Shown here: one piece after another, positions 1 through 64,000 of the stretch
How the letters are laid out: every line of letters begins with the position of its first letter
Position numbering within the stretch: position 1 is the first letter of the stretch
Virus record (IMG/VR): IMGVR_UViG_3300027969_000039
Coordinates: 239,058-303,057 of that record
DNA length: 64,000 nucleotides
Reading direction: 5' to 3' (one strand)
Notes under the pieces: generated by a model
Database searches by the model: none
What the model saw: the letters and a program-made list of their open reading frames with translations, nothing else
Told to the model about the DNA's origin: nothing
Made by a program: the position numbers and the translations under genes

Positions 1-2919
1 TTTGCTAATGCTGCTAATACTTTAAGTGGCAGCGCAAACTTTGTATTCGATGCTACATCAAATACATTGTCCGTTGATAATGCAAATCTAACAGGCACTT
101 TAAATGGCAACATTGCTAACTTCATTGGGAACTTAACATCATTAAATGCTAACTTAGGTAACTTAGCAACTGCTAACTATGTAAACATAGCAACACAACT
201 TAATGGTAATGTTGGTAATTTCAGTGGTAATGTTACTGCTGCTAACTTTATTACAAGTGGTTCAGGTGGTAACATCAGCGGTGCTAATGTTGTAAGTGCT
301 AATAGTTTCTTAGCTATCGGTGGTACAGCAAACTTCAGTAATACAAGTAATGTTGCATTAGGTAGTGTAAGTAATTTACATATCACAGGCGGAAGTAATG
401 GTTATGTATTGACTACTGACGGCACTGGCAATGTAGCGTGGGAAGAAACTGCTCAATCAAATCAAATTTTTAATGGCAATAGTAATGTAACTATTGCTGA
501 TCCAAATGGTAATGTAACTATTACTGCAAATGCAGGTTCTGCTTACACCTGGACATTTGCTAATACAAATGGTTCATTCAATGCACCGGGCGACGGTAGT
601 TTTGTTGGTGTTATTGGCGCTAATGCTATAACAGCTAACGGTAATATAACTGCAAATGGTAATGTTTATGCAAATTCAGGCGGCGGTGATGGTTATGTTT
701 ATGCTAACTTTGCAAATATTTCTACTGATTTATTTGTTGGTGCTAATGCCAATATCGTTGACACATTAACTGCTAATACTGCTAACATCACTAATCTTAA
801 TGTAGCGAATATCAGTACTACTGGCAATATCACAGCAAATAACGCAACAATTAATTTAGAATTAGCTGGTAATACTGCTAACTTCAGTGGTAACGTTAAA
901 TTTAATGGTGCTGAAGCTAATATAGCTAATGCTTTATATGTTGGTACAAATGCTAACATAGGTGGCAACTTGAATGTAGTTGGTAATATTGCTAATGTTA
1001 ATAACATCAGTGTAACAACTAATATTACTTCTAATAGTGCAAACTTCACTGGTTTCTTACAAGGTGCAAATGCTAACTTTACAGGTAATGTAAATGCTGT
1101 AAACTTCATCGGTAACCTTGCTAATGGTGCAAGTAATGTACAAATTGATAATGGTGGTAATATCAGATTCAGCCCAGGTACTGGATATGCAAATGCTGTA
1201 ATTTTTAGTTCAGGTGGTGTTGATACAATTGGTTATGTAACTGCTAATGGTAATATCACATCAAATACTGGATTTGTTTCTAATACTGTAACAGCATTTG
1301 CTAATACTGCTCTAACTCTTAATGCAGGTACAGCAACTGGTGCAGCTAACATAAATGTTGTTCTTGTACCATCAGGTAATGGTACTGTTGATGTCTCTAG
1401 TAAGAGAATCACAAGTGTAGCAGCTCCAACAAGTGACTCTGATGCTGCTAATAAAGCATATGTTGATAGCGTAGCACAAGGGTTGAATATTAAGGCATCA
1501 GTTCGTGTTGCTACATATGCTGCACTTCCAGCGTATACTTATAACAATGGTACAGCTGGTGTAGGCGCAACTATTACTGCTAATGCATTTGGTGCATTAG
1601 TTGTTGATGGTCAAACAATTTCAACAATAGGCACTCGTGTCTTAGTCAAGAATGAAACTGCTGGCAATGCTCCTTATAACGGTATATACACACTAACAAC
1701 AGCAGGCGGCGTTGCTGATTATTTCGTATTGACTCGTTCATTGGATATGAATGTAGCAATAGAATTTGATGGTGCATTCACTTTCGTTTCTGTTGGTACT
1801 GAAAATGCAGATACTGGTTGGGTACAAACAGGGGAAATTGTTACAGTTGGTACAACTCCTGTAGTTTGGACACAGTTCTCTGGTGCTGGTCAATATACTG
1901 CAAATACTAGTGCTGGTTTAGCATTAAACGGCACAGTATTCAGTGCTAAGGTTGATGGTAACACTAACCCAACAACTGCGTTTGACGGTAACGGTAATAT
2001 TTATGTTCCAGCTGGAGCAGCGTTCACGACACCAAATATTGGTGCTGCAACTGGTACAAGTATTGACTTATCTGGTAATGTATTAGCGGCTAATATTAAT
2101 TCTAACGCAATGATTACGACTGCTAATCTTGAAGTTAGTGCTAATATCTTAACTAATAATATTACTGCTAATGCTAGTGCTAACATTGTTGGTAACTTAA
2201 GTGCTAATAATGCTACTGTTACTAACTTATTAACAGTTAGTGGAAATGCCAATGTTGCTTTAACATTAAATGGTAATGTTGCTAACTTTACTGGTAACTT
2301 AACCGCTGCTAATGCTAACTTAGGTAACTTAGCAACAGCTAATTATGTAAATGTAGCAACACAGATTAATGGTAATGTTGCTAACTTCAGCGGTAACTTA
2401 ACTGCACTTAATGCTAACTTAGGTAACTTAGCTACTGCTAACTATGTAAATGTAGCTAATGACTTGAATGTTGTTGGTACTGCTAATATTGCTAATGTTT
2501 CTATAACAGGTAATATCACTGCTAATAATATTACTTCTAATAACATTATAGCAATGCAACAAGCCAATATTGGCAACACATTGATTAAATGGGCAAACAC
2601 TACAACAACTAGTACTGGTGCTAATCAAACTATTGCATATTACACTATATCAAGTACTGATATCGTTGGTGTAGAGTTCTTAGTAAAAAGTTATGATTCC
2701 ACTCCCGGCGACACTAAATACAGTGTAGCAACAGTGCAAGCAGTTACTAATGGAACGGCTGCAGATTATGCTGTATTTGGAACAGTTAGATTAGGTAATA
2801 CTACTGGTATGCTAGCAGTTAATATGAGTATTGTTGGACCAACAGCAAATATTAACTTGCAAGTTACCCCAGCTAGCAGCAACACTACAGTATGGACTAC
2901 ACAGTATAGATTGATTTAA
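1..2919 (+). CDS. Asn/Gly/Ala-rich virion fibre/structural protein, 5'-truncated by the window
   Basis: Frame is open from base 1 (FANAANTLSGSANFVFDATSN...), so the TTG at 67 is not the real start. Contains GNLT.LNANLGNLATANYVN repeats and a DAANKAYVD..AQGL...RVLVKN...NGIY...WTQFSGAG segment typical of phage fibre proteins. Confidence 0.75.
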   Translation, partial: FANAANTLSGSANFVFDATSNTLSVDNANLTGTLNGNIANFIGNLTSLNANLGNLATANYVNIATQLNGNVGNFSGNVTAANFITSGSGGNISGANVVSANSFLAIGGTANFSNTSNVALGSVSNLHITGGSNGYVLTTDGTGNVAWEETAQSNQIFNGNSNVTIADPNGNVTITANAGSAYTWTFANTNGSFNAPGDGSFVGVIGANAITANGNITANGNVYANSGGGDGYVYANFANISTDLFVGANANIVDTLTANTANITNLNVANISTTGNITANNATINLELAGNTANFSGNVKFNGAEANIANALYVGTNANIGGNLNVVGNIANVNNISVTTNITSNSANFTGFLQGANANFTGNVNAVNFIGNLANGASNVQIDNGGNIRFSPGTGYANAVIFSSGGVDTIGYVTANGNITSNTGFVSNTVTAFANTALTLNAGTATGAANINVVLVPSGNGTVDVSSKRITSVAAPTSDSDAANKAYVDSVAQGLNIKASVRVATYAALPAYTYNNGTAGVGATITANAFGALVVDGQTISTIGTRVLVKNETAGNAPYNGIYTLTTAGGVADYFVLTRSLDMNVAIEFDGAFTFVSVGTENADTGWVQTGEIVTVGTTPVVWTQFSGAGQYTANTSAGLALNGTVFSAKVDGNTNPTTAFDGNGNIYVPAGAAFTTPNIGAATGTSIDLSGNVLAANINSNAMITTANLEVSANILTNNITANASANIVGNLSANNATVTNLLTVSGNANVALTLNGNVANFTGNLTAANANLGNLATANYVNVATQINGNVANFSGNLTALNANLGNLATANYVNVANDLNVVGTANIANVSITGNITANNITSNNIIAMQQANIGNTLIKWANTTTTSTGANQTIAYYTISSTDIVGVEFLVKSYDSTPGDTKYSVATVQAVTNGTAADYAVFGTVRLGNTTGMLAVNMSIVGPTANINLQVTPASSNTTVWTTQYRLI

Positions 2920-2922
2920 TAA

Positions 2923-5250
2923 ATGGCAACTCAAGCATTCAACGCGGATACCGGGGTTAGCGTTGGAAGCAGTGCTAGTCTTGTAATTGATGCTAACAGA
3001 AACGCAAATTTTGCGAATGTTAGCGCCAACCTTGGAAATTTTTCTGGCAATGTTTCTACCAATAGCTTCTTTGTAGGAGACGGTGGTTATTTAACCAATA
3101 TAAGTTCCGGCGGCTCTAGCTTAAATGTAAGTCAATACACGACTGGAACAATTAGTAATACAGTAACAAGTGTAGCTAATTTATTATTTGACACCACAAC
3201 AGGTTTTAGTGTAACTAATTTAGGTAATGGCAATGCATTAATTCAATTAGGTAGTTCATTCAAAACTTGGGAAGTTGCAGGTCAAACCAGTCTTGTTGCG
3301 GTAGGTGAAGATACTGTACAGTTCATAGCCGGCTCTGGTATAGATATCACAACTAATGCCTTAGCATACCCACAACAAATCACATTCTCTGCTAATTTAG
3401 GAAACATCTCAGACAATGAGATTAGCAATGGAACTAGTAATGTTTCTATCCCAACAGCAAATGGTAATGTTTTCATATCAGTCAATGGTAACGCAAATGT
3501 AGCAGTGGTTACTAGCACTGGTGCCAATATCAATGGAACATTAACTGTAAGCAATACAGTAACTATCTCAAATACAGCAGGTGGAGCAACGAACATTGCA
3601 TTAGGTAGTCCTAGTCAAGGAAATCTAGTAAGCAATGCAATATCTTTTACCACGGACTCAACAGTGTCAAACGCCATCGCCCAATTAAATACAGTATTAG
3701 GGAAATTAGTTCCCCCGTCTCCCCCTAATTTCCCTGCCAGTCAATCAATAACTATTAATAGCTTGTCATCATATCGTATGGCAAACTATGTTCAAACTGA
3801 TAATACTCCTGGCGCAAACAAATCAGTAGCAGGTGGAACAACGGTATCAACCGTAACCAGAGTAGCAACATACACTACAAGCAATATAGCTAACGCTGGC
3901 CCGGGTGATAGTGGAACAATTACTGCATTTCTGAATGGCGCCAATGCAGGAAGTAGAATACTTACTACTAGTTTAAATGGAAACGGTGTTTATAGTAATT
4001 TAGTTATATTCAATAATGCTGACTATAATACAGTCAATGCAAATATTACTGCCGGGTTTTGGAGTGTGTTTTCTTCAAGAGCCTCAGGTACAGTAACTCA
4101 AGGTTGGAATGAAGTATACATAAGAGATTCAGCTACTAGTAACACTAATACTGCAAATTGGTTCTATGATTCAAGTTCACCCGGCACTCCCACATTCAGT
4201 TCACTATCAATAACTGCGCCCGGGTCACCTACTTATACATACTCAAGTACTGTTCCACATTATGCTAATACTAATAATTTTACCATTGGATTTAACTGTA
4301 CAAAATTAAGTGGAAACATGTATCCAGTGAGTGATGCGTTTGTAACAGGAACAGCAGGTGGCGCATTTGCTGCACCAACATCAGTAACATACGCTACGGC
4401 AGGCGTTACTACACCACTAGCACAAAATTTATATGTAAGTTCTGGTTCGCAAGCAGTATCAACTACTAGTAGTATAATATCAGGATTTGGTGCAAGTACA
4501 ACTGGACCAAGTGTTAATGTACTAAACAGTTATGCTACTGGAACACAGTCATTCACTACTACATTAGGTGCCAATGTATTATATAAAACAGGAACAGTAA
4601 GTTCATTGAGTGTTATACAAGAAGCTAATATTTATATTGGTTCAACGATAGGGGTTGGATCTGGATTAGCATTTAGAATATTAAACCCAGGTGCAAGTAA
4701 TACTCCATACTTTACAGGATATGAAACTGCATTTGATAGTCAGTCAAGTTTATTAAGAGTATACGATGCAACCGTAGTAGCAAATGTATTAAAACATGAT
4801 CAAACAAATTACTCAACGGGTTATTTACCAGTTGGCCCTGATTTAAGCACTGGTAGAAGTGGTACACAGTATTTTACTTTTAAAGTTGTTAGAACATCTG
4901 TATCTAAATTTGATGTAGGATGGTCAGGGAACATAGCTGGATTATGGGTAGCTTTGCCTGGAAGTACCATTGATAACACTTCAACTGCAAATGGTTGGTT
5001 AGATATGACAGTTTCGTATGCTGGAGCAGGAGTTCCGGGTGCGAATGTAGCTGCTGGTGGTAATGGAAGTGACGGTTCTGCATTGGGAGGAACAGCTCCG
5101 ATAAATATAGTACAGACAAATAAATTCATTACTGCGACCTTTGGAACTGTAAGTAGTTCTAGTACAGCACAAAATGAAATTTATTTAAGGGTAGGATTAA
5201 CAAGCGGACAAACTGTTACAGCATTATCATTGAGAGCGGCAAGCAACTAA
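2923..5250 (+). CDS. Ser/Thr/Gly-rich phage virion structural protein
   Basis: 775-aa ORF 3 nt after the upstream stop; beta-rich composition; shares the ISNG.SNV.IP.ANGNV module with neighbours. Confidence 0.65.
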   Translation: MATQAFNADTGVSVGSSASLVIDANRNANFANVSANLGNFSGNVSTNSFFVGDGGYLTNISSGGSSLNVSQYTTGTISNTVTSVANLLFDTTTGFSVTNLGNGNALIQLGSSFKTWEVAGQTSLVAVGEDTVQFIAGSGIDITTNALAYPQQITFSANLGNISDNEISNGTSNVSIPTANGNVFISVNGNANVAVVTSTGANINGTLTVSNTVTISNTAGGATNIALGSPSQGNLVSNAISFTTDSTVSNAIAQLNTVLGKLVPPSPPNFPASQSITINSLSSYRMANYVQTDNTPGANKSVAGGTTVSTVTRVATYTTSNIANAGPGDSGTITAFLNGANAGSRILTTSLNGNGVYSNLVIFNNADYNTVNANITAGFWSVFSSRASGTVTQGWNEVYIRDSATSNTNTANWFYDSSSPGTPTFSSLSITAPGSPTYTYSSTVPHYANTNNFTIGFNCTKLSGNMYPVSDAFVTGTAGGAFAAPTSVTYATAGVTTPLAQNLYVSSGSQAVSTTSSIISGFGASTTGPSVNVLNSYATGTQSFTTTLGANVLYKTGTVSSLSVIQEANIYIGSTIGVGSGLAFRILNPGASNTPYFTGYETAFDSQSSLLRVYDATVVANVLKHDQTNYSTGYLPVGPDLSTGRSGTQYFTFKVVRTSVSKFDVGWSGNIAGLWVALPGSTIDNTSTANGWLDMTVSYAGAGVPGANVAAGGNGSDGSALGGTAPINIVQTNKFITATFGTVSSSSTAQNEIYLRVGLTSGQTVTALSLRAASN

Positions 5251-5257
5251 CTAAATC

Positions 5258-14287
<9,030 letters not shown>

Positions 14288-14340
14288 AATGAAACTAGAT
14301 AATGGTAACGGATAAATACTTACTGAAAGATAATTAAAGA

Positions 14341-15237
14341 ATGCCATACGGAACATTAGCGATAGATTCAATAACACCCTCAGCGAACGCACTATCTGTC
14401 ACGGGTAGCGTGTCATCGGTAAATACTTTTGGGTTCAAAAATCGTATCATCAATGGTGGACTATCAATTGATCAAAGAAATAGTGGCGCAGCACAAACTA
14501 TAACAGCGGCTGCGGCTATTGCTTATACTGTAGACAGATGGTATGCATATTGTACTGGTGCAAATGTCACTGGTCAACAGATAGCTGGAACATATCTATC
14601 ATCACAATATCGCTATCAATTCACAGGTGCAGCGAGTGTTACTGCGATTGGGTTTGGTCAACGCATTGAGCAACTTAATTGTTATGATTTAGCAAACTCA
14701 ACTGCTACCCTTAGTTGTTATATCTCTAATTCATTACTAACAACTGTTACATGGACAGCTTATTACGCTAATACAGCAAACACATTTGGTTCATTAGCAA
14801 GTCCGACAGTGACACAGATAGCTACGGGAACATTCACAGTCACATCATCTAGGGCGCAATATTCAGCGCAGATAGCTATACCATCAGCGGCTACTACTGG
14901 AATTCAAATAGTATTCACAGTGGGCGCACAGACGAGCGGTACATGGGTAATTGATACTATTCAACTTGAAGAAGGAACTCAAGCTACATCGTTTGATTAT
15001 CGTTCAATAATTACAGAATTACAATTTTGTCAGAGATATTATGAAATTGGTGGTGGCGTAAGTAATGCTGATTATGCAATGCAATATTATAAAGTCACTA
15101 AACGAGTAACTGGTGCAGTAACCACAGCAGGGGTAACTGGATCAGTCACAGTTGGTCCACTCATAAGCACAGATAATTTTTATGCGAAATTTAGTAACGT
15201 AACTGGATTCAGTTGGATAGCCAATGCGGAGTTATAA
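14341..15237 (+). CDS. Phage tail-fibre-associated protein, possible carbohydrate-binding fold
   Basis: Motifs GFKNRIINGG..IDQR, YTVDRW, IQLEEG..AT.FDYR...EL..CQRYY, characteristic of phage fibre domains. Confidence 0.7.
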   Translation: MPYGTLAIDSITPSANALSVTGSVSSVNTFGFKNRIINGGLSIDQRNSGAAQTITAAAAIAYTVDRWYAYCTGANVTGQQIAGTYLSSQYRYQFTGAASVTAIGFGQRIEQLNCYDLANSTATLSCYISNSLLTTVTWTAYYANTANTFGSLASPTVTQIATGTFTVTSSRAQYSAQIAIPSAATTGIQIVFTVGAQTSGTWVIDTIQLEEGTQATSFDYRSIITELQFCQRYYEIGGGVSNADYAMQYYKVTKRVTGAVTTAGVTGSVTVGPLISTDNFYAKFSNVTGFSWIANAEL

Positions 15238-15240
15238 CAT

Positions 15241-15918
15241 ATGGCAACTATAATAAATGCAGATAACGGTGTAGTCAGCGGTGTTCCGGGACTGAAGTAT
15301 GTCTCAGACTCTACTGGTAATCTTCAACTACAGACTAATGGTACTAACGCATTATTGGTAGACACTAGTCAATATCCATCCGCAACGGTGAATGGATTAG
15401 GTACTGGTCGTATTCCAGCAGAACAGTTCTATAGATTGAATAGTGATTTGGTTGGTGCGAATGTGAATACAGCACAAAGCATATTAGGGGTTGGGGTTAC
15501 ATTGATCGGTAGTACGGTATATCAGTTTGAAGCTGTTTACGCATTAAGCAAAACAGCCGGGACAACATCTCATGCGTACGGGCTTGGATTTGGAGGAACA
15601 GCTACTATAAACAATATTGGATATGATGTACAAGGGTTGTTTAAAACAGGAGCTTTTGCTGGAGGCGCCCCTGATATGGCGTTGTATATACAAACAGCTA
15701 CAAATACTGCTGTAACTGGCCCTTTGGCCCTTGCTGGTCTTCAGTTTTTTTGTCTAATAAAAGGTACAGTTTCTGTTAACGCCGGCGGTACATTTATTCC
15801 GCAATATACACTAAGCGCAGCGCCAGGTGGCGCATACACTACAGCTATTGGCAGCTATTTCAAAATCTCTCCACTAGGTGCTAGTGGATCGAATACAAGT
15901 ATAGGAACATGGAGTTAA
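15241..15918 (+). CDS. Small tail-fibre-like structural protein
   Basis: 225 aa; N-terminal MATIINADNG...DSTGNLQLQTNG; beta-rich; operonic spacing. Confidence 0.6.
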   Translation: MATIINADNGVVSGVPGLKYVSDSTGNLQLQTNGTNALLVDTSQYPSATVNGLGTGRIPAEQFYRLNSDLVGANVNTAQSILGVGVTLIGSTVYQFEAVYALSKTAGTTSHAYGLGFGGTATINNIGYDVQGLFKTGAFAGGAPDMALYIQTATNTAVTGPLALAGLQFFCLIKGTVSVNAGGTFIPQYTLSAAPGGAYTTAIGSYFKISPLGASGSNTSIGTWS

Positions 15919-15919
15919 T

Positions 15920-16534
15920 ATGGCAGCGATAATAAACGGTGATACGGGAATCACATTTCCAGCTGGTGGTGTTGGAAATCCTACAAGTGCTGTCGTTGGT
16001 ACGACTGACACACAAACATTAACGAACAAAACGATTTTAGGCGGAGCAATTAGTTCAGGTACTTCTGTAACTGCTAGTGGCACAAGCGTAGGATTTCCCA
16101 ATATCCCAAGTTGGGCAAAAAGAATCACATTGCAATTGTTTGCAGTATCAACAAACGGCACATCTGGAAATTTAACTGCCCAGCTTGGAACAGGTGGCAC
16201 GCCGACATACGTTGCATCTGGGTATGCTGGTACATCTTCAATTATTAGAGGCTCAACATCAACTGCAAGCGCAGGCGCTATTAGTACTGGTTTTGATTTG
16301 TTAAGGGCATTGGCTACTACGGCATTTACATCTGGAACATTTGTTTTTACTCTTGTAGATGCGGCAACAAATAAATGGGTTTGTTCTGCAATAATGGGAA
16401 GAAGCGATGAAGCAACTACAATTTTTACCGCAGGTTACATTGAGTTGGGTAGTGCCTTAACTGCCGTTAGGTTAACAACTACTACCGGTGTAGATAGTTT
16501 TGACGCAGGTACTGTAAATATTCTGTACGAATAA
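15920..16534 (+). CDS. Small tail-fibre-like structural protein
   Basis: VGTTDTQTLTNKT, F.NIPSWAKRIT and FDAGTVNILYE motifs; 1 nt after the upstream stop. Confidence 0.65.
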   Translation: MAAIINGDTGITFPAGGVGNPTSAVVGTTDTQTLTNKTILGGAISSGTSVTASGTSVGFPNIPSWAKRITLQLFAVSTNGTSGNLTAQLGTGGTPTYVASGYAGTSSIIRGSTSTASAGAISTGFDLLRALATTAFTSGTFVFTLVDAATNKWVCSAIMGRSDEATTIFTAGYIELGSALTAVRLTTTTGVDSFDAGTVNILYE

Positions 16535-16594
16535 ATCATACCAACTAGATATTCACTTTCAAAAGACGCATAAATATAAGAACAAGGAACATAG

Positions 16595-19500
16595 ATGGCA
16601 GTTTTAACGATACAACCGGTAGCAATTGACTCAGCGAATAACTTCACATTCGCTAGTACAACCAGCAACTCAGTAACCGTCTCGGGAAACGCTACAGGTA
16701 ATGTTAATATCGCCACTGTAACTGCAAACTTAGGTTTCCGTGGTGTTTTTGCTACATATACAGATAATTCTGCTGCATCATCAGCGACAGTAGCTAATGC
16801 AGCTATACACGCATTTGCTGCACCAAACTTAGCAGCGGCGAACACAGGTGTCACGTTCACAAACGCAGCTACTTTCTATATCGCAGGTGGACCAGTAGCT
16901 AATACAAATGCTACGATAACTAACTCATATTCATTATTAGCAGGGGGAAACGCACGTTTCACTGGTAATATCATAGGTACACTAGCGAATGGCAATAGTA
17001 ATATCTATATCGCTACCGCAAACGGCAATGTGACTGTAGCTGCTGCTGGTAACACAACACTAACAATCACTGGTACTGGGGTGAATGTAGCTGGTACAGG
17101 AAATTTTAGTGCTAACGTTGCTGCTGCATATTTCATAGGTAATGGTAGTCAATTGACAGGACTTCCAAGTAGTAGCGGTGCAACAGGCGCTACTGGATAT
17201 ACAGGTAGTACTGGAGCAACGGGTGCTACAGGAGCAACAGGCAATTCAGGTAGCACAGGTGCAACTGGTTTAGGTAGTACAGGTGCAACTGGTGCAACTG
17301 GTAATCAAGGTAGCACAGGAGCAACTGGCTTAGGTAGTACTGGCGCTACTGGTAATGATGGAGCCACAGGAGCAACTGGCTTAGGTAGTACTGGTGCAAC
17401 TGGTGCAACTGGTGCAACAGGTAATCAAGGTAGCACAGGAGCAACTGGATTAGGTAGTACAGGTGCCACAGGTGCAACTGGTTTAGGCAGTACGGGTGCT
17501 ACAGGAGCCACTGGTTTAGGTGCTACGGGCGCCACTGGTGCAACTGGCTTTAATGGCGCAACCGGAGCAACAGGACCAGTTGCAGGCAGTAATACTCAAA
17601 TTGTATTCAATGACGCCGGCACTGCGAATGGTAGTGCTAATTTAACATTCAATAAAACAACTAATGTATTAGCAGTAGTTGGTAATGTAACCGCAAGTAA
17701 TTTTGTAGGTGCATTAGCGAATGGGAATAGCAACGTATACATAGCAACAGCTAATGGAAACGTAACTATAGCAGCAGTAGGCAACACAACATTGACTGTT
17801 ACTGGTACTGGCGCTAATATCACTGGTACAGCAAACATCTCTGGTAATTTAACTATAGGATCAGCCACTGGTGGTAACTTAACTGGTGCTAATGTTATTA
17901 GTGCTAACACAGGTAATTTTACTGCTAATGTAACAGCAGCATACTTTATTGGCAATGGTAGTCAATTGACTGGACTTACTAGTTTTACAGGTTCAACTGG
18001 TGCTACTGGTGCTACTGGATATAATGGTGCCACTGGCGCAACTGGTTTAGGTAGTACAGGTGCTACTGGTGCAACTGGTTTAGGTAGTACAGGTGCTACA
18101 GGTGCAACTGGTTTAGGTAGTACAGGTGCAACAGGTGCAGCAGGCAATGACGGTGCAACTGGTGCAACTGGTCCGATTGCCGGAAGTAATACTCAAGTTG
18201 TATTCAATGACGCAGGTGTTGCGAATGGTAGTGCTAATCTAACTTTTAACAAAACAACCAACGTGTTAGCAGTAACTGGTAATGTTAGTGCTACTTACTA
18301 TATTGGCAATGGTAGTCAATTAACTGGTATTGCAACTGGTACTCCTGCTAGCATCAGCAATGGAAATAGTAATGTAAACATTCCTGCTGCGAACGGTAAC
18401 ATTACTATGAGTGCTGTGGGTAATAGTAACGTAGTAATTATCACTGGTACCGGCATGAATGTTGCAGGAACTGCAAATATCTCTGGTAATTTAACAATAG
18501 GTTCAGCTACAGGTGGTAATTTAACTGGTGCTAATGTAATATTTGCAAATGTGTTTACCTCGAATGTAACAACAGGTACTGCTCCGTTTATTGTTAGTTC
18601 AAATACAGTAGTAGCAAACTTGAATGCTGATTTACTTGATGGATATACTACAGCAACAGCAAATACGGCAAATACAGTTGCAGTAAGAGATGCAAGTGGC
18701 AATTTAAGTGCTAATTATTTTATCGGTAATGGTAGTCAATTGACAGGTGTAGGTAGTGCCGGTTCATTGTCAAATGGTAATAGTAATGTAAATATTCCAG
18801 TGGCCAATGGTAATATAACTATTAGTGCTGTTGGTAACGCTAATGTAGTGATAGTAACTGGTACTGGTATGAATGTTGCAGGTACAACAAATATCTCTGG
18901 TAATTTAACAATAGGTTCAGCTACAGGTGGTAATTTAACTGGTGCAAATGTATTAAGTGCAAATACAGGTAATTTCAGTGCTAATGTAACAGCATCATAT
19001 TTCTTAGGTAATGGTAGTCAATTGACCGGTCTTTCAAGTAGCAGCGGCGCCACTGGTGCTACAGGTGCAGGTGCGACTGGTGCAACTGGAGCTACTGGTT
19101 TAGGTAGTACTGGTGCGACAGGTGCAACTGGTGTAGGTAGTACTGGTGCAACTGGTGTAGGTAGTACTGGTGCAACTGGTGTAGGTAGTACTGGTGCAAT
19201 TGGAGCGACGGGCGCTACTGGATTAGGTAGCACGGGTGCTACAGGTGCAGCAGGCAATGACGGTGCAACTGGTGCAACTGGCTTAGGTAGTACTGGTGCA
19301 ACTGGTGCAACTGGTGCAACAGGCAATTTAGGTAGCACAGGTGCAACTGGCGCCCAAGGTGCAACAGGTGCAACTGGTTTAGGTAGTACAGGTGCAACTG
19401 GTGCCCAAGGTGCAACAGGTGATCAAGGTGCAACAGGTGCAACTGGTTTAGGTAGTACAGGTGCAACTGGTGCCCAAGGTGCAACAGGTACAGCAGGTAA

Positions 19501-22500
19501 TGACGGTGCAACTGGTGCTACTGGTTTAGGTAGTACAGGTGCAACAGGTGCTCAGGGTGCTACTGGTTTAGGTAGCACTGGTGCAACAGGTGCAGCGGGT
19601 AATAACGGAGCAACTGGCGCTACAGGTCCGATTGCAGGATCTAATACACAAATCATATTCAATGATGCAGGTACAGCAAATGGTAGTGCTAACTTAACAT
19701 TTGATAAGACATCTAGCGTATTAACAATCACTGGTAACATAATAACTGGTGCAGGCACTGGCGGCAATATCACCGGAGCTAATGTTTTAAGTGCTAATTC
19801 TGGTAACTTTGCTACTACTTTGAATGTTGTAGGTAATGCTAATGTAGGTAATTTAGGATTTGGTAGTGGTATAATCACTGGTACAGGTAATGTAACTGCC
19901 GGATACTTCTTGGGAAATGGTAGTCAATTGACCGGTATATCTACAAGTAGTAATACTATATTTAATGGCAATAGCAATGTAAGCATCCCGTCAGCAAATG
20001 GTAACATCAACTTAAGTGCTGTAGGCAACGCTAATGTTGTAATAGTTACTGGTACTGGTATGAATGTTGCAGGTACAGCGAATATCACTGGTAACATCAT
20101 AACGGGTGCAGGCACAGGTGGAAACATCAGTGGGGCTAATGTTATAAGTGCAAACACAGGTAATTTTACTGCTAATGTAACCGCATCATATTTCTTAGGT
20201 AATGGTAGTCAATTGACCGGTATTACTAGCAGCGGGGGTGCTACAGGTGCTACAGGTGCAGGTGCAACGGGTGCTACTGGTTTAGGTAGTACAGGTGCAA
20301 CTGGTGCTACTGGATATGATGGTGCTACTGGTGCAACAGGATTAGGTAGTACAGGTGCAACGGGTGCTACTGGTTTAGGTAGTACAGGTGCAACTGGTGC
20401 TACTGGATATGATGGTGCTACTGGCGCTACAGGTCCGATTGCAGGATCTAATACACAAATCATATTCAATGATGCAGGTGTTGCTAATGGTAGTGCTAAC
20501 TTAACATTCGATAAAACTTCCAGTTTATTAACAGTTACTGGAAATATAGTAACGGGTGCAGGCACAGGTGGAAACATCAGTGGGGCTAATGTTATAAGTG
20601 CAAACACAGGTAATTTTACTGCTAACGTAACAGCAGCGTACTTCTTAGGCAATGGTAGTCAATTGACTGGACTAACTAGTTTTTCAGGCGCTACAGGCGC
20701 TACTGGATTAGGTAGTACTGGCGCGACGGGAGCAGTAGGTAGTACAGGTGCTACTGGTTTAGGTAGTACAGGCGCAACAGGTGCAACAGGCAATGACGGA
20801 GCAACTGGTGCTACTGGTATAGGTAGTACAGGTGCTACTGGCGCTACTGGTTATAACGGAGCGACTGGTGCAACAGGACCAGTCGCTGGTAGTAACACAC
20901 AAATTATATTCAATGACGCTAGCACTGCAAATGGTAGTGCTAATCTAACATTTGATAAAACAACCAATCAACTTACAGTAACCGGAAATCTTCAAGTAAC
21001 AAATACCTCAAATTTAGGTTCTGTGAGTAATGTAAAAATTACAGGTGGTTCTAGCACATATGTACTAAGTACAGACGGTGCCGGTAACTTAAGTTGGGTA
21101 GCACAATCAGGGGGAGGCGGCGGTGGTGCAAGTATCAGTAATGGAAACAGTAATGTAAATATAGCTACTGCAAACGGCAATATCACTATGAGTGCTACTG
21201 GTGTTTCAAATGTAATGGTAGTAAGTAACACCGGCGTAGTTACATCTGCCTTAACAGTGGGCGGCGGTGTCGGCGGTAATGTTACAGGTGCTAATGTGAT
21301 TTCAGCTAATACAGGTACCTTTGGTGCAAATGTAACAGCAGCATTCTTCATAGGCAATGGTAGTCAGTTGACCGGTATCAGTGTAAGTGCTGGCACATTT
21401 GTGTCAAATGGCAATAGTAATGTAAATATTCCAGCAGCAAACGGGAACGTTAATATATCAGCAGTAGGTAATGCTAATATATTGGTAGTGACTGGAACTG
21501 GCGCTAATATCACAGGTACAGCTAACATTGCCGGTAATGCAAACGTAGGTAATTTAGGTACAGCAGGACAGATTATATCTACTGTCGCAACAGGTACTGC
21601 TCCATTAATAGTTACTTCGACCACAGTTGTAGCAAACTTAAATGCTAACGCATTGCAAGGTAATACACCTACATCTGCAAACACAGCAAATACAATTGCT
21701 CAGAGAGATGCTAACGGTAACTTGAGTGCTAACTTCTTCACAGGTAACGGTGCATTCTTAACTGGTCTTACTTTTACTACATTCAGTAATGGTAACAGTA
21801 ATATAAATATACCAGCAGCAAACGGAAACGTAACTGTAGCTGCGGTTGGTAACACAACATTGACAATCACTGGTACTGGCGTGAACGTAGCAGGTACTGG
21901 AAACTTCAGTGGTAATGTAAGTGTCACTGGTAATTTAAGTGCAGCTAACCTATTGGGGTCTCACGCAAATGGTAACAGTAATGTAAACATACCAGCAGCA
22001 AACGGAAACGTTAATATATCATCAGCAGGTAATGCTAACATATTAGTAGTAACTGGAACTGGCGCTAATATCAATGGCACATTGAACACTGGTAGTGGGA
22101 ATATTAATACTACGGGTAACGTAAGTGGAGCATTCTTCATAGGCAATGGTAGTCTATTGACTGGCATTTTTCCAACAACATCAAGTATAGCTAATGGAAA
22201 TAGTAATGTAAACGTAGTAGCAAATTCAAATGTCACTATCTCGGTAACAAGTGTACCAAACGTTGTAGTTGTAACATCAACTGGCGTTAACGTAGCCGGC
22301 ACATTGAATACAGGCAGTGGTAATATTAATACAACCGGTAATGTCAGTGGAGCATTCTTCATAGGTAATGGTAGTCAATTGACTGGTCTTACTATCAGTG
22401 CTGGCACTTCTTTAATAAATGGTAATAGCAATGTGACAGTCATAGCAAATGGTAACATTACTATGAGTGCCACTGGTACTGCTAATGTATTAGTTGTTTC

Positions 22501-24418
22501 TAATACCGGTGCAAACGTCACTGGAAACGGATTTTATTCTAATACAGTTACTGCACCCTTCTTTGCAGGTAATGGTTCACTATTAACTGGTATAGCTACC
22601 AGTGGTGCATTGATTAGTAATGGTAGCAGTAATGTAAATATACCAGTTGCTAACGGAAATGTTAATATATCATCAGCAGGTAATGCAAACGTATTAATAG
22701 TTACTGACATTGGTGTTAATGTACCGGGTAATTTAACAGCTGGTAATTTAATTGGAATTTTTGCAAATGGAAATACTGATTTTAGTATTCCAGTAGCAAA
22801 TGGTAATATACTTACTGATGTTGGTGGTGTAGCAAATGTTATGATAATAGCTAATACTGGTGTTCTAGTACAAGCTGCAAACACTTCATTTATTGCTAAT
22901 ACAATTACTGCTAACGGCGTTGCGTACGGTAATATGAATTTTAGTACCACTATACCAGTCGCTAATAACGTTGGTATAAGAGCAACTCAAGCTACATATA
23001 CAGATACTATTAGTTTGGCTTCAACTTCTATCACACTAGCAGGCGCACATGGATTTGATATACCAACTATGGCAGCGTCAAATCTTCTTGTTACGTATGG
23101 TAACGCAGCAACGATGGCAATATTAGGTGCACCAACTGCTGGCAGTAATGTAACAATAACTAATAGATATGCATTGTGGGTTGGTGGTGCATCAACACCG
23201 GCTAACTCATACTTTAACGGTAACGTTACTATTTCTGCTAACTTGACAGTTGGTAACTTAATTGGTGGTATTGCGAATGGTAATAGTAACATAAATATCC
23301 CATCAGCAAACGGAAATGTTAATATATCAGTAACTGGTACAGCTAACGTATTAGTAATATCTAACACGGGTGCTAATATATCTGGTACTGCCAACATTAC
23401 TGGTAACTTAAATGCAGCTAACTTAACTGGTATATATGCAAATGGCAATAGTAACGTAAGTATCCCATCAGCTGCCGGCAATATTACTCTATCCGTCGGT
23501 GGTACTAGTAATGTAGCAGTATTTTCTAATACCGGTGCTAATATATCTGGTACTGCAAACATCACTGGTAATCTTACAGTTCAAGGCACAAACGTAACTA
23601 TTGGTTCTGGTACCGGTGGCAACATATCTGGTGCAAATGCTATAACTTCTAATAGTTATACAGCAAACGGTGCAGTTACTGGTAATGCTAACGTGAGTAC
23701 AGTCACCGGTGTTATGGGTATTAGAAGTATATCTTCAACTTATACGGACAATTCAGCAGCGGCATCCGGTACATTGTCAGTTGCAGCAGCACATGCGATT
23801 GCTACCCCAACTTATGCAGCAGCAAATACTACAGTAACAGCAACCAATGCGGCTACTTTCTATATTCAAGCACAGCCAACTGCTGGTACGAATATGACAA
23901 TAACTAACCCATATGCACTATATGTTGCAGCAGGTAACAGCTTCTTTGGTGGTAACATCATTGGTACATTAGCAAACGGAAATAGTAATATAAATATTCC
24001 TGCAGCTAATGGAAATATAAACTTCAGTTCAGCAGGTAATGCCAATGTAGTAGTTATTACTGGAACAGGGTTACGTGTAAACGGTGCAGGTGGATTAGGA
24101 TATAACAGCACTATTGGTGCTAATACTCAAACAGCTAATCGTAATAATTCGGTTACTATCAGTAACATTACTGGTGCTATTACATTGTTCAGTACAATTA
24201 CTACAGCAAATACAACCAATGTGTTTACTGTTACTAATACTACAGTAGCAGCAACTGATGTAATTATATTGAGCCAACGATCTGGTACTGTTGGTAGCTA
24301 TATACTCAATGTTGCTAATGTAGCAGCAGGATCGTTTGCTGTACAAATTTATAATGTAGTATCGCCTGCTGTTGCCGAAGCACCAATCATTAACTTTGCA
24401 GTAATCAAGACAGCATAA
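16595..24418 (+). CDS. Giant Asn-rich repeat fibre protein with interrupted G-A-T collagen-like tracts
   Basis: 2607 aa; many [26 protein letters not shown] and [21 protein letters not shown] repeats; AAGGA RBS and upstream TAAATA. Confidence 0.8.
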
Positions 24419-24441
24419 ATATTTTTATAAAAGGAAACAAT

Positions 24442-24765
24442 ATGTCAATATCATATACATGGACAATAGAAAATATGGCTTCTCAAGTGCAATTAGATGG
24501 TTATACAGATGTAGTCGTACAAGTAGCCTGGAGTTGCACTGGAATTGACGGTGCTTATTCAGCAACTATACCAGGATTAACTAGAATCACATTTGGCGGT
24601 GGACCAGATTTTACCCCATATAGTGATTTAACAGAAGAAGAAGTATTAACTTGGGTATATAGTTCTGGAGTAGATCAAGCTAGTGTTCAAGCACAGATTG
24701 ATAATCAAATAGAATTACAGATAAATCCCCCTATCGTAATGTTACCTTTACCTTGGACTAATTAA
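24442..24765 (+). CDS. Conserved phage fibre-associated small acidic protein
   Basis: YTWTI..M...DVVVQVAW.C...FTPYSDLTEEEVL.WV; AAGGA RBS. Confidence 0.65.
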   Translation: MSISYTWTIENMASQVQLDGYTDVVVQVAWSCTGIDGAYSATIPGLTRITFGGGPDFTPYSDLTEEEVLTWVYSSGVDQASVQAQIDNQIELQINPPIVMLPLPWTN

Positions 24766-24767
24766 AA

Positions 24768-25676
24768 ATGATTTTATTTGGAATGACCCTTACCGGCGGA
24801 TTTACTATATCTAAACCGGACTTGAGTTCTGTTGAATATCTAGTAGTCGCCGGCGGCGGCTCTGGTGGTGGTGGACCAGGTGGCGGCGGTGGAGGTGCAG
24901 GAGGCGTATTATCTAGTAGTAGTTTTTCTATATCATTAGGCACTCCATATACGGTTACAGTTGGTGGTGGTGGCGCAGGTGTTAGTTATGGCGCATATGG
25001 TAACTACGGAAACGCCAGTGTGTTTAGTTCTGTCACTGCCACAGCGGGGGGACGAGGGGCAGTTGGTGGTATAGGCACAAACGTAGGTGGCAACGGTGGT
25101 TCTGGGGGCGGTGGCGGTTCTGGCCCAAACAGTGGTGTGTTAGGAAGCGCAGGCGGTACCGGGGTATCAGGTCCACCTATTCAAGGATATGCCGGCGGCT
25201 ACGGTACACAGGTCAGTGGAGCACATCAACAAGGTGGCGGCGGTGGTGGTGGAACAAGCATTGGTGGAAATTCATCTACGTCTGGATCCGGTCCGGCAGG
25301 TGACGGCGGTACAGCCGTGTATAGTACTATCTCTGGTGCAAATGTTTCATATGCCGGTGGAGGCGGTGGCGGTGGACACTATACTGGCACGACACGCGGT
25401 GGTTATGGTGGCGGAACAAATCCTGCAACAGGCGGCGGAGGTAATGGTGCAAATCAAGATACCAATGGAACCGCAGGCAGTGCTAACACCGGTGGCGGTG
25501 GAGGTGGTGGTGGTAATGGACCAACATCAGGTCAAGCAGGCGGCTCTGGTGTTGTTATTGTCCGTTATCCAGATAGTTTTGCAGCAGCATCAAGTACTAC
25601 AGGTAGCCCAACTATCACTGTTACCGGCGGATACAGAATATACATCTGGACTAGTTCAGGTTCAATAACTTTCTAA
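24768..25676 (+). CDS. Glycine-rich domain protein (putative adhesin), paralogue 1
   Basis: VEYLVVAGGG...poly-Gly...GGSGVVIVRYPDS...WTSSGSITF. Confidence 0.75.
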   Translation: MILFGMTLTGGFTISKPDLSSVEYLVVAGGGSGGGGPGGGGGGAGGVLSSSSFSISLGTPYTVTVGGGGAGVSYGAYGNYGNASVFSSVTATAGGRGAVGGIGTNVGGNGGSGGGGGSGPNSGVLGSAGGTGVSGPPIQGYAGGYGTQVSGAHQQGGGGGGGTSIGGNSSTSGSGPAGDGGTAVYSTISGANVSYAGGGGGGGHYTGTTRGGYGGGTNPATGGGGNGANQDTNGTAGSANTGGGGGGGGNGPTSGQAGGSGVVIVRYPDSFAAASSTTGSPTITVTGGYRIYIWTSSGSITF

Positions 25677-25683
25677 AGCAAAT

Positions 25684-26670
25684 ATGATCATAGGTAATTT
25701 ATCTGTTGCAGCTGGGGGTGTTGATTTTTCATTCCCGACCATTTCATCTATCGACTACTTAGCAGTAGGTGGCGGCGGTGGCGGTGGTGTGGGTACTGCT
25801 TGGGATACTGACTCGGGAGGCGGTGGTGGCGGTGGTGGAGGATTCATTGAAAGAACAAATATTTCAATCACCCCTGCTACACTTTATACTATTACCGTAG
25901 GCGCAGGGGGCGCCGGTGGATTAGTAACTAATGGCAGCGGTATTGGCGCTACAGTAGCAGCAGCTACCAACGGGAACACATCATCTATAACAACTTTAGT
26001 TAATGCACGTGGAGGTGGAAGTGGCGGATATTATACTCCAACAAATGGCCGTACTGATGGCGACGTCGGCGGGTCTGGGGGCGGGGCAGGTTCAGGTGGT
26101 GGTGGTCAAGATCAATTTGGAGGAGCTGGTAATGTACCGGCAGCAACTCCACCTCAAGGTTATGCTGGTGGAAGAAATTACACAAGTGATGTACAAGGGG
26201 CTGCCGGTGGAGGCGGAGGCGCTGGGGCTGCCGGGGCAAACGGAACCGCAGCAAGGGGAGGAAATGGTGGTATTGGGGCAATCACTACATTTATTAGTAC
26301 TACATTAGCTACTAGTTTAAGTGTAGGGCAAGTAAGCGGGGGTTCTGTGTATTTTGCAGGCGGTGGAGGCGGATCTACAGGATCCACAATTAATCAAGGA
26401 CTTGGTGGTCTTGGTGGAGGTGGTAACGCAAGATATAATGCTAATGTAGTATCAAGTCTACCTAACACAGGTGGAGGTGGAGGTGGATTAGGATTTGGTG
26501 CAAATAACATGACCGGGGGAACTGGTGGTTCGGGTATTGTAATCATACGAGTCACAGATTCAGTTTACAACAACTCATCAAACATCATTGTTACCGGCAC
26601 TGTATCGAATACGGTGATAGATGGGTATAAATTATTCATTTTTACCGGTAGCGGAACAATAACTTTTTAA
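25684..26670 (+). CDS. Glycine-rich domain protein (putative adhesin), paralogue 2
   Basis: IDYLAVGGGGGGG...GGSGIVIIR...FTGSGTITF. Confidence 0.75.
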   Translation: MIIGNLSVAAGGVDFSFPTISSIDYLAVGGGGGGGVGTAWDTDSGGGGGGGGGFIERTNISITPATLYTITVGAGGAGGLVTNGSGIGATVAAATNGNTSSITTLVNARGGGSGGYYTPTNGRTDGDVGGSGGGAGSGGGGQDQFGGAGNVPAATPPQGYAGGRNYTSDVQGAAGGGGGAGAAGANGTAARGGNGGIGAITTFISTTLATSLSVGQVSGGSVYFAGGGGGSTGSTINQGLGGLGGGGNARYNANVVSSLPNTGGGGGGLGFGANNMTGGTGGSGIVIIRVTDSVYNNSSNIIVTGTVSNTVIDGYKLFIFTGSGTITF

Positions 26671-26680
26671 GGATATATAA

Positions 26681-27604
26681 ATGTTAATAACTTCAGGAGT
26701 GACTATTGGATTAGGTGTAACGATTATACCCCCTATCCCTACACCATCAACAGTAGAATATCTAGTAGTTGCCGGTGGAGGTGGTGGCGGTACCATTGGT
26801 GGTGGCGGCGGTGGCGGCTACTTAGCCGCAAGTGGCTTTGCAGTTCCTACAGGTTCAGCAATTACAGTAACTGTAGGTGCTGGCGGCGCGGTACCAGTGG
26901 GAAGTTACCGTATCGGTGGCAACGGTGCTAATTCTTCTATAACTGGAACAGCAGTATCCGTTGTTTCCGTTGGTGGGGGAGGCGGCGGCGCTTACTACTA
27001 TAACTATGGGGAGATGGACGGGGCTAATGGTGGCTCAGGTGGCGGCGCTGGCGTTACATATGGCGGTGATAGTCATGCAAATGGAAATCCGGGTACAGGT
27101 GTTGTTGGGCAAGGTAATAACGGAGGAACAGTTTCAGCTACTGCTGGGGGTGGTGCAGGCGGCGGCGGCGGAGCAGGTGCGGTTGGTGGTGCCGGCTCAG
27201 GTAGTACAGGTGGTGCCGGCGGTATCGGTGTCTTAAATGCTATCACTGGTACTAGTTATTATTGGGCAGGCGGTGGCGGTGGCGGTTGGTCGCCAGCTGG
27301 TGCAGGCGGTAACGGTGGCGGACAAGGCGGCGCTGGGCCAGGATCGTCTGGGGCTATGGGGAGCGGACTTAATTCTGCTACCATATATGGTGCAGGACAA
27401 AATACAGGTGGTGGCGGTGGTGGGAATTACCCATTTTCCGCCGGGCCTGCTGGGTTTACTAATACAGGTGGTTCTGGAATCGTTGTTATTCGTTATCCAG
27501 ATAGTTATCTAGCAGCAACAAGCACTACAGGTAGCCCAACTATTACAACTACCGGTGGATATAGAATATATACTTGGACTAGTTCAGGATCGATAACTTT
27601 TTAA
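26681..27604 (+). CDS. Glycine-rich domain protein (putative adhesin), paralogue 3
   Basis: VEYLVVAGGGGGG...GGSGIVVIRYPDS...WTSSGSITF. Confidence 0.75.
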   Translation: MLITSGVTIGLGVTIIPPIPTPSTVEYLVVAGGGGGGTIGGGGGGGYLAASGFAVPTGSAITVTVGAGGAVPVGSYRIGGNGANSSITGTAVSVVSVGGGGGGAYYYNYGEMDGANGGSGGGAGVTYGGDSHANGNPGTGVVGQGNNGGTVSATAGGGAGGGGGAGAVGGAGSGSTGGAGGIGVLNAITGTSYYWAGGGGGGWSPAGAGGNGGGQGGAGPGSSGAMGSGLNSATIYGAGQNTGGGGGGNYPFSAGPAGFTNTGGSGIVVIRYPDSYLAATSTTGSPTITTTGGYRIYTWTSSGSITF

Positions 27605-27649
27605 TTAACATAGTTTAATTAATAAATATATATTATAAAGGAGACATAA

Positions 27650-28000
27650 ATGAGTCATTTTGCAAAAGTAGAAAACGGAATAGTCACTTCAGTGATTGTT
27701 ATAGAACAAGATGTATTAAATACTGGTTTGTGGGGAGACCCAGCATCTTGGGTACAAACAAGCTATAACACATACGGTGGAGAGCATCGTCTAGGTGGGA
27801 CCCCAATGCGTAAAAATTACGCAGGACTTGGATACACATATGATAGTGAACGAGATGCATTCTATGCACCTCAACCTTACCCAAGCTGGACATTGAATGA
27901 TGATACATGCCAATGGGAACCACCTACCCCAATGCCAACTGATGATAAACAGTACAGTTGGGATGAAGAAACTGTTTCATGGAAAGAAATCACAGTCTAA
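27650..28000 (+). CDS. Conserved phage protein accompanying glycine-rich adhesins (possible chaperone)
   Basis: MSHFAKV...WVQTSYNT...RKNYAG.GYTYD..RDAF..PQPYPSW; AAGGAG RBS. Confidence 0.65.
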   Translation: MSHFAKVENGIVTSVIVIEQDVLNTGLWGDPASWVQTSYNTYGGEHRLGGTPMRKNYAGLGYTYDSERDAFYAPQPYPSWTLNDDTCQWEPPTPMPTDDKQYSWDEETVSWKEITV

Positions 28001-28018
28001 CAAAATGATAAGTAGAAT

Positions 28019-28453
28019 GTGAATGTATTTCAATTAAACTATGAAACAAGACTTAAGAGTTGGTACGACTTAAGAAAATCCCTAGAAAACAGTGATATAG
28101 AAACCGTTTGTCTAGCAATAGACAAATGGTGGCAATATGCACCTCTATTAAACCATCATCTACACCCAGATGATGTAGATAACTGGCCCGGACCATGGGA
28201 ATTACTAGTAGAAAATAACTACTGTCAACTCAGTAGAGGATTAGGAATGGTATACACACTGCAATTAGTGGGCATCAAAGACATTGACTTTTGCCTAGCA
28301 ATAGACGATAATAGTGAAGAATGTGCCTTAGTCATGGTCGATAACGCAAAATATATACTGAATTACTACCCTAACACGGTAATAAGTAATAGTCTACAAG
28401 ATTTTAAGTTGGGCAATCCAGTGAATATGGATATAATAAATAAAAAAATATAG
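28019..28453 (+). CDS. Hypothetical phage protein
   Basis: 144-aa ORF filling the gap before nrdA; WW.YAP...WPGPWELL.EN.YC. Confidence 0.6.
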   Translation: MNVFQLNYETRLKSWYDLRKSLENSDIETVCLAIDKWWQYAPLLNHHLHPDDVDNWPGPWELLVENNYCQLSRGLGMVYTLQLVGIKDIDFCLAIDDNSEECALVMVDNAKYILNYYPNTVISNSLQDFKLGNPVNMDIINKKI

Positions 28454-28460
28454 GTGATGA

Positions 28461-30776
28461 ATGATTAATGTTTTAAAACGCAATGGCAAAAAAGAGCCAT
28501 TAATGTTAGAGAAATGGCAAGCACAAGTAGCAAAAGTATGTACAGGAATCGCTGATGTAAGCCCGAGTATGGTTGAGATCAAAAGTCAACTACACTTTTA
28601 CGATGGAATCACTACAAGTCAGATAGATAGTATAACATTACGAGCAATCGTTGATTTGATTGACGTAGAAAGTAACCCTGAAGTTGGACATACGAATTAT
28701 CAGTATGTAGCAGGAAAGCAGCGTATGAGTATGCTGCGTAAGGATGTATATGGTCAATATGAGGTTCCGCACCTCTACGATATTGTGAAAAAGAATGTAG
28801 CTACAGGATTGTATACAAGTGAATTACTAGAATGGTATACTGAGGAAGATTGGAACAAAATGAATGATATTATAGATCATTCTAAAGATGAGACTTATAG
28901 TTATGCCGCTATTGAGCAACTTATCGAAAAGTATCTAGTAAAAAATCGCAGCACTAAGGAAATATATGAAACTCCGCAAATTCGCTACATGGTTGCAGCA
29001 GCTACCGTCTTCCATAGTGAAGAACCAAACACAGCAAGACTCAGATACATCAAAGAATACTACAATGCTGCTAGTGATGGTCTTTTTACATTGGCTACCC
29101 CTGTGCTTGCTGGCCTGGGAACTCCAACTAAGCAATTCAGTAGTTGTGTGCTTATTCGCAGTGACGATGATCTGGACAGTATCTTTGCTTCGGGAGAGAT
29201 GATGGCCAAGTATGCTAGCAAACGTGCTGGCATTGGTCTAGAAATTGGAAGATTGCGTCCGTTAGGCAGTCCCATCCGTGGTGGAGAGATCATGCACACC
29301 GGCATGATACCTTTTCTAAAGAAGTGGTTCGGTGATCTACGTTCATGTAGTCAAGGAGGTATCCGTAATGCTAGTGCTACTGTTTTTTATCCTATTTGGC
29401 ATCATCAGTTTGATGATCTTATTGTTCTCAAGAACAATCAAGGCACAGAAGAAACCCGTGTGCGACACATGGACTATGGTGTGGTTCTATCCGCATTTTT
29501 CTGGAAGAGATTCAAGAACAAAGAGAACATAACATTCTTTGACCCTAACGAAGTACCTGACTTGTATGAAGCATTTTATAAAGATACTAATCTGTTTGAA
29601 GAACTTTACTGCAAATATGAAAAGCAGAAAACCCTGCGTAAGAAAACGATGGCTGCGGAGGAAGTTTTCAAGAGTGGTATTCTCAAGGAACGAACAGACA
29701 CTGGACGTATATATCTAGTGTTCATTGACAATGTGATGAAGCAGGGTCCATTTGATCCCGAGTATCATACAATTTACCAGAGTAACTTATGCTGTGAAAT
29801 ACTTTTACCCACTAGATCCTTTAAGCGTCTTGATGATCCTGATGGTCGCATTGCCCTTTGCACTTTGGGCTCAATCAACTGGGGAGCCTTCAGAAATCCG
29901 GAAGACATGCGTCGGGCTTGCCGTATTCTACATAGGAGTCTTAACAATATATTGGATTACCAGGACTTCTTAAGTATTCAATCTAAACTTAGTAACGATG
30001 AGATACGCCCATTAGGCATTGGTGTAACTAATTTAGCATACTGGCATGCTAAACGCAGTCTTAAGTACGGCGAGAAAGATGCATTGGCTGAAGTCAAAAT
30101 TTGGGCAGAACATCTAGCATTCTATCTAACAGAAGCAAGTGTAGAACTTGCTAAAGAAAGAGGTAAGTGTGAAGGTAGCGACAAGACAAGATATGGTCAA
30201 GGAACATTTCCGTGGGAACTAAGAGCCAAAGGTGTTAATCAACTAACTGACTTTAACCCAGAATTAGATTGGGAAACACTACGCACAAATATGAAAGAAC
30301 ACGGTGTACGTAATGCTACGCAAATGGCTATCGCTCCTGTAGAATCAAGTAGTGTAGTTATTAACAGTACAAATGGTATTGAAATGCCAATGAGTTTGAT
30401 ATCTGTAAAAGAAAGTAAAGCAGGTAGCTTCACTCAAGTAGTTCCAGAATATCACAAATTAAAGAACAAGTATCAGTTGATGTGGGAGCAGAAAGACTGT
30501 GATGGTTACTTAAAGACCGCAGCAGTACTAGCAGCATACATCGACCAGAGCATAAGTACTAACACATTTTATAATCCTGCTCATTTTGAGGGTCGTAAAG
30601 TTCCAACTACATTGATTGCAAAGAATCTGATGCAAGCACATATGTGGGGACTTAAGACTTTCTATTATAGCTTGATTAACAAACAGGGTAGTAAAGCACC
30701 CGATGAGATAGCCCCAACAATGTTGGAACCAATCGACTTTGATAATGAAGAAGATTGTATTGCATGTAAATTATAA
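28461..30776 (+). CDS. nrdA: Ribonucleotide reductase class Ia alpha subunit
   Basis: N-terminal ATP cone (V.KRNGKKEP), QFSSCVL, SNLCCEI, ALCTLGSIN, TFYY, C-terminal CIAC. Confidence 0.97.
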   Translation: MINVLKRNGKKEPLMLEKWQAQVAKVCTGIADVSPSMVEIKSQLHFYDGITTSQIDSITLRAIVDLIDVESNPEVGHTNYQYVAGKQRMSMLRKDVYGQYEVPHLYDIVKKNVATGLYTSELLEWYTEEDWNKMNDIIDHSKDETYSYAAIEQLIEKYLVKNRSTKEIYETPQIRYMVAAATVFHSEEPNTARLRYIKEYYNAASDGLFTLATPVLAGLGTPTKQFSSCVLIRSDDDLDSIFASGEMMAKYASKRAGIGLEIGRLRPLGSPIRGGEIMHTGMIPFLKKWFGDLRSCSQGGIRNASATVFYPIWHHQFDDLIVLKNNQGTEETRVRHMDYGVVLSAFFWKRFKNKENITFFDPNEVPDLYEAFYKDTNLFEELYCKYEKQKTLRKKTMAAEEVFKSGILKERTDTGRIYLVFIDNVMKQGPFDPEYHTIYQSNLCCEILLPTRSFKRLDDPDGRIALCTLGSINWGAFRNPEDMRRACRILHRSLNNILDYQDFLSIQSKLSNDEIRPLGIGVTNLAYWHAKRSLKYGEKDALAEVKIWAEHLAFYLTEASVELAKERGKCEGSDKTRYGQGTFPWELRAKGVNQLTDFNPELDWETLRTNMKEHGVRNATQMAIAPVESSSVVINSTNGIEMPMSLISVKESKAGSFTQVVPEYHKLKNKYQLMWEQKDCDGYLKTAAVLAAYIDQSISTNTFYNPAHFEGRKVPTTLIAKNLMQAHMWGLKTFYYSLINKQGSKAPDEIAPTMLEPIDFDNEEDCIACKL

Positions 30777-30785
30777 AGGAAAAAC

Positions 30786-31700
30786 ATGAAAAAATTATTA
30801 GTTATATTAACTGTATTAGTATTAGCAGCTTGTAGTAAAACAACAACTGCTCCTACAGCAACCGTAACAACATTCACCCCTTCTTTTGTAGTAGACTACA
30901 ATGGATGTGGAACTGATCCAGTAATATCAGGTAACTCTGTTACATTCGGTTCAGGAACAAATTGTCAAGCAGGTAGACTTGTATCACAACAAGGATATGT
31001 GAATATCACACAAGTCAAAGCAACGATTGATCTGTCAAAACTATCACAGAACTATGTTAACGCTAGTTTCTACATGGTATCAAACCCAGTACAACCTAGT
31101 GTTCAACCAAAAGGCACTAACTACTGTGATGCAGGTGGTAGCCAGAACCAATGGAACTGCCAAGAGATTGATATCATAGAAACAAATGGTAACAAAATCA
31201 CACAATCTACATTACATCTAGGTACAGGTGGTTCTAGTGCTCCACAACGATATGAGTATTCATTCGCATCTACAGCGAATAACAGTTGTTTCAACTATTC
31301 ATCAATGACTAGTTCACCTACTGCTACTAACGGATTACACAGTATGGTCAATGTCATTGACATGAGCAAACCATTTGATATGGTGACTGATTTCACATAC
31401 GGAACAACTCCTACAATGAAAGTAACATATTCACAGAATGGTAATTTTGTGATAGTATATGATAGTAGTATTGGTACAGGTGCAGAAGGTAGTGGTAGTG
31501 TAGATATGACTTCATTGATAACTAGCATGAAGAATGGTTACTGGTTGAATCTATCATTCTGGCAAGGCTTTAGCCCGACTGGCCCCGGTAGTGCTCCGTG
31601 GTGGAACAACAGTTGTTCATGGGGCGCATTGTGCAATAATACAAGTGGATACTGGAGTATCAGCAACATACAAGTAACTGCTGATAGCGTAATAAAATGA
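30786..31700 (+). CDS. Lipoprotein with clan-B glycoside hydrolase (GH7/GH16-like) domain
   Basis: Lipobox LAAC after MKK and a hydrophobic stretch; Thr/Pro linker; YCDA...CQEIDIIETN (E-x-D-x-x-E). Confidence 0.65.
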   Translation: MKKLLVILTVLVLAACSKTTTAPTATVTTFTPSFVVDYNGCGTDPVISGNSVTFGSGTNCQAGRLVSQQGYVNITQVKATIDLSKLSQNYVNASFYMVSNPVQPSVQPKGTNYCDAGGSQNQWNCQEIDIIETNGNKITQSTLHLGTGGSSAPQRYEYSFASTANNSCFNYSSMTSSPTATNGLHSMVNVIDMSKPFDMVTDFTYGTTPTMKVTYSQNGNFVIVYDSSIGTGAEGSGSVDMTSLITSMKNGYWLNLSFWQGFSPTGPGSAPWWNNSCSWGALCNNTSGYWSISNIQVTADSVIK

Positions 31701-32800
31701 GTCAAGCACAATACGATTTACACACAAAGACAGATTACTTAAATCGTAAGATGTTTCTAGATCCGTTGGGTCCAGTTACTATCCAACGTTTTGAAGAAGT
31801 TAAATATAAGAAGATCGCAGACTTTGATAGTACTGCTAGGGGATTCTTTTGGCAACCAGAAGAAATCAGTTTAACTAAAGATGCCAATGACTTCAAAGAA
31901 GCCAGTGATGCAGTTAAACATATCTTCACTAGTAACTTACTACGACAGACAGCATTGGATAGTTTGCAAGGACGTGGACCAACACAAGTGTTTACCCCTG
32001 TATGTAGCATCCCTGAACTAGAAGCATTGATGTACAACTGGGGCTTCTTTGAGACAAATATTCACAGCAAGAGTTATAGCCATATCATTCGCAATATCTA
32101 TAATGTGCCAAAAGATATATTCAATACTATACACGATACACAAGAGATTGTGGATATGGCTGCAAGTATTGGCAAGTACTATGACAAACTACACGAGTTA
32201 AACTGTTTCAAAGAAATCAGTCCAAAGACAGTAAGTGAAGAAACTCATATTAAAGCAATATGGTTAGCATTGAACGCAAGCTATGCATTAGAAGCATTTA
32301 GATTTATGGTATCATTTGCTACTAGTTTAGCAATGGTAGAGAACAAAATCTTTATTGGTAATGGTAATATTATTGGATTGATTTTACAAGATGAATTACT
32401 ACACAAAGCATGGACTGCATACATCATCAATCAAGTAGTCAAAGAAGATGAAAGATTTGCTAAAGCAAAACAAGAGTGTGAAGGTGAAGTATATCAATTG
32501 TACTTAGATGTAATCCGTGAAGAAAAACAATGGGCAGACTATTTGTTCAACAAAGGACCTGTAATTGGATTGAATGCTAATGTATTGAAAGACTTTGTTG
32601 ATTATACAGCAGTAGGTGCATTGAAAGAGATCGGTATTAAATATCAAGGTAATGCGCCAAAGAGTACGCCTATACCTTGGTTCAACAAACATAGTGATAC
32701 AAGCAAGAAGCAGACCGCACTACAAGAAAACGAATCAACAAATTATGTAATCGGTATTATGAGTGAATCACTTGATTACGACCAATTGCCAAATTTATAA
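31697..32800 (+). CDS. nrdB: Ribonucleotide reductase class Ia beta subunit
   Basis: FFWQPEEI, LDSLQGR, ETNIHSKSY (radical Tyr), LEAFRF, DELLH. Confidence 0.96.
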   Translation: MSQAQYDLHTKTDYLNRKMFLDPLGPVTIQRFEEVKYKKIADFDSTARGFFWQPEEISLTKDANDFKEASDAVKHIFTSNLLRQTALDSLQGRGPTQVFTPVCSIPELEALMYNWGFFETNIHSKSYSHIIRNIYNVPKDIFNTIHDTQEIVDMAASIGKYYDKLHELNCFKEISPKTVSEETHIKAIWLALNASYALEAFRFMVSFATSLAMVENKIFIGNGNIIGLILQDELLHKAWTAYIINQVVKEDERFAKAKQECEGEVYQLYLDVIREEKQWADYLFNKGPVIGLNANVLKDFVDYTAVGALKEIGIKYQGNAPKSTPIPWFNKHSDTSKKQTALQENESTNYVIGIMSESLDYDQLPNL

Positions 32801-32811
32801 AAGGAAATAAG

Positions 32812-33042
32812 ATGAAAGCCATAGTATGGAGTAAGTACGACTGCCCTTATTGCGACCAAGCAAAAGCCTTACTAAAAAGTAAAGGGATACAGTTTGAAGA
32901 AAAGAAAATTGGTGATGGATACACCAAAGAAGATTTATTAGAAGCAGTACCAACTGCCAGATCAGTTCCGCAGATTTTCCTAGACGGAGAACTTGTGGGT
33001 GGGTTCACAGAACTCAGAAAAAAATTAACAGAAAGCGTATAA
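32812..33042 (+). CDS. Glutaredoxin
   Basis: CPYC active site, SVPQIF, GGF. Confidence 0.92.
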   Translation: MKAIVWSKYDCPYCDQAKALLKSKGIQFEEKKIGDGYTKEDLLEAVPTARSVPQIFLDGELVGGFTELRKKLTESV

Positions 33043-33335
33043 TGGAAATTGGAAAAGTATTTACAATTAAATTGAATTCAGGTGAAGAATTGATTACTAA
33101 GGTAGTTGACATTACTAGAGATAACATCATTATTGAAGAACCAGTGAGCATTGCACCAGGGCAACAAGGTATGCAAATGATACCTAGTATGTTTACTGCA
33201 AATCCTAAGGGTAAATTTACACTAAATAATACTAGTATTAGTCTTTATGCAGAGACAGATGACAATATTAGAATGAAATATTTAGAAGCAACCACTGGAA
33301 TTAAAGTACCGGATAAGAAAATCGTATTAGGATAA
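33042..33335 (+). CDS. Conserved phage protein, Sm-like beta fold
   Basis: IKLNSGEELI...Y..ATTGI motif; translationally coupled to glutaredoxin. Confidence 0.6.
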   Translation: MEIGKVFTIKLNSGEELITKVVDITRDNIIIEEPVSIAPGQQGMQMIPSMFTANPKGKFTLNNTSISLYAETDDNIRMKYLEATTGIKVPDKKIVLG

Positions 33336-33336
33336 T

Positions 33337-33609
33337 ATGGCAAAAGTAAGCAGATTGGGTGACACAAATCAAGAAGGCGGTAGAATATTACGCGGCGCCA
33401 AGACGGTTTATGTTAATGGAATCCCAATCGGTTTACATGTTAGTAGATTATCGGGGCATGGCGAAGATGAACACAGTGAGAATGTTGCGTATACTACAGA
33501 AGCTAGTCCAACAGTATTCGCTGAAGGTGTTGCTGTACTAAGAGTTGGGTCGGGTAATAGCTGCGGACATCGTATTGTTAAAGGCAGCGAGGATGTGTTT
33601 GTACCATGA
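33337..33609 (+). CDS. PAAR-domain spike tip protein
   Basis: SRLGD, TVYVNGIPI, TVFAEG...RVG...SCGH.I..GS.DVFV. Confidence 0.85.
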   Translation: MAKVSRLGDTNQEGGRILRGAKTVYVNGIPIGLHVSRLSGHGEDEHSENVAYTTEASPTVFAEGVAVLRVGSGNSCGHRIVKGSEDVFVP

Positions 33610-35747
33610 GTGATTCAGGAAAACAAAGTCCTTTGGGCGTTAACGTACTAAGCGGGTTATTGCAAAATACTGGCATAGGAATTAATTCTACCTCTGCTTC
33701 TTATATGGGTTCCAGTACTAGTATTAGCACTTATACCTACGGTACAATAATCTCTAATACTGTACTTAATAACTTAACAAATGCAATAAGACAAGGATGG
33801 GTAAGATATAATGCCGGTGATATATCATTGTCAACCTATACTAATTTATTAGCAATAGGTAGTACAACTATCCCTGCACTAGGCAATAGCCCACCAAGTA
33901 CATACTCGGGTAGTCAAAGTTACAACTTTGCTTACACTGGACAAAATGCTAGCTATGGATATTACAGATTATTCGCTTGGCAAGCATATAACGAATACAA
34001 TTATAATTCTAGTTTACCAAGCTATATAGATTTTTTGGGTTCTTTCCAACAAGCTGGATCATATATAAGCCAATCAAATCAATCTATAATGACTTTACAA
34101 AATTCTCTAGAATTTTTGACAGGCACTTATAGTAATATGAATGACTTGACTACAGCAGATATAACTGGTGTAAGTTTATCAACTACTAATTTTGGTCAAG
34201 ATTTAATTAATTTAGGTAAAGCACTAGACTTAAAAACTATCGCTACATTTGGACTACCTTCTAATCTATTAGCTACTATAAAGAATGTTAATGGGTTAAC
34301 AACATCATTGCGTATAGCATTACTCGCAAGTGGATTGTCAGTATCTGATGTAGATAGAGCAACTAGCAATAATAATGTAACAGCAAATCAACAACAAATG
34401 ATTTATGGTGCATTCTTGATAATAGCAGGTGTTGACTTAGATGAAATATTGATTTCGTTAAATTGCAAGACAACAGGATTGGACACTTTAGCAGATTTAT
34501 TGAACCCAAGTAAAATGTTTCCTAATAGCTATCTGACACTAACGGTTCCGGTATACAATGTAGGACAAACACAATCTACAAACAGCAAGACTTACTATCC
34601 TATATATACTAGTAGTGGAAGTTTGAATTCAGGTTTAACTGCACCAGCTATAAAAGCACAAATAGGGTCAACATCACCGTCTGGTACTGCACAAGTATCA
34701 TATACTGGATATAGTAGTATTAACAATGTACAAGTTATACCACAAGGATTTGGGTCTTATTTACAAGATTTAATACCAGCAGATATAGCAGTTGCAGCGG
34801 GCGCATTCAGTATGTCAATGCAGCAGATAAAAAACATCACTAATGTTCCTATAGAAAAGTTTGCTCAAGTAGCAGCAAACTTAGAAACTACTCAAGGATT
34901 AAATTTAGTCAATGGAACAACTGTTCCAACTGACACAATCAATGCACAGATAGCATTGACTTCAATAGCATTGGGTAGTGGAGCAAGTAATACATATACA
35001 TATAGTGATTTCTTTGGTTCAATGTCTGGATTACCTTATCCATGGGAATTGATGCAAACACTAATACTATCTATTCAAACACCAACATTAGCAACTATAT
35101 ACGCAACTTTATATACTGCTACGCAAGGTGCTACTCTTGGATTAGATGCAGCAGTACAAGCACAAATTGATTTGGCAAATGCTGAGATATCAACAATAAT
35201 GAATTTATCTTCAATTCAAGCAACACAACTTAATAGTTTATATAGTAAAACTGCAACACAATTAAACATAGAACAACGTGCTAGGTATAACGGAATTAGT
35301 ACTGTAGTATACAAGACACCAACTGTATATAGTTTTGTAGATAGTATACCTAATTATGCATTAGATACTCAACCTAATATGGCTGCACAAACATTAGAAG
35401 CTATTAGTAATTTAACTAATGTAACTGGACAAAGTATAGTGGGTATGATGCGTGAGAATAGAAATCAAACTAGATTGAATTTAGTTGGAATTCCATTAGA
35501 TAACAATATACCAGATAATGTTCCATTAAATGCACCAGATGCTGCACCAGCATATCCTGCTGATACAAGTATTATAACAGCACCTGACCCAATAGTAATA
35601 CCCGGAAGTTTAGCAGAACCTGTGAATATCATTCCAATTCCGCTAAATACTATAGACAATTCTTCGGTACTGTTACCTTCAGTACCTTCAATAGCGCAAG
35701 CTATCAATGATGTAATCACATGTAATTGTGATTGCTGGGTTCAATAA
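33606..35747 (+). CDS. Large hypothetical protein, probably virion/baseplate
   Basis: 713 aa, ATGA overlap with PAAR; Ser/Thr/Asn-rich; C-terminal CNCDCW. Confidence 0.55.
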   Translation: MSDSGKQSPLGVNVLSGLLQNTGIGINSTSASYMGSSTSISTYTYGTIISNTVLNNLTNAIRQGWVRYNAGDISLSTYTNLLAIGSTTIPALGNSPPSTYSGSQSYNFAYTGQNASYGYYRLFAWQAYNEYNYNSSLPSYIDFLGSFQQAGSYISQSNQSIMTLQNSLEFLTGTYSNMNDLTTADITGVSLSTTNFGQDLINLGKALDLKTIATFGLPSNLLATIKNVNGLTTSLRIALLASGLSVSDVDRATSNNNVTANQQQMIYGAFLIIAGVDLDEILISLNCKTTGLDTLADLLNPSKMFPNSYLTLTVPVYNVGQTQSTNSKTYYPIYTSSGSLNSGLTAPAIKAQIGSTSPSGTAQVSYTGYSSINNVQVIPQGFGSYLQDLIPADIAVAAGAFSMSMQQIKNITNVPIEKFAQVAANLETTQGLNLVNGTTVPTDTINAQIALTSIALGSGASNTYTYSDFFGSMSGLPYPWELMQTLILSIQTPTLATIYATLYTATQGATLGLDAAVQAQIDLANAEISTIMNLSSIQATQLNSLYSKTATQLNIEQRARYNGISTVVYKTPTVYSFVDSIPNYALDTQPNMAAQTLEAISNLTNVTGQSIVGMMRENRNQTRLNLVGIPLDNNIPDNVPLNAPDAAPAYPADTSIITAPDPIVIPGSLAEPVNIIPIPLNTIDNSSVLLPSVPSIAQAINDVITCNCDCWVQ

Positions 35748-35756
35748 CCAAAACAT

Positions 35757-35789
35757 TTGGTTATTAATCAAAACTGTAGTATACTACAG
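35757..35789 (+). promoter_or_regulatory. Weak sigma70-like promoter overlapped by a 16-bp perfect palindrome (CTGT-N8-ACAG)
   Basis: TTGGTT(35757)-17 nt-TATACT(35780); CTGTAGTATACTACAG at 35774-35789. Confidence 0.4.
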
Positions 35790-35801
35790 AAAAGGAAAAT
35801 T

Positions 35802-36344
35802 ATGTTTTTATCATTAAAAAATAAAATAGTATTACTGTCCATGATGTTTTTATCATTCATGGTTATTCCTTTGCCAACACAATCATTGTACAATTTACCA
35901 GAGATTAGTATACCTACTCTGAAGAAAATTGACATGAAACAACTTGCGTGTATGGCAAAAAATATATATTATGAAGCGGGCGCTGAGATAATGCCTGGTC
36001 AAGCCGCTGTCGCCAGAGTAGTAATGAATCGTGTTAATCATGGGTTCGCCGAGACTCCATGCAAAGTAATCTATCAAAAGACTACAATCAATGAAAATGT
36101 TGTATGTCAGTTTAGCTGGGTTTGCGAGGGCAAAGGTGATCCTAACCCTGCAAGCGCAAGATACAAGCAAGCAGAAATGATTGCGTACCAAGTAATGACA
36201 GGCATGTATAAAGATGTTGTTCCAAAGACAACATTGTTCTTTCATTCGATACATGTTGATCCATCGTGGCCATACAAGCAAGTAGCAAAGATAGGTAATC
36301 ACATTTTCTATAGCAAGCAAAGAGTCAAAAAAACTGATGATTGA
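35802..36344 (+). CDS. Cell wall hydrolase, SleB/Hydrolase_2 family, with N-terminal membrane anchor
   Basis: C.AKNIYYEA..E...GQ.AVA.VVMNRV, CQFSW, IGNHIFY; AAGGA RBS supports the ATG at 35802. Confidence 0.88.
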   Translation: MFLSLKNKIVLLSMMFLSFMVIPLPTQSLYNLPEISIPTLKKIDMKQLACMAKNIYYEAGAEIMPGQAAVARVVMNRVNHGFAETPCKVIYQKTTINENVVCQFSWVCEGKGDPNPASARYKQAEMIAYQVMTGMYKDVVPKTTLFFHSIHVDPSWPYKQVAKIGNHIFYSKQRVKKTDD

Positions 36345-36813
36345 TGATAGTAAGCTAGATTGGAATTGGGAAAAGTATCTATCATCAAAAGAAGATGGCA
36401 TACTGATTCCTAAACAAGATAACTTAGAATATGATTTACTTACTACTGAGTGGATCATAGAAAAAGTTAAAAGTGATAAAGTCTATGCCCAACATCTATA
36501 TGCGGCAATGTGCAACAATGACTTTATGCGTAATGATGTATGGCCTATACTAACTGAGAAAAAATGGAGTTGCAGTTGGAGACATGCAGGTGGAGTCATT
36601 TCTGAAATACGCGGTGAAGGTGATTATTTGGATTGGTACTGTAGTGGTATAGTTGATGCGGACGAAGATCAGTGGGGTATTTTAAGTGAAGATTCAAAGA
36701 AAAGACTACTTGAGACTAAAGCGCATGTAGCTGAAAGTGTTGTTACCGATGAAATACGCAAAGATTTGTTTAAATTAAATTGGATTGTAGTAGAAGATAA
36801 ATCGTCCGACTAA
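36337..36813 (+). CDS. Conserved hypothetical phage protein
   Basis: NLEYDL...YAQHLYAAMCNN.F...WSCSWR.AGG...GDYLDWYCSG. Confidence 0.7.
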   Translation: MIDDSKLDWNWEKYLSSKEDGILIPKQDNLEYDLLTTEWIIEKVKSDKVYAQHLYAAMCNNDFMRNDVWPILTEKKWSCSWRHAGGVISEIRGEGDYLDWYCSGIVDADEDQWGILSEDSKKRLLETKAHVAESVVTDEIRKDLFKLNWIVVEDKSSD

Positions 36814-36834
36814 ATACAACACAGGAGATATATT

Positions 36835-36957
36835 ATGTTAGAAACTTTGTTATATTTATTGTTAGGTGCATTCGTCGGATGGAACTTCCCTCAACCACAA
36901 TTTGCTAAAAACATTCAAGCAAAAGTTTTATCAATGTTTAATAAAGAGGCTAAATAA
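36835..36957 (+). CDS. 40-aa small membrane protein (not in ORF track)
   Basis: MLETLLYLLLGAFVGWNFPQPQFAKNIQAKVLSMFNKEAK; AGGAG RBS; stop overlaps the iscU ATG. Confidence 0.7.
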   Translation: MLETLLYLLLGAFVGWNFPQPQFAKNIQAKVLSMFNKEAK

Positions 36958-37337
36958 TGGCATATTCTCAACAAGTTGTAGATCACTATGAGAACCCACG
37001 TAACGTGGGTAGTTTTAGTAAAGAAGATGAAGATGTGGGTACAGGAATGGTCGGTGCCCCAGCTTGCGGTGACGTAATGAAACTGCAAATTAAAGTAGAT
37101 AAAGAAACGGGGTTAATAACAGATGCCAAATTTAAGACATATGGGTGTGGGTCGGCAATTGCTTCTTCAAGTCTTGTCACAGAGTGGGTCAAGGGTAAAA
37201 CACTGGATGAAGCTGGAGCCCTCAAAAACTCACTCATCGCCGAACACCTCGCCCTCCCACCAGTCAAAATCCATTGTAGTATCCTCGCCGAGGACGCCAT
37301 CAAAGCCGCAGTAGCAGATTACCGTAACAGGCACTAA
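36957..37337 (+). CDS. iscU: Fe-S cluster scaffold IscU
   Basis: YS..V.DHYENPRNVG, APACGDVMKLQI, KTYGCGSAIASSS, LPPVKIHCS. Confidence 0.96.
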   Translation: MAYSQQVVDHYENPRNVGSFSKEDEDVGTGMVGAPACGDVMKLQIKVDKETGLITDAKFKTYGCGSAIASSSLVTEWVKGKTLDEAGALKNSLIAEHLALPPVKIHCSILAEDAIKAAVADYRNRH

Positions 37338-37338
37338 C

Positions 37339-37635
37339 ATGAGTACAGAAGAAGATAAAATTAAGCACAGTAAACGCTTGCTTAAGGACGACAATGCCAT
37401 CACCAAACAATTGCAAATCGCTAAGGAGATGGGTCATGCAGGTCATGACAAATTCATCAAAGAACCACATCGTCTAGCAAAACATCATGCATTGGATTGT
37501 GGTAATCCAAAATGTCTGTTATGTCATAGTGAGAAAGTATTTGGTCACAAGACTATTCAAGAACAACGCTTTGACCAAGATGTAGAACATCCTAGAGGAA
37601 AACATAGTAATGGTTTGACAATAAAAGAAGATTGA
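37339..37635 (+). CDS. Hypothetical protein with Cys/His motif
   Basis: PHRLAKHHALDCGNPKCLLC. Confidence 0.6.
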   Translation: MSTEEDKIKHSKRLLKDDNAITKQLQIAKEMGHAGHDKFIKEPHRLAKHHALDCGNPKCLLCHSEKVFGHKTIQEQRFDQDVEHPRGKHSNGLTIKED

Positions 37636-37680
37636 CTGTTTGTGACCAGATAAATACTGTTAGACACACTAGGAGGATTT

Positions 37681-38142
37681 ATGTCACAAACAATGCAAAA
37701 CTTAGCCGACGCTTTTGCTGGCGAATCACAAGCACACACTAAGTATCGTTACTTTGCTAAAATTGCCCGAGAAGAAGGTAATGAAGAAATAGCAAAACAT
37801 TTTGAACACACCGCAGATCAAGAGATTCTACATGCATGGGGACATCTAGAGTTAATGATCAAGAAGCCAACTACTGAAGAATGCTTACAAATGGCAATTG
37901 ACGGGGAGACTTATGAATTTGAACATATGTATCCTGAATTCAAAGAAACGGCTGAATTTGAAGGTAATATGGTTTTTGCTAATGAAGCGAATATGCAAAT
38001 TCAAGAATCAAAAGAACATGCGGAGCAATTCAAAGCATTGCTAACCAAAGCTGAAAAACGCTTTGGTGCATTAGCTAAGATTGAAAAGCGTCATGCTGAG
38101 GCATATCAAAAACATCTAACAACATATAAGGAGGCAGTATAA
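37681..38142 (+). CDS. Rubrerythrin (di-iron ferritin-like domain)
   Basis: NL.DAFAGESQA..KY.YFA..AREEG, E..HA, GETYE...MYP, E.EHA; AGGAGG RBS. Confidence 0.9.
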   Translation: MSQTMQNLADAFAGESQAHTKYRYFAKIAREEGNEEIAKHFEHTADQEILHAWGHLELMIKKPTTEECLQMAIDGETYEFEHMYPEFKETAEFEGNMVFANEANMQIQESKEHAEQFKALLTKAEKRFGALAKIEKRHAEAYQKHLTTYKEAV

Positions 38143-38270
38143 TGGAACATATATGCGTAGTATGCGGCCATGTCCACGATGAAACAATTGAAGGTAAATG
38201 GGAACAACTTCCTGACGACCATGTTTGCCCTGAGTGCGGATGCGGCAAAGAAGATTATGAATTGCTATAA
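38142..38270 (+). CDS. Rubredoxin (42 aa, not in ORF track)
   Basis: MEHICVVCGHVHDETIEGKWEQLPDDHVCPECGCGKEDYELL: CxxCG...W..LPDD..CP.CG; AAGGAGG RBS. Confidence 0.88.
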   Translation: MEHICVVCGHVHDETIEGKWEQLPDDHVCPECGCGKEDYELL

Positions 38271-38486
38271 GTGATAGAAACCCATAAAAGAACTATACTT
38301 AGAATGATCACCTATCGCTTAACTGCATGGGTGTTTACCATAGTATGGACATATTTGTTTACTGGGAATTTAAGTAGTGCAGCTGGATTTGCTACTGCTT
38401 TACACATTTTATTAAGCATCGACTATTACATACATGAACGTATATGGTTAAAAATAAAATGGGGAATAAGTGATGACAAAACTTAA
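38271..38486 (+). CDS. DUF2061-like small membrane protein
   Basis: ETHKRT..R.ITYR...YYIHERIW.KIKWG. Confidence 0.75.
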   Translation: MIETHKRTILRMITYRLTAWVFTIVWTYLFTGNLSSAAGFATALHILLSIDYYIHERIWLKIKWGISDDKT

Positions 38487-39138
38487 AATTCTTATAACAG
38501 GTAACCCTGACAAAGATATATCAAAAGAAATTGTCAATATTTATCCAGAAGCACATACTGTTTCAAGATCAGATAATTCAACATATCAAATGGATTTAAC
38601 TATTGATACTAATGTTTTTGAATTAGCTAAAATAAGCAAAGACTATGATATAGTAATCAATTCTGCTTTGATACCAAATTTTGGGCAAACACGCATATTG
38701 CAAGCAGTATGGACCGAATGGAAAGTAGAAAAACATCAAGGGCATATAATTAGTTTTGGTTCAGCAGTTGATTATTTTTATAGACCAGACAATAGATTAT
38801 ATCCTATTGAAAAACGTGCGCTTAGAGATTTAAATAGGTCTTTGTCCAAACATGTTACTTGGTACAATTCAAAAATAAAATGTACATATTTTAGCTTTGG
38901 TGGAGTATCAACAGAAAAAACACTCAATCAATGGGGACATTTTTCACACTTTGATACGGTCGAGATTGCAAATTATACTAAATGGATAATTGAATCTCCT
39001 TCAACTGCTAATATAGATGAATTGCATATAACACCTATTCAAACTGCAACGAAAGAAGAATTAAAAAAACTAAATAAGAACAATCCTATCAAATGGGATT
39101 CCGGTGACACCCGTTCTTTTCTTATATCAGCCGAATAA
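38470..39138 (+). CDS. Short-chain dehydrogenase/reductase-like protein
   Basis: ILITG, DIVINSA, IISFGS, YPIEK (YxxxK). Confidence 0.65.
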   Translation: MMTKLKILITGNPDKDISKEIVNIYPEAHTVSRSDNSTYQMDLTIDTNVFELAKISKDYDIVINSALIPNFGQTRILQAVWTEWKVEKHQGHIISFGSAVDYFYRPDNRLYPIEKRALRDLNRSLSKHVTWYNSKIKCTYFSFGGVSTEKTLNQWGHFSHFDTVEIANYTKWIIESPSTANIDELHITPIQTATKEELKKLNKNNPIKWDSGDTRSFLISAE

Positions 39139-39139
39139 T

Positions 39140-39865
39140 ATGAAAAATCTTTGGAAGAAAAAAATTATAGATTTAGCAGCAATGCAACTTGATTTTCCTG
39201 TGACGGATGAAGATATCTTGATTATGGCTAAGGAAATAGATAATATCCCTGACAAATACTGGTATTGGTGTACATTCAGGGAGTCTTATCTACTATGTCT
39301 ATATGGCAACGAAGATGTAAATAATAAAAAAGATATGTATTGGTTGTCATTTGCTAACAATTGCACAAAGATAAAAGAGTTATGTAATAATTTTATTTTT
39401 CCAATGACAGATATTAGACCTAGAATAATTATTATTAGAACAATGCCTGGGATGAAGATGAGGTTGCACACAGATTGTTATGCAGATCAAATGGAAAAAT
39501 TAGAACCAAAACTTAGACTAGTACTTAAAGGTAGAAACAACACCTTGTATTATGTCAACGATAAAAAAGAACAGATACACATTCCTAATTCTTGGAGAGG
39601 ATACTTAATGTCCGGTGCTGCACTACATGGCATGGACAATGAAACTGAAGAAAAATATACATTATGTTGGGGTGATCCATGGACCGGTGATGAATTAAAT
39701 AATGATAAATTTTTTGAGTATATAACATCACAATATACCAAATATAGCAGTGATGCTATTCGTGTATCATCTTTAGGTAAAGTTGATCATGCTATCGGAA
39801 TAAAAGACCCTAACAAAGAAAAAATATATAGCTGGGATGATTGGCATGAACGTAAAAATAGTTGA
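39140..39865 (+). CDS. Fe(II)/2OG-type oxygenase-like protein (Asp/Asn beta-hydroxylase-like)
   Basis: PGMKMRLHTD (HxD) and distal LHGMDN. Confidence 0.5.
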   Translation: MKNLWKKKIIDLAAMQLDFPVTDEDILIMAKEIDNIPDKYWYWCTFRESYLLCLYGNEDVNNKKDMYWLSFANNCTKIKELCNNFIFPMTDIRPRIIIIRTMPGMKMRLHTDCYADQMEKLEPKLRLVLKGRNNTLYYVNDKKEQIHIPNSWRGYLMSGAALHGMDNETEEKYTLCWGDPWTGDELNNDKFFEYITSQYTKYSSDAIRVSSLGKVDHAIGIKDPNKEKIYSWDDWHERKNS

Positions 39866-40469
39866 TGCAAATAGTATAGATGTTTATAACTTTAGAAAAG
39901 AAATTATCTGCGTAGATGAAAAATCAATTGAAGATTATCTAACAGACGATATCAAATACAATAAAAATATACCTGAAGAAGTTTGGAAATTTAGCAAACT
40001 TAAATGGGAATCTCTTGGGTTTGATGCATTATATGCAGTATATGTAAATGACGAGATTGCTGCCATTAGTGGCGCAAAGTTATACGGAAGATTTCTTAGG
40101 GTCGGAATGATGTATTATGTTCTTAAAAGGTTTAGAAAATCCGTTAGGAGTACATTATGGGCTAATGATGGAATGTTAACAACGGCTGTTAATGATTTTG
40201 CTAAACAAATAGATTACAGTTTTGTTTCTATATATGCACATAATACACGATTAGAAGCATGGTGCCGCGCTTTAATTCGCGGGAAACGGTACGGTCAGAT
40301 AGGAAACGGGACAGAGCATATTGATTTACTTAAAAGTTATACGATGGATAACGATCTAATCATGTTTAATAATGTTCCTCAGTATATTTTGTATAGAAAA
40401 GAAACAACAAATGACATTGATCCTGATATATTCTTAGAAAAGTTATCAACGCTAATAAATACAACATGA
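39837..40469 (+). CDS. Hypothetical protein, possibly GNAT-fold
   Basis: V..DEIAAISG...LRVG..YYVLK.FR pattern; weak. Confidence 0.4.
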   Translation: MIGMNVKIVDANSIDVYNFRKEIICVDEKSIEDYLTDDIKYNKNIPEEVWKFSKLKWESLGFDALYAVYVNDEIAAISGAKLYGRFLRVGMMYYVLKRFRKSVRSTLWANDGMLTTAVNDFAKQIDYSFVSIYAHNTRLEAWCRALIRGKRYGQIGNGTEHIDLLKSYTMDNDLIMFNNVPQYILYRKETTNDIDPDIFLEKLSTLINTT

Positions 40470-41266
40470 AACAACTATTCACCCCTACTCACACTAAAGT
40501 TAAAAATTTACAATGGGCATTGCACCTATTCATCATTCCTGCTATCTATTTTGGAGACATGTATTATTGGTTAACTACCTTAATAGTATTTTGGTTGATG
40601 CATGGATTAGGTTCAGGTATAGGCGCACATAGATTCTATACACACAAGACTTTTACTACTAGTAAAGTGTGGGAAATAATAATGTCATTTTGTTTTACTG
40701 TCAGTTGCACAGGTTCGACTGTTGGATATACTTTGATGCATCTCAAACATCATGGATTTAGCGATCAAGATAAAGATCCGCATAATCCAGAACCTAACTT
40801 TTGGAAAACATGGTGGGGAATTTATGATGAGACTAAGTTAGTATTTGGTCCCAAAGTGTATGCTAGATTGATGTCTAATCCAATAATGAATTTTTTCCAT
40901 AGGAACTATTTCCTTATAATCATATCATATGTATTATTATTAGCATTGATAAATCCCATGCTGATTATTTTTGCTTTTGCTATTCCCGCTGTAATGCAAT
41001 TTCAAACTAATGCGATTTTGATAGCACTAGTACATTCCCCAAAGAGCAAATTTGTCGGAGGATATCGTAACTTTGAAACTACTGACCGTTCAGTTAATAT
41101 ATGGTGGTTAAAGCCGTTATTGCTTGGAGAAGAATTGCACAACAATCATCACGGGATGCCAAGTAGTATAACAATGAATTCAGGTAGAGGATGGAAAGAC
41201 TTTGATCCATTGTACTATGTAATCAAGTATGTTATTTGCGGAAAGGAAACTGTTCGTGAAGTATAA
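40466..41266 (+). CDS. Membrane fatty-acid desaturase (delta-9-like)
   Basis: His boxes HRFYTH, HLKHH, GEELHNNHH; SD...DPH.P; transmembrane segments. Confidence 0.9.
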   Translation: MKQLFTPTHTKVKNLQWALHLFIIPAIYFGDMYYWLTTLIVFWLMHGLGSGIGAHRFYTHKTFTTSKVWEIIMSFCFTVSCTGSTVGYTLMHLKHHGFSDQDKDPHNPEPNFWKTWWGIYDETKLVFGPKVYARLMSNPIMNFFHRNYFLIIISYVLLLALINPMLIIFAFAIPAVMQFQTNAILIALVHSPKSKFVGGYRNFETTDRSVNIWWLKPLLLGEELHNNHHGMPSSITMNSGRGWKDFDPLYYVIKYVICGKETVREV

Positions 41267-42092
41267 AATACTAGATGCTAATGCAGTAGAGGTCTATGAT
41301 GTTGACTATAAGAATTTATCTACGGATGAAGTTAATCAGATAGCAGAGTTGTATTTCAAACATCTTGTTGTGATAGCCAGGGATCAACACTTATCTCCAG
41401 AAGATATGATCAAGGTAGCAAATCAGTTTGGCGTTCCTGAATATTTTGATCCAGAAACACAACGACAAAGAGCCGCTGAGAATGTCAATGGAGTACAAAG
41501 AGTTTGCAAAGGATTCAATGACGATGGTACTCCTAAAGGATTGTTTGGGCATGATGAAGAATTGAATTGGCATGCTAATCGACCATCAGCAGAGAACGAA
41601 CGCAAACCTATCATATTCCTAGTAGCAGCACATGATACTAAAGGATCAAAGATAAGCTGGGCCAATATGGCATTAGCCTACGATGATCTAGACCAATCGA
41701 CTAAAGATTTCTTAGAAGATAAGAAAGGTATATATGGATTTGAGCCGGACACATATACTAAGTCATTCAACATATGGAAACCACATCGCAATAAAGATGG
41801 ACAGAATTTTATCAGAACGAATCCAGTAGGGATAAAAGGAATGTTTTTTCCTTATTATCAATTTTTTGGATTTAAAGATGTTGATGAGAAAACTAATCAA
41901 TATTATAAAGAACTTCTATTCAATCATTCTTATCAAGACAAATATTGCTATCACCATGAGTATGAAGATGGCGATGTTATATTTGGAGATCAGTGGTTAA
42001 CTGTTCACAAACGATGGGCTTGTGAATTAGGTAATAGAATGATCTATAGAGTTTCTATGGATTGGTCTAAATGTCTAACTATCTCATTGTAG
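41229..42092 (+). CDS. TauD/TfdA-family dioxygenase (start may be GTG at 41256)
   Basis: LVVIARDQ.LS, WHAN, G...WANM..AYDDL, Y.H....GDVI..DQ..TVHKR. Confidence 0.8.
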   Translation: MLFAERKLFVKYKILDANAVEVYDVDYKNLSTDEVNQIAELYFKHLVVIARDQHLSPEDMIKVANQFGVPEYFDPETQRQRAAENVNGVQRVCKGFNDDGTPKGLFGHDEELNWHANRPSAENERKPIIFLVAAHDTKGSKISWANMALAYDDLDQSTKDFLEDKKGIYGFEPDTYTKSFNIWKPHRNKDGQNFIRTNPVGIKGMFFPYYQFFGFKDVDEKTNQYYKELLFNHSYQDKYCYHHEYEDGDVIFGDQWLTVHKRWACELGNRMIYRVSMDWSKCLTISL

Positions 42093-42799
42093 TAGGTATT
42101 TAAAATAGTATTACAGTACTCAATTTTTTCTATTCTGAATGAGTCACCTATCATACTTTGTAGAAAATCGATAATATCTACAAATCTTCTATCAACTAGC
42201 ATAGTACATAAATCTATTGAATTTTGTGTAGGTTTGGTATTAAATTTATTTAACACCAATTTATTACTGTTTTCTTCTGTCCCGGGGTAACATGCGACAT
42301 TTCTATCAAATTGATATTTCAACCCTCTTTCAGTCGTTGGAATAATAGATAGTTGTTTTATATTATATCCTAAACTAATCATTTCATCGTACGGTATAAT
42401 ATTGCTCCAGGTATGCATACCATATATCAATCTCATATCTTTTATATCAACATCATTATTACTATAAAACTTAATATCATTTGTTTGATGTTTCCATTTT
42501 TGCTGTTGAGCAATCAAATGAGTTGCTAAATTTTCAAAAAAATAAACATAATCAATAGTAGATGAAGGGTCACACTTGTCTAAAAACCAATTCACTATTC
42601 TTTTTGGAATTAATATATCGTAATCAATTTCTCTTGAAGCTGCATTCTGATTTATTGTTGTAGCGGATAATATTCTTGAATTCTCATAGTGTAATTTACT
42701 ATCTAGTTCAGCCCATAATCTTAATAACAGCTGGCCAGATGAACCAGGCATATAATCTATTAAAATTAATTCATTGTTTTCTAGTATTGAAAATTTCAT
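42044..42799 (-). CDS. Hypothetical protein with N-terminal Y.PGS.G loop (sulfotransferase-like?)
   Basis: IDYMPGSSGQLLLRLW; last gene of the minus-strand run. Confidence 0.45.
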   Translation of the reverse strand: MKFSILENNELILIDYMPGSSGQLLLRLWAELDSKLHYENSRILSATTINQNAASREIDYDILIPKRIVNWFLDKCDPSSTIDYVYFFENLATHLIAQQQKWKHQTNDIKFYSNNDVDIKDMRLIYGMHTWSNIIPYDEMISLGYNIKQLSIIPTTERGLKYQFDRNVACYPGTEENSNKLVLNKFNTKPTQNSIDLCTMLVDRRFVDIIDFLQSMIGDSFRIEKIEYCNTILNTYYNEIVRHLDQSIETL

Positions 42800-42800
42800 G

Positions 42801-43370
42801 TCACACTAAATCAAGTAGAATATTATTTAGATTAGGATCTATTTTTGACACCCAAGTGTTTATTGAATAAATTTCTAGTTCTCTTTTATCTTCACCTCTT
42901 TCAATAGAATATTTAAAATCAAACACTTTTATTTTACCATTCTTATGTGTCATATTGGCCATTGCATTATTAATTTTGTAAATATTATTTTCTTTGAAGA
43001 ACTTAAAAATTTCAACTATTTGTTCTGATGCGTCAGGTATAATGTGATTTAATCTAGTACTTTCATGCTCGTACCAAGTCAACAAATCTGGATTTGTCCA
43101 CTCTTGTATTAAATAAAAACCCGGCTCGTCTTTTAATTCACCATGCTCGTATAATTCAATTACCATATCAGATTTTAATTTAGTTGACCAATGTATTTCA
43201 GTATTAAAAAGTGAGGTTATTCTTTCCATAGATGTCTCAAACGGTTTTTTGCCGGTTATAGTAATACTATCTGGTTTATAAAATTTTTTACAAAGACCTG
43301 CATCCTTGTCTACCCAAACTTCAGCGGCCGACCCGCGGGACCCATTATCTTTTTGAAATAATTTAAACAT
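42801..43370 (-). CDS. Atypical kinase-fold protein
   Basis: RGSAAEVW, CKKFY, E-helix, LIQEW, DLL, N..N, KVFDFK. Confidence 0.55.
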   Translation of the reverse strand: MFKLFQKDNGSRGSAAEVWVDKDAGLCKKFYKPDSITITGKKPFETSMERITSLFNTEIHWSTKLKSDMVIELYEHGELKDEPGFYLIQEWTNPDLLTWYEHESTRLNHIIPDASEQIVEIFKFFKENNIYKINNAMANMTHKNGKIKVFDFKYSIERGEDKRELEIYSINTWVSKIDPNLNNILLDLV

Positions 43371-43379
43371 TTAATCTAA

Positions 43380-43961
43380 TCAACGATTACTTAATATTAC
43401 TGCTACTAAATGAACTCTTGAACCTTTACTCCCATTAAATGCGGTATGTCTTTTTGTAGTATCTGCTATATGCCATTTGTTTAATGGTAAAGTCATAACT
43501 TCATCTTCTATTACTAAAAAACATCCTTCTTGTGATACAATTGGATAATGTAACCTAGGAGTATCATCAACATGCCAACTCAAACATGTTTTTGGTTTCA
43601 AATTCATCAATCTGATCCTACCTAATATATATCTTTCATTTAACATATTAAAAACTGTTTCAAAAGTTGTTCCTTTAAATTGACTGCACATGACCGTAAA
43701 GTCAGATTCATTTAACTGTTCTGTTTTTATAAAAAGATTACTAATATTATCAATACCGTTAACTGAATCTATTTTAGAATTATTCCAATCAAACATTAAA
43801 CTTCCTGCACCTTTGTGAAAATCATGTTCAAAATTTGGTATAGAATTTAAACAAATTTGATTTTGTTCTCCCCAGCTTAACACCTTTGAACTTATTAATT
43901 GATCAAGTTCTATGGATAGTGTTTCGAATGTTGGTAAATTTACTTCAGTAAAATATTTCAT
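43380..43961 (-). CDS. Aspartyl/asparaginyl beta-hydroxylase-like Fe(II)/2OG oxygenase
   Basis: GRIRLM.L.P..CLSWHVD...RLHYPI...DT...HTAFN.....RVHLV. Confidence 0.75.
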   Translation of the reverse strand: MKYFTEVNLPTFETLSIELDQLISSKVLSWGEQNQICLNSIPNFEHDFHKGAGSLMFDWNNSKIDSVNGIDNISNLFIKTEQLNESDFTVMCSQFKGTTFETVFNMLNERYILGRIRLMNLKPKTCLSWHVDDTPRLHYPIVSQEGCFLVIEDEVMTLPLNKWHIADTTKRHTAFNGSKGSRVHLVAVILSNR

Positions 43962-43981
43962 TTGATATTATATTAATAATG

Positions 43982-44506
43982 TTATGGTCTAATTAAGCAT
44001 TCAGTAACTCTATATTTAATTCCCCAATTAATCTGTTCTATTATATATTTTGCAGCATCGCTAACTTCTATATATGATTCAGGGTTACAATCTCTTAATA
44101 CCCGTTGAGTACCTACCCAGCCAAATTTAATATTAATTACTTTGCATGGATCGTCTAAATGACTTAATTGCTCAGAGGCTTTGTCTAATGCAATTTTGTG
44201 TGCTGTATACATGTGGGGAAAATTTTTGATTCCGCAAGTAGTGGATGAACCTATATTAACTATTATTTTGTTGGAACCTTGCCAAACTTTAAATAACTCG
44301 TATAACAAAGTTACCTGATTAAAATCAGCGTATGCATTATTGATGAATACATCACACTCAATAGACTGTAATATTATAGATTCTCTGTTTTCTTTAACTG
44401 TAATATCATATCCATTACTCTTAGAGAACCCTATATAATTTGATTCTAATAAATTAGTCAATGCTAATCCTATCCCTTGAGTATGACCTGTAATTGCGTA
44501 CTTCAT
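43982..44506 (-). CDS. Short-chain dehydrogenase/reductase-like protein
   Basis: AITGHTQGIG, DVFINNA, NIGS, YTAHK; ATGA overlap places the start at 44506. Confidence 0.75.
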   Translation of the reverse strand: MKYAITGHTQGIGLALTNLLESNYIGFSKSNGYDITVKENRESIILQSIECDVFINNAYADFNQVTLLYELFKVWQGSNKIIVNIGSSTTCGIKNFPHMYTAHKIALDKASEQLSHLDDPCKVINIKFGWVGTQRVLRDCNPESYIEVSDAAKYIIEQINWGIKYRVTECLIRP

Positions 44507-45138
44507 ACAAACCTTTTGAATCCCCAAAGTCTTTCTTTGCACCACCAGCAGTTATTACAGTGTCCTAAAAAATCAGCCGGAGGATTTTCTATTTCGCAGC
44601 TTCTAGTTAATGGAAATAACGTTTCTGTTAAGTTTAAAGAGTGGTACATTTCAGCTATTTTTATTTTATCAATATTAAAAAATGGAAAACAAAAATTATC
44701 ATAAATTATAGATTTTACTATTAACGGGTCTCTCTCCACATGTTCAGTATTGTCAATTGGTGTCAAAAAATTATCTGCTATGTCTTTAGGAGGATTAGCT
44801 GTTAATCCTGCATATAATTTAGTTATTTTTTTATTTTCTAACATTTCATTGGGCAATCTAAGTAATTTTTCATTATTTTGTACATCAAGATATACTACAT
44901 GATGATTTATATTATTGTTTTTGGTTAACTCTACGCACTTGTCAATTACATTAGCTGCAACTTTTGCCGGTAATCTTCCCTTAAGGTCTGGTGCTAATGT
45001 AAATACTTCAAGTGTTTCTTTTTTATTTAATAGTAAAATATACAATAAAAGGCTACTATCGGTTCCACCGGAGAAATTTATTCCTACGTTCCCATCAAAT
45101 AATGGAATTTCTACATTTTCTATTATTATATTTTTCAT
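44503..45138 (-). CDS. QueC-like PP-loop (adenine nucleotide alpha-hydrolase) protein
   Basis: SGGTDS, PF..IDK, LTRSC...HC..CWWC.ER.WGF. Confidence 0.75.
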   Translation of the reverse strand: MKNIIIENVEIPLFDGNVGINFSGGTDSSLLLYILLLNKKETLEVFTLAPDLKGRLPAKVAANVIDKCVELTKNNNINHHVVYLDVQNNEKLLRLPNEMLENKKITKLYAGLTANPPKDIADNFLTPIDNTEHVERDPLIVKSIIYDNFCFPFFNIDKIKIAEMYHSLNLTETLFPLTRSCEIENPPADFLGHCNNCWWCKERLWGFKRFV

Positions 45139-46244
45139 ATCGTCCTCTTTGGCAATTTACTATCGGCACTACTTACACATGAATTACTTATACAAATCAT
45201 AGGCTTATCGAATAATTTGAATCCAGTCTCTATGTTTCCCAGTGGAGTATCAGTGCAACTATAACTACGCTTGATACTACCATCTGGTTCTCTGATGATT
45301 ATGCCTTGAAATCCACTATTACATTCCCAACCTTTAAAATTGTTGAACCCGAACGCATTGAATCGTTCTGCTTGATCCATGTACCATTTCTTACCGTATT
45401 TATCAGTGAATTCTACTTGCATGTGTGCAGGCACACTACTATCATTTTCTCCTGCCATGTGAGGAGGAACTTCAAATTTAGCTTTTGGTCTATCATTCCA
45501 TACACGCTTCTTTTCAGTATAAGCACGTTGCGGCATACCATTATGTAACTGTTTCATCTGTTCTTCAGTATACCCACTGACTACAAAATTAGCAGTAGGA
45601 TCGCTCTGCGGTTTCAACGTGACATTGATTCCTTGATTGTGGAAGAACAATGCATTCTCGTAGTCTTTATCAAACCATGCGGGAACCATTACCATGTTGA
45701 TGGTTATCTGTACATCATGTTCTTGACAGAATATCAGTTTATCTGCAAAGTCTTGCATCTTCTCAATCGTGTCAAGATGCTCTGTGTGTAGACTCGCCGT
45801 GATGCTAGCACGATGAAATTTCTTAGCATGTTCTACATATGTCTCAAACCATTTCATATTCCTAGAACAGTTACTGGTCATATGTATGCTAGTGTAATTA
45901 GTATTGTCTACATCATTCGCTAGATACTTTAGTATGTCTAGATATCCAGGATGAAACGTAGGTTCACCACCACTTAGACTAAAATGAAAACTATTAAATC
46001 CATTAAGTCTAGCTTGAGATTTTATCTCATCTATAGTACTTAAGCATAACTCTGTAGGTCTATGGTCTTTCGTATCACTACGGGCATAAGGCCAGCAATA
46101 GCTACATTTGTAGTTACAAAATCTACCTAGCAACCAACTGACGGTGAATAGGTCACGATACAATAAAGTTCGTTGGCCTACTTGCACTATATCTTTAAAT
46201 GGGATTTTAGTGAAATCATAATCACTGTATTTTAAATCAGTCAT
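45135..46244 (-). CDS. Radical SAM protein with C-terminal SPASM/twitch region
   Basis: CNYKCSYC, SGGEPT, WEC.SG...SC...LGNI...C...C.S..D. Confidence 0.9.
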   Translation of the reverse strand: MTDLKYSDYDFTKIPFKDIVQVGQRTLLYRDLFTVSWLLGRFCNYKCSYCWPYARSDTKDHRPTELCLSTIDEIKSQARLNGFNSFHFSLSGGEPTFHPGYLDILKYLANDVDNTNYTSIHMTSNCSRNMKWFETYVEHAKKFHRASITASLHTEHLDTIEKMQDFADKLIFCQEHDVQITINMVMVPAWFDKDYENALFFHNQGINVTLKPQSDPTANFVVSGYTEEQMKQLHNGMPQRAYTEKKRVWNDRPKAKFEVPPHMAGENDSSVPAHMQVEFTDKYGKKWYMDQAERFNAFGFNNFKGWECNSGFQGIIIREPDGSIKRSYSCTDTPLGNIETGFKLFDKPMICISNSCVSSADSKLPKRTI

Positions 46245-47197
46245 AATATATATGGGGCCACATTAAATCCATGTTTGGACAATAACGACAAATTCTTTTT
46301 GTGCCAAACAATCAATTCATCATTAAATGATGAATCATAGTCAATATCAAATATTTCTTCTAAATATCCTTTAATAAAGATTTTAGAATAATCAATAATA
46401 GTAACTCCTCTTTCTTTTAATGCTGGGATTTGAAAATTTGAATAGGCTTCAAAATTTCCCATTATTTTATAAAAATACTTATTATATAAATCAAACGGAG
46501 TTGAATTAAAAATTTCATTAAAGGTAATGTTTTTATCATATTTCATATATGCAATTACGTCTAACTGCATTCCGTACATAATCGTTATGTTATTTTTTAT
46601 AACCCAATCTAGTCCATTGTTTAACAAGCTAGACAATTCAGCGTCATTTATATACCTACTACGGTCATGCTCAAAAAATTTAATTTTATCATTCTCTTTA
46701 AGGCAGATATGTTTAACTGCTAAATCTTTTATAAATAATAAACTTCCTGCATAAGTATACCATTTTTCATTATCAGCACATATCAAATAAGTATTTTCTT
46801 TAGTAAAGTATGAATTTGATAAAATATTGCATCTAAACAAAGGTGGCTTGTGATCTTGTTTTAAATAAACAATAGCCTCATTTACTTTGTCTTTTATGTT
46901 ATACCCTAAAAAATCATTTTTAGTTTTTATGACATTGATTAAATCAGTAATTGATGAATTGTAAGTAAGGTTGCAATGATATACTAAATGAAAAAAATAT
47001 GGCAATCTGACTAAAGTTCTATTTTCTGAAGTTACAATAACTTGAGTAGAAACATTATTCCTAAATTTTTTAGTATGTGTCGAGATTAAATTAGTTAAAA
47101 ATTCACCACCTGCCCCTCCACCATACATGAGATAGTATATTGGATAATTGCATAATGCTTCTAAAATTAGTTCATCATCATTCATATATAGCTCCAT
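46241..47197 (-). CDS. Hypothetical protein with N-terminal YGGGAGGEFL loop (start may be 47185)
   Basis: Glycine loop similar to that of 42044-42799; very AT-rich. Confidence 0.5.
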   Translation of the reverse strand: MELYMNDDELILEALCNYPIYYLMYGGGAGGEFLTNLISTHTKKFRNNVSTQVIVTSENRTLVRLPYFFHLVYHCNLTYNSSITDLINVIKTKNDFLGYNIKDKVNEAIVYLKQDHKPPLFRCNILSNSYFTKENTYLICADNEKWYTYAGSLLFIKDLAVKHICLKENDKIKFFEHDRSRYINDAELSSLLNNGLDWVIKNNITIMYGMQLDVIAYMKYDKNITFNEIFNSTPFDLYNKYFYKIMGNFEAYSNFQIPALKERGVTIIDYSKIFIKGYLEEIFDIDYDSSFNDELIVWHKKNLSLLSKHGFNVAPYIL

Positions 47198-48471
47198 GTT
47201 TTTATTAAAGTAGAAACAAATGGAAAAATATTAATCCAATCTTGTTTTTGATTTATAGCTAACCGATTAAATACTCCTACTAATTGTTTTCGTGTTTCAT
47301 TGAGCAACGATTCAGACATTATCATACGAGATGAGGTACAATACTTCTCATAAGAATCAAGTTTTTTTAATATTTTTTTGTCCCCGTTAGCTTTGTTTTT
47401 TACAATATCAAATATAGTATTCTGTTGCCGTTCATCAAGTAAATTGATATTGAAAAATGCTGGGTTATATACTAAATGACTAGTACCAGGATTTTCTATG
47501 TCTCTGTTTATCTTCTTATAGTTTTGCTTCTTTATCCATATCATTAAGTCAGAGTAATGTTCCAGTGTTAATATACTTACTGTAGTAGAAGTGAACACAG
47601 TAATGTTTTCCGCAGATTCATCCAACATTTTTAAATTTTGTTCAATAGTTTCCCATTTTGAAGGGTAACGAACAGCATCGTTAGCAATTCCATACGCATC
47701 TACACTAGCGCAAATTCTAATCACTTTGAATTTTTTCCACATGTCAAACAACAACGGAGGGAATACAGTTAAGTTCACGCTATATTCTAACTCAATGTTT
47801 TTTGCGTAACCTTCTTCTATCAACCTATTCAATAGATAATGATGGTACTTAATTATTAATGGTTCACCGCCACCGAACTTAATCTTGTTTAAATATTTTG
47901 AATTTTCGATTAATGCATCTATCTTATCTTTGTCATTGGCCCAATCAAAGTCGCTATCAGCTAATTTCAGATTGTAAATCTTGTCATCTACAATAAAATG
48001 ATCATGTCCAGTTATCTCTTGATAATCTTTATACCATAAGGTAGATTCACCGGGAAAACACATTACACATCGTAGATTACATTGATTTCCTATCCTAAGG
48101 TCTAGTGAAACTAACTTTGAATTAGTTATCGTACCGTCGACGGTCGTGCTGTTGATAGCATCATCAATAGTAAATGTATCTAAATGTCTTTTAGTTTCCC
48201 AATCGTTTCTGCTGTTACTTCCCGTACTAGTATCAACCTCACACCGCTTGCATTGTTCTGGCCACACCCCATTTAATATATCTTTGCGTACTTGCTTAAG
48301 TGTGTCACAATTTAATACATTGTCTATGTTAGCTAAACTATCTGCTTTCAATGTCACTTTATCTTTGGACAGCACGGTATTTTCATTACTACCACTTTGA
48401 CTATGGGAACACATACGGAGTGTTCCGTTATTTTTAATTGCGACATGAGTCCAAGGTAAAGGGCACCACAT
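47182..48471 (-). CDS. Radical SAM protein with N-terminal twitch/SPASM domain
   Basis: CPLPW...C, C.RC, DLRIGNQCNLRCVMC, GGEPL, RYPSKW. Confidence 0.9.
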   Translation of the reverse strand: MWCPLPWTHVAIKNNGTLRMCSHSQSGSNENTVLSKDKVTLKADSLANIDNVLNCDTLKQVRKDILNGVWPEQCKRCEVDTSTGSNSRNDWETKRHLDTFTIDDAINSTTVDGTITNSKLVSLDLRIGNQCNLRCVMCFPGESTLWYKDYQEITGHDHFIVDDKIYNLKLADSDFDWANDKDKIDALIENSKYLNKIKFGGGEPLIIKYHHYLLNRLIEEGYAKNIELEYSVNLTVFPPLLFDMWKKFKVIRICASVDAYGIANDAVRYPSKWETIEQNLKMLDESAENITVFTSTTVSILTLEHYSDLMIWIKKQNYKKINRDIENPGTSHLVYNPAFFNINLLDERQQNTIFDIVKNKANGDKKILKKLDSYEKYCTSSRMIMSESLLNETRKQLVGVFNRLAINQKQDWINIFPFVSTLIKTWSYI

Positions 48472-48491
48472 ATATTCTTATTTGTTATTGA

Positions 48492-48510
48492 TATTTATAC
48501 AGTATAAATA
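48492..48510. promoter_or_regulatory. Back-to-back T4-type late promoters (TATAAATA on both strands)
   Basis: Perfect inverted repeat TATTTATAC-A-GTATAAATA between divergent genes. Confidence 0.7.
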
Positions 48511-48527
48511 CGCTGGGAACAATACTT

Positions 48528-49373
48528 ATGCGTGATTCGGAGAATAGACAATATACAAGTGAATGGCTACAACATGAACGCCCTCAACCCATGTACGATT
48601 CATCTATCAACAAACTATATGAATCAGTTTTCTACACCAATCCGGCATACAATGATGATATAGCTAATGAATTCAAAATAGAATTCATACATTTTCTTAA
48701 CAATCATTCACTCAGTAAATTATCAGGTATTGATATGTTCCCTCATACTGATATATGTGTGGGGTGTACCCAATTTATTGATGATATCTATCAGCGTGTA
48801 GGTACCAATGATGTTATGATATTTGAAAATGATTACAAATATCACTGGAGATTGAACAATGACATTGAATATGTTACATTAGATACGCTTGTTCCAAATA
48901 AAGAATTGATAATCTCTATGCCTTTCCCTGCACACGGAGATGTGCATCCATTAATGCATACTATATTAGACCGTTGCGAACAACTAGATATACCCGTGCA
49001 TTTAGACGGTGCATGGATAACTTGTAGTAGAGATATAACATTCAACTTTGATCACCCTGCTATCAAAACTTTTGCTGTAAGTCTAAGCAAAGGTGGAATG
49101 GGCAATGATAGAATAGGTGTACGATTTTCACGCACTAGACCATGTGGAGCGATAACCATAATGAATGACTTTAATATGAATTGCAAAAGCCTGTTACATA
49201 CTGGATTGAAGTTTATGCAAGAGTTAGGTTCTGAATATTTCTGGAAAAAATATGAGACTAGATACTATAAAGTATGTGAAGATTTCAATCTAATACCCAC
49301 TAAATCTATACATGTAGCTAAAACAATGCAAGGAAAAATCGTAGGTATCAGACCTTTGTTGAGATGTTTATAA
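48528..49373 (+). CDS. PLP-dependent enzyme-like protein (fold type I)
   Basis: VHLDGAW and FAVSLSKG (candidate Schiff-base Lys), R.G.R. Confidence 0.65.
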   Translation: MRDSENRQYTSEWLQHERPQPMYDSSINKLYESVFYTNPAYNDDIANEFKIEFIHFLNNHSLSKLSGIDMFPHTDICVGCTQFIDDIYQRVGTNDVMIFENDYKYHWRLNNDIEYVTLDTLVPNKELIISMPFPAHGDVHPLMHTILDRCEQLDIPVHLDGAWITCSRDITFNFDHPAIKTFAVSLSKGGMGNDRIGVRFSRTRPCGAITIMNDFNMNCKSLLHTGLKFMQELGSEYFWKKYETRYYKVCEDFNLIPTKSIHVAKTMQGKIVGIRPLLRCL

Positions 49374-50687
49374 GAAGTATTTCTCTAATGATGGAATTAT
49401 ATCAACTATATCTTGATTACGTTCTTTATCTAAAAACTTAGTATAATTTACAAACTCTGAAAATTGAGTTTCGTGCAGGTCTTCTTGATTCATGTATGTA
49501 AGAATTCCAGTGTATATATCATTTGCACGTTCAATTAACGCACTGTCAATTTCAGATTCATTTAATTTAATCATAGATTCTTTGTATCTAGTTTCTATCT
49601 GAGTTTTTATCTCAGGTGGCAGTACCCTAACATTTAATGACAATGGACGATGTGCTACATGATGTGATATTATAGGACGATTTGACCTTATACTATCTAG
49701 ACCACTTTCAAATATTTTCCATTCAACAAAATCAGCTATATGTAAAGCATTATATGCGGTAACTGTAACGGTCAACCAGCATTTTATATTTGTTTGAGTC
49801 TCTACTAACTTATTTAATTTTTGTAGATTGGGGTATAGTTGACTCCATTTAACAGGCCATCTTTGATATTCGACTACCTTACCAAATCCATCTATACTTA
49901 CTCCTAACTCTACTTGCTTGAATTTTTTCCATAATTCTAATGCTCTTTTGGGTAATGTGGTTCCGTTAGTATTATATTCTAATTTTATATTTTTGGCAAC
50001 ATCCTTGTCTATGCATTTTTGTAAGAACTCGTAGTGCCTCTCTATCATTAATGGTTCGCCTCCTGCCATATAAACATGCCGTATGTTAGCCAAGTTACTC
50101 TCAATTTGTGTCCAAAAATTCTCTGAGTCATGCCAATCATAATCATTAGTAGCAAGTCTGCCTACGCTGTTTCTAATAAGCTGAACTTTTCCGTGTGTAT
50201 CATTAAAGCTATCTTTTCCAGTGTAAGAAGCCCATTGCTCATACCAACTATGACTATCAGTGGGACCGCACATTCTGCAAACTAGATTACATAGATTTCC
50301 AAACCTCATGTCATAAGATATAACCGGAAATTTCTCAATATCAATAGTTCCATCATCACTAGTATCATTTATTACATCATCTAATGACATTTCCCAATCA
50401 GCAATAGCATAATGTCTGTTGCTGGTCAATCCATTGTTTTCTTCTACTGTGCATCTTTTACATTCAGGACTCCATTCACCTACAATCATGTTCTTTCTAA
50501 GACGCTTCATTAACTCTGAATTACGTGATTCATCTAAATTGGCTGTTGCAGCATTAAATGTAGTGCCATCATCTCTGATAAGGATTCCCCTATTAGGACT
50601 TTGATTTGCTTGACAGCAAACGCGAACATCTCCGTTGTTACGGAATGCTTGGTAAACCCAAGGCAAAGGACAAAACGTATCAGACAT
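49368..50687 (-). CDS. Radical SAM protein with N-terminal twitch/SPASM domain
   Basis: CPLPW..VRVCC, CKRC, DMRFGNLCNLVCRMC, GGEPL, YNTN. Confidence 0.9.
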   Translation of the reverse strand: MSDTFCPLPWVYQAFRNNGDVRVCCQANQSPNRGILIRDDGTTFNAATANLDESRNSELMKRLRKNMIVGEWSPECKRCTVEENNGLTSNRHYAIADWEMSLDDVINDTSDDGTIDIEKFPVISYDMRFGNLCNLVCRMCGPTDSHSWYEQWASYTGKDSFNDTHGKVQLIRNSVGRLATNDYDWHDSENFWTQIESNLANIRHVYMAGGEPLMIERHYEFLQKCIDKDVAKNIKLEYNTNGTTLPKRALELWKKFKQVELGVSIDGFGKVVEYQRWPVKWSQLYPNLQKLNKLVETQTNIKCWLTVTVTAYNALHIADFVEWKIFESGLDSIRSNRPIISHHVAHRPLSLNVRVLPPEIKTQIETRYKESMIKLNESEIDSALIERANDIYTGILTYMNQEDLHETQFSEFVNYTKFLDKERNQDIVDIIPSLEKYFL

Positions 50688-50690
50688 AAT

Positions 50691-52016
50691 TTAAGTGCTC
50701 ATTTCTTTTAATAATTTATATGTAATTGGACTAACAATCTCTAATGATTGATCTCTCATTTGATCTAATTTATTAGTTATCTCAAAAAAATTAGTAAGTT
50801 CATGTGACAAATCTTCAGAGTTCATAAATTTTACTGCCCTATCTAGCTCCTTACAAAAAAACTTGTAATTAATTTCTTGTGTTTTTGTATTCATAATTCT
50901 TTCTTTATATGTTACCTTGCATTCTTCAAAATAGTTACTTATAAAAAGTTTACTAGTTAATGGAAAAATTTTAATATTATAACGTGCAGGTCCGTGTAAT
51001 AAATGTGAATCAAATTTTGTATCAGGGAAATTTTCAAATTTCCATAACATTAACTCTGGTAGCTGTAACAGGTTAAAAACCATAATGGTAGGAGATATAA
51101 CTGTTCTAAAATTTCCTTTTGCAGTAGTTAATTTAGACAAGTTATTTTCAATCTGTTTCCATTTACTTGGATATCGTATATAATCATTTAATTCTCCGAC
51201 TCCATCAATACTAGGAGCAATTTGAATCAGTTTAAAATGTTCCCATAGCCCCCATGCTTTTTTAGGTATGTTAGTGAGATTAGTCATTACTTCAATATAA
51301 ATTTGATTAGCATAACCCAATGAAATGCATTTTTCTAAAAAGCTATAATGATTGTCTATTAACAATGGCTCTCCGCCTATAATAAAAATATGCTTAAGAT
51401 TAGGTATATGCTTTTCTAAATTTTTCCAAAATAGTTCTTGTTCATGCCAATTATAAATATCTGTCTCTAGTTTTGCTTTTTCAGTTAAGTTTGTTATAAT
51501 TTTTAATTGATTACCCGATTGATCAGTAAAATAATTATTATTAAATAAAGTAACATGGTCATCATACCAAGCACTGGAATCAGTTGGGCCGCACATTCTA
51601 CATTTAAGATTGCATAGATTACCAAATCTTAAATCTGCATATTTAATGGGTACACTAGTTTCATCTATAGAACCATCTTCATTCGTTCTAGTTACTGCAT
51701 CATTTAATGAAAATTCTTTATTCCAATTCTCAATCATCTGTATTCTATTACTTCTATATCCAGTAGATTCTTCTTTCACGCACCTACTACACATTTTTGG
51801 AGACTCGTTAGCTAGTATAGTTTTTCTTACTTCTTTTAGAATTTTGGAATTTCTAAACGTTTCTAATCCATCTTTGGCTATATTAAAGTTTTCACCGTTG
51901 TCTTTTGTTATTGAACCTTTAGTAATAGAGGAATCTGCTTGACAACAAACTCGTAAATCACCGGTACTCCTAGTGCTTACTCCTATCCACGGCAACGGAC
52001 AATATGTATTAGACAT
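50691..52016 (-). CDS. Radical SAM protein with N-terminal twitch/SPASM domain
   Basis: CPLPW..LRVCC, CSRC, DLRFGNLCNLKCRMC, GGEPL. Confidence 0.9.
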   Translation of the reverse strand: MSNTYCPLPWIGVSTRSTGDLRVCCQADSSITKGSITKDNGENFNIAKDGLETFRNSKILKEVRKTILANESPKMCSRCVKEESTGYRSNRIQMIENWNKEFSLNDAVTRTNEDGSIDETSVPIKYADLRFGNLCNLKCRMCGPTDSSAWYDDHVTLFNNNYFTDQSGNQLKIITNLTEKAKLETDIYNWHEQELFWKNLEKHIPNLKHIFIIGGEPLLIDNHYSFLEKCISLGYANQIYIEVMTNLTNIPKKAWGLWEHFKLIQIAPSIDGVGELNDYIRYPSKWKQIENNLSKLTTAKGNFRTVISPTIMVFNLLQLPELMLWKFENFPDTKFDSHLLHGPARYNIKIFPLTSKLFISNYFEECKVTYKERIMNTKTQEINYKFFCKELDRAVKFMNSEDLSHELTNFFEITNKLDQMRDQSLEIVSPITYKLLKEMST

Positions 52017-52935
52017 AATTAGGAGACCATTTCTCAACTAAAGCATCTTGCTTACAATGACATTCATGTTTATATGTGCAAGTTATGGGTTCTGTTGGTA
52101 AAGTATATCCAGAATAAACATTGCCTATTTTTCCACCTACTCTTGGCCAGCATCTAGATATATCACCATTTGGATCAATTACAAAACGGTCTATTCCTGC
52201 ATTGCATTTCCAATCTGTAAAAATGTTTTTTTGATTCACTACTAAACTGTTCCAATTTGCTTGAACTCCGTTTAAAAAAATATTCTTTGGATATAAATCT
52301 AACCATGTTGGAAAACTAATAATAGAAGTTTTTTTAGGATATGATCGAATGTACTCTAATTGACTTTCAGTATATGGATATAACTCATCGCATATTAAAC
52401 TTTTTCTTACGGGTTTAATATCAATTAATATATCTAATTTTTCAAATTCCTTAATAGCAGTTAACCCTTTTTCCCAATAATCAGGCGTTATCAATAATGA
52501 AACCATTGGGAAACATTTATCTTTCATTATTTTAACAACCTGTACCAAATGCTCAGTGTCCACTTCTTTTGAGTGCCATGAAAACAAAAACATTGAATTG
52601 CTAGACTTAAACTGTTCCCAATATCTGAGAGTCCTAGATCCATTGGTGTTTATTTCAATCACAAGATTTTCATGTGAAACGCTATCCATAAATGCTTGTA
52701 ATTGCGGCCATTGTGTGGGTTCCCCACCTATTATCTCTAAACACACATGTGAGTTTTTTTGTCGTACTTTGTTAATAAAGTTAGCTACAGCTATATAATT
52801 TATATTCCATCTTTCAGAACCATCATTACTATTTGGGTGACAATAATCACATGTATAATTACACACATTATGTGGTTTAAACGATATCATTGCTATGTTT
52901 TTTGGACCAGAATTAGTTAAGTGAATAGGTATCAT
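52009..52935 (-). CDS. Radical SAM protein with C-terminal SPASM/twitch region
   Basis: CNYTCDYC, GGEPT, TNGSR, WKCNAG...RC...IGN...C....C.C..D. Confidence 0.9.
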   Translation of the reverse strand: MIPIHLTNSGPKNIAMISFKPHNVCNYTCDYCHPNSNDGSERWNINYIAVANFINKVRQKNSHVCLEIIGGEPTQWPQLQAFMDSVSHENLVIEINTNGSRTLRYWEQFKSSNSMFLFSWHSKEVDTEHLVQVVKIMKDKCFPMVSLLITPDYWEKGLTAIKEFEKLDILIDIKPVRKSLICDELYPYTESQLEYIRSYPKKTSIISFPTWLDLYPKNIFLNGVQANWNSLVVNQKNIFTDWKCNAGIDRFVIDPNGDISRCWPRVGGKIGNVYSGYTLPTEPITCTYKHECHCKQDALVEKWSPNYV

Positions 52936-54320
52936 TTAAATATATCTTTCATTTCTGGAAAAGTGTCATAAAAATTAGTACCGCGATATCTATCAACCTT
53001 CTCGAGGTAGTCTTTAGTTTCTGGTAATCTCACGCTCCAATCATCGCTTTTCATAAAGCTAATCATACCGCGCAGTCTATCAATACCATAAGACGCAACT
53101 TTCCAATCTTCTTTGGTTACTTTACCTTTGTGCCATGATGGAATACCTAACTCCCAATTTTCTTCCCACCACGGTATGAATTCTTCATACTTGCGTTCGC
53201 ACTCATCTTTGAACCATTTAGGCAATATCTTCACGTTCAAAAATGCAGGCCAATAGACAAAGTGATAGTTGATGCCACCCGCACCGAATGGCCACATATT
53301 TATTTTCTTGAAGTTCTGCTCTAACTTCCATTTTACAAAGTCTGGAATGTAATAAATGTTCAATGCGTTGACTGCACATGCAACAGTTATCTCTACATTG
53401 TCGCTAGTCTGTGTATCTAGTATATGAAATACTTCTTCTGTACGACTCCATTTGCTTGGATAACGTATGTAATCGTTCATCTCATGTATACTGTCTACAC
53501 TATAGTGAAAACGAACAATCTTGAAATGTTTCCATAATTCAAATAAATCTTCACGCCATTCTACTCCGTTACTGTTATAGCGTATCTCCATATCTTTAGC
53601 ATATCCTTGACGGATGCATTCTTCTAAGATATCATAGTGTTCTTCAATGATGAGACTCTCGCCACCTGCAAAATACAATTGCTTCATGTTTGGAATCTGT
53701 TCATAGAACTGTTTCCAAAATACTGGATTATTCTTGTGCCAATTATAGCTGCTTCCGTTTGTACTTCCTTTATTATCCCATTGCCATATCTCTTTTACAT
53801 TCTTATTTTCAATGGTAGGATAGATATTTTGCCATTCTTTAATCCAACCTGAACTGTCATGCGGGCTGCACATGATGCAAGCCAACTGACATTTAGTTCC
53901 AAATCTTAAATCAATATATGCTAATTGAGGTGGTACTTCGCCGTCACTTGTTGTCTCAGCTAATAACTTATCTAAGTCAACTCTTTCTTTCCAATACTTA
54001 GTTTCCCACATGCGTTTGCTGTTATGTCCTGCTCGTTCCTCTTCATAACACTTGCGACAGCTTGGTGGTTCTTCACCGTTCAACATCTGCTTACGCACGT
54101 TCCTCATGTAAGTACTATTCCAACTAGAGACAAAATCACTCACGTTCAGATTATTAGGACGACCTTCTTCATCTTTTAATATGCCTACATTACCACCACC
54201 AATTTTGTCATTAGTGATGCCTACACTACTAGCGTTGGCAGTACAGCATACACGCATCTGCCCATCTGGACGAGTGCTGAGATGTACCCAAGGTAAAATA
54301 CAGAATGTTTTAGAAGTCAT
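52932..54320 (-). CDS. Radical SAM protein with N-terminal twitch/SPASM domain
   Basis: CILPW..MRVCC, CRKC, DLRFGTKCQLACIMC, AGGE.L. Confidence 0.9.
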   Translation of the reverse strand: MTSKTFCILPWVHLSTRPDGQMRVCCTANASSVGITNDKIGGGNVGILKDEEGRPNNLNVSDFVSSWNSTYMRNVRKQMLNGEEPPSCRKCYEEERAGHNSKRMWETKYWKERVDLDKLLAETTSDGEVPPQLAYIDLRFGTKCQLACIMCSPHDSSGWIKEWQNIYPTIENKNVKEIWQWDNKGSTNGSSYNWHKNNPVFWKQFYEQIPNMKQLYFAGGESLIIEEHYDILEECIRQGYAKDMEIRYNSNGVEWREDLFELWKHFKIVRFHYSVDSIHEMNDYIRYPSKWSRTEEVFHILDTQTSDNVEITVACAVNALNIYYIPDFVKWKLEQNFKKINMWPFGAGGINYHFVYWPAFLNVKILPKWFKDECERKYEEFIPWWEENWELGIPSWHKGKVTKEDWKVASYGIDRLRGMISFMKSDDWSVRLPETKDYLEKVDRYRGTNFYDTFPEMKDIFK

Positions 54321-55503
54321 TTAATTTTATCAGTTCAGGGATAGTTTCCCAAGTGTTTTCATTTCTAAGTTTATCTATTTGTTTAGTTGTTTTGATGAAT
54401 AAATTTAAGTCTTTGAAATTAGAAGGTTTTGATAATTCTGCTAAAGTTTGTTTAAATTCTGAAATTATATTTGTTGAGTATTTATTGTCATATATATTTG
54501 CAAAAGATATAAGGTTATCGGTAATTGTTTTTTTAAATTCATCTGGAAGTACGCTTACGTTGTAATATGCAGGAGCTTCGATTAAATTAATATAAAAATT
54601 ATTCTTTTTAATTATCTTTGAATCAGTTAGATATGTAATAATATTAGGCAATCTACTAACATTTAATACTCCTACTGTTATTCCAATGCCAAATTTAATA
54701 AAATCAAAATTAGATAATTGTTTTAAATTAGATTCAACACTTTTCCATACTGTTCCGTAACGAACTAATTCAGCACGATCTCCAATCTCATCAATACTTG
54801 CCCATACACTTATCTTTTCAGAATTCCACTTGCGCCAATAATCTAGTATGTCTTTTTTTCCATATGTTAACGTAGAACAGTTTGTATTGTATCGTATACG
54901 TACATCAAATTTTTTATGTTCTACTAACATATCTAATATTTGCCAATGTTCAGGCATCAATAAAGGTTCTCCGCCTGCAAAATATATTTCTTCAACATTA
55001 TCAATTTGACTTTCTAAAAAATTAAAATCAATAGGAGTGTTTAATACTTTGTTTTGTTCAGATAACCATTTTAAATTAATTGCATCTTGTGTCCATGCGC
55101 TACTAAATGCAGGTCCGCAACTACGACATTTAAAATTACATAGATTGCTAAATCTAAAATCCCAATACTTCAAATGCATCGTAGAACAAGTTCCGTCAGA
55201 ATTTGTTATATTAGGTATATTTTTTAAAACATCTAAATAAGATTCATTGCGAGAATAACGATTACTTTTTCCGGTAACATCTTCTTTATCAAAACATGAA
55301 CTACATACAGTTGGACGAATGTTATTCATCATCTCACTTCGTAATTTCTTCATATTATCACTGTTCCATATTTCATTGATAGGTTGTGTATTAAGATCAC
55401 CGGCATGGTAATGCGGTTTAATCAAACAACACGGAACTACTTTACCATTTGGTTGAAAGTTTAAATGCACCCACGGAACAACACACAATGTTTTAGAAGT
55501 CAT
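54310..55503 (-). CDS. Radical SAM protein with N-terminal twitch/SPASM domain
   Basis: CVVPW..VPCC, CSSC, DFRFSNLCNFKCRSC, AGGEPL. Confidence 0.9.
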   Translation of the reverse strand: MTSKTLCVVPWVHLNFQPNGKVVPCCLIKPHYHAGDLNTQPINEIWNSDNMKKLRSEMMNNIRPTVCSSCFDKEDVTGKSNRYSRNESYLDVLKNIPNITNSDGTCSTMHLKYWDFRFSNLCNFKCRSCGPAFSSAWTQDAINLKWLSEQNKVLNTPIDFNFLESQIDNVEEIYFAGGEPLLMPEHWQILDMLVEHKKFDVRIRYNTNCSTLTYGKKDILDYWRKWNSEKISVWASIDEIGDRAELVRYGTVWKSVESNLKQLSNFDFIKFGIGITVGVLNVSRLPNIITYLTDSKIIKKNNFYINLIEAPAYYNVSVLPDEFKKTITDNLISFANIYDNKYSTNIISEFKQTLAELSKPSNFKDLNLFIKTTKQIDKLRNENTWETIPELIKLNDF

Positions 55504-55828
55504 TTTTTATTTCTTTAAATGAAATGTTTATACTATCATCTCTTACATCAGACTTATCTATGTTGTCATTTATTTTGTCACTACAAAATTTAGAACAAAC
55601 TGATTTTTCATTTTTCCAACTTTCTTCTATTTTTTTCATAGCTTGACTATTTTTCATTTCAGCTAAAGAATATTTTTTACCATCTAGCTGTTCATATAAA
55701 GGTCCTAAAAATTCTGTCACTTTATTAATATATGGTTCATTTGCTATCCAGCAACATGGAAAATAGAAGCCATGAGCAGAAATATAGTCTGATGTTAATC
55801 CTTTTTTACATCTAGGATAAATTAACAT
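55493..55828 (-). CDS. Stand-alone SPASM/twitch Fe-S domain
   Basis: PRC...ISAHG.YFPCCW...IEESW....VCSKFC; GAGG RBS. Confidence 0.7.
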   Translation of the reverse strand: MLIYPRCKKGLTSDYISAHGFYFPCCWIANEPYINKVTEFLGPLYEQLDGKKYSLAEMKNSQAMKKIEESWKNEKSVCSKFCSDKINDNIDKSDVRDDSINISFKEIKNDF

Positions 55829-56456
55829 AGCGCCTCTGTACTTCTTGCCAATCTATCGTTGGTGTTAATGGATCTTCACTTTCATATCTTACACTTTTTA
55901 CAATGCTAAATTCATGGAATCCTAATTTTCTTGCTAAGTATATACCTTCGTCAATATTGTATTGATTATACTTAAATAAAATCCATTTCCAAATTATTTT
56001 AATATTAGGATTATATTCTACTAAAGTCTTAATACCGTTTTCAATAGTTTCCCACTTGCTATTAACTCTATATAAATGATTGTTGTTTGGTAATCCATCT
56101 ATTGAAAATACAATGTTGTCACGATGGTCAAGTATGCTTGCTGTTTCTTTCCACCAATCGATACTTCTAAATGCACCATTAGTATGCATACCTATACTCA
56201 TGTGGGGATGTGCTGTTCGTATACTAGATATTAATTCGTGAAATTTAGGGTGATATATAGGATCACCGTGATTGCCACACATGACAAACTTCTTTTTTCC
56301 CTCAGCTAATTTTACGGTAGTGTCAATATCACAATCTTCTAATTTAATATTATCAATTGACAATGTTCGCGGGCAATGCGGACATGCTAACGTACACCTA
56401 CTAGTAGGTTCTATGTGTAGTACTCTGTCATCTATCCAAATATCTTCATTATTCAT
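55812..56456 (-). CDS. Radical SAM core domain (lacks auxiliary domain)
   Basis: HIEPTSRCTLACPHCPR, CGNHGDPI, HTNG, FSIDG, YR. Confidence 0.88.
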   Translation of the reverse strand: MNNEDIWIDDRVLHIEPTSRCTLACPHCPRTLSIDNIKLEDCDIDTTVKLAEGKKKFVMCGNHGDPIYHPKFHELISSIRTAHPHMSIGMHTNGAFRSIDWWKETASILDHRDNIVFSIDGLPNNNHLYRVNSKWETIENGIKTLVEYNPNIKIIWKWILFKYNQYNIDEGIYLARKLGFHEFSIVKSVRYESEDPLTPTIDWQEVQRRYVNLS

Positions 56457-56461
56457 GCTAT

Positions 56462-57730
56462 TTAAATAACAAATTCATCTAACCATGGAAATAAAGGTTT
56501 CCAATTTAAATTTCTTCTTCTATCTATATCATCTAGTTGAATTTTTAGTTCTTTTACTAATTCAGGGCAATAAGGTTGATTATTAATAGTATCACGATAT
56601 CCACTAAGTTTTTCTTTGAGATATTCAGATGGTGCAACTGCAATCATCCTGTCAAAATCTTCATCAAAAAACCCATTAGGAAATATATCGGCTCGCAAAT
56701 AAGTCATATAGTCAGCAAAACTAAAAGAAATTTCAATTAGCGAAAGATCATTTGTTGTTCTGATATTGTTATAATAATTAATTTTTTCAATTAATTCTGG
56801 ATATGTTTTTATAGTTAAGTTGCACATAGTAGAATGTACTACTAATTTTATTTTAGGGTATTCTGCTATTAACGTTTTAAAATTTTCTTCCCATTGAATT
56901 AAATCTAAACCATGTCTAACATATTCTTCTTGTGGTCCCCATGCATCAATGCTACAAAATATTCTAAAAGATTTTATATGATTTTTAGTAACTAAATTTT
57001 CTACTTTATCTAATATTTTTCTAAATTTAGTATTTGATACTTTTAAATTTGAAAAAATACTAAAAATTAATTCAGGGCATGGATTTGTTTCAAAAAATTC
57101 TATATTTTGTTCAAACTCAGGTTGAAAAAATGGCTCACCACCTAACAAATTATATTCTCTTATAGACAATGCATTTTTTTCCAACCAAGCCCAATATTTT
57201 TTTACTAATATGGGATAGTCTTTTTTTCTGTCAATATGTTTATCTAACTCTTTTTGTGATTTTAAATTAAATTTAATATCTTCATTTTCCCATACCGTGC
57301 TATATTCTGAATTGCAATAAAGGCAAGCCATGTTACATAAATTATTGAAATATACTTCAACAATAGTTGGCGATACTTTAATAGCTTTATTATTATTTAA
57401 CAATTCAACAGCAGGTTTTACATAGTGTTTGCTAGTAGGATGCACGTTTAAATTTACACTCATCCTATCACTAATGCCACCACTCTTTTCAATTTTTTCG
57501 CAATATTCACATCCTTTGCCGGGCCAACGGCCATCTAACATATCTTTCCTGGTACTTAATTTTAAAGGAGTATTGTGAAAATCTTCAATGTTTTCAACTG
57601 TTATTTCATCGGGGTTTACTCTATGACAACTGTTTGTTTTTTTAGCATATATATTTATTGAACTCCATGAAAATTTCCACACACAAGCCGGTTCCGGCAT
57701 TCCATATATATCTTTAAAATTATTTTTCAT
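56462..57730 (-). CDS. Radical SAM protein with N-terminal twitch domain
   Basis: C.WK..WS...SCHRV, CEYC, EVYFNNLCNMACLYC, GGEPF; ATGA overlap places the start at 57730. Confidence 0.9.
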   Translation of the reverse strand: MKNNFKDIYGMPEPACVWKFSWSSINIYAKKTNSCHRVNPDEITVENIEDFHNTPLKLSTRKDMLDGRWPGKGCEYCEKIEKSGGISDRMSVNLNVHPTSKHYVKPAVELLNNNKAIKVSPTIVEVYFNNLCNMACLYCNSEYSTVWENEDIKFNLKSQKELDKHIDRKKDYPILVKKYWAWLEKNALSIREYNLLGGEPFFQPEFEQNIEFFETNPCPELIFSIFSNLKVSNTKFRKILDKVENLVTKNHIKSFRIFCSIDAWGPQEEYVRHGLDLIQWEENFKTLIAEYPKIKLVVHSTMCNLTIKTYPELIEKINYYNNIRTTNDLSLIEISFSFADYMTYLRADIFPNGFFDEDFDRMIAVAPSEYLKEKLSGYRDTINNQPYCPELVKELKIQLDDIDRRRNLNWKPLFPWLDEFVI

Positions 57731-58395
57731 ATGAGTCTTCCAAATCCCCATTTTCTTTCATGGCACCACCAGCAAGTTTCACAATGTGGTGTTGACCAAT
57801 CATAAGTCTTAGCTTCGCAACTTTTAGTGATTGGAAATAATGTATCCATCAAGTTAAAATGATTATATAATTCTGCTATTCCTTTTTTATCTAAATTAGC
57901 AAAAGGTCTATAACATCTAGGTCCCGGCATAACTGATTTTATTTCTTCTGTGCGGTCTCTCCTAAAATCTCTCTCGTCTATCACAGCTTCATTAAATGAA
58001 TTGCACACTTCAGGTGGTGGATTGCAATTAATACCAGTGACATGGCAATCAATAATTTCATTTTTATACGCTCCTTCAGTCAGTATATCTTGTGCATCTT
58101 GTAATTCGGGTCCTTCCATTACAGGATCACAATGTAAATGTTCACTAAATTTGATATCAAATTCTTTCTCACAAAATTCTATTACTCTTTTACTAAAAAT
58201 AAATTGATAAGGTTTTAAAATATTGACCGCAGTTATAGGATGTATACTGATTTCTGGTCTTTCAGTTACTTTATACTTCGATAGTATATAGCAGATCATG
58301 GCGCTATCTGCGCCGCCTGAGATTTTAATTCCCACTTTATTGAATTGTGGATCTATAGTAAAATCTATATCCTGTTGAGAATTTTTGATAAACAT
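57727..58395 (-). CDS. QueC-like PP-loop protein (second copy)
   Basis: SGGADS, NPP, RPF.NLDK, TKSC...HC..CWWC.ER.WGF. Confidence 0.75.
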   Translation of the reverse strand: MFIKNSQQDIDFTIDPQFNKVGIKISGGADSAMICYILSKYKVTERPEISIHPITAVNILKPYQFIFSKRVIEFCEKEFDIKFSEHLHCDPVMEGPELQDAQDILTEGAYKNEIIDCHVTGINCNPPPEVCNSFNEAVIDERDFRRDRTEEIKSVMPGPRCYRPFANLDKKGIAELYNHFNLMDTLFPITKSCEAKTYDWSTPHCETCWWCHERKWGFGRLI

Positions 58396-58397
58396 GA

Positions 58398-59483
58398 TTA
58401 CTTAAATTGTTCTGTGAATACATCAAACTCTGTGCCGCATTTTTGTGAACACACTTCTAATTTCCCTGCTGCTACACTAGATAATTTCCAACTTGATTCT
58501 ATTTTTGAAAATAATTTACTATTGTCAATAACATCACTCAAATCGTTGTTGATAACATCGATGCCTTTTTTACCGCCTGTATTATCAATTATGTGCCAAA
58601 TTTGTTCTATTCTGTAATCTTCATGCCACCATTTATACATTCTACCTGCTGTCCAGCAGCAAGGCATAAGCAGTCCTTCGGCAGTGATAAAAATATTACC
58701 TTCTTTAACAACCTTACAATCTATTTTACAACTGTCATAGTATTTAGTCATGCTCCCGTGTTGAGCAATTAATTCTTGTTCTTTGGATAAAACACGATTT
58801 TGAAATTCTTCTTTAGGTTTTTTAAGCAATATAGTTTCCGTGCCTTTCCGATTTTGTGCTTGATGTTCTTCTTTTCCTTGATTTCTTGCAGTGCTAAAAA
58901 ATCTAGCAGTTTTCTTTTTAGTAAATTTTTCACATCCCCACTCATTTGCTAACTTTTCGGCTTCTTCCACTTGATGTTGATTGTGTTCAAATATGATATA
59001 ATCCCATCTTGCTCTGCCACCTGCATTGATAAAACTACGCATACTGTTTTCTACTATACTCCATTTAACATTTTGGCGATATAGATGATTAGTATCTACT
59101 AACCCATCCACAGAGAATATTACAGCACCTTTGTTGTTGTATATCTTGGCTAATTCTGTCCACCAATCAGTATCTCTAGCCCCTGCGTTAGTATTCATAC
59201 TGAGCCACATGTTTGCATTATGTTCTCTAAAATATCGAAATACTTCTAGTGTATCTCTAGCAACTATTGGATCACCTAAATTACCGCACATGTACATTGT
59301 GTCTAGCTGACTAATAAATTTTGTGGAGAATATCTTTTTGCAATCATCTAAAGATAGTTCAGCATTGGTGATGTGTTTATTATCTTTGCCACCGTTCTCG
59401 TTGCGGTCACACATTGGACATGCTGCTTGACATAACTGTGTTATCTCTAAATGAACTTTCTTTATATCTTTTGATTTATACAT
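58398..59483 (-). CDS. Radical SAM protein with C-terminal twitch domain
   Basis: HLEITQLCQAACPMC, CGNLGDP, FSVDG, C...FITAEG..PCCW...C...C. Confidence 0.9.
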   Translation of the reverse strand: MYKSKDIKKVHLEITQLCQAACPMCDRNENGGKDNKHITNAELSLDDCKKIFSTKFISQLDTMYMCGNLGDPIVARDTLEVFRYFREHNANMWLSMNTNAGARDTDWWTELAKIYNNKGAVIFSVDGLVDTNHLYRQNVKWSIVENSMRSFINAGGRARWDYIIFEHNQHQVEEAEKLANEWGCEKFTKKKTARFFSTARNQGKEEHQAQNRKGTETILLKKPKEEFQNRVLSKEQELIAQHGSMTKYYDSCKIDCKVVKEGNIFITAEGLLMPCCWTAGRMYKWWHEDYRIEQIWHIIDNTGGKKGIDVINNDLSDVIDNSKLFSKIESSWKLSSVAAGKLEVCSQKCGTEFDVFTEQFK

Positions 59484-60175
59484 TATTTTATGCCGATACG
59501 CATATATCGTGTGTACTTATCAAGCGCCAATTCACCTTCATATAGCATAGTAGACATTGGAGATTGTATTCTAAATTCTTCTAAGCTATTAGAACAATTT
59601 ATATGATCTTCAATCTCAACGTAGTTATTGGTTTGAAGTATAACTATCTTATTATTAGGTATGTTATTGTACCAAACATCAAAATTATGTATATGTTCAC
59701 AGCTAGTATTGATGATGGTGTTTGCAGAATCAGTTAATTCTAATTTACTTCTATCATATCTATGAGTTTCATATTTAAAATTTTCATAAATTAGATTATG
59801 TATATCTACTGTAGCTGCTTTAAATTGCCAATTATTTTTTACTTTTTCTCTGTTTATAGTTTCTGCTACTCGTTCACACAACGGATCAATGTCAAAGCTA
59901 CGAATTTTATCTATTATGCAACTACTCTCAAATAACATTGGTGCTAATGTAGCATACCAACCAGCACATAAAAATATGATACCTAAATCTAAGTTTAATT
60001 TTTCTAATTCAGATACTAACCATCGTTTACTTTTTAGTTGTCCCCAGCTTAACGCATCAGACAAGTCAGCACCCTCATTATCAACTGCATTGCATAATTG
60101 ACTAAACAATTTGTTTTGAGTTAAAACAAACATTCTTCCAAACGTATCTTTATCATCTGTCCAATTAATTGTCAT
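59483..60175 (-). CDS. SAM-dependent methyltransferase-like protein
   Basis: GQLKSK.WL, LCAGWYA, SFDIDP, INTSCEH, RYMRIG. Confidence 0.6.
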   Translation of the reverse strand: MTINWTDDKDTFGRMFVLTQNKLFSQLCNAVDNEGADLSDALSWGQLKSKRWLVSELEKLNLDLGIIFLCAGWYATLAPMLFESSCIIDKIRSFDIDPLCERVAETINREKVKNNWQFKAATVDIHNLIYENFKYETHRYDRSKLELTDSANTIINTSCEHIHNFDVWYNNIPNNKIVILQTNNYVEIEDHINCSNSLEEFRIQSPMSTMLYEGELALDKYTRYMRIGIK

Positions 60176-61751
60176 CAAATTTCTCCTTTAACCAATCAAA
60201 GTTATTAATCTTTGATAGTGCTAGTAAATGGCCTTTATTTAATGTTCCGTATGATCTGCCTTGAATTGCACCAGCAATCGCATATTTACCATATGGTCTA
60301 TCAGCACCCACTGTACACCATGTTTCCAATCTATTAAATGTTTCCTCATCGTTCTGTCTGTCAATGACTTTACTTGCTAGTTTGCAACATTCTCTAAATG
60401 CACTACGCCAAGCACTAAATGCGTCAGTATTGAAATTTGTTATGTTGCTAACTTCAAATACGGGCTTGTACTTAGTGCTGATACTGGTGGTCATGTCAGG
60501 CTTACTCAAGTCCATGTTGATTGTTAACTCTCTAGGGAATAACTTGATGCCACCAAATCCATACTCTAAGTCATTGACTGGATTCTTACTGCGCCAAACA
60601 TAAACCCAGTCCATCTTGTCTGGATGAACGATATAGTCAAAATTAAAATTCTTGTTTATTACGGCATCACCATCTACTATCCAAACCATCTTAGTGTTGG
60701 CTAACTTAGCAGCAGTAATATGTGCATTATGTATACCTTTAACACCGTCAACTCTTTTTGCTCTTGGGAATCTACGCTTAAGATTAGTCCAATTCTCCTC
60801 AGCATTAGGTTCATTGTATGTTACCATAATAATATCATATTCATACTCATTAATAGTATCAACTGAGTGTATCGTTTTGGGTTGTCTATCGGGGTTGAAT
60901 TCTAAAGTTTTAATGAATTTGCTTTGTTCACTAGTAAATGGTTCACATATTGGGATAATGCTACCTAAAGTTTTGCATTCGTTTACTGCATCTAACACTG
61001 ACATTTTTTCTACCGTAGATTTATACAAATCATTTAAATAATCAAAATCTCTTACTTGAGTAAAATCCCAATTTGTATATTGTGTTTTATAACATCCTTG
61101 TCTAGCACCTAATATAGCCCATATGCCATTATTAACCTCTATTCCAGTAGTCATCCAAATTTTTAGTCTATTTAAATTACCTATGTTTAAGTCTGCTAAT
61201 TCATCGACTTTAATTCCGTTATGCAAGCACATCTTTACCCCTTCACGGAATCCAGCACGCCATGCTTGCAACTGGCTAGTATTATTGTGTATTATAGAAT
61301 ATGACTTATCTATTGCCATATAATTTAATGCCCAACAAAAATCTACTTGAGTCATGGGATCATTTAGATCCGCTGCCTCATGTGTTTTCATATCAAGCAT
61401 TGCTTGTACAGGCCAACATTTGATTCCCCCGTTGCCGTACAATAAACCGTTGATGATATTCTTACTGGGCCAACTAAAGACTGTTTTACTGTCATCGATT
61501 GAATCATCTAACACTAGTGTCTGATGTAGATATTTGTGGTCAATAACCGCATCGCCGTCAATGACTGATACTCGTGGGGTAGTTGCTAATTTTGCAACCG
61601 CTTTGTGTGCAGCGTCACTACCTTTAACTCCATGAACCCTTTTGGCATAAGGAATTTTTGTTAACAAATCTTCCCAATTTGCTTGTGCATTTGGCTCATC
61701 ATAGCTAAGATAGACAACATCGTATTCGTAGATTTTAAATTCTTTACTCAT
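60165..61751 (-). CDS. Protein with two tandem GT-A glycosyltransferase-like domains
   Basis: Two copies of YD....Y.EPNA..NW..L...P.AKRV.GVKG...AH...A.......DGD ... N..N.L.YG.GGIK ... AWR..FRE..K. Confidence 0.65.
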   Translation of the reverse strand: MSKEFKIYEYDVVYLSYDEPNAQANWEDLLTKIPYAKRVHGVKGSDAAHKAVAKLATTPRVSVIDGDAVIDHKYLHQTLVLDDSIDDSKTVFSWPSKNIINGLLYGNGGIKCWPVQAMLDMKTHEAADLNDPMTQVDFCWALNYMAIDKSYSIIHNNTSQLQAWRAGFREGVKMCLHNGIKVDELADLNIGNLNRLKIWMTTGIEVNNGIWAILGARQGCYKTQYTNWDFTQVRDFDYLNDLYKSTVEKMSVLDAVNECKTLGSIIPICEPFTSEQSKFIKTLEFNPDRQPKTIHSVDTINEYEYDIIMVTYNEPNAEENWTNLKRRFPRAKRVDGVKGIHNAHITAAKLANTKMVWIVDGDAVINKNFNFDYIVHPDKMDWVYVWRSKNPVNDLEYGFGGIKLFPRELTINMDLSKPDMTTSISTKYKPVFEVSNITNFNTDAFSAWRSAFRECCKLASKVIDRQNDEETFNRLETWCTVGADRPYGKYAIAGAIQGRSYGTLNKGHLLALSKINNFDWLKEKFDDN

Positions 61752-61810
61752 ACGAATATTTAATATAAATAAAGGATGATGCGTAATTTGTGTTTTGGGT
61801 AAATTGAAGG

Positions 61811-61839
61811 TTGACTTCTATTCAGAACTACTATATAAT
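61811..61839 (+). promoter_or_regulatory. Sigma70-type promoter
   Basis: TTGACT(61811-16)-17 nt-TATAAT(61834-39). Confidence 0.75.
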
Positions 61840-61906
61840 ACACACATAAACGCAAAAAACACTATGTAATTTGCAGTTATTTTTAACCAGGACTAAATAG
61901 AATACT

Positions 61907-62041
61907 ATGATGAATAAAACTTGTTACATGCCGAAACATACGGGGCTATGGTCTATAGAGACCTTAGCGGCCTTTGCGGTATCATATCCTACAAGTATTC
62001 GCGGGAATGATAACCAAAGAGGAGCCCGGGGAGAGGAATAA
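61907..62041 (+). CDS. 44-aa putative leader peptide (not in ORF track)
   Basis: MMNKTCYMPKHTGLWSIETLAAFAVSYPTSIRGNDNQRGARGEE*; lies between promoter elements and a terminator; TAAATA 7 nt upstream of the ATG. Confidence 0.55.
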   Translation: MMNKTCYMPKHTGLWSIETLAAFAVSYPTSIRGNDNQRGARGEE

Positions 62042-62068
62042 CTAGTTACATCATAACAAAATTTATTC

Positions 62069-62103
62069 AACCCCTGGGAAACTAAAAAGTCTCAGGGGTT
62101 TTT
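62069..62103 (+). terminator. Intrinsic terminator / attenuator hairpin
   Basis: AACCCCTGGGA-10 nt loop-TCTCAGGGGTT (11 bp, one G-U) running into a T tract. Confidence 0.8.
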
Positions 62104-62128
62104 CGTTGTATAAAAACAACAAACAGAG

Positions 62129-62157
62129 TTTACAGTAAATGGATACTCTGATATACT
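62129..62157 (+). promoter_or_regulatory. Sigma70-type promoter with extended -10, upstream of the tRNA array
   Basis: TTTACA(62129-34)-17 nt-TATACT(62152-57), preceded by TG. Confidence 0.65.
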
Positions 62158-62204
62158 AAGGGTTAATTAAGAAGCAACTACAAAGTTGCGTAGTGGAGAG
62201 TTAG

Positions 62205-62399
62205 ATAGTGTGTATAGGTAACGAGGACCTAGTCTGCACTTAAAACATGGACGAACGGGCGGCCTAGAGGATGAAGTCTCTTTTGTGAGATGAAAAATTC
62301 TAGCGTATTGAAACATATTAAAACACGCCCCTAGTAGCAGTAGCGAATCAAGGGTGTAATGTTGAGTGTGTTTCAATACACACATTCGCAAGAGTGTGT
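62205..62399 (+). ncRNA. Candidate structured RNA(s) at the head of the tRNA array
   Basis: Several stems, including the 15-bp GTATTGAAACATATT/AGTGTGTTTCAATAC helix and a GCAA-tetraloop hairpin. Confidence 0.4.
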
Positions 62400-62411
62400 T
62401 AACAAACATGT

Positions 62412-62487
62412 TGGGGTGTCGCCTAGTGGCCTAAGGCAACGGTCTTTGAAATCGTCATCATGGGTTCGAATCCCATCTCCCCTGCCA
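62412..62487 (+). tRNA. tRNA-Gln(TTG)
   Basis: Cloverleaf; ACGGT-CT TTG AA-ATCGT; TTCGAAT; CCA. Confidence 0.9.
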
Positions 62488-62494
62488 AATTTAT

Positions 62495-62573
62495 TCCGTA
62501 GAATCCGAGCATGGTGCACGGACTTGACTGTTAATCAATGACTAGCTGGGATCATTACCCAGATACGGAGCCA
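62495..62573 (+). tRNA. tRNA-Asn(GTT)
   Basis: TTGA-CT GTT AA-TCAA; variant T-loop ATCATTA; GCCA end. Confidence 0.8.
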
Positions 62574-62579
62574 ATTTTA

Positions 62580-62653
62580 GCCCTTTTCGTATAACGGTAT
62601 TACGCCTGTTTTGTAATCAGGATACGGCAGTTCAATTCTGTCATGGGGCACCA
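62580..62653 (+). tRNA. tRNA-Thr(TGT)
   Basis: CCTGT-TT TGT AA-TCAGG; TTCAATT; ACCA. Confidence 0.8.
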
Positions 62654-62658
62654 GTTTT

Positions 62659-62717
62659 AGGATAGCAACAGCAAATCAAAAAAACTTTCAACGTTTATGA
62701 AAAAAAATGCTATCCTG
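62659..62717 (+). ncRNA. Mini RNA: AGGATAG...CTATCCTG stem enclosing an anticodon-arm-sized hairpin
   Basis: 9-bp AGGATAGCA/TGCTATCCT stem, CAGCAA motif, TTTCA-ACGTTTA-TGAAA. Confidence 0.55.
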
Positions 62718-62726
62718 TTTTATTAT

Positions 62727-62800
62727 GCGTGGTTAGTTTAACGGAAAAATCAGTGGTTGCCAACTACTAGTCAAGGGTTCGACTCCCTTACCCCGCACCA
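62727..62800 (+). tRNA. tRNA-Gly(GCC)
   Basis: AGTGG-TT GCC AA-CTACT; TTCGACT; ACCA. Confidence 0.88.
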
Positions 62801-62807
62801 ATTTTAT

Positions 62808-62882
62808 GCCTGGTTAGTTCAGCGGAAGAACGTCTGCCCGATTAGCGGAATGTCGTAGGTTCGACTCCTACACTAGGTACCA
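62808..62882 (+). tRNA. tRNA-Ile(GAT) with non-canonical loop (C33, U37)
   Basis: TCTGC-CC GAT TA-GCGGA; otherwise a complete cloverleaf with CCA. Confidence 0.75.
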
Positions 62883-62887
62883 GTTTA

Positions 62888-62999
62888 AGGATAGGTTCAG
62901 CAAATAATTTAACTACTACTCTGTAAAAGTAAAGGAACGGTTCGACTCCGTAGCCGCAAGGTTTGGTGTAACGGTAGCACTATGTTAAAAACTATCCTG
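62888..62999 (+). ncRNA. Circularly permuted tRNA-mimic RNA (YrlA/Y-RNA-like) with Tyr(GTA) anticodon arm
   Basis: Inside an AGGATAG/CTATCCT stem the order is anticodon arm, T arm, GCAA-capped acceptor, D arm. Confidence 0.7.
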
Positions 63000-63008
63000 T
63001 TATTTTAT

Positions 63009-63083
63009 ATTCCGTGAGGCAGCTGGCGTGGCCGATAGTCCTTCAAACTATTGAGATGGGATCAAAACCCATACGGAATACCA
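63009..63083 (+). tRNA. tRNA with loop CCTTCAA: Glu(TTC) with C33, or TCA opal-suppressor register
   Basis: ATTCCGT/ACGGAAT acceptor; ATAGT/ACTAT anticodon stem; T-loop ATCAAAA; ACCA. Confidence 0.65.
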
Positions 63084-63089
63084 ATCAAT

Positions 63090-63166
63090 GCGACCGTAAC
63101 TCAGCTGGATAGAGTACTAGGCTACGAACTTAGGAGTCGGGAGTTCGAATCTCTCCGGTCGCACCA
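63090..63166 (+). tRNA. tRNA-Arg(ACG)
   Basis: CTAGG-CT ACG AA-CTTAG; canonical. Confidence 0.93.
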
Positions 63167-63170
63167 ATTT

Positions 63171-63244
63171 GCTCTTTTAGTATAAAGGTATTATAATACA
63201 TTGGTAATGTATAGACGCTGGATCGTTACCAGCAAGGAGCACCA
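63171..63244 (+). tRNA. tRNA-Thr(GGT)
   Basis: ATACA-TT GGT AA-TGTAT; T-loop ATCGTTA; ACCA. Confidence 0.85.
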
Positions 63245-63338
63245 TATAAGAACACACTGCTTGCCTGACTGCAAAAGTCGTGGTAAACTACAAGAGAAAG
63301 GGGTTCAAATCCCCGGGACTGGTAGTGTGTTTCTATAT
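63245..63338 (+). ncRNA. Long-stem RNA carrying a T-arm-like hairpin
   Basis: TATAAGAACACACTGC/GTAGTGTGTTTCTATA stem enclosing GACT-GCAAA-AGTC, GTGGTAAAC and GGGG-TTCAAAT-CCCC. Confidence 0.5.
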
Positions 63339-63414
63339 GGTAATATAGCATAGTGGCTAATGCAACTGCTTCATACGCAGTCTATCGTTGGTTCGAGTCC
63401 AACTATTACCACCA
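63339..63414 (+). tRNA. tRNA-Met or Ile2 (CAT)
   Basis: ACTGC-TT CAT AC-GCAGT; ACCA; G1-C72 pair, so not an initiator. Confidence 0.88.
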
Positions 63415-63423
63415 AACAATTTT

Positions 63424-63499
63424 GCCTCTATAACTCAGTTGGTAGAGTATCGTGTTGATAACGCGGAAGTCCTTGGTTCAAGTCCAAGTGGAGGCACCA
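63424..63499 (+). tRNA. tRNA-Ile(GAT), canonical loop
   Basis: TCGTG-TT GAT AA-CGCGG; ACCA. Confidence 0.9.
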
Positions 63500-63505
63500 A
63501 AATTT

Positions 63506-63579
63506 GGGCTGCTAGTATAATGGGATTACACTGGCCTTGCAAGTCAGTTATTGGGGTTCGATTCCCCAGCGGTCCACCA
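63506..63579 (+). tRNA. tRNA-Ala(TGC)
   Basis: CTGGC-CT TGC AA-GTCAG; G3-U70; ACCA. Confidence 0.92.
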
Positions 63580-63588
63580 AGTTTTTAT

Positions 63589-63697
63589 GGGTTGTCAAGG
63601 TTGGTCTCATGCACGGTGAATAGCCGTAGGAGCATTATCGAGTGTGCGCCACCGCACTCTTGGTCTGACAAGGGTTCAAGTCCCTTACAATCCACCA
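63589..63697 (+). ncRNA. 109-nt tmRNA-like / D-armless alanine-identity RNA
   Basis: GGGTTGT/ACAATCC-A-CCA with G3-U70; GAC-AAGGG-TTCAAGT-CCCTT; interior of non-tRNA hairpins. Confidence 0.6.
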
Positions 63698-63705
63698 AGT
63701 TTTAT

Positions 63706-63784
63706 CTGTGTGTGAGAAAGTCCGGTCTAATCTACTCGCCTTGGAAGTGAGAAATCGTAGGTTCAAATCCTACCGCACAGACCA
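63706..63784 (+). tRNA. tRNA-Pro(TGG)
   Basis: CTCGC-CT TGG AA-GTGAG; C1-G72, A73. Confidence 0.9.
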
Positions 63785-63793
63785 ATTATTTAC

Positions 63794-63870
63794 GGTGACC
63801 ATAGTGTAAAGGTTTAGCACCTCGCTCTGTGAAAGCGATAGAATGGGATCGTTCCCCATTGGTTACCCCA
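63794..63870 (+). tRNA. tRNA-His(GTG) with encoded G-1
   Basis: TCGCT-CT GTG AA-AGCGA; G-1:C73; CCA. Confidence 0.9.
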
Positions 63871-63875
63871 ATCAT

Positions 63876-63952
63876 GCCCTGGTAGCGCAATTGGTAGAGG
63901 CAATGGTCTAAGAAGCCATCAAGTGCGAGTTCGAATCTCGCCTAGGGCACCA
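63876..63952 (+). tRNA. tRNA-Leu(AAG), short variable loop
   Basis: ATGGT-CT AAG AA-GCCAT; 5-nt variable region; ACCA. Confidence 0.82.
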
Positions 63953-63963
63953 AACAAATTTAC

Positions 63964-64000
63964 GCCCCGCTGGACAAATCTGGCAAAGTCGCTTCTCTCA
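63964..64000 (+). tRNA. Partial tRNA (probably Leu, anticodon CAN), truncated by the window end
   Basis: GCCCCGC-TG-GAC...TGGCAAA-GTC-G-CTTCT-CT-CA... Confidence 0.6.

Follow-up and report, generated by a model that had tools for sequence, protein, structure and literature searches.

A single gene, located on the plus strand, is inserted between nrdA and nrdB in a freshwater jumbo phage (IMG/VR record IMGVR_UViG_3300027969_000039), of which a window, i.e. the whole stretch of DNA analysed here, of 64,000 nucleotides was studied (Table 1). The gene starts 9 nt after the nrdA stop codon and its own TGA overlaps the nrdB start. The encoded protein, P0001, begins with MKKLLVILTVLVLAAC, which features an n-region, an h-region and a lipobox and is followed by SKTTTAPTATVTT. 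A domain of roughly 275 residues, predicted to adopt a jelly-roll fold, makes up the remainder.

Table 1. Features of the nrdA–nrdB region, numbered from the first nucleotide of the window
Position	Strand	Feature	Observations
28461..30776	+	nrdA, class Ia ribonucleotide reductase, large subunit	Upstream neighbour in the same operon; Pfam PF02867 (5e-113), PF00317, PF03477
30777..30780	+	Shine-Dalgarno site AGGA	5 nt before the ATG, directly follows the nrdA stop; no + strand terminator-like site between nrdA, the following gene and nrdB
30786..31700	+	Gene for the predicted GH7-like glycanase P0001	304 aa plus stop; 105 homologues; dN/dS 0.06-0.15 against close relatives
30786..30833	+	Predicted lipoprotein signal peptide, residues 1-16	MKK, hydrophobic core, lipobox L-A-A-C with Cys16; 57 of 91 full-length homologues have a strict lipobox at the same place, most others have FGC/SGC variants or a signal-peptidase-I type AxA site ending just before the conserved (T)YTPxF
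30834..30866	+	Thr/Pro/Ala-rich tether, residues 17-27 (SKTTTAPTATV)	Low model confidence, pLDDT below 50 for residues 1-24; absent in the homologues with an AxA signal
31122..31130	+	Y113-C114-D115	Invariant; aligns with the GH7 YCDAQ motif (8POF, 5W0A)
31158..31181	+	C125-x-E127-I-D129-I-I-E132	Predicted nucleophile, helper Asp and acid/base of a retaining clan GH-B hydrolase; all four invariant; aligned to C-N-E-L-D-I-W-E of RsSymEG1
31215..31217	+	H144	Invariant; aligns with the His that follows the catalytic strand in GH7
31536..31565	+	G251-Y-W-L-N-L-S-F-W259-Q	Aligns with the GH7 G(M/H)V(L/I)V.S(L/I)W strand; W253 and W259 at least 90% conserved
31697..32800	+	nrdB, small subunit	Start overlaps the stop of the GH7-like gene (ATGA); Pfam PF00268 (1e-41)
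32812..33042	+	Glutaredoxin	Pfam PF00462; in many related phages the GH7-like gene sits between nrdB and this gene

In a preliminary description based on the sequence alone, the protein had been proposed to be a compact prokaryotic or viral relative of the family GH7 cellulases, and motifs of the GH7 consensus had been recognized in it in the right order. All of these motifs are indeed present, and alignment with solved GH7 chains pairs them as had been guessed. The consensus of a profile built from 35 family members matches vdLskl..nyvnasfYmv with VDMSALPCS-INAALYTV, nYCDaGg...CrEiDflEtNgN with GYCDAQG...CNELDIWEANSA, tQttlH with TQLAVH, idmskpfdmvaef with VDTSKPFTVVTQF and GywlelslW with GHVIVVSLW. 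In a search of all PDB sequences this profile hits the GH7 endoglucanase RsSymEG1 (8POF) with an E value of 2.6e-12 over 180 residues, followed by the GH7 structure 5W0A, while no GH16 chain is found at E up to 10. Profile-profile comparison (hhalign) with GH7-like proteins from protists resulted in a probability of 99.8% (E 3.3e-30), and phmmer with P0001 alone reaches three proteins that pass the Pfam cut-off for GH7 at library-wide E values of 2e-5 to 2e-4. The resemblance is thus far beyond chance. Still, it is remote: the Pfam GH7 model PF00840 detects neither P0001 (at E up to 0.1 and, in a second search, up to 10) nor any of the 35 aligned homologues, and a six-frame search of the phage genome with this model also gave no hit, so that we are dealing with a distant GH7-like lineage and not with a textbook member of the family. 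The Pfam GH16 model PF00722 does not detect the protein either.

Structural comparisons point in the same direction. The AF2 model of P0001 (pLDDT 89.8) matches GH7 first with every structural aligner applied. The top 47 Foldseek hits in the PDB are all GH7. With VIA-align, 8POF scored a Z of 18.6 (238 residues aligned, 24% identity), 6SU8 a Z of 17.6 and 2RFW a Z of 16.4, with about 240 residues aligned, whereas GH16 chains scored Z 12-15 over about 190-215 residues, the best of them reaching Z 14.8 (188 residues aligned, 14% identity). Among the AFDB clusters, the named hits ranking above the first GH16 (rank 19) are GH7-type cellulases, cellobiohydrolases or glucanases. A shape search of the ESM Atlas yielded TM-scores of 0.66-0.67 for GH7 against 0.52-0.54 for GH16, and GH7 was also the first named family in a feature-based search of the same resource. 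TM-scores to full-size GH7 enzymes amount to only 0.5-0.67 because about a third of a canonical GH7 is missing, and identity over the structure is 19-24%.

The residues expected to form the catalytic apparatus of a GH7 enzyme, i.e. E127, D129, E132 and H144, are invariant in 35 homologues down to 43% identity, and the same is true for D115, N134 and the C114/C125 pair that frames the catalytic strand, although the Gln of the GH7 YCD(A/S)Q motif is replaced by Gly. The low dN/dS values show that the gene is under purifying selection. An export signal was found in every full-length family member examined, but Pfam LPAM_1 hits are only weak, and the assignment as an envelope-located lipoprotein is read from the sequence only. 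Two bacterial-type homologues carry dockerin repeats, a mark of secreted carbohydrate-active proteins. Gene spacing, the Shine-Dalgarno site and the lack of a terminator-like site place the gene in the nrd operon. Transcription is not shown, as two metatranscriptome runs contain only a few short contigs over the region, with two 151-nt contigs from one RNA library lying within the gene (31344-31435 and 31467-31615), and DNA can be present in such libraries.

The family is largely viral. We found at least 98 loci in IMG/VR, and 59 of the 80 that were kept reside in the nrd module; the position between nrdA and nrdB is one of several occupied by the cassette in related phages. In contrast, the family occurs in only 5 of 185,579 prokaryotic species genomes, and it is furthermore present on one giant-virus contig and in protists. 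The three nearest ESM Atlas clusters consist of 100% viruses. The Halieaceae copies are nested among viral sequences in our tree, and in three of the four Halieaceae genome loci, as well as in a Tara contig, they have a GC content 5-9 points lower than their flanks. A further search with the protist alignment returned only four proteins and no canonical GH7s; the tree therefore lacks fungal and animal GH7 and GH16 outgroups, and its root on the Pfam-positive protist GH7s is assumed, not inferred. Single-sequence searches of Pfam, the PDB (phmmer), 50,697 GenBank phage records (tblastn) and PHROGs gave nothing, which bears on novelty and not on homology, and INPHARED and BFVD also hold no counterpart. 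As Pfam, PHROGs, INPHARED and BFVD all miss this family, virome annotations currently label it as hypothetical. In the literature searched, which did not cover the primary paper on RsSymEG1, we found no report of a GH7 from a phage or a bacterium. As to the host, which cannot be assigned, the T4-type capsid protein is nearest to those of jumbo phages of Proteobacteria such as PA5oct and Phosso, and nrdA likewise shows similarity to jumbo phages of Proteobacteria.

RsSymEG1, a 'smaller GH7 endoglucanase' from a symbiotic protist of the termite Reticulitermes speratus, is the closest solved structure. It shares with P0001 the short YCDA-(about 8-9 residues)-C-x-E-x-D-x-x-E-x-N arrangement, the following His, the DxSKPF and SLW strands and a compact, open-cleft form without the tunnel loops of cellobiohydrolases. 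RsSymEG1 is, however, eukaryotic, comprises 321 residues and is filed under GH7 by its depositors, while the phage domain has about 275 residues, carries a bacterial lipoprotein signal and tether and escapes the Pfam GH7 model. Canonical GH7 endoglucanases and cellobiohydrolases (Trichoderma reesei EG I, 1EG1, and Cel7A, Humicola insolens Cel7B, Daphnia and Limnoria Cel7) share the clan GH-B jelly roll and the catalytic E-x-D-x-x-E plus His and are the top Foldseek hits (E 1e-10 to 1e-7), but have 370-440 residues with long loops, many disulfides and often a CBM1, are exclusively eukaryotic in the literature consulted (PMC7571853), and give target-normalized TM-scores of only 0.34-0.43. Divergent GH7-like proteins of marine protists (the haptophyte Scyphosphaera, the dinoflagellate Biecheleria, Pirum, a labyrinthulomycete, and dinoflagellate wall cellulases) are hit directly by phmmer with the phage protein (E 3.5e-16 to 8e-4) and have a similar compact size. 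They are equipped with eukaryotic signal peptides or C-terminal extensions and branch outside the clade that holds all the phage and bacterial sequences, with the exception of the dinoflagellate pair, which falls within it. Dinoflagellate GH7 enzymes remodel the organism's own cell wall (PMC10438907, PMC7571853) and thus set a precedent for a wall-directed rather than a nutritional role. GH16 laminarinases, lichenases and related enzymes, including those of phages and giant viruses, share clan and fold, have a similar size of 200-280 residues and are often bacterial lipoproteins or secreted, but lack the YCD/C pair and the GH7 context of the His. Known phage depolymerases that remove a host surface glycan are mostly virion tail-spike beta-helix proteins, whereas P0001 has a signal peptide and lipobox, so that it would be delivered by the infected cell rather than by the virion; the functional parallel is an inference only.

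Taken together, our observations support the core of the preliminary description, and we are fairly confident that the gene encodes a small, miniaturized and distant relative of GH7, most likely a retaining endo-beta-glycanase of clan GH-B. That it is a catalytically active, exported GH7-like glycanase appears very probable, although no activity, substrate, lipidation or localization has been measured. We infer that the protein is made together with the nucleotide metabolism enzymes of the phage, exported by Sec, lipidated on Cys16 and held to a membrane of the Gram-negative host envelope by the short Thr/Pro tether. Because it lacks long tunnel loops, it would cut a beta-linked, most likely beta-1,4 or mixed-linkage gluco-configured polysaccharide in an endo fashion with retention. 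Only tentatively, we suggest that it trims a glycan of the infected cell's own envelope or surrounding matrix (capsule, EPS or cellulose-like polymer, or a receptor glycan), which would help progeny escape and would stop adsorption to doomed cells. Superinfection exclusion or matrix degradation, as originally put forward, remains a guess. In Proteobacteria, a lipoprotein without a surface-export route faces the periplasm, where a cellulose- or EPS-type substrate is not obviously available, and the neighboring nucleotide metabolism genes say nothing about glycans.

We prefer this role to feeding of the host because the family is overwhelmingly viral and nearly absent from bacteria. It is conceivable that the enzyme acts as the product of an auxiliary metabolic gene and digests environmental beta-glucans or cellulose, for example from lake phytoplankton, such that the infected cell gains sugar for energy and nucleotide synthesis. 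This would fit the export signal, the apparent co-transcription with nrdA, nrdB and the glutaredoxin gene, the cellulase and beta-glucanase activities of GH7 enzymes (PMC7571853) and the origin from freshwater metagenomes rich in algal glycans. We nevertheless consider it unlikely, because typical auxiliary metabolic genes mirror common host genes, the cassette also resides in non-metabolic positions, such as between a holin-like gene and dnaJ or among radical SAM or glycosyltransferase genes, and a single endo-glucanase with no companion beta-glucosidase or transporter seen nearby gives little usable sugar within one infection cycle. Moreover, a periplasm-facing lipoprotein could not reach polymeric substrates. 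An accessory role in lysis, in which peptidoglycan glycan strands, periplasmic glucans or a nascent exopolysaccharide are attacked from the periplasmic side together with holin and endolysin, is also unlikely. The gene directly follows a GTA_holin_3TM-like gene in one phage lineage, and in the window an endolysin-like SleB/Hydrolase_2 gene with an N-terminal hydrophobic segment is located 4 kb downstream on the same strand. However, the same holin-like gene and dnaJ are adjacent without the GH7-like gene in the window's own genome, so the former adjacency looks like an insertion site rather than a functional module. In addition, no clan GH-B enzyme appears to be known to cleave peptidoglycan, and expression early or in mid-infection is expected for a gene in the nrd operon.

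That the protein is really a divergent GH16 of the laminarinase or lichenase type, with convergent GH7-like motifs, is very improbable. GH16 enzymes share the fold and an ExDxxE-type motif, are the common bacterial and phage members of clan GH-B, and viral GH16s are the best BFVD hits, but GH7 wins in all five structural or feature rankings with about 40-50 more aligned residues and higher identity, and the YCD...C-x-E spacing, the His and the DxSKPF and SxW motifs are GH7 signatures. There is similarly little room for a non-catalytic, lectin-like lipoprotein that masks or binds a surface glycan. Concanavalin-like lectins share the fold at Z 10-11.5, yet the catalytic residues as well as D115 and N134 are also kept in the protist GH7-like set, and lectin derivatives of glycosidases appear usually to lose such residues. 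A more far-reaching possibility, which we regard as doubtful at present, is that the phage proteins, together with the giant-virus and marine-protist copies, form a virus-centred lineage of 'mini-GH7' enzymes and are the first GH7-type hydrolases of the prokaryotic world. They may then mark either the route by which GH7 moved between eukaryotes and bacteria via virus-mediated, cross-domain transfer or a compact ancestral form from which the large eukaryotic cellulases grew, and the lipid-anchored phage version would be a new class of cell-delivered, not virion-borne, phage glycan-remodelling enzyme.

GH7 is the workhorse cellulase family of fungi and, in the literature consulted, has so far been described only from eukaryotes (fungi, protists, crustaceans), with prokaryotes using GH48 and other families instead (PMC7571853). 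A conserved, selected GH7-like enzyme with an intact catalytic site, present in about a hundred phage contigs, would extend the family to phages, a few bacteria and giant viruses. At about 275 residues, it would give the smallest natural scaffold of this fold, useful for enzyme engineering and for understanding which loops are dispensable, and it would open the question of cross-domain gene flow between protists, giant viruses and phages. For phage biology, it points to an unrecognized kind of accessory gene, a glycanase exported and tethered by the infected cell.

The gene for the GH7-like protein encompasses 304 codons and starts 9 nt after the stop codon of nrdA. An AGGA sequence is situated 5 nt upstream of its ATG and its TGA stop codon overlaps the ATG of nrdB. 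The neighboring genes were identified on the basis of Pfam models Ribonuc_red_lgC (nrdA, 5e-113) and Ribonuc_red_sm (nrdB, 1e-41). No terminator-like site on the + strand separates the three genes, so the gene is part of the nrd operon. Downstream on the same strand reside genes for glutaredoxin, a 97-aa protein, a PAAR protein, a 713-aa protein and an endolysin-like SleB/Hydrolase_2 protein. The product of the gene begins with MKKLLVILTVLVLAAC, a textbook lipoprotein signal with Cys16, which is followed by a Thr/Pro/Ala-rich stretch, while the folded domain starts near residue 28. The motifs that had been listed in the preliminary description as reminiscent of GH7 cellulases are all present and in the order described there.

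Coordinates of the GH7-like gene, its neighbors and further notable features (window positions unless stated otherwise)
Position	Strand	Feature
5258..14287 and 16595..24418	+	Two giant ORFs of 3009 and 2607 aa in a higher-GC stretch (0.43-0.50), flanked by tail-fibre-like genes
14341..15237		Tail-fibre-like gene, hits PHROG 4492 (tail fiber)
24768..27604	+	Three tandem paralogous Gly-rich proteins (302, 328 and 307 aa; long GGGGG runs, shared C-terminal GIV(V/I)IRY and G(S/Y).I.F ends); the first two hit PHROG 2295 and, for one of them, a tail-fibre-assembly family
28461..30776		nrdA
30786..31700	+	GH7-like gene
31697..32800		nrdB
35757..36344	+	Endolysin-like SleB/Hydrolase_2 protein (PHROG 938, lysis) with an N-terminal hydrophobic segment, possibly a signal-anchored or secreted endolysin
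42044..61751	-	Run of about 20 co-directional low-GC genes: eight pass the Pfam Radical_SAM cut-off (one of them also has a SPASM domain), two more hit it weakly; also two QueC/PP-loop-like genes, an Asp/Arg beta-hydroxylase-like gene and a weak GT2 hit
62412..63952	+	Array of 11 tRNA genes (Gln, Gly, Ile x2, Arg, Thr, Met, Ala, Pro, His, Leu) at the end of the record
G000:C1:110291-111359 (same phage genome, outside the window)		GTA_holin_3TM-like gene next to a phage dnaJ
L093:7001-8236 (ENA marine contig, 268 kb)		411-aa distant homologue of the GH7-like protein

The window forms the last 64 kb of a linear IMG/VR virus record of 303,057 bp with a GC content of 37%, which is 86% complete as estimated by CheckV. 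The genome encodes a T4-type major capsid protein (Pfam Gp23, 7.8e-99) and the nearest isolates by that protein are jumbo myoviruses of Proteobacteria, i.e., Sinorhizobium phage Phosso (72%), Vibrio phage 2.275.O (70%) and Pseudomonas PA5oct-like phages (68%). NrdA is closest to its counterparts from Xanthomonas, Ralstonia and Stenotrophomonas phages (55-61%). The DNA occurs in freshwater, river and lake metagenomes and the host is probably Gram-negative. A remarkable feature of the window is the extraordinary density, for a phage, of radical SAM paralogues on the minus strand, which could represent a peptide- or nucleotide-modification pathway.

In a set of 5.8 billion proteins, 105 homologues were found at E up to 1e-3 (38-93% identity), none of which is named, and an exhaustive phmmer search over 1.84 billion representatives yielded only 59 clusters. 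The family is thus real but narrow. Pairwise dN/dS values against eight close relatives lie between 0.06 and 0.15, which indicates strong purifying selection. Two metatranscriptome libraries contain short contigs matching the region, two of them inside the gene, although this does not prove transcription.

Searches of Pfam, the PDB and PHROGs with the single sequence gave no result. This changed when an alignment of 35 sequences was used. Its profile hits exactly two solved sequences and both belong to GH7: RsSymEG1 (8POF) at E 2.6e-12 over 180 residues and Trichoderma harzianum EG I (5W0A) at 0.41, with the motifs listed in the preliminary description being paired in the alignment. The weakest phmmer hits of the phage protein itself (E 2e-5 to 2e-4) pass the GH7 cut-off of Pfam at 45-63 bits. 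One of these is from the haptophyte Scyphosphaera, and others in this twilight zone originate from a dinoflagellate, Pirum and a labyrinthulomycete. When the 35-sequence alignment was compared with six of these protist proteins by hhalign, a probability of 99.8% and an E value of 3.3e-30 over 223 columns were obtained.

The AF2 model is confident (pLDDT 89.8, pTM 0.87) and only the signal and the tether are disordered. In a Foldseek search of the PDB the top 47 hits are all GH7 (best E 1.4e-10) and GH16 first appears at rank 48. VIA-align against 48,161 chains resulted in Z scores of 18.6 for 8POF, 17.6 for 6SU8 and 16.4 for 2RFW (238-244 residues aligned, 19-24% identity), as compared to a best Z score of 14.8 for GH16 (185-215 residues aligned, 8-16% identity). 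Among AFDB clusters, the named hits above rank 19, where GH16 first occurs, are GH7-type 'cellulase', 'cellobiosidase' or 'glucanase'. The ESM Atlas shape search gave TM scores of 0.66-0.67 for GH7 and 0.52-0.54 for GH16, and in the Atlas feature search GH7 is the first named family with a score of 0.86 and 195 of 256 features, while GH16 scored 0.79. The three Atlas clusters nearest to the query, ahead of GH7, are unnamed and 100% viral. Neither the Pfam GH7 nor the Pfam GH16 model detects the protein, even in a search restricted to the one genome. A best match to an ordinary GH16 or a lectin, which would have refuted the GH7 reading put forward in the preliminary description, is therefore not what was found, and the protein is a remote, miniaturised GH7 relative.

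In the 35-sequence alignment, in which identity to the query goes down to 43%, the invariant residues include Y113, C114, D115, C125, E127, D129, E132, N134, N136, Q140 and H144, whereas W253 and W259 are at least 90% conserved. E127-x-D129-x-x-E132 aligns with the E-L-D-I-W-E of RsSymEG1 and H144 aligns with the His that follows there. If the mechanism generally accepted for retaining hydrolases of clan GH-B applies, these residues would be the nucleophile, the helper Asp, the acid/base and the His that tunes them. The short YCDA-(8-9 residues)-C-x-E spacing is shared with the 'smaller GH7' RsSymEG1 and not with the large fungal enzymes. The domain of about 275 residues lacks roughly a third of a canonical GH7. 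We infer that the missing part corresponds to the tunnel loops, which would give an open cleft and endo action.

Of 91 full-length homologues, 57 feature a strict lipobox at the same place and several more have FGC, SGC or WSC variants. Most of the rest carry a signal-peptidase-I signal ending AxA immediately before the conserved (T)YTPxFxxDY. In the viral and bacterial members examined the family is therefore an exported one, and the Thr/Pro segment is a tether specific to the lipoprotein forms. Position +2 is Ser or Thr and an acidic surface-export signal of the Bacteroidota type is not present. Two bacterial-type members carry dockerin repeats.

Among 185,579 prokaryotes, each represented by one genome per species, only five carry the family, namely four Halieaceae MAGs and one Planctomycetes MAG. 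The Halieaceae copy lies between uvrB and purK. In IMG/VR, 98 stretches encode the protein, of which 80 were kept. In 31 of these 80 loci the gene resides between nrdA and nrdB as in the window, sometimes with extra inserts, in 28 it is found between nrdB and the glutaredoxin gene, and in 21 it is located elsewhere. The first two groups are phages related to that of the window, with nrdA 82-100% identical. The interval between nrdA and nrdB is a hot spot in this phage group: relatives (loci L049-L057, L060 and L066 and the 60.7-kb contig encoding homologue P0056) carry extra inserts of 0.8-1.6 kb at this position, and one has SHMT and an FAD-dependent oxidoreductase between nrdA and nrdB. The loci with the gene elsewhere include one among radical SAM genes and one beside UvdE and an epimerase and glycosyltransferase. 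In a further one, the related contig L035, the gene is inserted exactly between a GTA_holin_3TM-like gene and dnaJ, followed by clpB, while in the window's own genome the same holin-like gene and dnaJ are adjacent without it. The gene therefore behaves as a small movable cassette. In most phage pairs compared (loci L017-L030), synonymous divergence of the GH7-like gene is clearly lower than that of the flanking nrdA and nrdB (for example locus L018: dS 0.88 against 3.2 and 2.5), suggesting that the cassette was exchanged among these phages more recently than its neighbors diverged. The distant homologue P0164 on the 268-kb marine contig occurs together with two RNA polymerase Rpb2 genes, a MutS, an RNA_pol_N and an AAA ATPase, a giant-virus-like (Nucleocytoviricota-like) context. 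Its N-terminal 130 residues are Gly/Asn-rich and have no signal peptide.

An 80-row tree was calculated (quick IQ-TREE, LG+C20) and rooted by assumption on the Pfam-positive protist GH7s. The other protist sequences are basal and a starred clade (96) holds a dinoflagellate pair, the giant-virus copy and all prokaryote and phage sequences. As the root is not inferred, canonical GH7 and GH16 are missing and several branches are long, the tree leaves the direction of transfer between eukaryotes and viruses open. The Halieaceae copies (100*) are nested among viral ones. In three of the four Halieaceae genome loci, and also in Tara contig L001, the gene has 5-9 points lower GC than its flanks, which is compatible with acquisition from a lower-GC donor such as a phage.

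Taken together, GH7-type homology, an intact catalytic set, selection, an export signal, membership in the nrd operon and a mostly viral distribution are apparent for the protein. We infer Sec export, lipidation by Lgt/LspA, tethering in the envelope of a Gram-negative host and retaining endo-cleavage of a beta-linked glycan. As to the biological role, we tentatively prefer trimming of the infected cell's own surface or matrix glycan, that is, receptor destruction, release of progeny or superinfection avoidance, over nutrient acquisition or a function as lysis accessory. The family is nearly absent from bacteria, unlike classical auxiliary metabolic genes, its relatives in dinoflagellates act on the organism's own wall (PMC10438907; PMC7571853), and wall-degrading enzymes appear to be common in giant viruses. 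The remaining alternatives are a GH16 enzyme or a lectin.

In the review literature consulted, GH7 is placed in fungi and other eukaryotes, and prokaryotes are stated to use other families for this function (PMC7571853; see also PMC5111886). We found no paper on a phage or bacterial GH7, and there is no counterpart in PHROGs, INPHARED or BFVD. While fold and chemistry are known, what is new is the carrier, i.e., phages, as well as the size of the enzyme, its lipoprotein delivery and its near-absence from cellular prokaryotes.

Follow-up and report, generated by a model that had tools for sequence, protein, structure and literature searches.

Clusters of radical SAM genes have been noticed before in aquatic myophages. 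The host recognition cluster of the pelagimyophages contains radical SAM cassettes together with glycosyltransferases (Zaragoza-Solas et al. 2020, PMC7029224), and a T4-like marine viral genome carries 12 radical SAM genes (Nishimura et al. 2017, PMC5332604), but both papers only mention these genes and give no function. The protein family most relevant here, the twitch domain-containing radical SAM proteins (N_Twi_rSAM, NCBIfam NF033640), has no assigned reaction either, and our search found no paper on it. The locus that we describe lies in a window of 64,000 nucleotides (positions 239,058 to 303,057 of the IMG/VR record IMGVR_UViG_3300027969_000039) from a freshwater jumbo phage with a genome of at least 364 kb. 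As in the published cases, where they lie in a hypervariable region of aquatic myophages, many radical SAM genes are found here with glycosyltransferases, and the cultured pelagimyophage Mosig shares homologues of six genes of this region (g09, g15, g16, g20 and the TauD and desaturase-like genes listed below). However, VrlC and gp14 were not identified in our window, and the conserved scaffold of such islands is defined here and not in those papers.

A preliminary description, made from the sequence alone, had reported ten radical SAM/SPASM-twitch enzymes with accessory tailoring enzymes at 42044-61751, and our analysis confirms this observation. An ORF listing gives 20 minus-strand genes and one plus-strand gene that exactly fill this interval, with most neighbors overlapping by 1-25 nt or separated by 1-20 nt. 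There are two minus-strand blocks, 61751->49368 (12 genes) and 48471->42044 (8 genes), with the single plus-strand gene between them. The genes (numbered g01 to g21) and their surroundings are as follows.

60165-61751, minus strand: g21, two tandem GT-A (GT2-like) glycosyltransferase domains with a DGD (DxD) motif; first gene of the upstream operon
59483-60178, minus strand: g20, class I SAM-methyltransferase fold with a non-canonical motif I; scaffold gene
58398-59483, minus strand: g19, radical SAM with a CGNLGDP motif and a C-terminal twitch-like Cys cluster; scaffold gene
57727-58395, minus strand: g18, QueC-like PP-loop ATPase (SGGADS plus a C-terminal Cys4 site)
56462-57751, minus strand: g17, N-terminal-twitch radical SAM
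55812-56456, minus strand: g16, radical SAM core only, with a CGNHGDP motif; first half of a split enzyme
55493-55828, minus strand: g15, stand-alone twitch-like Cys domain (C7, C25, C26, C78, C82); second half of the split enzyme
54310-55503, minus strand: g14, N-terminal-twitch radical SAM
52932-54320, minus strand: g13, N-terminal-twitch radical SAM; most conserved gene of this island type
52009-52935, minus strand: g12, short radical SAM (308 aa) with C-terminal Cys residues
50691-52037, minus strand: g11, N-terminal-twitch radical SAM
49368-50687, minus strand: g10, N-terminal-twitch radical SAM
48528-49373, plus strand: g09, truncated fold-type-I PLP (aminotransferase-like) protein; the only plus-strand gene of the 21
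48472-48527, no strand: divergent intergenic region with two outward-facing TATAAATA motifs (48492-48499, minus strand; 48503-48510, plus strand), candidate T4-type late promoters for g08 and g09
47182-48471, minus strand: g08, N-terminal-twitch radical SAM; first gene of the downstream operon
46241-47197, minus strand: g07, unknown protein, sulfotransferase-like / DUF2972-like (a lead only)
45135-46244, minus strand: g06, radical SAM (369 aa) with C-terminal Cys residues; scaffold gene
44503-45138, minus strand: g05, QueC-like PP-loop ATPase (SGGTDS; Cys at 181, 194, 197, 200)
43982-44545, minus strand: g04, short-chain dehydrogenase/reductase (SDR)
43380-43961, minus strand: g03, Asp/Asn beta-hydroxylase-family (cupin, Fe/2OG-type) oxygenase
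42801-43370, minus strand: g02, mini protein-kinase-like fold (a lead only)
42044-42799, minus strand: g01, unknown protein; last gene of the downstream operon
41229-42092, plus strand: TauD/TfdA-family Fe/2OG dioxygenase, convergent with g01; probably part of the island
40466-41266, plus strand: membrane di-iron desaturase/hydroxylase-like protein with three His boxes and two hydrophobic segments; probably part of the island

Ten of these proteins (g06, g08, g10 to g14, g16, g17 and g19) have the CxxxCxxC motif. Eight of them exceed the Pfam Radical_SAM cutoff (for example, g06 with 47.8 bits and g16 with 36 bits), and while the other two score only 20 bits, one of these passes NF033640. Six island proteins pass the NF033640 cutoff of 170 bits over their full length, sharing an N-terminal Cys-rich domain followed by the CxxxCxxC core: g13 (422.8 bits), g10 (380 bits), g14 (365.8 bits, with a Pfam SPASM match of 53.9 bits at residues 7-70), g11 (354.9 bits), g08 (292.8 bits) and g17 (217.5 bits). 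In g19 the motif is at residue 18 and further Cys residues are at 252, 256, 275, 276, 345 and 349. With respect to the architectures, the type that had been called C-terminal SPASM has in fact a twitch-like Cys pattern and not the canonical 7-Cys SPASM motif. Moreover, one of the ten is a split gene (g16 and g15); the same split is conserved in Mosig, where a homologous small ORF follows the g16-like gene, and in the related locus L073.

The accessory genes of the preliminary description were also confirmed, with one exception. The double GT-A protein g21 shows an internal repeat, and its two halves are separate genes in most related loci. Its alignment has invariant D58/D60, and an AF2 model of the C-terminal half (pLDDT 93.9) retrieves with Foldseek GT-A enzymes in the PDB (PcManGT, GtrB, WrtF, ppGalNAc-T, SunS and TarS; prob 1.0, TM 0.4-0.5) as well as viral GT-A glycosyltransferases. 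For g20, an alignment and an AF2 model (pLDDT 88.4) were made, and the top Foldseek hits are the NodS N-methyltransferase, RebM and small-molecule methyltransferases; homologues occur in Ralstonia phage RsoM2USA (34%) and in Mosig (30%). Both PP-loop proteins carry SGGxDS and a QueC-like C-terminal Cys4 site, but they are far below the QueC equivalog cutoff (scored for g05, the paralogue of g18). The oxygenase g03 matches PF05118 with 33.3 bits against a cutoff of 22.6, and the same family recurs in related islands. The SDR g04 has only weak Pfam and NCBIfam hits, but is supported by its TGHTQGIG, NNAY and YTAHK motifs (TGxxxGIG, NNAY and YxxxK). The PLP protein g09 has a weak NCBIfam hit, a profile match to PDB aminotransferases (E 1.7e-4) with invariant D160, S185-x-x-K188 and R195, and a Mosig homologue that is annotated as an aminotransferase. 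The exception is the kinase-like g02, which is only a lead: the ESM Atlas gives 0.98 to Pkinase/APH/RIO1 clusters, and a phmmer search of the PDB gave TTK kinase at E 0.027. Likewise g07 has a feature score of 0.92 to Sulfotransfer_1 and DUF2972 clusters in the Atlas, and a structural TM of 0.45-0.47; an N-twitch radical SAM elsewhere is fused to a weak Stf0 sulfotransferase match. No family hit was obtained for g01.

Two further corrections are necessary. Firstly, the island probably extends leftwards to at least 40466, since homologues of both the desaturase-like gene (PF00487, 51 bits) and the TauD gene (PF02668, 79 bits) sit in the related island of Mosig; TauD also lies beside the island in the related locus L085. 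Secondly, T4-type late-promoter motifs had been said to precede 61751, 48471 and 48528. Two exact TATAAATA motifs do face outwards in the 56-bp gap 48472-48527, a layout that Mosig also has between its two tailoring operons, but upstream of 61751 the coding strand has only ATTAAATA, and window-wide the motif is not enriched (8 found against 11 expected).

This island is not unique. At least 258 IMG/VR loci hold a relative of g13, and the 78 listed loci from other contigs match it at 76-84% identity; g13 also has 3696 metagenome proteins and 8379 clusters at 50% identity, and g14 more than 3000 metagenome homologues. In a comparison of 80 loci there were 5-12 radical SAM genes per 21 kb, with a median of 9, around a conserved scaffold. 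Orthologues of g19 at >=50% identity are present in 60 of the 80 loci (median 64%), those of g06 in 41 loci (median 79%), and g10 has orthologues at 43-54% identity in many loci. Parts of the module occur in two cultured phages: RsoM2USA has the minimal series GT-A / N-twitch radical SAM / GT-A / methyltransferase-like, where g17 is the closest window paralogue of its ORF349, and Mosig has related genes between its baseplate and tail-fiber genes. In addition, one bacterial gene cluster starts with a sugar-1-phosphate nucleotidyltransferase (NTP_transferase, PF00483) that is followed by at least ten radical SAM genes and an AsnB-type amidotransferase, and a TPR-N-twitch fusion lies about 3 kb from a polysaccharide locus.

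What these comparisons show is the composition of the block: it is one copy of a widespread, modular radical-SAM tailoring island of aquatic myophages and jumbo phages. Its scaffold is two soluble GT-A domains, a NodS-like methyltransferase fold, the C-twitch radical SAM g19, the N-twitch radical SAMs g13 and g10, and g06. The scaffold is combined with changing sets of N-twitch paralogues, QueC-like PP-loop ATPases, SDRs, a PLP aminotransferase-like protein, Fe/2OG oxygenases, and sulfotransferase-like and kinase-like proteins. Its function, on the other hand, can only be inferred. Our preferred but tentative reading is a late-expressed, cytoplasmic carbohydrate-tailoring pathway. In this view the GT-A domains would put sugar(s) on an acceptor and the twitch radical SAM enzymes would abstract H atoms from sugar carbons, giving keto-sugars, epimers, deoxy or C-alkylated positions, as BtrN, DesII and NeoN do on sugars. 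The SDR and PLP enzyme would reduce or aminate the keto intermediates, the PP-loop enzymes would turn carboxylates into amides by adenylation, and the methyltransferase, kinase-like and sulfotransferase-like proteins would cap hydroxyl or amino groups. The outcome would be a strain-specific, heavily modified glycan. The likeliest acceptor would be the phage's own surface proteins, here the giant collagen-like (Gly-Ala-Thr)n fibers encoded at 5-24 kb and made late in infection, in which case the variable enzyme set would diversify the virion surface.

The earlier proposal of a late pathway that builds an unusual glycan or modifies virion proteins, plausibly the Thr- and Asn-rich fibers, is partly supported. 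A glycan is favored by the GT-A pair and NodS/RebM-like fold at the conserved head of the island, by the DegT/ArnB-type sugar aminotransferase, epimerase and NodU/TobZ-type carbamoyltransferase of Mosig (the carbamoyltransferase is also in the related islands L067, L074 and L085), and by the nucleotidyltransferase that leads the bacterial analogue. Nevertheless, no substrate, product or acceptor has been shown, no nucleotide-sugar synthesis gene was found in the window, and the GT-A fold match is generic and does not identify the acceptor. Twitch and SPASM enzymes also act more often on peptides than on sugars, and the nearest solved structures, SkfB and viperin, give no guidance. A virion target and late timing are favored by the absence of membrane or Und-P machinery, with all 21 island proteins predicted to be soluble, and by the situation in the T4-like Mosig, where the homologous genes lie between VrlC and the tail-fiber genes, partly on the same strand as the latter, and where, as in the window, TATAAATA pairs stand at operon heads. 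However, the timing in this phage has not been shown, we could not show that it uses a T4-type late sigma factor, and no RNA data set was listed. The fibers really are Thr-, Asn- and Gly-rich, with 2082 residues in G-X-Y runs and Thr at the Y position, but their link to the island is positional only. RNR, endolysin and other genes separate the two in this window, and collagen-like fibers are absent from the sequenced parts of Mosig and RsoM2USA that were scanned.

Among the alternatives, direct post-translational modification of virion proteins or of a remote precursor, without any glycan, survives best, although we consider it unlikely. The radical SAM enzymes would make cross-links, epimerize or C-methylate residues, while the Asp/Asn-hydroxylase- and TauD-type oxygenases would hydroxylate side chains and the PP-loop enzymes amidate them, much as in proteusin- or sactipeptide-type maturation. 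Most characterized SPASM/twitch enzymes are peptide maturases, the weak NCBIfam side hits are to PapB, SkfB, RumMC and WgkB, and the Asn- and Thr-rich fibers are nearby. PF05118 hydroxylases act on protein Asp/Asn, and related islands add B12-radical SAM genes, a combination found in polytheonamide maturation. No RiPP hallmark was found, which does not exclude this possibility: neither a PqqD/RRE domain nor a precursor-like small ORF is conserved across the 80 loci. The head of the island is a GT-A pair plus a methyltransferase rather than a leader-binding protein, and a bacterial analogue is led by a sugar nucleotidyltransferase.

Somewhat less likely is a remodeling of the host envelope (LPS, O-antigen, lipid A or capsule) during infection to block adsorption of competing phages. 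For the glycosyltransferases of the pelagimyophage host-recognition cluster such a role, by modification of the O-chain, was proposed (PMC7029224). PF05118 also contains the lipid A hydroxylase LpxO, a membrane desaturase-like gene flanks our island, and in Vibrio phage K566 a distant N-twitch radical SAM cluster lies near a PagP gene. This reading is not excluded, but there is no flippase (Wzx), polymerase (Wzy), initiating sugar-phosphate transferase or periplasmic signal among the island proteins, and superinfection exclusion is usually an early function, whereas the motifs and position here point to late genes.

Hypermodification of the phage DNA to evade host restriction, with glycosyl or other groups added to a modified base and then tailored by the radical SAM, PLP, kinase and PP-loop enzymes, is doubtful. 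QueC-like PP-loop proteins are present and ribonucleotide reductase is nearby, and radical SAM, PLP enzymes, kinases and glycosyltransferases all occur in thymidine or deazaguanine hypermodification pathways. Assignment of the enzymes to such a pathway had been set out in advance as grounds for abandoning the virion proposal, but the QueC and QueE matches are far below the equivalog cutoffs (19.7 against 150 bits, and 19-25 against 206 bits). Similarly, no DpdA/TGT, FolE, QueD, hydroxymethylase or aGPT-Pplase hit was found in any scanned protein, although, as only 64 kb of the genome was inspected, such absences are weak evidence and DNA modification is not excluded. The DNA glucosyltransferases of T-even phages are not GT2-like GT-A enzymes, and in Mosig the homologues sit in the structural module. 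Finally, a diffusible small molecule for host takeover or against competitors (a modified nucleoside, aminoglycoside-like compound or cofactor) is equally doubtful, for although the mix of twitch dehydrogenase-type radical SAM enzymes, aminotransferase, SDR, carbamoyltransferase, methyltransferase and kinase resembles aminoglycoside or nucleoside antibiotic pathways, with BtrN, TobZ and NodS the closest analogues, and the bacterial cluster with the NTP_transferase has no obvious acceptor protein, there is no exporter or self-resistance gene, a lytic phage gains little from a slow multi-step metabolite and the position in the structural/host-recognition region of Mosig argues against it.

Considering other known systems, the BtrN and anSME-type twitch and SPASM dehydrogenases also combine a radical SAM core with one auxiliary Fe-S domain, and in the butirosin pathway the oxidation of a sugar-like alcohol by BtrN is followed by a PLP aminotransferase, the same enzyme pairing as in this island. 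In the phage N-twitch proteins, however, the auxiliary domain is N-terminal (permuted) and there is no significant sequence match to BtrN or anSME, the best solved relatives, SkfB and viperin, matching the core only. Virus-encoded virion glycosylation is exemplified by A064R of chlorovirus PBCV-1 (two glycosyltransferase domains plus a methyltransferase domain), by mycobacteriophage Che8 and by the collagen glycosylation of Mimivirus. The resemblance lies in soluble virus-encoded GT-A domains next to a methyltransferase, with collagen-like fibers as a possible acceptor. The g21 model matches the Che8 and giant-virus GT-A glycosyltransferases weakly, homology to A064R was not tested and glycosylation is not shown here, and none of those systems contains radical SAM enzymes. 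The Nod-factor set NodC/NodS/NodU/NodH likewise has counterparts in a GT2-type GT-A, a NodS-like methyltransferase fold, the NodU/TobZ-type carbamoyltransferase of related islands and the sulfotransferase-like lead. This is a resemblance of fold and enzyme classes only, with a sequence identity of about 10% and no NodA or NodB equivalents, and Nod pathways have no radical SAM enzymes.

The ten radical SAM genes and their neighbours exactly fill positions 42044-61751, with 20 genes on the minus strand and one on the plus strand, which we number g01 to g21 by coordinate. Most neighbouring genes overlap by 1-25 nt or lie only 1-20 nt apart. The GC content is low (0.29-0.35) and the GC skew is reversed relative to the plus-strand fibre region, which fits minus-strand transcription. 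The observation made in the preliminary description is confirmed, with minor corrections. The features of the island and its surroundings are the following:

5258-14287 and 16595-24418, in the plus-strand fibre region: two giant fibre ORFs (3009 and 2607 aa).
24768-27604: three tandem paralogues (302, 328 and 307 aa) of a glycine-rich domain protein (PF21722, 30-35% Gly), directly after the fibre genes.
28461-32800: class Ia ribonucleotide reductase large and small subunits, separated by a 304-aa ORF with no family hit.
37681-38142: a rubrerythrin gene.
48471 to 42044, minus strand: the block of genes g08 to g01.
Between the two minus-strand blocks: the plus-strand gene g09 and a 56-bp divergent gap.
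61751 to 49368, minus strand: the block of genes g21 to g10.
61752-62411: a 660-nt stretch without a convincing gene, containing on the minus strand a GC-rich hairpin followed by T's at about 62070-62105, and a doubtful 80-aa ORF at 62167-62409.
62412-63952, opposite strand to g21 and running away from the island: a tRNA array in which ARAGORN finds 11 tRNAs and Rfam 12, the extra one at 62580-62650.

All ten of the radical SAM proteins carry the CxxxCxxC motif for the SAM-cleaving [4Fe-4S] cluster, and eight of them pass the Pfam cutoff for the radical SAM core (PF04055). Of the remaining two, g17 passes the NCBIfam model NF033640 ("twitch domain-containing radical SAM protein", N_Twi_rSAM) instead, while g19 scores only 20.4 bits but matches W_rSAM_matur at E 3e-11; membership of the superfamily is therefore clear. 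Six proteins exceed the curated NF033640 cutoff of 170 bits over their full length (g08, 292.8; g10, 380.0; g11, 354.9; g13, 422.8; g14, 365.8; g17, 217.5 bits), whereas g06, g12, g16 and g19 do not. In these six the Cys-rich auxiliary domain is N-terminal, with invariant Cys at alignment positions C7, C67 and C70 plus C122, C126 and C129. The g19 protein has the same kind of domain at its C-terminus, and g16 plus g15 is the same enzyme type split into two ORFs, a split that is conserved in other phages and so is not an assembly error. Although the preliminary description spoke of SPASM domains, none of these domains has the canonical seven-Cys motif (CX9-15GX4C - gap - CX2CX5CX3C - gap - C) of the SPASM subgroup with its two auxiliary clusters: they have 4-6 Cys, no CX2CX5CX3C stretch, and are matched by the Pfam SPASM model only in their first half. 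They fit the shorter twitch type, and "twitch" is the better word.

Among the accessory genes, the g21 gene is an internal duplication of a 225-300 aa domain that is encoded as two separate genes in most related loci. An AF2 model of its C-terminal copy (pLDDT 93.9) matches GT-A/GT2 glycosyltransferases, both in the PDB and among viral models, with probability 1.0; there are 61 PDB matches at E<=1e-3, all of the 50 listed being GT-A enzymes. A DGD motif (D58-x-D60) is invariant in 19 sequences, and the domain thus satisfies the criteria for a GT-A fold, transfer activity not having been assayed. The g20 protein folds as a class I methyltransferase (pLDDT 88.4), its nearest structures being NodS, RebM and small-molecule methyltransferases. 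It has an acidic SFDID motif, but motif I reads LCAGWYA rather than GxGxG, so that SAM binding is unproven and its assignment as a SAM-dependent methyltransferase is left undecided. The genes g05 and g18 encode paralogous PP-loop proteins with SGGxDS and a QueC-like C-terminal Cys4 site, both scoring far below the QueC equivalog cutoff, g04 has the SDR motifs TGxxxGIG, NNAY and YxxxK, and g03 passes the cutoff of the Asp/Asn beta-hydroxylase family. The g09 family keeps the Asp, SxxK and Arg of fold-type I PLP enzymes, and its profile hits aminotransferases, although a single-sequence search of the PDB with g09 gave nothing. The g02 protein looks like a mini protein kinase fold and g07 like a sulfotransferase, but both of these are leads only, and g01 is unknown. 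Profile searches of g20, g21 and the N-twitch family against PDB sequences returned nothing specific, and single-sequence PDB searches with the unknown flanking proteins returned nothing. All 21 proteins lack hydrophobic membrane segments.

The island probably extends further to the left, at least to 40466. On the plus strand and convergent with g01 lie a TauD-family dioxygenase and a membrane di-iron desaturase-like protein with three His boxes, and further left are an SDR-like protein and the rubrerythrin. Homologues of TauD and of the desaturase-like protein sit inside the related island of Pelagibacter phage Mosig, and TauD also lies beside the island in a related locus (L085). At the place equivalent to the rubrerythrin, Mosig has a peroxiredoxin and an FMN reductase; the rubrerythrin and these genes may provide oxidative protection or electron supply for the Fe-S and Fe/2OG enzymes. 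To the right, the tRNA array might have suggested a role in tRNA modification, but only 2 of 42 related loci have tRNAs nearby and we rejected this argument from context. An Rfam search of 40-64 kb found only tRNAs.

The sequence is identical to IMG/VR contig 3300027969_002424 (211.6 kb), and the same genes also lie on a 363.7-kb JGI contig, so this is a jumbo phage. The sequencing runs that hold it are freshwater and lake metagenomes. There is no near DNA match among 50,697 GenBank phage records, and protein-level matches in isolates are few and distant. Nevertheless, g13 has relatives in 258 IMG/VR loci, of which the 78 listed from other contigs match at 76-84% identity. A word-index search found 3696 related environmental proteins (the 120 listed are 77-97% identical), and the family spans 8379 clusters at 50% identity. 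We compared 80 loci, in which a scaffold recurs in the order GT-A (one or two genes, or fused), g20, g19, then g13, then a g10-like gene, then g06. Between these lie changing numbers of N-twitch and C-twitch radical SAM paralogues, PP-loop proteins and SDRs. Other loci also have B12-binding radical SAM genes, further Asp/Asn hydroxylases, nitroreductase-like proteins, DUF6071, carbamoyltransferases and an AMP-binding enzyme. Loci of at least 20 kb hold 5-12 radical SAM genes (median 9), and ten is therefore normal for this island type.

Parts of the island are found in two cultured phages. In the Ralstonia jumbo phage RsoM2USA, ORFs 350-347 (positions 7836-11557 of the locus we call L088) encode a GT-A protein (43% identical to g21), an N-twitch radical SAM, a second GT-A (45%) and a g20 homologue (34%). 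This looks like a minimal module, although all four genes are annotated as hypothetical. Mosig, where the genes concerned are numbers 72-94, carries homologues of g09, g16, g15, g20, TauD and the desaturase-like gene, in a block that also has a DegT/ArnB-type sugar aminotransferase, an epimerase, a carbamoyltransferase, an acetyltransferase, methylases, further MoaA-like radical SAM genes and two Asp/Asn hydroxylases. The papers on RsoM2USA and Mosig do not discuss these genes. The Mosig block lies between the baseplate gene VrlC and the tail-fibre genes, inside the T4-like structural module and partly on the same strand as the fibres. In addition, a KVP40-like phage, Vibrio phage K566 (L001, 15001-21701), has four distant N-twitch-like radical SAM genes (22-25% identity), a few kb from PagP and NAD-salvage genes.

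There are also cellular analogues. A bacterial MAG (GCA_027401895.1, also FK5.bin95) has an operon (L090, 2164-20026) that begins with an NTP_transferase of the sugar-1-phosphate nucleotidylyltransferase family. At least ten radical SAM genes follow, including B12-binding ones and TPR-fused N-twitch proteins, one of them a 1106-aa TPR protein with two N-twitch radical SAM units, and an AsnB-type amidotransferase lies next to the operon on the opposite strand. Alignments of the N-twitch proteins offered no conserved stretch with which to scan bacterial genomes, and a scan with a single protein found only the same MAG again. Another TPR-N-twitch fusion lies about 3 kb from a polysaccharide locus. 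The other N-twitch fusions are tandem radical SAMs and one weak sulfotransferase match, and large fusions of the GT-A domain gave no extra Pfam domain.

With respect to timing, the 56-bp gap between g08 and g09 holds two outward-facing exact TATAAATA motifs, 21 and 18 nt from the start codons. Mosig, which encodes an annotated late sigma factor, has the same divergent pair in the 35-bp gap between its two tailoring operons. Across 73 related loci the motif is about 12 times denser in upstream gaps than overall, but this rests on only 15 hits. Moreover, upstream of g21, where the preliminary description had also placed a late-promoter motif, only ATTAAATA is present, and the motif is not enriched window-wide. 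Late expression is therefore plausible but not shown. Early expression had been specified beforehand as an outcome that would count against a late pathway, but no RNA data set was listed. A scan for sigma-70 promoters and terminators gave no more sites than in shuffled sequence.

Assignment of the enzymes to a known DNA-hypermodification pathway, likewise singled out in advance as evidence against a pathway acting on virion glycans or proteins, was examined directly. The 7-deazaguanine pathway of DNA or tRNA modification is not supported: the QueC model TIGR00364 scores 19.7 bits against a cutoff of 150.3, with only the C-terminal Zn motif matching, the QueE models score 17-33 bits against cutoffs of 206-260, and no FolE, QueD or TGT hit was found among the scanned window proteins, the rest of the genome not having been seen. 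For thymidine hypermodification (5-HMUDK, aGPT-Pplase), no such Pfam or PHROG hit was found in the island and the only kinase-like protein has a protein-kinase-like fold; since the libraries may lack sensitive models and only 64 kb of the genome was available, this does not settle the matter in either direction. Nor does the island have the hallmarks of a RiPP maturation cluster. No island protein has a PqqD-type hit, and the conserved small ORFs that we checked among the 80 related loci either overlap longer conserved genes (antisense or in another frame) or are the stand-alone twitch domain g15. A remote precursor is not excluded, but no precursor peptide or RRE domain is conserved in the 80 loci.

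What our data establish directly is the gene content, the folds, the conserved scaffold, the wide distribution and the genomic positions; the chemistry and the target are inferred. The interpretation offered in the preliminary description, a late pathway that builds an unusual glycan or modifies virion proteins, is partly supported. We favour, tentatively and as a hypothesis only, a cytoplasmic carbohydrate-tailoring line. The invariant head of the island is a GT-A pair plus a methyltransferase fold, and the recurrent partners belong to classes typical of sugar modification (sugar aminotransferase, epimerase/SDR, carbamoyltransferase, amidating enzymes, and kinase- and sulfotransferase-like proteins). 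Furthermore, one bacterial analogue starts with a sugar nucleotidyltransferase, and conserved precursor peptides and RRE domains are lacking in the 80 loci. Twitch radical SAM enzymes can oxidise, epimerise or deoxygenate sugars, as BtrN, NeoN and DesII-type chemistry show, and a keto-sugar made in that way would be the natural substrate for the SDR and the PLP enzyme. A virion acceptor is favoured because there is no membrane or Und-P machinery and because of the position among structural genes in Mosig. The two giant fibres add a specific candidate. They are collagen-like, with 2082 residues in runs of at least 8 G-X-Y triplets, mostly G-A-T with Thr in the Y position, and the 2607-aa protein also has 4.4 NxS/T sequons per 100 residues. 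This link is not general, however, since neither Mosig, including its fibres, nor the RsoM2USA stretches examined have such runs; the co-occurrence of island and collagen-like fibres across IMG/VR, a comparison of the kind proposed at the outset, was not measured. Thr-in-Y collagens such as Bacillus BclA are O-glycosylated.

Of the alternatives, direct protein modification is unlikely but survives best, for it fits the usual substrates of twitch/SPASM enzymes and the hydroxylases, but it lacks RiPP hallmarks. Remodelling of the host envelope, the published suggestion for the glycosyltransferases, seems somewhat less likely still, as the needed membrane steps are missing. DNA hypermodification is suggested by the QueC-like, PLP and kinase-like genes, but it is doubtful; the defining genes were not found (in the 64 kb visible of a genome of at least 364 kb) and the QueC/QueE matches fail their cutoffs. 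A diffusible small molecule is equally improbable, though not excluded.

A more far-reaching possibility, which we consider unlikely but compatible with the evidence, is that aquatic phages carry a radical-SAM-based glycan (or glyco-peptide) diversification line. A fixed GT-A/methyltransferase/rSAM core would lay down a sugar on virion fibres, here collagen-like (Gly-Ala-Thr)n, and a fast-evolving set of up to a dozen permuted-twitch radical SAM enzymes would then rewrite the carbon skeleton of that sugar. Such chemistry is not known for any virus and would give each phage lineage its own virion surface. The uncharacterised family NF033640 would then be a large new class of carbohydrate-modifying radical SAM enzymes. 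If the product is a virion glycan, it would add a new layer to phage host recognition and to phage-phage or phage-grazer interactions in lakes and oceans, and it would assign a first function to a large orphan radical SAM family. If it is instead a DNA or protein modification, it would still be a new pathway.

Radical SAM gene clusters of this kind have been mentioned twice, without explanation, for marine T4-like phages: in a viral genome with 12 radical SAM genes (PMC5332604) and as radical SAM cassettes in the host recognition cluster of pelagimyophages (PMC7029224). The present island shares tailoring genes with the latter, and fibre genes lie in the same window. However, VrlC and the neck gene gp14 were not identified here, and ribonucleotide reductase and endolysin genes lie between the fibres and the island, so that its equivalence to a pelagimyophage/cyanomyophage host recognition cluster is neither borne out nor refuted. 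Compared with these earlier reports, our analysis shows that the island type is very common, that it has a definable core, that it reaches from SAR11 phages to freshwater and soil jumbo phages, and that two cultured phages, RsoM2USA and Mosig, carry parts of it and can serve as tractable models.

What the first reader, a model, noticed from the sequence alone, without database searches (positions are those of the whole stretch)
62659..62717. Second member of an AGGATAG-NNN-CAGCAA...CTATCCTG RNA family carrying only an anticodon-sized hairpin
Seen: this 59-nt spacer shares its ends with the permuted element at 62888 (AGGATAG, 3 nt, CAGCAAAT ... CTATCCTGTT). Its cargo is a 5-bp stem with a 7-nt loop, TTTCA-AC GTT TA-TGAAA, flanked by A runs; this is anticodon-arm geometry with a central GTT (Asn), C33 and U37. 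Inference: a common protein-binding scaffold that presents interchangeable anticodon loops, i.e. a modular decoy family.
Basis: partly seen in the sequence, partly recalled or inferred. Interest (0 to 1): 0.75.

Follow-up and report, generated by a model that had tools for sequence, protein, structure and literature searches.

The report
Phage Y-like RNA with anticodon mimic
This 59-base stretch between tRNA genes of a giant freshwater phage is one copy of a widespread, so far undescribed small-RNA family whose conserved closing stem travels with a phage Ro60-like protein gene and whose tip imitates a tRNA anticodon arm, so it is most likely a viral "Y RNA", not a spacer.

Summary
Window 62659-62717 and 62888-62999 share a scaffold: A-GGAUNN, three bases, CAGCAA(A), cargo, an A-run, NNAUCC-U-G-UU. 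A covariance model of it finds 177 copies in 76 motif-selected viral loci, 1-7 per tRNA array, and only these two in the 303-kb record. Both helices covary. 64 of 81 distinct small copies carry a stem of at least 5 bp with a 7-nt loop, with the profile C32 U33 NNN A37 A38.

The commonest neighbouring gene is a ~470-aa DUF2828/DUF7788 protein. Its predicted fold matches Ro60/Rsr over its full length. Loci fetched through that protein alone carry the RNA on the gene's strand, usually directly upstream.

A fuller assembly of the same phage places this gene about 10 kb downstream of the finding, behind four more family members. The same scaffold flanks homologous genes in cultured Listeria, Mycobacterium, Synechococcus and E. 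coli phages.

Best reading: a Y-RNA-like partner of a phage Ro60-like protein, co-transcribed with tRNAs, presenting an anticodon-arm mimic. In this copy the mimic is degenerate (C33, U37). Protein binding and the "decoy" role are inferred, not shown. It is a new variant of a known kind.

The parts
62659..62717 (+). Element A (the finding): small Y-RNA-like gene, from A0 to the invariant 3' G
   Evidence: R1 hit at 63.7 bits, E 3e-13. Identical copies occur in at least 6 other contigs.
62659..62667 (+). Closing stem P1, 5' strand (AGGAUAGCA), pairing with 62708-62716
   Evidence: Fold; family-wide covariation with 100% of cells paired.
62668..62675 (+). Invariant internal-loop motif ACAGCAAA, the proposed Ro60-like binding determinant
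   Evidence: CAGCAA was used to pick the motif-selected set. It recurs in Listeria, Mycobacterium, Synechococcus and E. coli phage copies that were fetched through the protein alone.
62686..62702 (+). Apical anticodon-arm look-alike: 5-bp stem UUUCA/UGAAA with 7-nt loop ACGUUUA (GUU at 34-36; non-canonical C33 and U37)
   Evidence: Sequence; family statistics on 7-nt loops and the C32 U33 NNN A37 A38 profile; helix covariation.
62703..62707 (+). 3' A-rich joiner (conserved A-run) before the P1 3' strand
   Evidence: A at 84-87% at positions -11 to -9 in 126 distinct copies; this was not imposed by the search.
62708..62719 (+). P1 3' strand UGCUAUCCU, then invariant G and UU
   Evidence: G at +1 in 100% and U at +2/+3 in 94%/91% of 126 distinct copies; not imposed by the search.
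62888..62999 (+). Element B: large family member. Same scaffold, with cargo made of an anticodon-like hairpin (62917-62931, loop CUGUAAA), a T-arm (62937-62951), a 4-bp acceptor-like stem capped by GCAA (62952-62963) and a D-arm (62965-62981)
   Evidence: R1 hit at 39.4 bits. The arms were parsed by eye. The Rfam YrlA model does not reach it.
62412..63952 (+). Part of the tRNA array hosting both elements. It runs on past the window end to 37 tRNAs in the fuller assembly
   Evidence: Elements start 6-8 nt after the upstream tRNA and end 11-13 nt before the next one.

Best explanation
Window 62659-62717 is a gene for a small non-coding RNA of a Y-RNA-like family.

Proposed mechanism:
1. It is transcribed as part of the polycistronic tRNA array and released by the same spacer processing as its tRNA neighbours (inferred from the stereotyped spacing).
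2. Its 5' and 3' ends pair into an 8-9-bp stem. This stem, with the adjoining internal loop (invariant ACAGCAA on the 5' side, an A-run on the 3' side) and the 3' G-UU, forms the docking module for the phage's Ro60-like ring protein, a DUF2828/DUF7788 protein with HEAT-repeat and vWA parts (inferred from gene linkage and analogy).
3. The apical module is exposed and variable. Here it is a 5-bp/7-nt hairpin built like a tRNA anticodon arm. In sister genes it is a canonical C-U-NNN-A-A loop, or a whole permuted tRNA-like domain as at 62888.
4. By analogy with Ro60-Y RNA particles, the apical module tethers or occupies a tRNA-recognising factor, and/or gates the protein's RNA-binding cavity. Candidate factors are an anticodon nuclease, a modification or repair enzyme, or an exonuclease (inferred).

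What is shown: family membership, structure and gene linkage. What is inferred: binding, processing and the cellular target.
For: Family and structure:
- 179 pattern hits in 76 viral loci; 145 lie within 100 nt of a same-strand tRNA.
- 177 CM hits at E<0.01.
- Both helices covary, with 0 of 500 shuffles reaching the observed score.
- 64 of 81 distinct small copies have a stem of at least 5 bp with a 7-nt loop, against a shuffle mean of 8.7 and a maximum of 16. The loop profile is C32 U33 NNN A37 A38.

Protein partner:
- The commonest neighbouring ORF (24 of 75 loci) lies on the same strand, with an element 15-330 nt upstream in most of them. It carries PF11443 and PF25043.
- Its AF2 model (pLDDT 76, pTM 0.70) matches only Ro60/Rsr/TROVE structures in the top 13 Foldseek hits, over about 500 columns. 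The best is 9kop/9l5y, E 1.6e-9, TM 0.52.
- A DxSxS MIDAS motif is conserved.

Reverse test:
- 79 loci were fetched through the protein alone; at least 575 viral contigs encode it.
- They give 99 R1 hits, all on the gene's strand. By my count about 64 loci have a hit ending less than 100 nt upstream of the gene.

This phage:
- Metagenome contig Ga0209087_1000001 (363.7 kb) is 100% identical to window 57394-64000.
- It continues with 37 tRNAs, two more family members inside the array, and then a promoter-like TTG...TATAAT, a large member, a small member, a Shine-Dalgarno site and a 472-aa DUF2828/DUF7788 gene. That gene starts about 10 kb downstream of the finding on the same strand.

Conservation beyond tRNA arrays and across host phyla:
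- The same stem plus ACAGCAA flanks homologous genes in Listeria phage SH3-3, Mycobacterium phage Lewan (no tRNAs in that locus), Synechococcus phage BUCT-ZZ01 and E. coli phage wV8.

Precedent:
- Thermus phage phiLo Ro60 binds two Y-like RNAs encoded upstream of its gene. They have a 5'-3' stem and a bulge carrying a short conserved motif (PMC12135203).
- Bacterial YrlA lies within 4 kb of rsr on the same strand (PMC4201824).
- Authors working on Felixounavirus Bas63 and on a P100-like Listeria phage guessed that Y RNAs lie beside their Ro60-like genes, without defining them (PMC11482910, PMC12282133).
Against: - No binding, processing or expression experiment exists for this family. RNA-library contigs cover the element, but DNA carry-over is not excluded.
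- The IMG/VR record that holds the window lacks the protein gene. The link for this phage rests on a second, fuller assembly.
- The canonical Ro-binding motifs (GGUCCGA, GNCGAAN0-1G, CGAA) are absent, and the Rfam YrlA model does not score the elements.
- Most copies lie kilobases from the protein gene inside tRNA arrays, so some could work without it.
- This copy's loop breaks two near-universal anticodon-loop rules (U33, purine 37).
- The R1 alignment is fitted to the model, and the first detection demanded a perfect 6-bp stem. Part of the P1 covariation in the motif-selected set is therefore built in. The cross-phylum copies are not subject to this.
Confidence: 0.65

Rival explanations
1. 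A free-standing anticodon-arm decoy. The RNA titrates an anticodon-directed host nuclease or tRNA-modifying enzyme on its own. The conserved stem only stabilises it and marks it for tRNA-type processing, and the Ro60-like protein is irrelevant.
For: - 45 of 77 distinct array-embedded small copies have canonical U33/R37 7-nt loops.
- 37 of 55 'anticodons' duplicate a true tRNA of the same locus.
- The RNAs sit in tRNA arrays, which the literature treats as putative anti-defence units (PMC12803027).
Against: - It does not explain the invariant ACAGCAA loop and 3' G-UU.
- It does not explain members whose cargo is not anticodon-like.
- It does not explain the tight, strand-specific linkage to the Ro60-like gene in phages without nearby tRNAs.
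- This particular copy has a non-canonical loop.
Confidence: 0.12
2. A processing or punctuation hairpin of the tRNA array (RNase E/III/P entry site or transcript stabiliser) with no function in trans.
For: Stereotyped spacing: the element begins 6-8 nt after the upstream CCA and ends 11-13 nt before the next tRNA. The flanks share the array's R-UUUU spacer consensus.
Against: - Only 2-7 of about 30-40 junctions per array carry one.
- The loop sequence is conserved across phyla, also outside arrays.
- The inner helix covaries and its loop keeps a defined size and profile.
- There is no terminator-like G+C stem with a long U-tract.
Confidence: 0.08
3. A cis-acting autoregulatory leader of the Ro60-like gene. 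Copies elsewhere are inert duplicates.
For: One copy lies directly in front of the Shine-Dalgarno site of the Ro60-like gene in most loci. In Vibrio phage ValKK3 a bare ACAGCAA sits in the leader.
Against: The finding lies about 10 kb upstream, between tRNA genes with no ORF to regulate. Array copies are conserved, keep covarying stems, and differ systematically in loop type. This reading still implies that the protein binds the scaffold.
Confidence: 0.06
4. A decayed tRNA gene, or a small mobile element with terminal inverted repeats that has spread through tRNA arrays.
For: Inverted-repeat ends, several copies per array, and shuffled positions between related phages. The cargo looks tRNA-derived.
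Against: - Stem changes are compensatory, not shared repeat sequence.
- The strand always equals the tRNA strand.
- It is never adjacent to its cognate tRNA (0 of 54).
- Conserved non-tRNA motifs are kept across host phyla.
- No tRNA model scores it.
Confidence: 0.04

Closest known systems
Bacterial Y RNAs YrlA/YrlB with Rsr (Ro60 orthologue); Rfam RF02553; PMC4201824
   Same: - The 5' and 3' ends pair into a stem next to a conserved loop motif.
- They are encoded near, and on the strand of, a Ro60-type ring protein gene.
- There are several different RNAs per genome.
- Large members carry a permuted tRNA-like domain: T-arm, closed acceptor stem, D-arm.
- A small partner lacks that domain.
   Different: - The motif is ACAGCAA within AGGAU...AUCCUG-UU, not GNCGAAN0-1G.
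- It is not detected by the Rfam model.
- The partner protein is scored by DUF2828/DUF7788, not by Pfam TROVE.
- Copies are interleaved in tRNA arrays, up to 7 per array.
- Small members, and the large one at 62888, display an anticodon arm, which YrlA lacks.
Thermus phage phiLo phiRo60 with Yrl1/Yrl2 (PMC12135203; PDB 9KOP, 9L5Y)
   Same: - A phage-encoded Ro60 homologue, the best structural match of the protein here.
- Two Y-like RNAs lie upstream of its gene.
- The architecture is stem-bulge-stem with a short conserved motif.
- Binding was shown by EMSA and cryo-EM in that system.
   Different: - A different motif (CGAA).
- No tRNA array context and no anticodon-like tips are reported.
- About 17% sequence identity between the proteins.
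- Nothing has been measured for the family described here.
tRNA anticodon stem-loop (positions 27-43)
   Same: A 5-bp stem and 7-nt loop with family-wide C32, U33, A37 and A38. The loops equal those of real tRNAs (CUUUUAA, CUUGAAA, CUGUAAA and others).
   Different: - No acceptor end, no CCA, and no D or T arm in small members.
- The stems are AU-rich and unlike those of the phage's own cognate tRNAs.
- This copy has C33 and U37.
Ro60-like gp130 of Felixounavirus Bas63, a counter of the Ppl defence (preprint PMC11482910)
   Same: Bas63 gp130 was not compared here. Its relation to the window phage's protein is inferred through another Felixounavirus: wV8 gp47 is 39% identical to the window phage's protein, and its gene sits directly upstream of a tRNA stretch in which I find the same RNA scaffold.
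   Different: The authors only guessed that some 'tRNA genes' might be Y RNAs. No RNA was defined, and no link between the RNAs and the Ppl phenotype has been tested.

Membership tests
Y RNA / YrlA-type (Ro60-associated ncRNA) | The 5' and 3' ends pair into a stem that flanks an internal loop or bulge | tested here: met
   8-10-bp closing stem; 100% of cells paired with compensatory changes.
Y RNA / YrlA-type (Ro60-associated ncRNA) | Conserved Ro-binding motif GGUCCGA / GNCGAAN0-1G / CGAA in the 5' strand | tested here: not met
   The invariant motif is ACAGCAA. The defining motifs are quoted from PMC4201824 and PMC12135203.
Y RNA / YrlA-type (Ro60-associated ncRNA) | Encoded close to a Ro60 orthologue and on the same strand | tested here: met
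   Family-wide. This phage: the gene lies about 10 kb downstream on the same strand in the fuller assembly, with two members directly upstream of it. The finding itself lies beyond the 4-kb criterion of PMC4201824.
Y RNA / YrlA-type (Ro60-associated ncRNA) | Reaches the Rfam RF02553 gathering score | tested here: not met
   No YrlA hit on either element at E<=10. The two weak YrlA hits span adjacent tRNAs.
Y RNA / YrlA-type (Ro60-associated ncRNA) | tRNA-like domain (T-arm, closed acceptor stem, D-arm) | tested here: not met
   Element A has only one hairpin. Element B at 62888 and many large members do have the domain, parsed by eye.
Y RNA / YrlA-type (Ro60-associated ncRNA) | Physically bound by the Ro60-type protein | not testable with these tools
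This needs RIP/CLIP or EMSA.
Ro60/TROVE proteins (for the linked gene) | HEAT-repeat ring plus C-terminal vWA domain with a MIDAS motif | tested here: met
   Full-length Foldseek matches to Ro60/Rsr structures; VDVSGSM is conserved.
Ro60/TROVE proteins (for the linked gene) | Match to Pfam TROVE (PF05731) | tested here: not met
   No hit in six records. The family is scored by PF11443 and PF25043 instead.
tRNA | Cloverleaf with a free acceptor end, recognised by tRNA models | tested here: not met
   ARAGORN and Rfam tRNA call the neighbours but not 62659-62717. No CCA is present.
Intrinsic terminator / simple processing hairpin | G+C-rich stem followed by a U-tract, with no conserved loop content | tested here: not met
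   The stem is A+U-rich, the 40-nt interior has conserved motifs and a covarying inner helix, and tRNAs continue downstream.

The most novel reading that the evidence does not exclude
Phage Ro60-like rings are loaded from a genomic 'cassette library' of Y-like RNAs whose exchangeable tips copy particular tRNA anticodon arms. Each tip aims the particle at an anticodon-specific host factor, such as an anticodon nuclease of an abortive-infection or retron/PARIS-type defence, or a modification enzyme. The particle would trap that factor, or couple it to repair or decay. That would make this a mimicry-programmed anti-defence platform that evolves by swapping 7-nt loops.
Probability: 0.2. Interest if true: 0.9.

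Novelty: new variant of a known kind. Interest (0 to 1): 0.72.

Why it matters
Ro60-like (DUF2828) genes occur in at least 702 cultured phage records and in hundreds of viral contigs. One of them counters a bacterial defence (PMC11482910), and another is packaged into virions (PMC12282133). Their RNA partners have so far only been guessed at.

A defined, searchable RNA family gives those partners concrete sequences in tractable phages: E. coli Felixounaviruses, Listeria P100-like phages and mycobacteriophages. The family has a stem, an ACAGCAA loop, a 3' G-UU and variable tips.

It also explains unannotated 'gaps' in phage tRNA arrays. It adds a new kind of tRNA mimic, a bare anticodon arm on a protein-docking stem. 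And it turns the question of what phage Ro particles recognise into an experiment.

Tried and rejected
- Pfam TROVE search of the window's record and of five other records: no hit. This was misleading, because the partner is a TROVE-fold protein that Pfam files under DUF2828/DUF7788.
- Rfam at gathering and at E<=10: nothing. A Dictyostelium class I RNA match at E 0.63 was judged chance.
- BLAST of both elements against 50,697 cultured phage records: no match or chance matches only. The covariance model was needed to see the cultured-phage copies.
- GTDB genome scan: only 3-4 true copies, all on short tRNA-rich contigs that look like binned phage DNA. This is not a cellular element.
- nhmmer profile of the alignment: too insensitive, 21 hits against 99 with the CM. 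Its distance statistics were discarded.
- Complex prediction with the Ro60-like protein plus element A RNA: not folded and no verdict. It is not evidence either way.
- Metatranscriptome contigs laid on 61800-64000: they cover both elements but cannot exclude DNA and give no ends.
- Hypothesis that each mimic sits beside, or derives from, its cognate tRNA: rejected. 0 of 54 are adjacent, and phage tRNA-Lys stems (CCGG/CCGG) differ from the mimic stems.
- Kink-turn, self-cleaving ribozyme, CRISPR-repeat (RNA anti-CRISPR) and Hfq (ARN)n readings of the scaffold were considered from memory. No supporting feature was found and none was tested further.
- Absence of the protein gene from G000 and G002: explained by both assemblies ending at the same point inside the tRNA array.

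Full report
**Setting.** The window is the last 64 kb of a 303,057-bp IMG/VR virus record, estimated 86% complete. From 62412 to the window end it is a dense same-strand tRNA array. The finding, 62659-62717, fills the gap between two tRNAs.

**Checking the observation.**
- Both stretches read A-GGATAG, three bases, CAGCAAAT ... N-CTATCCT-G-TT.
- The 5' motif occurs exactly twice in the window and twice in the whole record.
- The ends pair into an 8-10-bp stem (z = -3.8 against shuffles).
- Inside lies TTTCA-ACGTTTA-TGAAA between A-runs, as described.
- RNAfold prefers a competing 4-bp register.

**A real and large family.**
About 75 of them close with CTATCCT 45-105 nt downstream.
- A looser pattern finds 179 elements in 76 loci. 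Of these, 145 lie within 100 nt of a same-strand tRNA, with 1-7 per array of 15-45 tRNAs.
- Features not imposed by the search are nearly invariant. These are A before GGAU (98%), G after AUCCU (100%), then UU (94% and 91%), and an A-run before the 3' strand.
- The covariance model R1 was built from 44 diverse small members. It finds 177 hits at E<0.01 in 737 kb, all in the expected orientation, and only the two known ones in the window and in the whole record.
- On 95 distinct sequences the closing stem is 100% paired, with double changes at 5 of 7 pairs. The inner helix is 89.5% paired, with double changes at all 5 pairs. No shuffle in 500, and no slid register, comes close.
- Caveat: the alignment is fitted to the model, and my first detection demanded a perfect 6-bp stem. 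Copies later found through a protein, in phages of other phyla, show stems such as AGAAU/AUUCU, AGGUU/AACCU, AGGGU/ACCCU, AGACC/GGUCU, UGGAC/GUCCA and AGAGA/UCUCU. That covariation is free of the bias.

**The cargo.**
- Of 81 distinct small members, 64 have a stem of at least 5 bp closed by a 7-nt loop. Shuffled interiors give a mean of 8.7 and a maximum of 16, and other loop sizes are not enriched.
- Among the 73 small members that have at least a 4-bp stem closing a 7-nt loop, the loop profile is C32 in 47, U33 in 60, A37 in 53 and A38 in 53. That is the anticodon-loop signature.
- The middle triplets include UUU (commonest), UGA, GUA, UCU, GUU, CGA, UGU, GCU, CUU and GGA.
- 37 of 55 also occur as a true tRNA in the same locus. 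The mimic never sits next to its cognate tRNA (0 of 54). Its AU-rich stem differs from those of the phage's own tRNAs.
- The copy in the window is a drifted member, ACGUUUA with C33 and U37. Close relatives have AUGUUUA, CUGUUUA, CUGUAAA, CUGGAAA or CUUUUAA on the same stem.
- Large members carry other cargo. Many have a T-arm, a closed acceptor-like stem and a D-arm, which is the YrlA architecture. Element B at 62888 has these plus an anticodon-like hairpin with CUGUAAA.

**The protein partner.**
- I clustered all ORFs of the motif-selected loci. The commonest family (24 of 75 loci) is a ~470-aa protein on the elements' strand, with an element 15-330 nt upstream in most of those loci. Pfam scores it as DUF2828 plus DUF7788.
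- An AlphaFold2 model from a 12-sequence alignment (pLDDT 76, pTM 0.70) matches Ro60-type structures over its full length. These include Thermus phage phiLo Ro60 (E 1.6e-9, TM about 0.52), D. radiodurans Rsr, and Xenopus and human Ro60. They fill the top 13 Foldseek ranks; isolated vWA domains follow. A MIDAS-type DxSxS motif is invariant.
- GenBank annotators already call the mycobacteriophage homologues 'Ro-like RNA binding protein'.
- The Pfam TROVE model misses the family. That is why the direct TROVE test was negative.

**Reverse test.**
- I fetched loci through the protein alone. At least 575 viral contigs encode it, and the best 80 were kept. R1 gives 99 hits in these loci, every one on the gene's strand.
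- By my count, about 64 of 79 loci have a hit ending within about 100 nt upstream of the coding match.
- The gene-proximal copy reads AGAAUGUUAACAGCAAC...ACAUUCUG, followed by the Shine-Dalgarno site and the ATG.
- Both element-bearing records that are at least 90% complete have the gene.

**This phage.**
- The IMG/VR record and a twin record both end at the same point inside the array. That explains why the gene was not found there.
- A metagenome contig of 363,713 bp is 100% identical to window 57394-64000, and I walked along it.
- The array runs to 37 tRNAs and holds two more family members. One of them has a canonical Lys-type CUUUUAA tip.
- About 0.8 kb past the last tRNA come a promoter-like TTG...TATAAT, a ~170-nt member with the same stem as element B, a 56-nt member, a Shine-Dalgarno site and a 472-aa DUF2828/DUF7788 gene.
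- The gene starts about 10 kb downstream of the finding, on the same strand. This phage therefore has six family members and the protein.

**Reach.**
- The protein family occurs in 702 cultured phage records. R1, or inspection, finds the scaffold beside the gene in several of them:
  - Synechococcus phage BUCT-ZZ01: 42.9 bits, tip CUUUUAC.
  - Mycobacterium phage Lewan: three copies just downstream of the gene, the middle one with a tRNA-like domain, and no tRNA genes in that locus.
  - E. coli phage wV8: copies between tRNAs directly downstream of the gene.
  - A P100-like Listeria phage: three tandem copies directly upstream of the gene.
- The linkage therefore does not depend on tRNA arrays.
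- In Vibrio phage ValKK3 only a bare ACAGCAA in the leader is visible.

**What is known.**
- Bacterial Y RNAs (YrlA/YrlB) and their tRNA-like domain are established, with the motif GNCGAAN0-1G. The search that defined them was restricted to TROVE-annotated genomes (PMC4201824).
- Thermus phage phiLo Ro60 binds two upstream Y-like RNAs with a CGAA bulge and engages host PNPase (PMC12135203).
- For the DUF2828-type proteins I found only guesses.
  - In Bas63 the Ro60-like gp130, upstream of the tRNA stretch, counters the Ppl defence, and 'some tRNA genes are possibly Y RNAs' (PMC11482910).
  - In a P100-like phage three highly transcribed unannotated regions within 2 kb upstream of the Rsr-like gene 'may be Y RNAs', and the protein is found in virions (PMC12282133). 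The three tandem copies I find in a related Listeria phage fit that description, but I could not align them to their coordinates.
- A search of the paper library for DUF2828 returned nothing relevant.

**Interpretation.**
- The finding is best read as a small Y-RNA-like gene. The conserved stem, ACAGCAA loop and G-UU would form the docking site for the Ro60-like ring, and an exposed anticodon-arm mimic the variable effector end.
- Shown: the family, its structure, the anticodon-like statistics, the fold of the linked protein, and the bidirectional gene linkage, including in this phage.
- Inferred: physical binding, tRNA-type processing, and any target of the tip.
- The 'decoy' idea remains an attractive but untested sub-hypothesis. 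It is weakened for this copy by C33 and U37, and for the family by members without anticodon-like tips.

**Verdict.** This is a new variant of a known kind, a Y-RNA-like family with a new docking motif, a tRNA-array habitat and anticodon-arm tips. It is of clear interest because it is widespread and testable in cultured phages.

Noticed in passing
window 50691-59483, minus strand: A run of about eight paralogous radical-SAM ORFs, one of them with a SPASM domain, plus a weak QueC-like ORF (57727-58395) directly upstream of the tRNA array. The same cluster recurs in related contigs. It may serve a nucleic-acid or peptide modification pathway.
   Followed up: partly
window 62580-62650: Rfam calls a tRNA here (53.7 bits) but ARAGORN does not. 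By eye the anticodon loop looks oversized (CCUG-UUUUGUAAU-CAGG). Further tRNA-sized stretches are uncalled by both tools: about 62490-62575, 63005-63085, 63245-63335 and 63585-63700.
   Followed up: no
window 61900-62400: Non-coding region ahead of the array. It has a terminator-like hairpin at about 62070-62105, a promoter-like stretch, and about 240 nt of unassigned G+C-richer sequence (62160-62400). RNA-library contigs cover it, and no Rfam family matches.
   Followed up: no
L008 14006-14150; L077 14324-14621: Related phage contigs carry a Polynucleobacter-1 RNA (RF01718, 83 bits) and a betaproteobacterial-type, possibly permuted, tmRNA. One true element copy sits in a contig binned with a Polynucleobacter MAG (L128). 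Together these hint at freshwater Burkholderiales hosts.
   Followed up: partly
L073, L076, L115: ARAGORN predicts a CUA-anticodon ('Pyl'/amber suppressor-type) tRNA near elements in some related contigs.
   Followed up: no
L238 14560-15150; L009 1166-1771 and 2010-2567; L059 2815-3288: Small metallophosphoesterase, dual-specificity-phosphatase-like and P-loop kinase (AAA_33) genes recur beside the arrays and the Ro60-like gene (in 14, 9 and 7 loci). In Cronobacter phage GAP32 an RNA ligase gene directly precedes the Ro60-like gene. This fits an RNA end-healing or repair neighbourhood.
   Followed up: partly
L220 2950-2990 (Vibrio phage ValKK3): The leader of the Ro60-like gene contains UUUACAGCAAUU between a promoter-like TATAAT and the Shine-Dalgarno site, with no obvious long stem. 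It may be a minimal autoregulatory binding site.
   Followed up: no
window end (64000) = end of G000 and of G002: Two independent IMG/VR records stop at the identical base inside the tRNA array, whereas a metagenome contig of 363.7 kb runs through. The array appears to be an assembly break-point, so the IMG/VR record lacks about 60 kb.
   Followed up: yes

What the first reader, a model, noticed from the sequence alone, without database searches (positions are those of the whole stretch)
62888..62999. Circularly permuted tRNA mimic that keeps an anticodon arm (YrlA/Y-RNA-like)
Seen: within a terminal helix AGGATAG/CTATCCT and a second helix TTTAAC/GTTAAA, the order is anticodon arm TACT-CT GTA AA-AGTA (Tyr), variable AAGGA, T arm ACGG-TTCGACT-CCGT, acceptor AGCC-GCAA-GGTT closed by a GNRA loop, then D arm GTGT-AACGGTA-GCAC. 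There is no CCA end, so it cannot be charged as transcribed. Established: bacterial and phage YrlA Y RNAs place the T arm before a loop-closed acceptor and D arm and bind Ro60/TROVE through a terminal stem; they are not known to me to display a full anticodon loop. Inference: a non-chargeable decoy or guide for anticodon nucleases or RNA-repair proteins.
Basis: partly seen in the sequence, partly recalled or inferred. Interest (0 to 1): 0.85.

Follow-up and report, generated by a model that had tools for sequence, protein, structure and literature searches.

The report
Phage Y-RNA-like permuted tRNA mimic
A large uncultured phage encodes, inside its tRNA gene array, a 112-base RNA shaped like a tRNA that cannot be charged; its conserved end-to-end "handle" links it to a phage Ro60-like RNA-repair protein, making it one member of a large, uncatalogued family of Y-RNA-like tRNA and anticodon mimics.

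Summary
It is a tRNA cloverleaf with an anticodon arm (7-nt loop CUGUAAA), a 5-nt variable loop, a T arm and a D arm. Its acceptor is only 4 bp capped by GCAA. Its ends lie between the D and anticodon arms and are closed by a 7-bp terminal helix.

Fourteen variants in uncultured phage contigs keep every base pair (322/322 cells) and show compensatory changes.

The terminal helix plus a following CAGCAA(A)U forms a portable "handle". It occurs on more than 360 distinct RNAs in phage tRNA arrays, on the tRNA strand in all 80 copies checked. These RNAs carry lone anticodon-like hairpins, acceptor-less or full permuted tRNAs, and the handle is even inserted into chargeable tRNAs.

The same handle lies directly upstream of a ~470-aa phage protein (DUF2828/DUF7788) in 131 of 144 loci. 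That protein's predicted fold matches Ro60/TROVE structures, and phosphoesterase, phosphatase and kinase genes follow it.

The element is therefore best read as a Y-RNA analogue of a divergent phage Ro60 system. It is not a YrlA member: there is no Rfam hit and no GNCGAA motif. Binding, expression and a decoy or repair role are inferred. No Ro-like gene was found in this window.

The parts
62888..62894 (+). Handle helix H, 5' strand (AGGAUAG)
   Evidence: Pairs with 62992-62998. Across the family about 25 stem variants covary (AGGATCG/CGATCCT, AGGATGC/GCATCCT, AGAATGT/ACATTCT and others). There are 364 unique open-handle RNAs against 13-20 with control anchors.
62895..62905 (+). Variable triplet (GUU) followed by the conserved single-stranded motif CAGCAAAU
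   Evidence: The motif is invariant in 14 of 14 B-type variants. It defines the family.
62908..62913 (+). Second helix h2, 5' strand (UUUAAC), pairing with 62984-62989
   Evidence: 4-6 bp in every B-type variant, but A/U-rich and with a shifting register. One compensatory change is seen. Support is weak.
62917..62931 (+). Anticodon-arm mimic UACU-CUGUAAA-AGUA, displaying the triplet GUA at 62923-62925
   Evidence: 4-bp stem with an A-U to U-A compensatory change in 6 of 14 variants. The 7-nt loop has U at position 2 and A at position 6 in all variants. Loops are CUUGAAA x11, CUGUAAA x2 and CUGAAAA x1.
62932..62936 (+). 5-nt variable loop (AAGGA)
   Evidence: Length is fixed at 5 nt in all 14 variants, as AAGGA or AGGGA.
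62937..62951 (+). T arm ACGG-UUCGACU-CCGU
   Evidence: Canonical T loop. The closing pair changes A-U to G-C on both sides in 4 of 14 variants.
62952..62963 (+). Truncated acceptor: 4-bp stem AGCC/GGUU capped by the GNRA tetraloop GCAA. There is no discriminator, no CCA and no free end
   Evidence: Present in 14 of 14 variants, with loop GCAA or GAAA and an A-U to G-U change in one.
62964..62980 (+). UG (tRNA positions 8-9) and D arm GUGU-AACGGUA-GCAC, with A14, G18, G19 and A21 equivalents
   Evidence: Invariant in 14 of 14 variants. The same D arm occurs in handle-bearing chargeable tRNAs of related contigs.
62984..62989 (+). Second helix h2, 3' strand (GUUAAA)
62992..62999 (+). Handle helix H, 3' strand (CUAUCCU) plus the conserved unpaired G, followed by a U-rich spacer
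   Evidence: The trailing G is conserved: it was required by the detection rule for open handles and is also the first loop base in the closed forms.
62659..62717 (+). Paralogous short handle RNA ('element A'): the same helix and the CAGCAAAU motif enclosing one hairpin UUUCA-ACGUUUA-UGAAA
   Evidence: Exact motif match. It folds with z = -3.74. Identical or near-identical copies occur in related contigs.
62808..62882 (+). Upstream neighbour tRNA-Ile(GAU) with encoded CCA, ending 5 nt before the element
   Evidence: ARAGORN and Rfam. In 53 of the 80 family copies the upstream same-strand tRNA ends no more than 10 nt before the element.
63009..63083 (+). Downstream neighbour tRNA-Glu(UUC), with a non-canonical T loop, starting 9 nt after the element
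   Evidence: Found by ARAGORN only at a relaxed threshold.
61811..61839 (+). Best sigma-70-like promoter match upstream of the array (TTGACT-17-TATAAT). A second match lies at 62129-62157
   Evidence: Consensus scan, 11 of 12 and 10 of 12 matches. This is a pattern match only. No promoter or terminator was found around the element itself.

Best explanation
The element is a gene for a stable, non-chargeable RNA of about 112 nt, co-transcribed with the phage tRNA array.

Its 5' and 3' ends pair into a conserved 7-bp helix followed by single-stranded CAGCAAAU. I infer that this 'handle' is the docking site for a phage Ro60-like (TROVE+vWA) ring protein of the DUF2828/DUF7788 family, in the way the terminal stem of a Y RNA docks Ro60.

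The rest of the RNA is a complete tRNA body. It has the D/T-loop elbow and an anticodon arm showing GUA. The acceptor is sealed by a GNRA tetraloop and the chain is opened between the D and anticodon arms. The particle therefore presents a tRNA look-alike that cannot enter translation.

I propose that it works as the tRNA-shaped module of a Ro-like ribonucleoprotein in the phage's tRNA-damage response. It would act either as bait or a competitive substrate for host anticodon-loop nucleases, or as an adaptor bringing the Ro-like ring and the adjacent end-healing enzymes (kinase and phosphatases) to tRNA-binding factors or broken tRNAs.

Shown: the anatomy, family membership, covariation, array context, the genomic link between handle RNAs and the Ro-like gene, and the Ro60 fold of that protein.
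Inferred: RNA-protein binding, processing, and the decoy or repair role.
For: Anatomy and conservation:
- 14 variants, 322 of 322 cells paired, and two pairs with compensatory changes.
- The element is as conserved as, or more conserved than, neighbouring tRNAs between the same contigs: 87-94% for the element against 77-92% for the other aligned tRNA-array segments of the same contigs.

Family and context:
- 80 of 80 copies lie on the tRNA strand (1276 same-strand tRNAs against 0 opposite). They usually sit 4-6 nt after one tRNA and 8-11 nt before the next.
- The handle helix covaries.

Link to a Ro60-like protein:
- The most widespread neighbouring ORF has Pfam DUF2828 + DUF7788 + weak VWA.
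- The AlphaFold model (pLDDT 75.7, pTM 0.71) has Ro60/TROVE entries as all eight best PDB matches, aligned over the full length. These include Thermus phage phiLo Ro60 (E 2e-9), D. radiodurans Rsr, and Xenopus and human Ro60.
- In 131 of 144 such genes a handle RNA lies within 400 nt upstream on the same strand, mostly 0-50 nt before the gene start. None lies downstream. Handles number 356 on the gene strand against 1 on the other.
- Handle-positive loci carry the gene in 24 of 89 cases, against 0 of 41 chance loci (p = 5e-5).

Repair context:
- On the same strand downstream are a Metallophos phosphoesterase (88 of 158 loci), a DSP-type phosphatase (86 of 158) and an AAA_33 P-loop kinase (48 of 158).

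Anticodon mimicry across the family:
- Of 173 short handle RNAs, 71 have a 7-nt loop with U at position 2 and a purine at position 6, against 4 expected.

Precedent:
- Y RNAs are encoded next to Ro60 and contain tRNA-like domains (PMC4201824).
- Phage phiLo Ro60 binds two RNAs encoded just upstream of its gene (PMC12135203).
- A bacterial Ro60/Y-RNA/RtcB operon responds to damaged tRNAs (PMC7790460).
- Phage tRNAs neutralise a tRNA-cleaving defence (PMC11464382).
Against: - No Ro60-like gene lies in the 64-kb window (tblastn).
- The window's 211-kb contig was not among the 80 best loci in three protein-seeded scans. Only related contigs, 81-84% identical over the array region, are shown to carry the gene.
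- The handle has no resemblance to the GNCGAA or GGUCCGA Ro-binding motifs.
- The protein's relation to Ro60 is seen only at fold level (TM about 0.5). phmmer and profile searches against PDB are not significant.
- There are no expression, RNA-end or binding data.
- The handle also occurs closed by a loop inside chargeable tRNAs, and it resembles an acceptor stem with a discriminator. It could therefore serve processing rather than protein binding.
- No RNA ligase gene was identified near the Ro-like gene.
Confidence: 0.55

Rival explanations
1. The handle is a processing and stability cassette. It mimics an acceptor stem (7 bp plus an unpaired G, with U-rich flanks), so that RNase P, RNase Z or exonucleases release and protect non-tRNA cargo from the polycistronic tRNA transcript. 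The Ro-like protein would then be unrelated to it, or only co-regulated.
For: The helix is 7 bp long, followed by a conserved G and a U-rich spacer, and sits in a tRNA-sized slot with tRNA-like spacing. Cargo is very diverse. M. smegmatis YrlA is cut by RNase P when its stem has 7 bp (PMC4201824).
Against: The same helix and motif occur closed by a small loop inside otherwise normal tRNAs, where no end needs to be made. They also occur in the leader of the Ro-like gene where no tRNAs are present (L008 and L044). The strictly conserved CAGCAA(A)U and the conserved AGGA/UCCU half of the helix point to sequence-specific recognition. There is no T-loop for RNase P or RNase Z in the short forms.
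Confidence: 0.12
2. The handle marks an RNA cleavage-and-ligation junction, a phage counterpart of the bulge-helix-bulge of archaeal and eukaryotic split, permuted and intron-containing tRNA genes. Closed handles would be introns removed from tRNAs. Open handles would be joined to give circular RNAs, so this element would become a circular, exonuclease-proof tRNA mimic.
For: Related contigs hold both interrupted tRNA genes and fully permuted tRNA genes that use the same module. In the interrupted genes the handle is inserted after nt 27 or 28, and the 5-bp anticodon stem is completed across the insertion in 9 of 9 parsed cases. The fully permuted genes have 7-bp acceptors joined by 4-17-nt loops. 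Kinase and phosphatase genes suited to end healing lie nearby.
Against: There is no bulge-helix-bulge geometry: the helix is a plain 7 bp flanked by an asymmetric loop (direct reading). No ligase or splicing endonuclease was found near the handle RNAs. For this element, ligation could never give a usable tRNA, because the acceptor is 4 bp and sealed. Most family members carry only a hairpin.
Confidence: 0.1
3. It is a permuted tRNA-Tyr gene that yields a working two-piece tRNA. The acceptor loop would be opened by RNase P, CCA added, and the two pieces held together by the handle helix. This would fill the gap left by the missing canonical tRNA-Tyr.
For: ARAGORN finds no tRNA-Tyr in 12 of 19 arrays with 25 or more tRNAs. 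Relatives with a GUA loop and a 7-8-bp acceptor closed by a 6-7-nt loop exist (L108). M. smegmatis YrlA is cut by RNase P and receives CCA in vivo (PMC4201824). Related contigs encode permuted (two-piece) tmRNA.
Against: In this element and all 13 other variants the acceptor is only 4 bp and closed by a GNRA tetraloop, with no discriminator. Chen et al. saw RNase P cleavage only with a 7-bp stem. Eleven of 14 orthologues show UGA rather than GUA, so no single amino-acid identity is conserved.
Confidence: 0.07
4. It is an ordinary YrlA-type Y RNA that a better model would annotate.
For: It shares the T arm - capped acceptor - D arm order of YrlA (PMC4201824). Weak YrlA scores (26-30 bits) fall on other permuted forms in related loci.
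Against: There is no RF02553 match on the element even at E<=10, against a gathering score of 69 bits. There is no GNCGAA motif. The ends emerge between the D and anticodon arms rather than from the anticodon stem. A full anticodon arm is present. The partner protein belongs to a different Pfam family from TROVE.
Confidence: 0.03
5. It is a decaying remnant of a rearranged tRNA gene with no function.
For: Phage tRNA arrays contain degenerate tRNAs. The fold is not more stable than shuffles.
Against: 14 variants keep all pairs and show compensatory changes. The GNRA loop and the tertiary-contact bases are invariant. Conservation equals or exceeds that of neighbouring tRNAs.
Confidence: 0.03

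Closest known systems
YrlA and other bacterial or phage Y RNAs (Rfam RF02553; Chen et al. 2014, PMC4201824)
   Same: A non-coding RNA whose ends pair in a terminal stem. A tRNA-like domain with the order T arm, loop-closed acceptor-like stem, D arm. Family members are encoded next to a Ro60-type protein gene. An RNA-repair gene context.
   Different: No covariance-model match. The conserved motif is CAGCAA(A)U after a 7-bp AGGAU helix, not GNCGAA in a bulged helix. The chain is opened between the D and anticodon arms, so a complete anticodon arm with a 7-nt loop is displayed. There are many copies per genome, embedded in tRNA arrays. The partner is a DUF2828/DUF7788 protein that resembles Ro60 only at fold level.
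Thermus phage phiLo Ro60 with Yrl1 and Yrl2 (PMC12135203; PDB 9KOP, 9L5Y)
   Same: A phage-encoded Ro60 homologue with its RNAs encoded directly upstream of the gene. It is the best structural match to the protein found here.
   Different: The phiLo RNAs carry the CGAA motif and are not described as tRNA-shaped. Here the RNAs carry a different handle and tRNA or anticodon cargo. The two proteins share only 17-18% identity.
D. radiodurans Yrn1 and M. smegmatis YrlA (PMC4201824)
   Same: Yrn1 can be drawn with a 5-bp 'anticodon arm'. M. smegmatis YrlA has a 7-bp acceptor that is cut by RNase P and receives CCA, as some full-acceptor relatives of this element might.
   Different: The Yrn1 loop has 6 nt. 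This element has a canonical 7-nt loop with U33- and R37-type bases. This element's acceptor is 4 bp and sealed.
Circularly permuted tRNA genes of Cyanidioschyzon merolae and other algae or archaea
   Same: The 3' half of the tRNA body is encoded before the 5' half. The termini pair in a helix. Relatives of this element have full 7-bp acceptors joined by a short intervening loop.
   Different: There is no bulge-helix-bulge. The setting is bacterial-virus. The acceptor here cannot be opened into a 7-bp stem. The junction lies at nt 26/27 rather than at intron-like sites processed by a splicing endonuclease.
Two-piece tmRNA from permuted ssrA genes (Rfam RF04321)
   Same: A permuted tRNA-like RNA made from one transcript. 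Related contigs encode one (L088, 120 bits).
   Different: tmRNA is charged and carries a reading frame. This element has neither.
Dictyostelid Class I RNAs (Rfam RF01414; PMC7919456)
   Same: This applies to the short paralogue, not to this element. Both are about 60 nt, with a short stem joining the ends, a conserved single-stranded motif containing CAGCAA next to the 5' strand, a variable hairpin region, and a 3' end reading ...CUGU. RF01414 is the only non-tRNA family that repeatedly matches short handle RNAs over its full length (21.6-25.5 bits).
   Different: Scores are well below the gathering score of 41.5. The host kingdom is different. Class I RNAs were reported to be absent outside Dictyostelia, and their known binder is an RRM protein. 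Most likely a chance or convergent resemblance.
Phage-encoded tRNAs that neutralise tRNA-cleaving defences, such as the T5 tRNA against PARIS (PMC11464382)
   Same: They are encoded in phage tRNA arrays and present anticodon loops of the kinds targeted by anticodon nucleases.
   Different: Those are functional, chargeable tRNAs that replace the cleaved ones. This RNA cannot be charged.

Membership tests
YrlA (Rfam RF02553) | Covariance-model score at or above the gathering score (69 bits) | tested here: not met
   No match on 62888-62999 even at E<=10. The only YrlA hit in the region is a spurious 20.8-bit match spanning two tRNAs.
YrlA (Rfam RF02553) | GNCGAAN0-1G motif near the 5' end, the likely Rsr contact (PMC4201824) | tested here: not met
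   The first 30 nt read AGGAUAG GUU CAGCAAAU AAUUUAAC. There is no GNCGAA.
YrlA (Rfam RF02553) | tRNA-like domain in the order T arm, closed acceptor-like stem-loop, D arm, with elbow-forming bases | tested here: met
   Direct reading. 14 variants with all pairs kept.
YrlA (Rfam RF02553) | Encoded next to a Ro60/TROVE gene | tested here: inconclusive
   None in this window. At family level the link is strong: 131 of 144 Ro-like genes are preceded by a handle RNA. B-type copies lie within about 10 kb of the gene in L059, L070 and L084.
Y RNA in the broad, functional sense (RNA partner of a Ro60-type ring) | The 5' and 3' ends form a conserved stem carrying a conserved sequence element | tested here: met
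   7-bp helix with covariation plus the invariant CAGCAA.
Y RNA in the broad, functional sense (RNA partner of a Ro60-type ring) | The partner protein has the Ro60 architecture (HEAT-repeat ring plus vWA) | tested here: met
   All eight best Foldseek PDB matches are Ro60/TROVE over the full length, E 2e-9 to 2e-5. Sequence-level searches are not significant.
Y RNA in the broad, functional sense (RNA partner of a Ro60-type ring) | Physical binding of the RNA to the protein | not testable with these tools
   Needs EMSA or RIP. Only genomic association is available.
tRNA (RF00005, ARAGORN) | 7-bp acceptor stem with free 5' and 3' ends, a discriminator and CCA (encoded or addable) | tested here: not met
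   4-bp stem sealed by GCAA and no ends there. No tRNA call.
tRNA (RF00005, ARAGORN) | D arm, anticodon arm with a 7-nt loop (U33, R37), 4-5-nt variable loop, T arm | tested here: met
   All are present, but the anticodon stem has 4 rather than 5 bp.
Permuted tRNA gene (Cyanidioschyzon type) | The 3' half lies upstream of the 5' half, joined at the acceptor by an intervening sequence that RNase P and tRNase Z can remove | tested here: not met
   The order is permuted, but the acceptor is 4 bp plus a tetraloop. Relatives with 7-8 bp and 4-17-nt loops do exist.
Permuted tRNA gene (Cyanidioschyzon type) | A bulge-helix-bulge motif formed by the leader and trailer | tested here: not met
   Plain 7-bp helix without 3-nt bulges separated by 4 bp (direct reading).
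Dictyostelid Class I RNA (RF01414) | Covariance-model score at or above 41.5 bits | tested here: not met
   21.6 bits on element A. 25.5 and 22.8 bits on two other short handle RNAs. No hit on the element under study.

The most novel reading that the evidence does not exclude
The handle is a portable tag for a virus-specific Ro60-like ring. Large phages graft it onto bare anticodon stem-loops, onto sealed tRNA mimics such as this one, onto permuted tRNAs, and even into the anticodon stem of chargeable tRNAs. This would create a multi-copy Ro-ribonucleoprotein system that baits, guards or repairs anticodon loops attacked by host nucleases. It would be a previously unrecognised arm of the phage-host conflict over tRNAs. 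It could also have distant look-alikes in the Class I RNAs of social amoebae.
Probability: 0.3. Interest if true: 0.9.

Novelty: new variant of a known kind. Interest (0 to 1): 0.75.

Why it matters
Y RNAs and their Ro60 partners are conserved from bacteria to humans, yet what the tRNA-like module of bacterial Y RNAs does is still open.

This work points to an RNA family with hundreds of members, absent from Rfam and from sequenced phage isolates. In it the same protein-linked handle carries cargo ranging from a bare anticodon hairpin to a whole tRNA. That is a natural deletion and permutation series showing which tRNA parts matter.

The displayed triplets are mainly UUU, UGA, UCU, UGU and GUA. 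To my knowledge these overlap the anticodons cut by known anticodon nucleases. The genes next to the Ro-like protein are RNA end-healing enzymes. Together these make a decoy or repair role directly testable with standard phage-defence assays.

The family also contains chargeable tRNAs with a roughly 45-nt domain inserted in the anticodon stem, and permuted tRNA genes in bacterial viruses. I know of no described precedent for either.

Tried and rejected
- **Rfam.** At gathering and permissive thresholds on the window and 14 related loci, nothing covers the element. YrlA gives only weak or spurious hits.
- **BLAST against GenBank phages.** Comparing the element, its paralogue and the whole array with 50,697 phage records gave only a 77-nt tRNA match to a Ralstonia jumbo phage and chance 21-mers. 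No cultured relative was found.
- **Thermodynamic stability as evidence.** Not significant.
- **Reading the terminal helix as something else.** I considered an intrinsic terminator, a kink-turn and a bulge-helix-bulge. All were rejected on direct reading: the cargo is too large, and there are no tandem G-A pairs and no bulges. The terminator scan also found nothing there.
- **Displayed triplet replacing a missing tRNA.** Results were mixed. The triplet was sometimes present and sometimes absent among canonical tRNAs. Only Tyr is often missing.
- **Search for the Ro-like, kinase and phosphatase genes in the window.** Absent.
- **Attempts to show the Ro-like gene on the window's own contig.** Three seeded scans did not list it. 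The stored locus ends where the window ends, so the downstream array could not be read.
- **Scan of bacterial and archaeal genomes for the handle.** This is uninformative about hosts.
- **Sequence-level link of the protein to Ro60.** Not significant. Only the fold comparison shows it.
- **Literature searches.** Searches for permuted phage tRNAs, anticodon decoys and DUF2828 found no description of this family.
Full report
**1. What is at the coordinates**

The window ends in a phage tRNA array on the + strand. The array holds 12 tRNAs by Rfam, 11 by default ARAGORN and 14 credible tRNAs at a relaxed ARAGORN threshold, and most encode their CCA. The rest of the window looks like a large phage:
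- ribonucleotide reductase;
- a PHROG-only 775-aa protein;
- two ORFs of 3009 and 2607 aa;
- a block of radical-SAM genes.

The window is identical to part of the 211,612-bp IMG/VR contig 3300027969_002424.

Between tRNA-Ile (ends 62882) and tRNA-Glu (starts 63009) lies the 112-nt element.
- a 7-bp terminal helix;
- a 6-bp A/U helix;
- a 4-bp hairpin with the 7-nt loop CUGUAAA;
- a 5-nt variable loop;
- a T arm with loop UUCGACU;
- a 4-bp stem capped by GCAA where the acceptor should be;
- UG, then a D arm with loop AACGGUA.

The tertiary-contact bases of a tRNA elbow are all present (U8, A14, G18, G19, A21, U54-U55-C56, A58 equivalents). It is a complete cloverleaf that has been sealed at the acceptor and opened between the D and anticodon arms.

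No tRNA or Rfam model calls it.

**2. It is conserved, with compensatory change**

Pattern scans of IMG/VR recovered 13 further distinct versions. Over the terminal helix and the anticodon, T, acceptor and D stems:
- all 322 sequence-by-pair cells form standard pairs (0 of 500 shuffles reach this; slid controls give 36-46%);
- one anticodon-stem pair switches A-U to U-A in 6 of 14 sequences;
- one T-stem pair switches A-U to G-C in 4 of 14 sequences;
- the cap stays GNRA (GCAA or GAAA).

The 6-bp second helix is only weakly supported: 4-6 A/U pairs with a shifting register. The displayed triplet is not fixed. It is UGA in 11 sequences, GUA in 2 (including the window) and GAA in 1. Between the same contigs the element is at least as conserved as the neighbouring tRNAs. 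This is not a decaying pseudogene.

**3. The terminal helix belongs to a portable 'handle'**

A 59-nt paralogue lies 229 nt upstream, at 62659-62717. It has the same helix, the same CAGCAAAU three bases after the 5' strand, and the same ...CCUG followed by U-rich sequence. It encloses a single hairpin.

Profile and rule-based searches of the fetched loci then showed the following.
- **The helix covaries.** About 25 stem variants occur, for example AGGATCG/CGATCCT, AGGATGC/GCATCCT and AGAATGT/ACATTCT. The outer AGGA/UCCU half is the most conserved.
- **The count is far above chance.** There are 364 distinct 'open-handle' RNAs in 2.1 Mb, against 13-20 with scrambled anchor words.
- **The context is always the tRNA array.** All 80 copies checked lie on the tRNA strand (1276 same-strand tRNAs against 0 opposite). 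Typically they sit 4-6 nt after one tRNA and 8-11 nt before the next.

**4. What the handle carries**

Most members are 50-65 nt and hold one hairpin. Of 173 distinct short members:
- 94 have a 7-nt loop (24 expected from shuffles);
- 71 have U at loop position 2 and a purine at position 6 (4 expected);
- the triplets shown are UUU (20), UGA (16), UCU (7), UGU (7), GUA (6), then CGA and GGA.

Longer members carry tRNA bodies in permuted order:
- the sealed 4-bp-acceptor type studied here;
- forms with no acceptor at all, in which the handle replaces the anticodon loop (the YrlA-like topology);
- forms with 5-8-bp acceptors closed by 4-17-nt loops, some with a full anticodon arm;
- forms opened in the variable region.

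The handle also occurs 'closed', capped by a small loop, as an insertion of about 45 nt in otherwise normal tRNA genes that have 7-bp acceptors and encoded CCA. It enters after nucleotide 27 or 28. In 9 of 9 parsed cases the one or two bases before the insertion complement the bases after the hairpin, completing a 5-bp anticodon stem. The Rfam tRNA model scores one such gene as a 117-nt tRNA.

The window's element is the exact circular permutation of that architecture.

**5. The protein link**

I clustered the ORFs around handle RNAs. The commonest neighbour is a protein of about 470 aa with Pfam DUF2828, DUF7788 and a weak VWA match.

A 16-sequence AlphaFold model (pLDDT 75.7, pTM 0.71) has a helical-repeat N-terminal part and an alpha/beta C-terminal domain. 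All eight of its best PDB matches are Ro60/TROVE proteins aligned over their full length:
- Thermus phage phiLo Ro60 (E 2e-9 and 1e-7);
- Deinococcus Rsr;
- Xenopus Ro60;
- human Ro60.

Lower matches cover only the vWA domain. Sequence-level searches do not see the relation. A language-model atlas places the family almost wholly in viruses.

Scans seeded with this protein returned hundreds of viral loci. The association with handle RNAs is strong.
- In 131 of 144 loci with enough upstream sequence, a handle RNA lies within 400 nt upstream on the same strand. Usually a 40-60-nt member ends just before the ribosome-binding site, often with a 90-175-nt member further up.
- None lies within 400 nt downstream.
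- Handles number 356 on the gene strand against 1 on the other.
- This holds even where no tRNA is near (L008 and L044).
- In the first scan, 24 of 89 handle-positive loci but 0 of 41 chance loci carry the gene (p = 5e-5).

Downstream on the same strand come a calcineurin-like phosphoesterase (88 of 158 loci), a dual-specificity-type phosphatase (86 of 158) and an AAA_33 P-loop kinase (48 of 158). This is the enzyme set used to heal broken RNA ends.

**6. Interpretation**

Two published precedents frame this.
- Bacterial and phage Y RNAs are encoded beside Ro60, pair their ends into a protein-binding stem, and carry a tRNA-like domain (PMC4201824).
- Phage phiLo Ro60 binds two RNAs encoded just upstream of its gene (PMC12135203).

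The handle family fits that pattern with a different stem motif and a divergent Ro60 lineage. I therefore read the element as a Y-RNA analogue. The handle docks the Ro-like ring. The sealed tRNA body with its anticodon arm is the effector module.

Three observations point to a likely role:
- the adjacent healing enzymes;
- the displayed triplets, which to my knowledge overlap those cut by PrrC, PARIS, colicin D and E5 and retron-linked nucleases;
- the known use of phage tRNAs against tRNA-cleaving defences (PMC11464382), together with the damaged-tRNA response of the Salmonella Ro60/Y-RNA/RtcB operon (PMC7790460).

The most likely role is bait for, or repair platform against, anticodon-loop attack. 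Binding, processing and this role are all inferences.

**7. Caveats specific to this window**

- No Ro-like, kinase or phosphatase homologue lies in the 64 kb.
- The window's contig did not appear among the 80 best loci of three seeded scans.
- Two related contigs do encode the protein: 3300027770_000072 and 3300027736_000034. They are 81-84% identical to the window across the array and its upstream spacer and carry an identical copy of the short paralogue.
- The part of the array beyond position 64000 could not be read.

**8. Rivals**

- The handle could be an acceptor-stem mimic that lets RNase P or RNase Z release cargo.
- It could be a cleavage-ligation junction, giving introns and permuted genes as in archaea and red algae.
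- This element could be a two-piece tRNA-Tyr.

Each explains some family members but fits this element poorly. Its acceptor is a conserved 4-bp GNRA hairpin. No bulge-helix-bulge or ligase was found. The displayed triplet varies among orthologues.

It is not a YrlA family member: there is no model hit and no GNCGAA motif, and the opening point differs.

**9. Novelty**

The kind of system is known: a Ro60-type protein with a tRNA-mimicking partner RNA. Several things appear undescribed:
- the handle motif;
- the DUF2828/DUF7788 partner;
- the multi-copy placement in tRNA arrays;
- the complete anticodon arm;
- the range of cargo, including tagged chargeable tRNAs.

Rfam 15 has no model for it, 50,697 GenBank phage records give no match, and literature searches found nothing.

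Noticed in passing
window 62659-62717 (+): A 59-nt paralogue of the element. It has the same terminal helix and CAGCAAAU motif around a single hairpin (loop ACGUUUA). It folds far better than shuffles (z = -3.74).
   Followed up: yes
L077:9750-9866, L024, L043, L023/L066/L090, L027, L070, L001, L060, L122/L108, L118 (related viral loci): Otherwise normal tRNA genes (7-bp acceptor, encoded CCA) carry the handle as a ~45-nt insertion after nt 27/28 of the anticodon stem. Orthologues differ in their loop: AUGUCAA (GUC) in L077 against the 8-nt loop ACUCUAAA, which contains CUA, in L024.
   Followed up: partly
L088:13823-13950; L024, L070, L017, L122 (117-120 nt forms); L108, L014, L416 and others (108-115 nt forms): Fully permuted tRNA genes in phage contigs. 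Some have 7-bp acceptors joined by 4-17-nt loops. Others have no acceptor, and the handle replaces the anticodon loop.
   Followed up: partly
Element A (window 62660-62717); L203:2946-2999; L140:4885-4939: Short handle RNAs are repeatedly matched end-to-end by the Dictyostelium Class I RNA model (21.6-25.5 bits, below the 41.5 cut-off). They share the layout of terminal stem, CAGCAA motif, variable hairpin and ...CUGU end. This is probably convergence, but it is unexplained.
   Followed up: partly
L088:8566-9274; L077:14398-14621: Related phage contigs encode a permuted (two-piece) tmRNA (Rfam RF04321, 120 and 57 bits). Weak betaproteobacterial tmRNA hits are a possible hint about the host.
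   Followed up: no
window 63250-63333 (+): An uncalled structured RNA in a tRNA-sized slot. It has a 12-bp terminal helix enclosing three hairpins, one T-arm-like (GGGG-UUCAAAU-CCCC). MFE is -32.6 kcal/mol. It has no Rfam or ARAGORN call, and the surrounding stretch 63054-63419 is conserved at about 84% in related contigs.
   Followed up: partly
window 63588-63697 (+): A 110-nt tRNA-like gene with a 7-bp acceptor, T arm and CCA, but about 35 extra bases including a long GC-rich hairpin. No tool calls it; there is only a 16.7-bit tmRNA hit. Its identity is unknown.
   Followed up: partly
window 62495-62573, 62580-62653, 63009-63083, 63171-63244 (+): Several array tRNAs (Asn, Thr, Glu, Thr) have non-canonical T loops of the form AUCNNNA. 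Three of them (Asn, Thr-UGU and Glu) are missed by default ARAGORN.
   Followed up: partly
window 46241-61751 (-): A block of at least seven radical-SAM paralogues, with a glycosyltransferase-like gene. Nearby lie TauD, Asp/Asn hydroxylase, fatty-acid desaturase and rubrerythrin genes (37.6-44 kb). This is an unusual oxidative or modification gene cluster for a phage.
   Followed up: no
window 5258-14287 and 16595-24418 (+); 24768-27604 (+): Two giant ORFs (3009 and 2607 aa). The first lies in a GC-richer segment (up to 50%, against about 33% elsewhere). They are followed by three tandem Gly_rich_2 paralogues.
   Followed up: no
window 61752-62411 (+): A 660-nt non-coding spacer before the first tRNA. 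It is 81% conserved in a related contig. It contains two strong sigma-70-like promoter matches (61811-61839 and 62129-62157) and, by eye, a GC-rich hairpin followed by a T run near 62071-62104. Rfam gives no match.
   Followed up: partly
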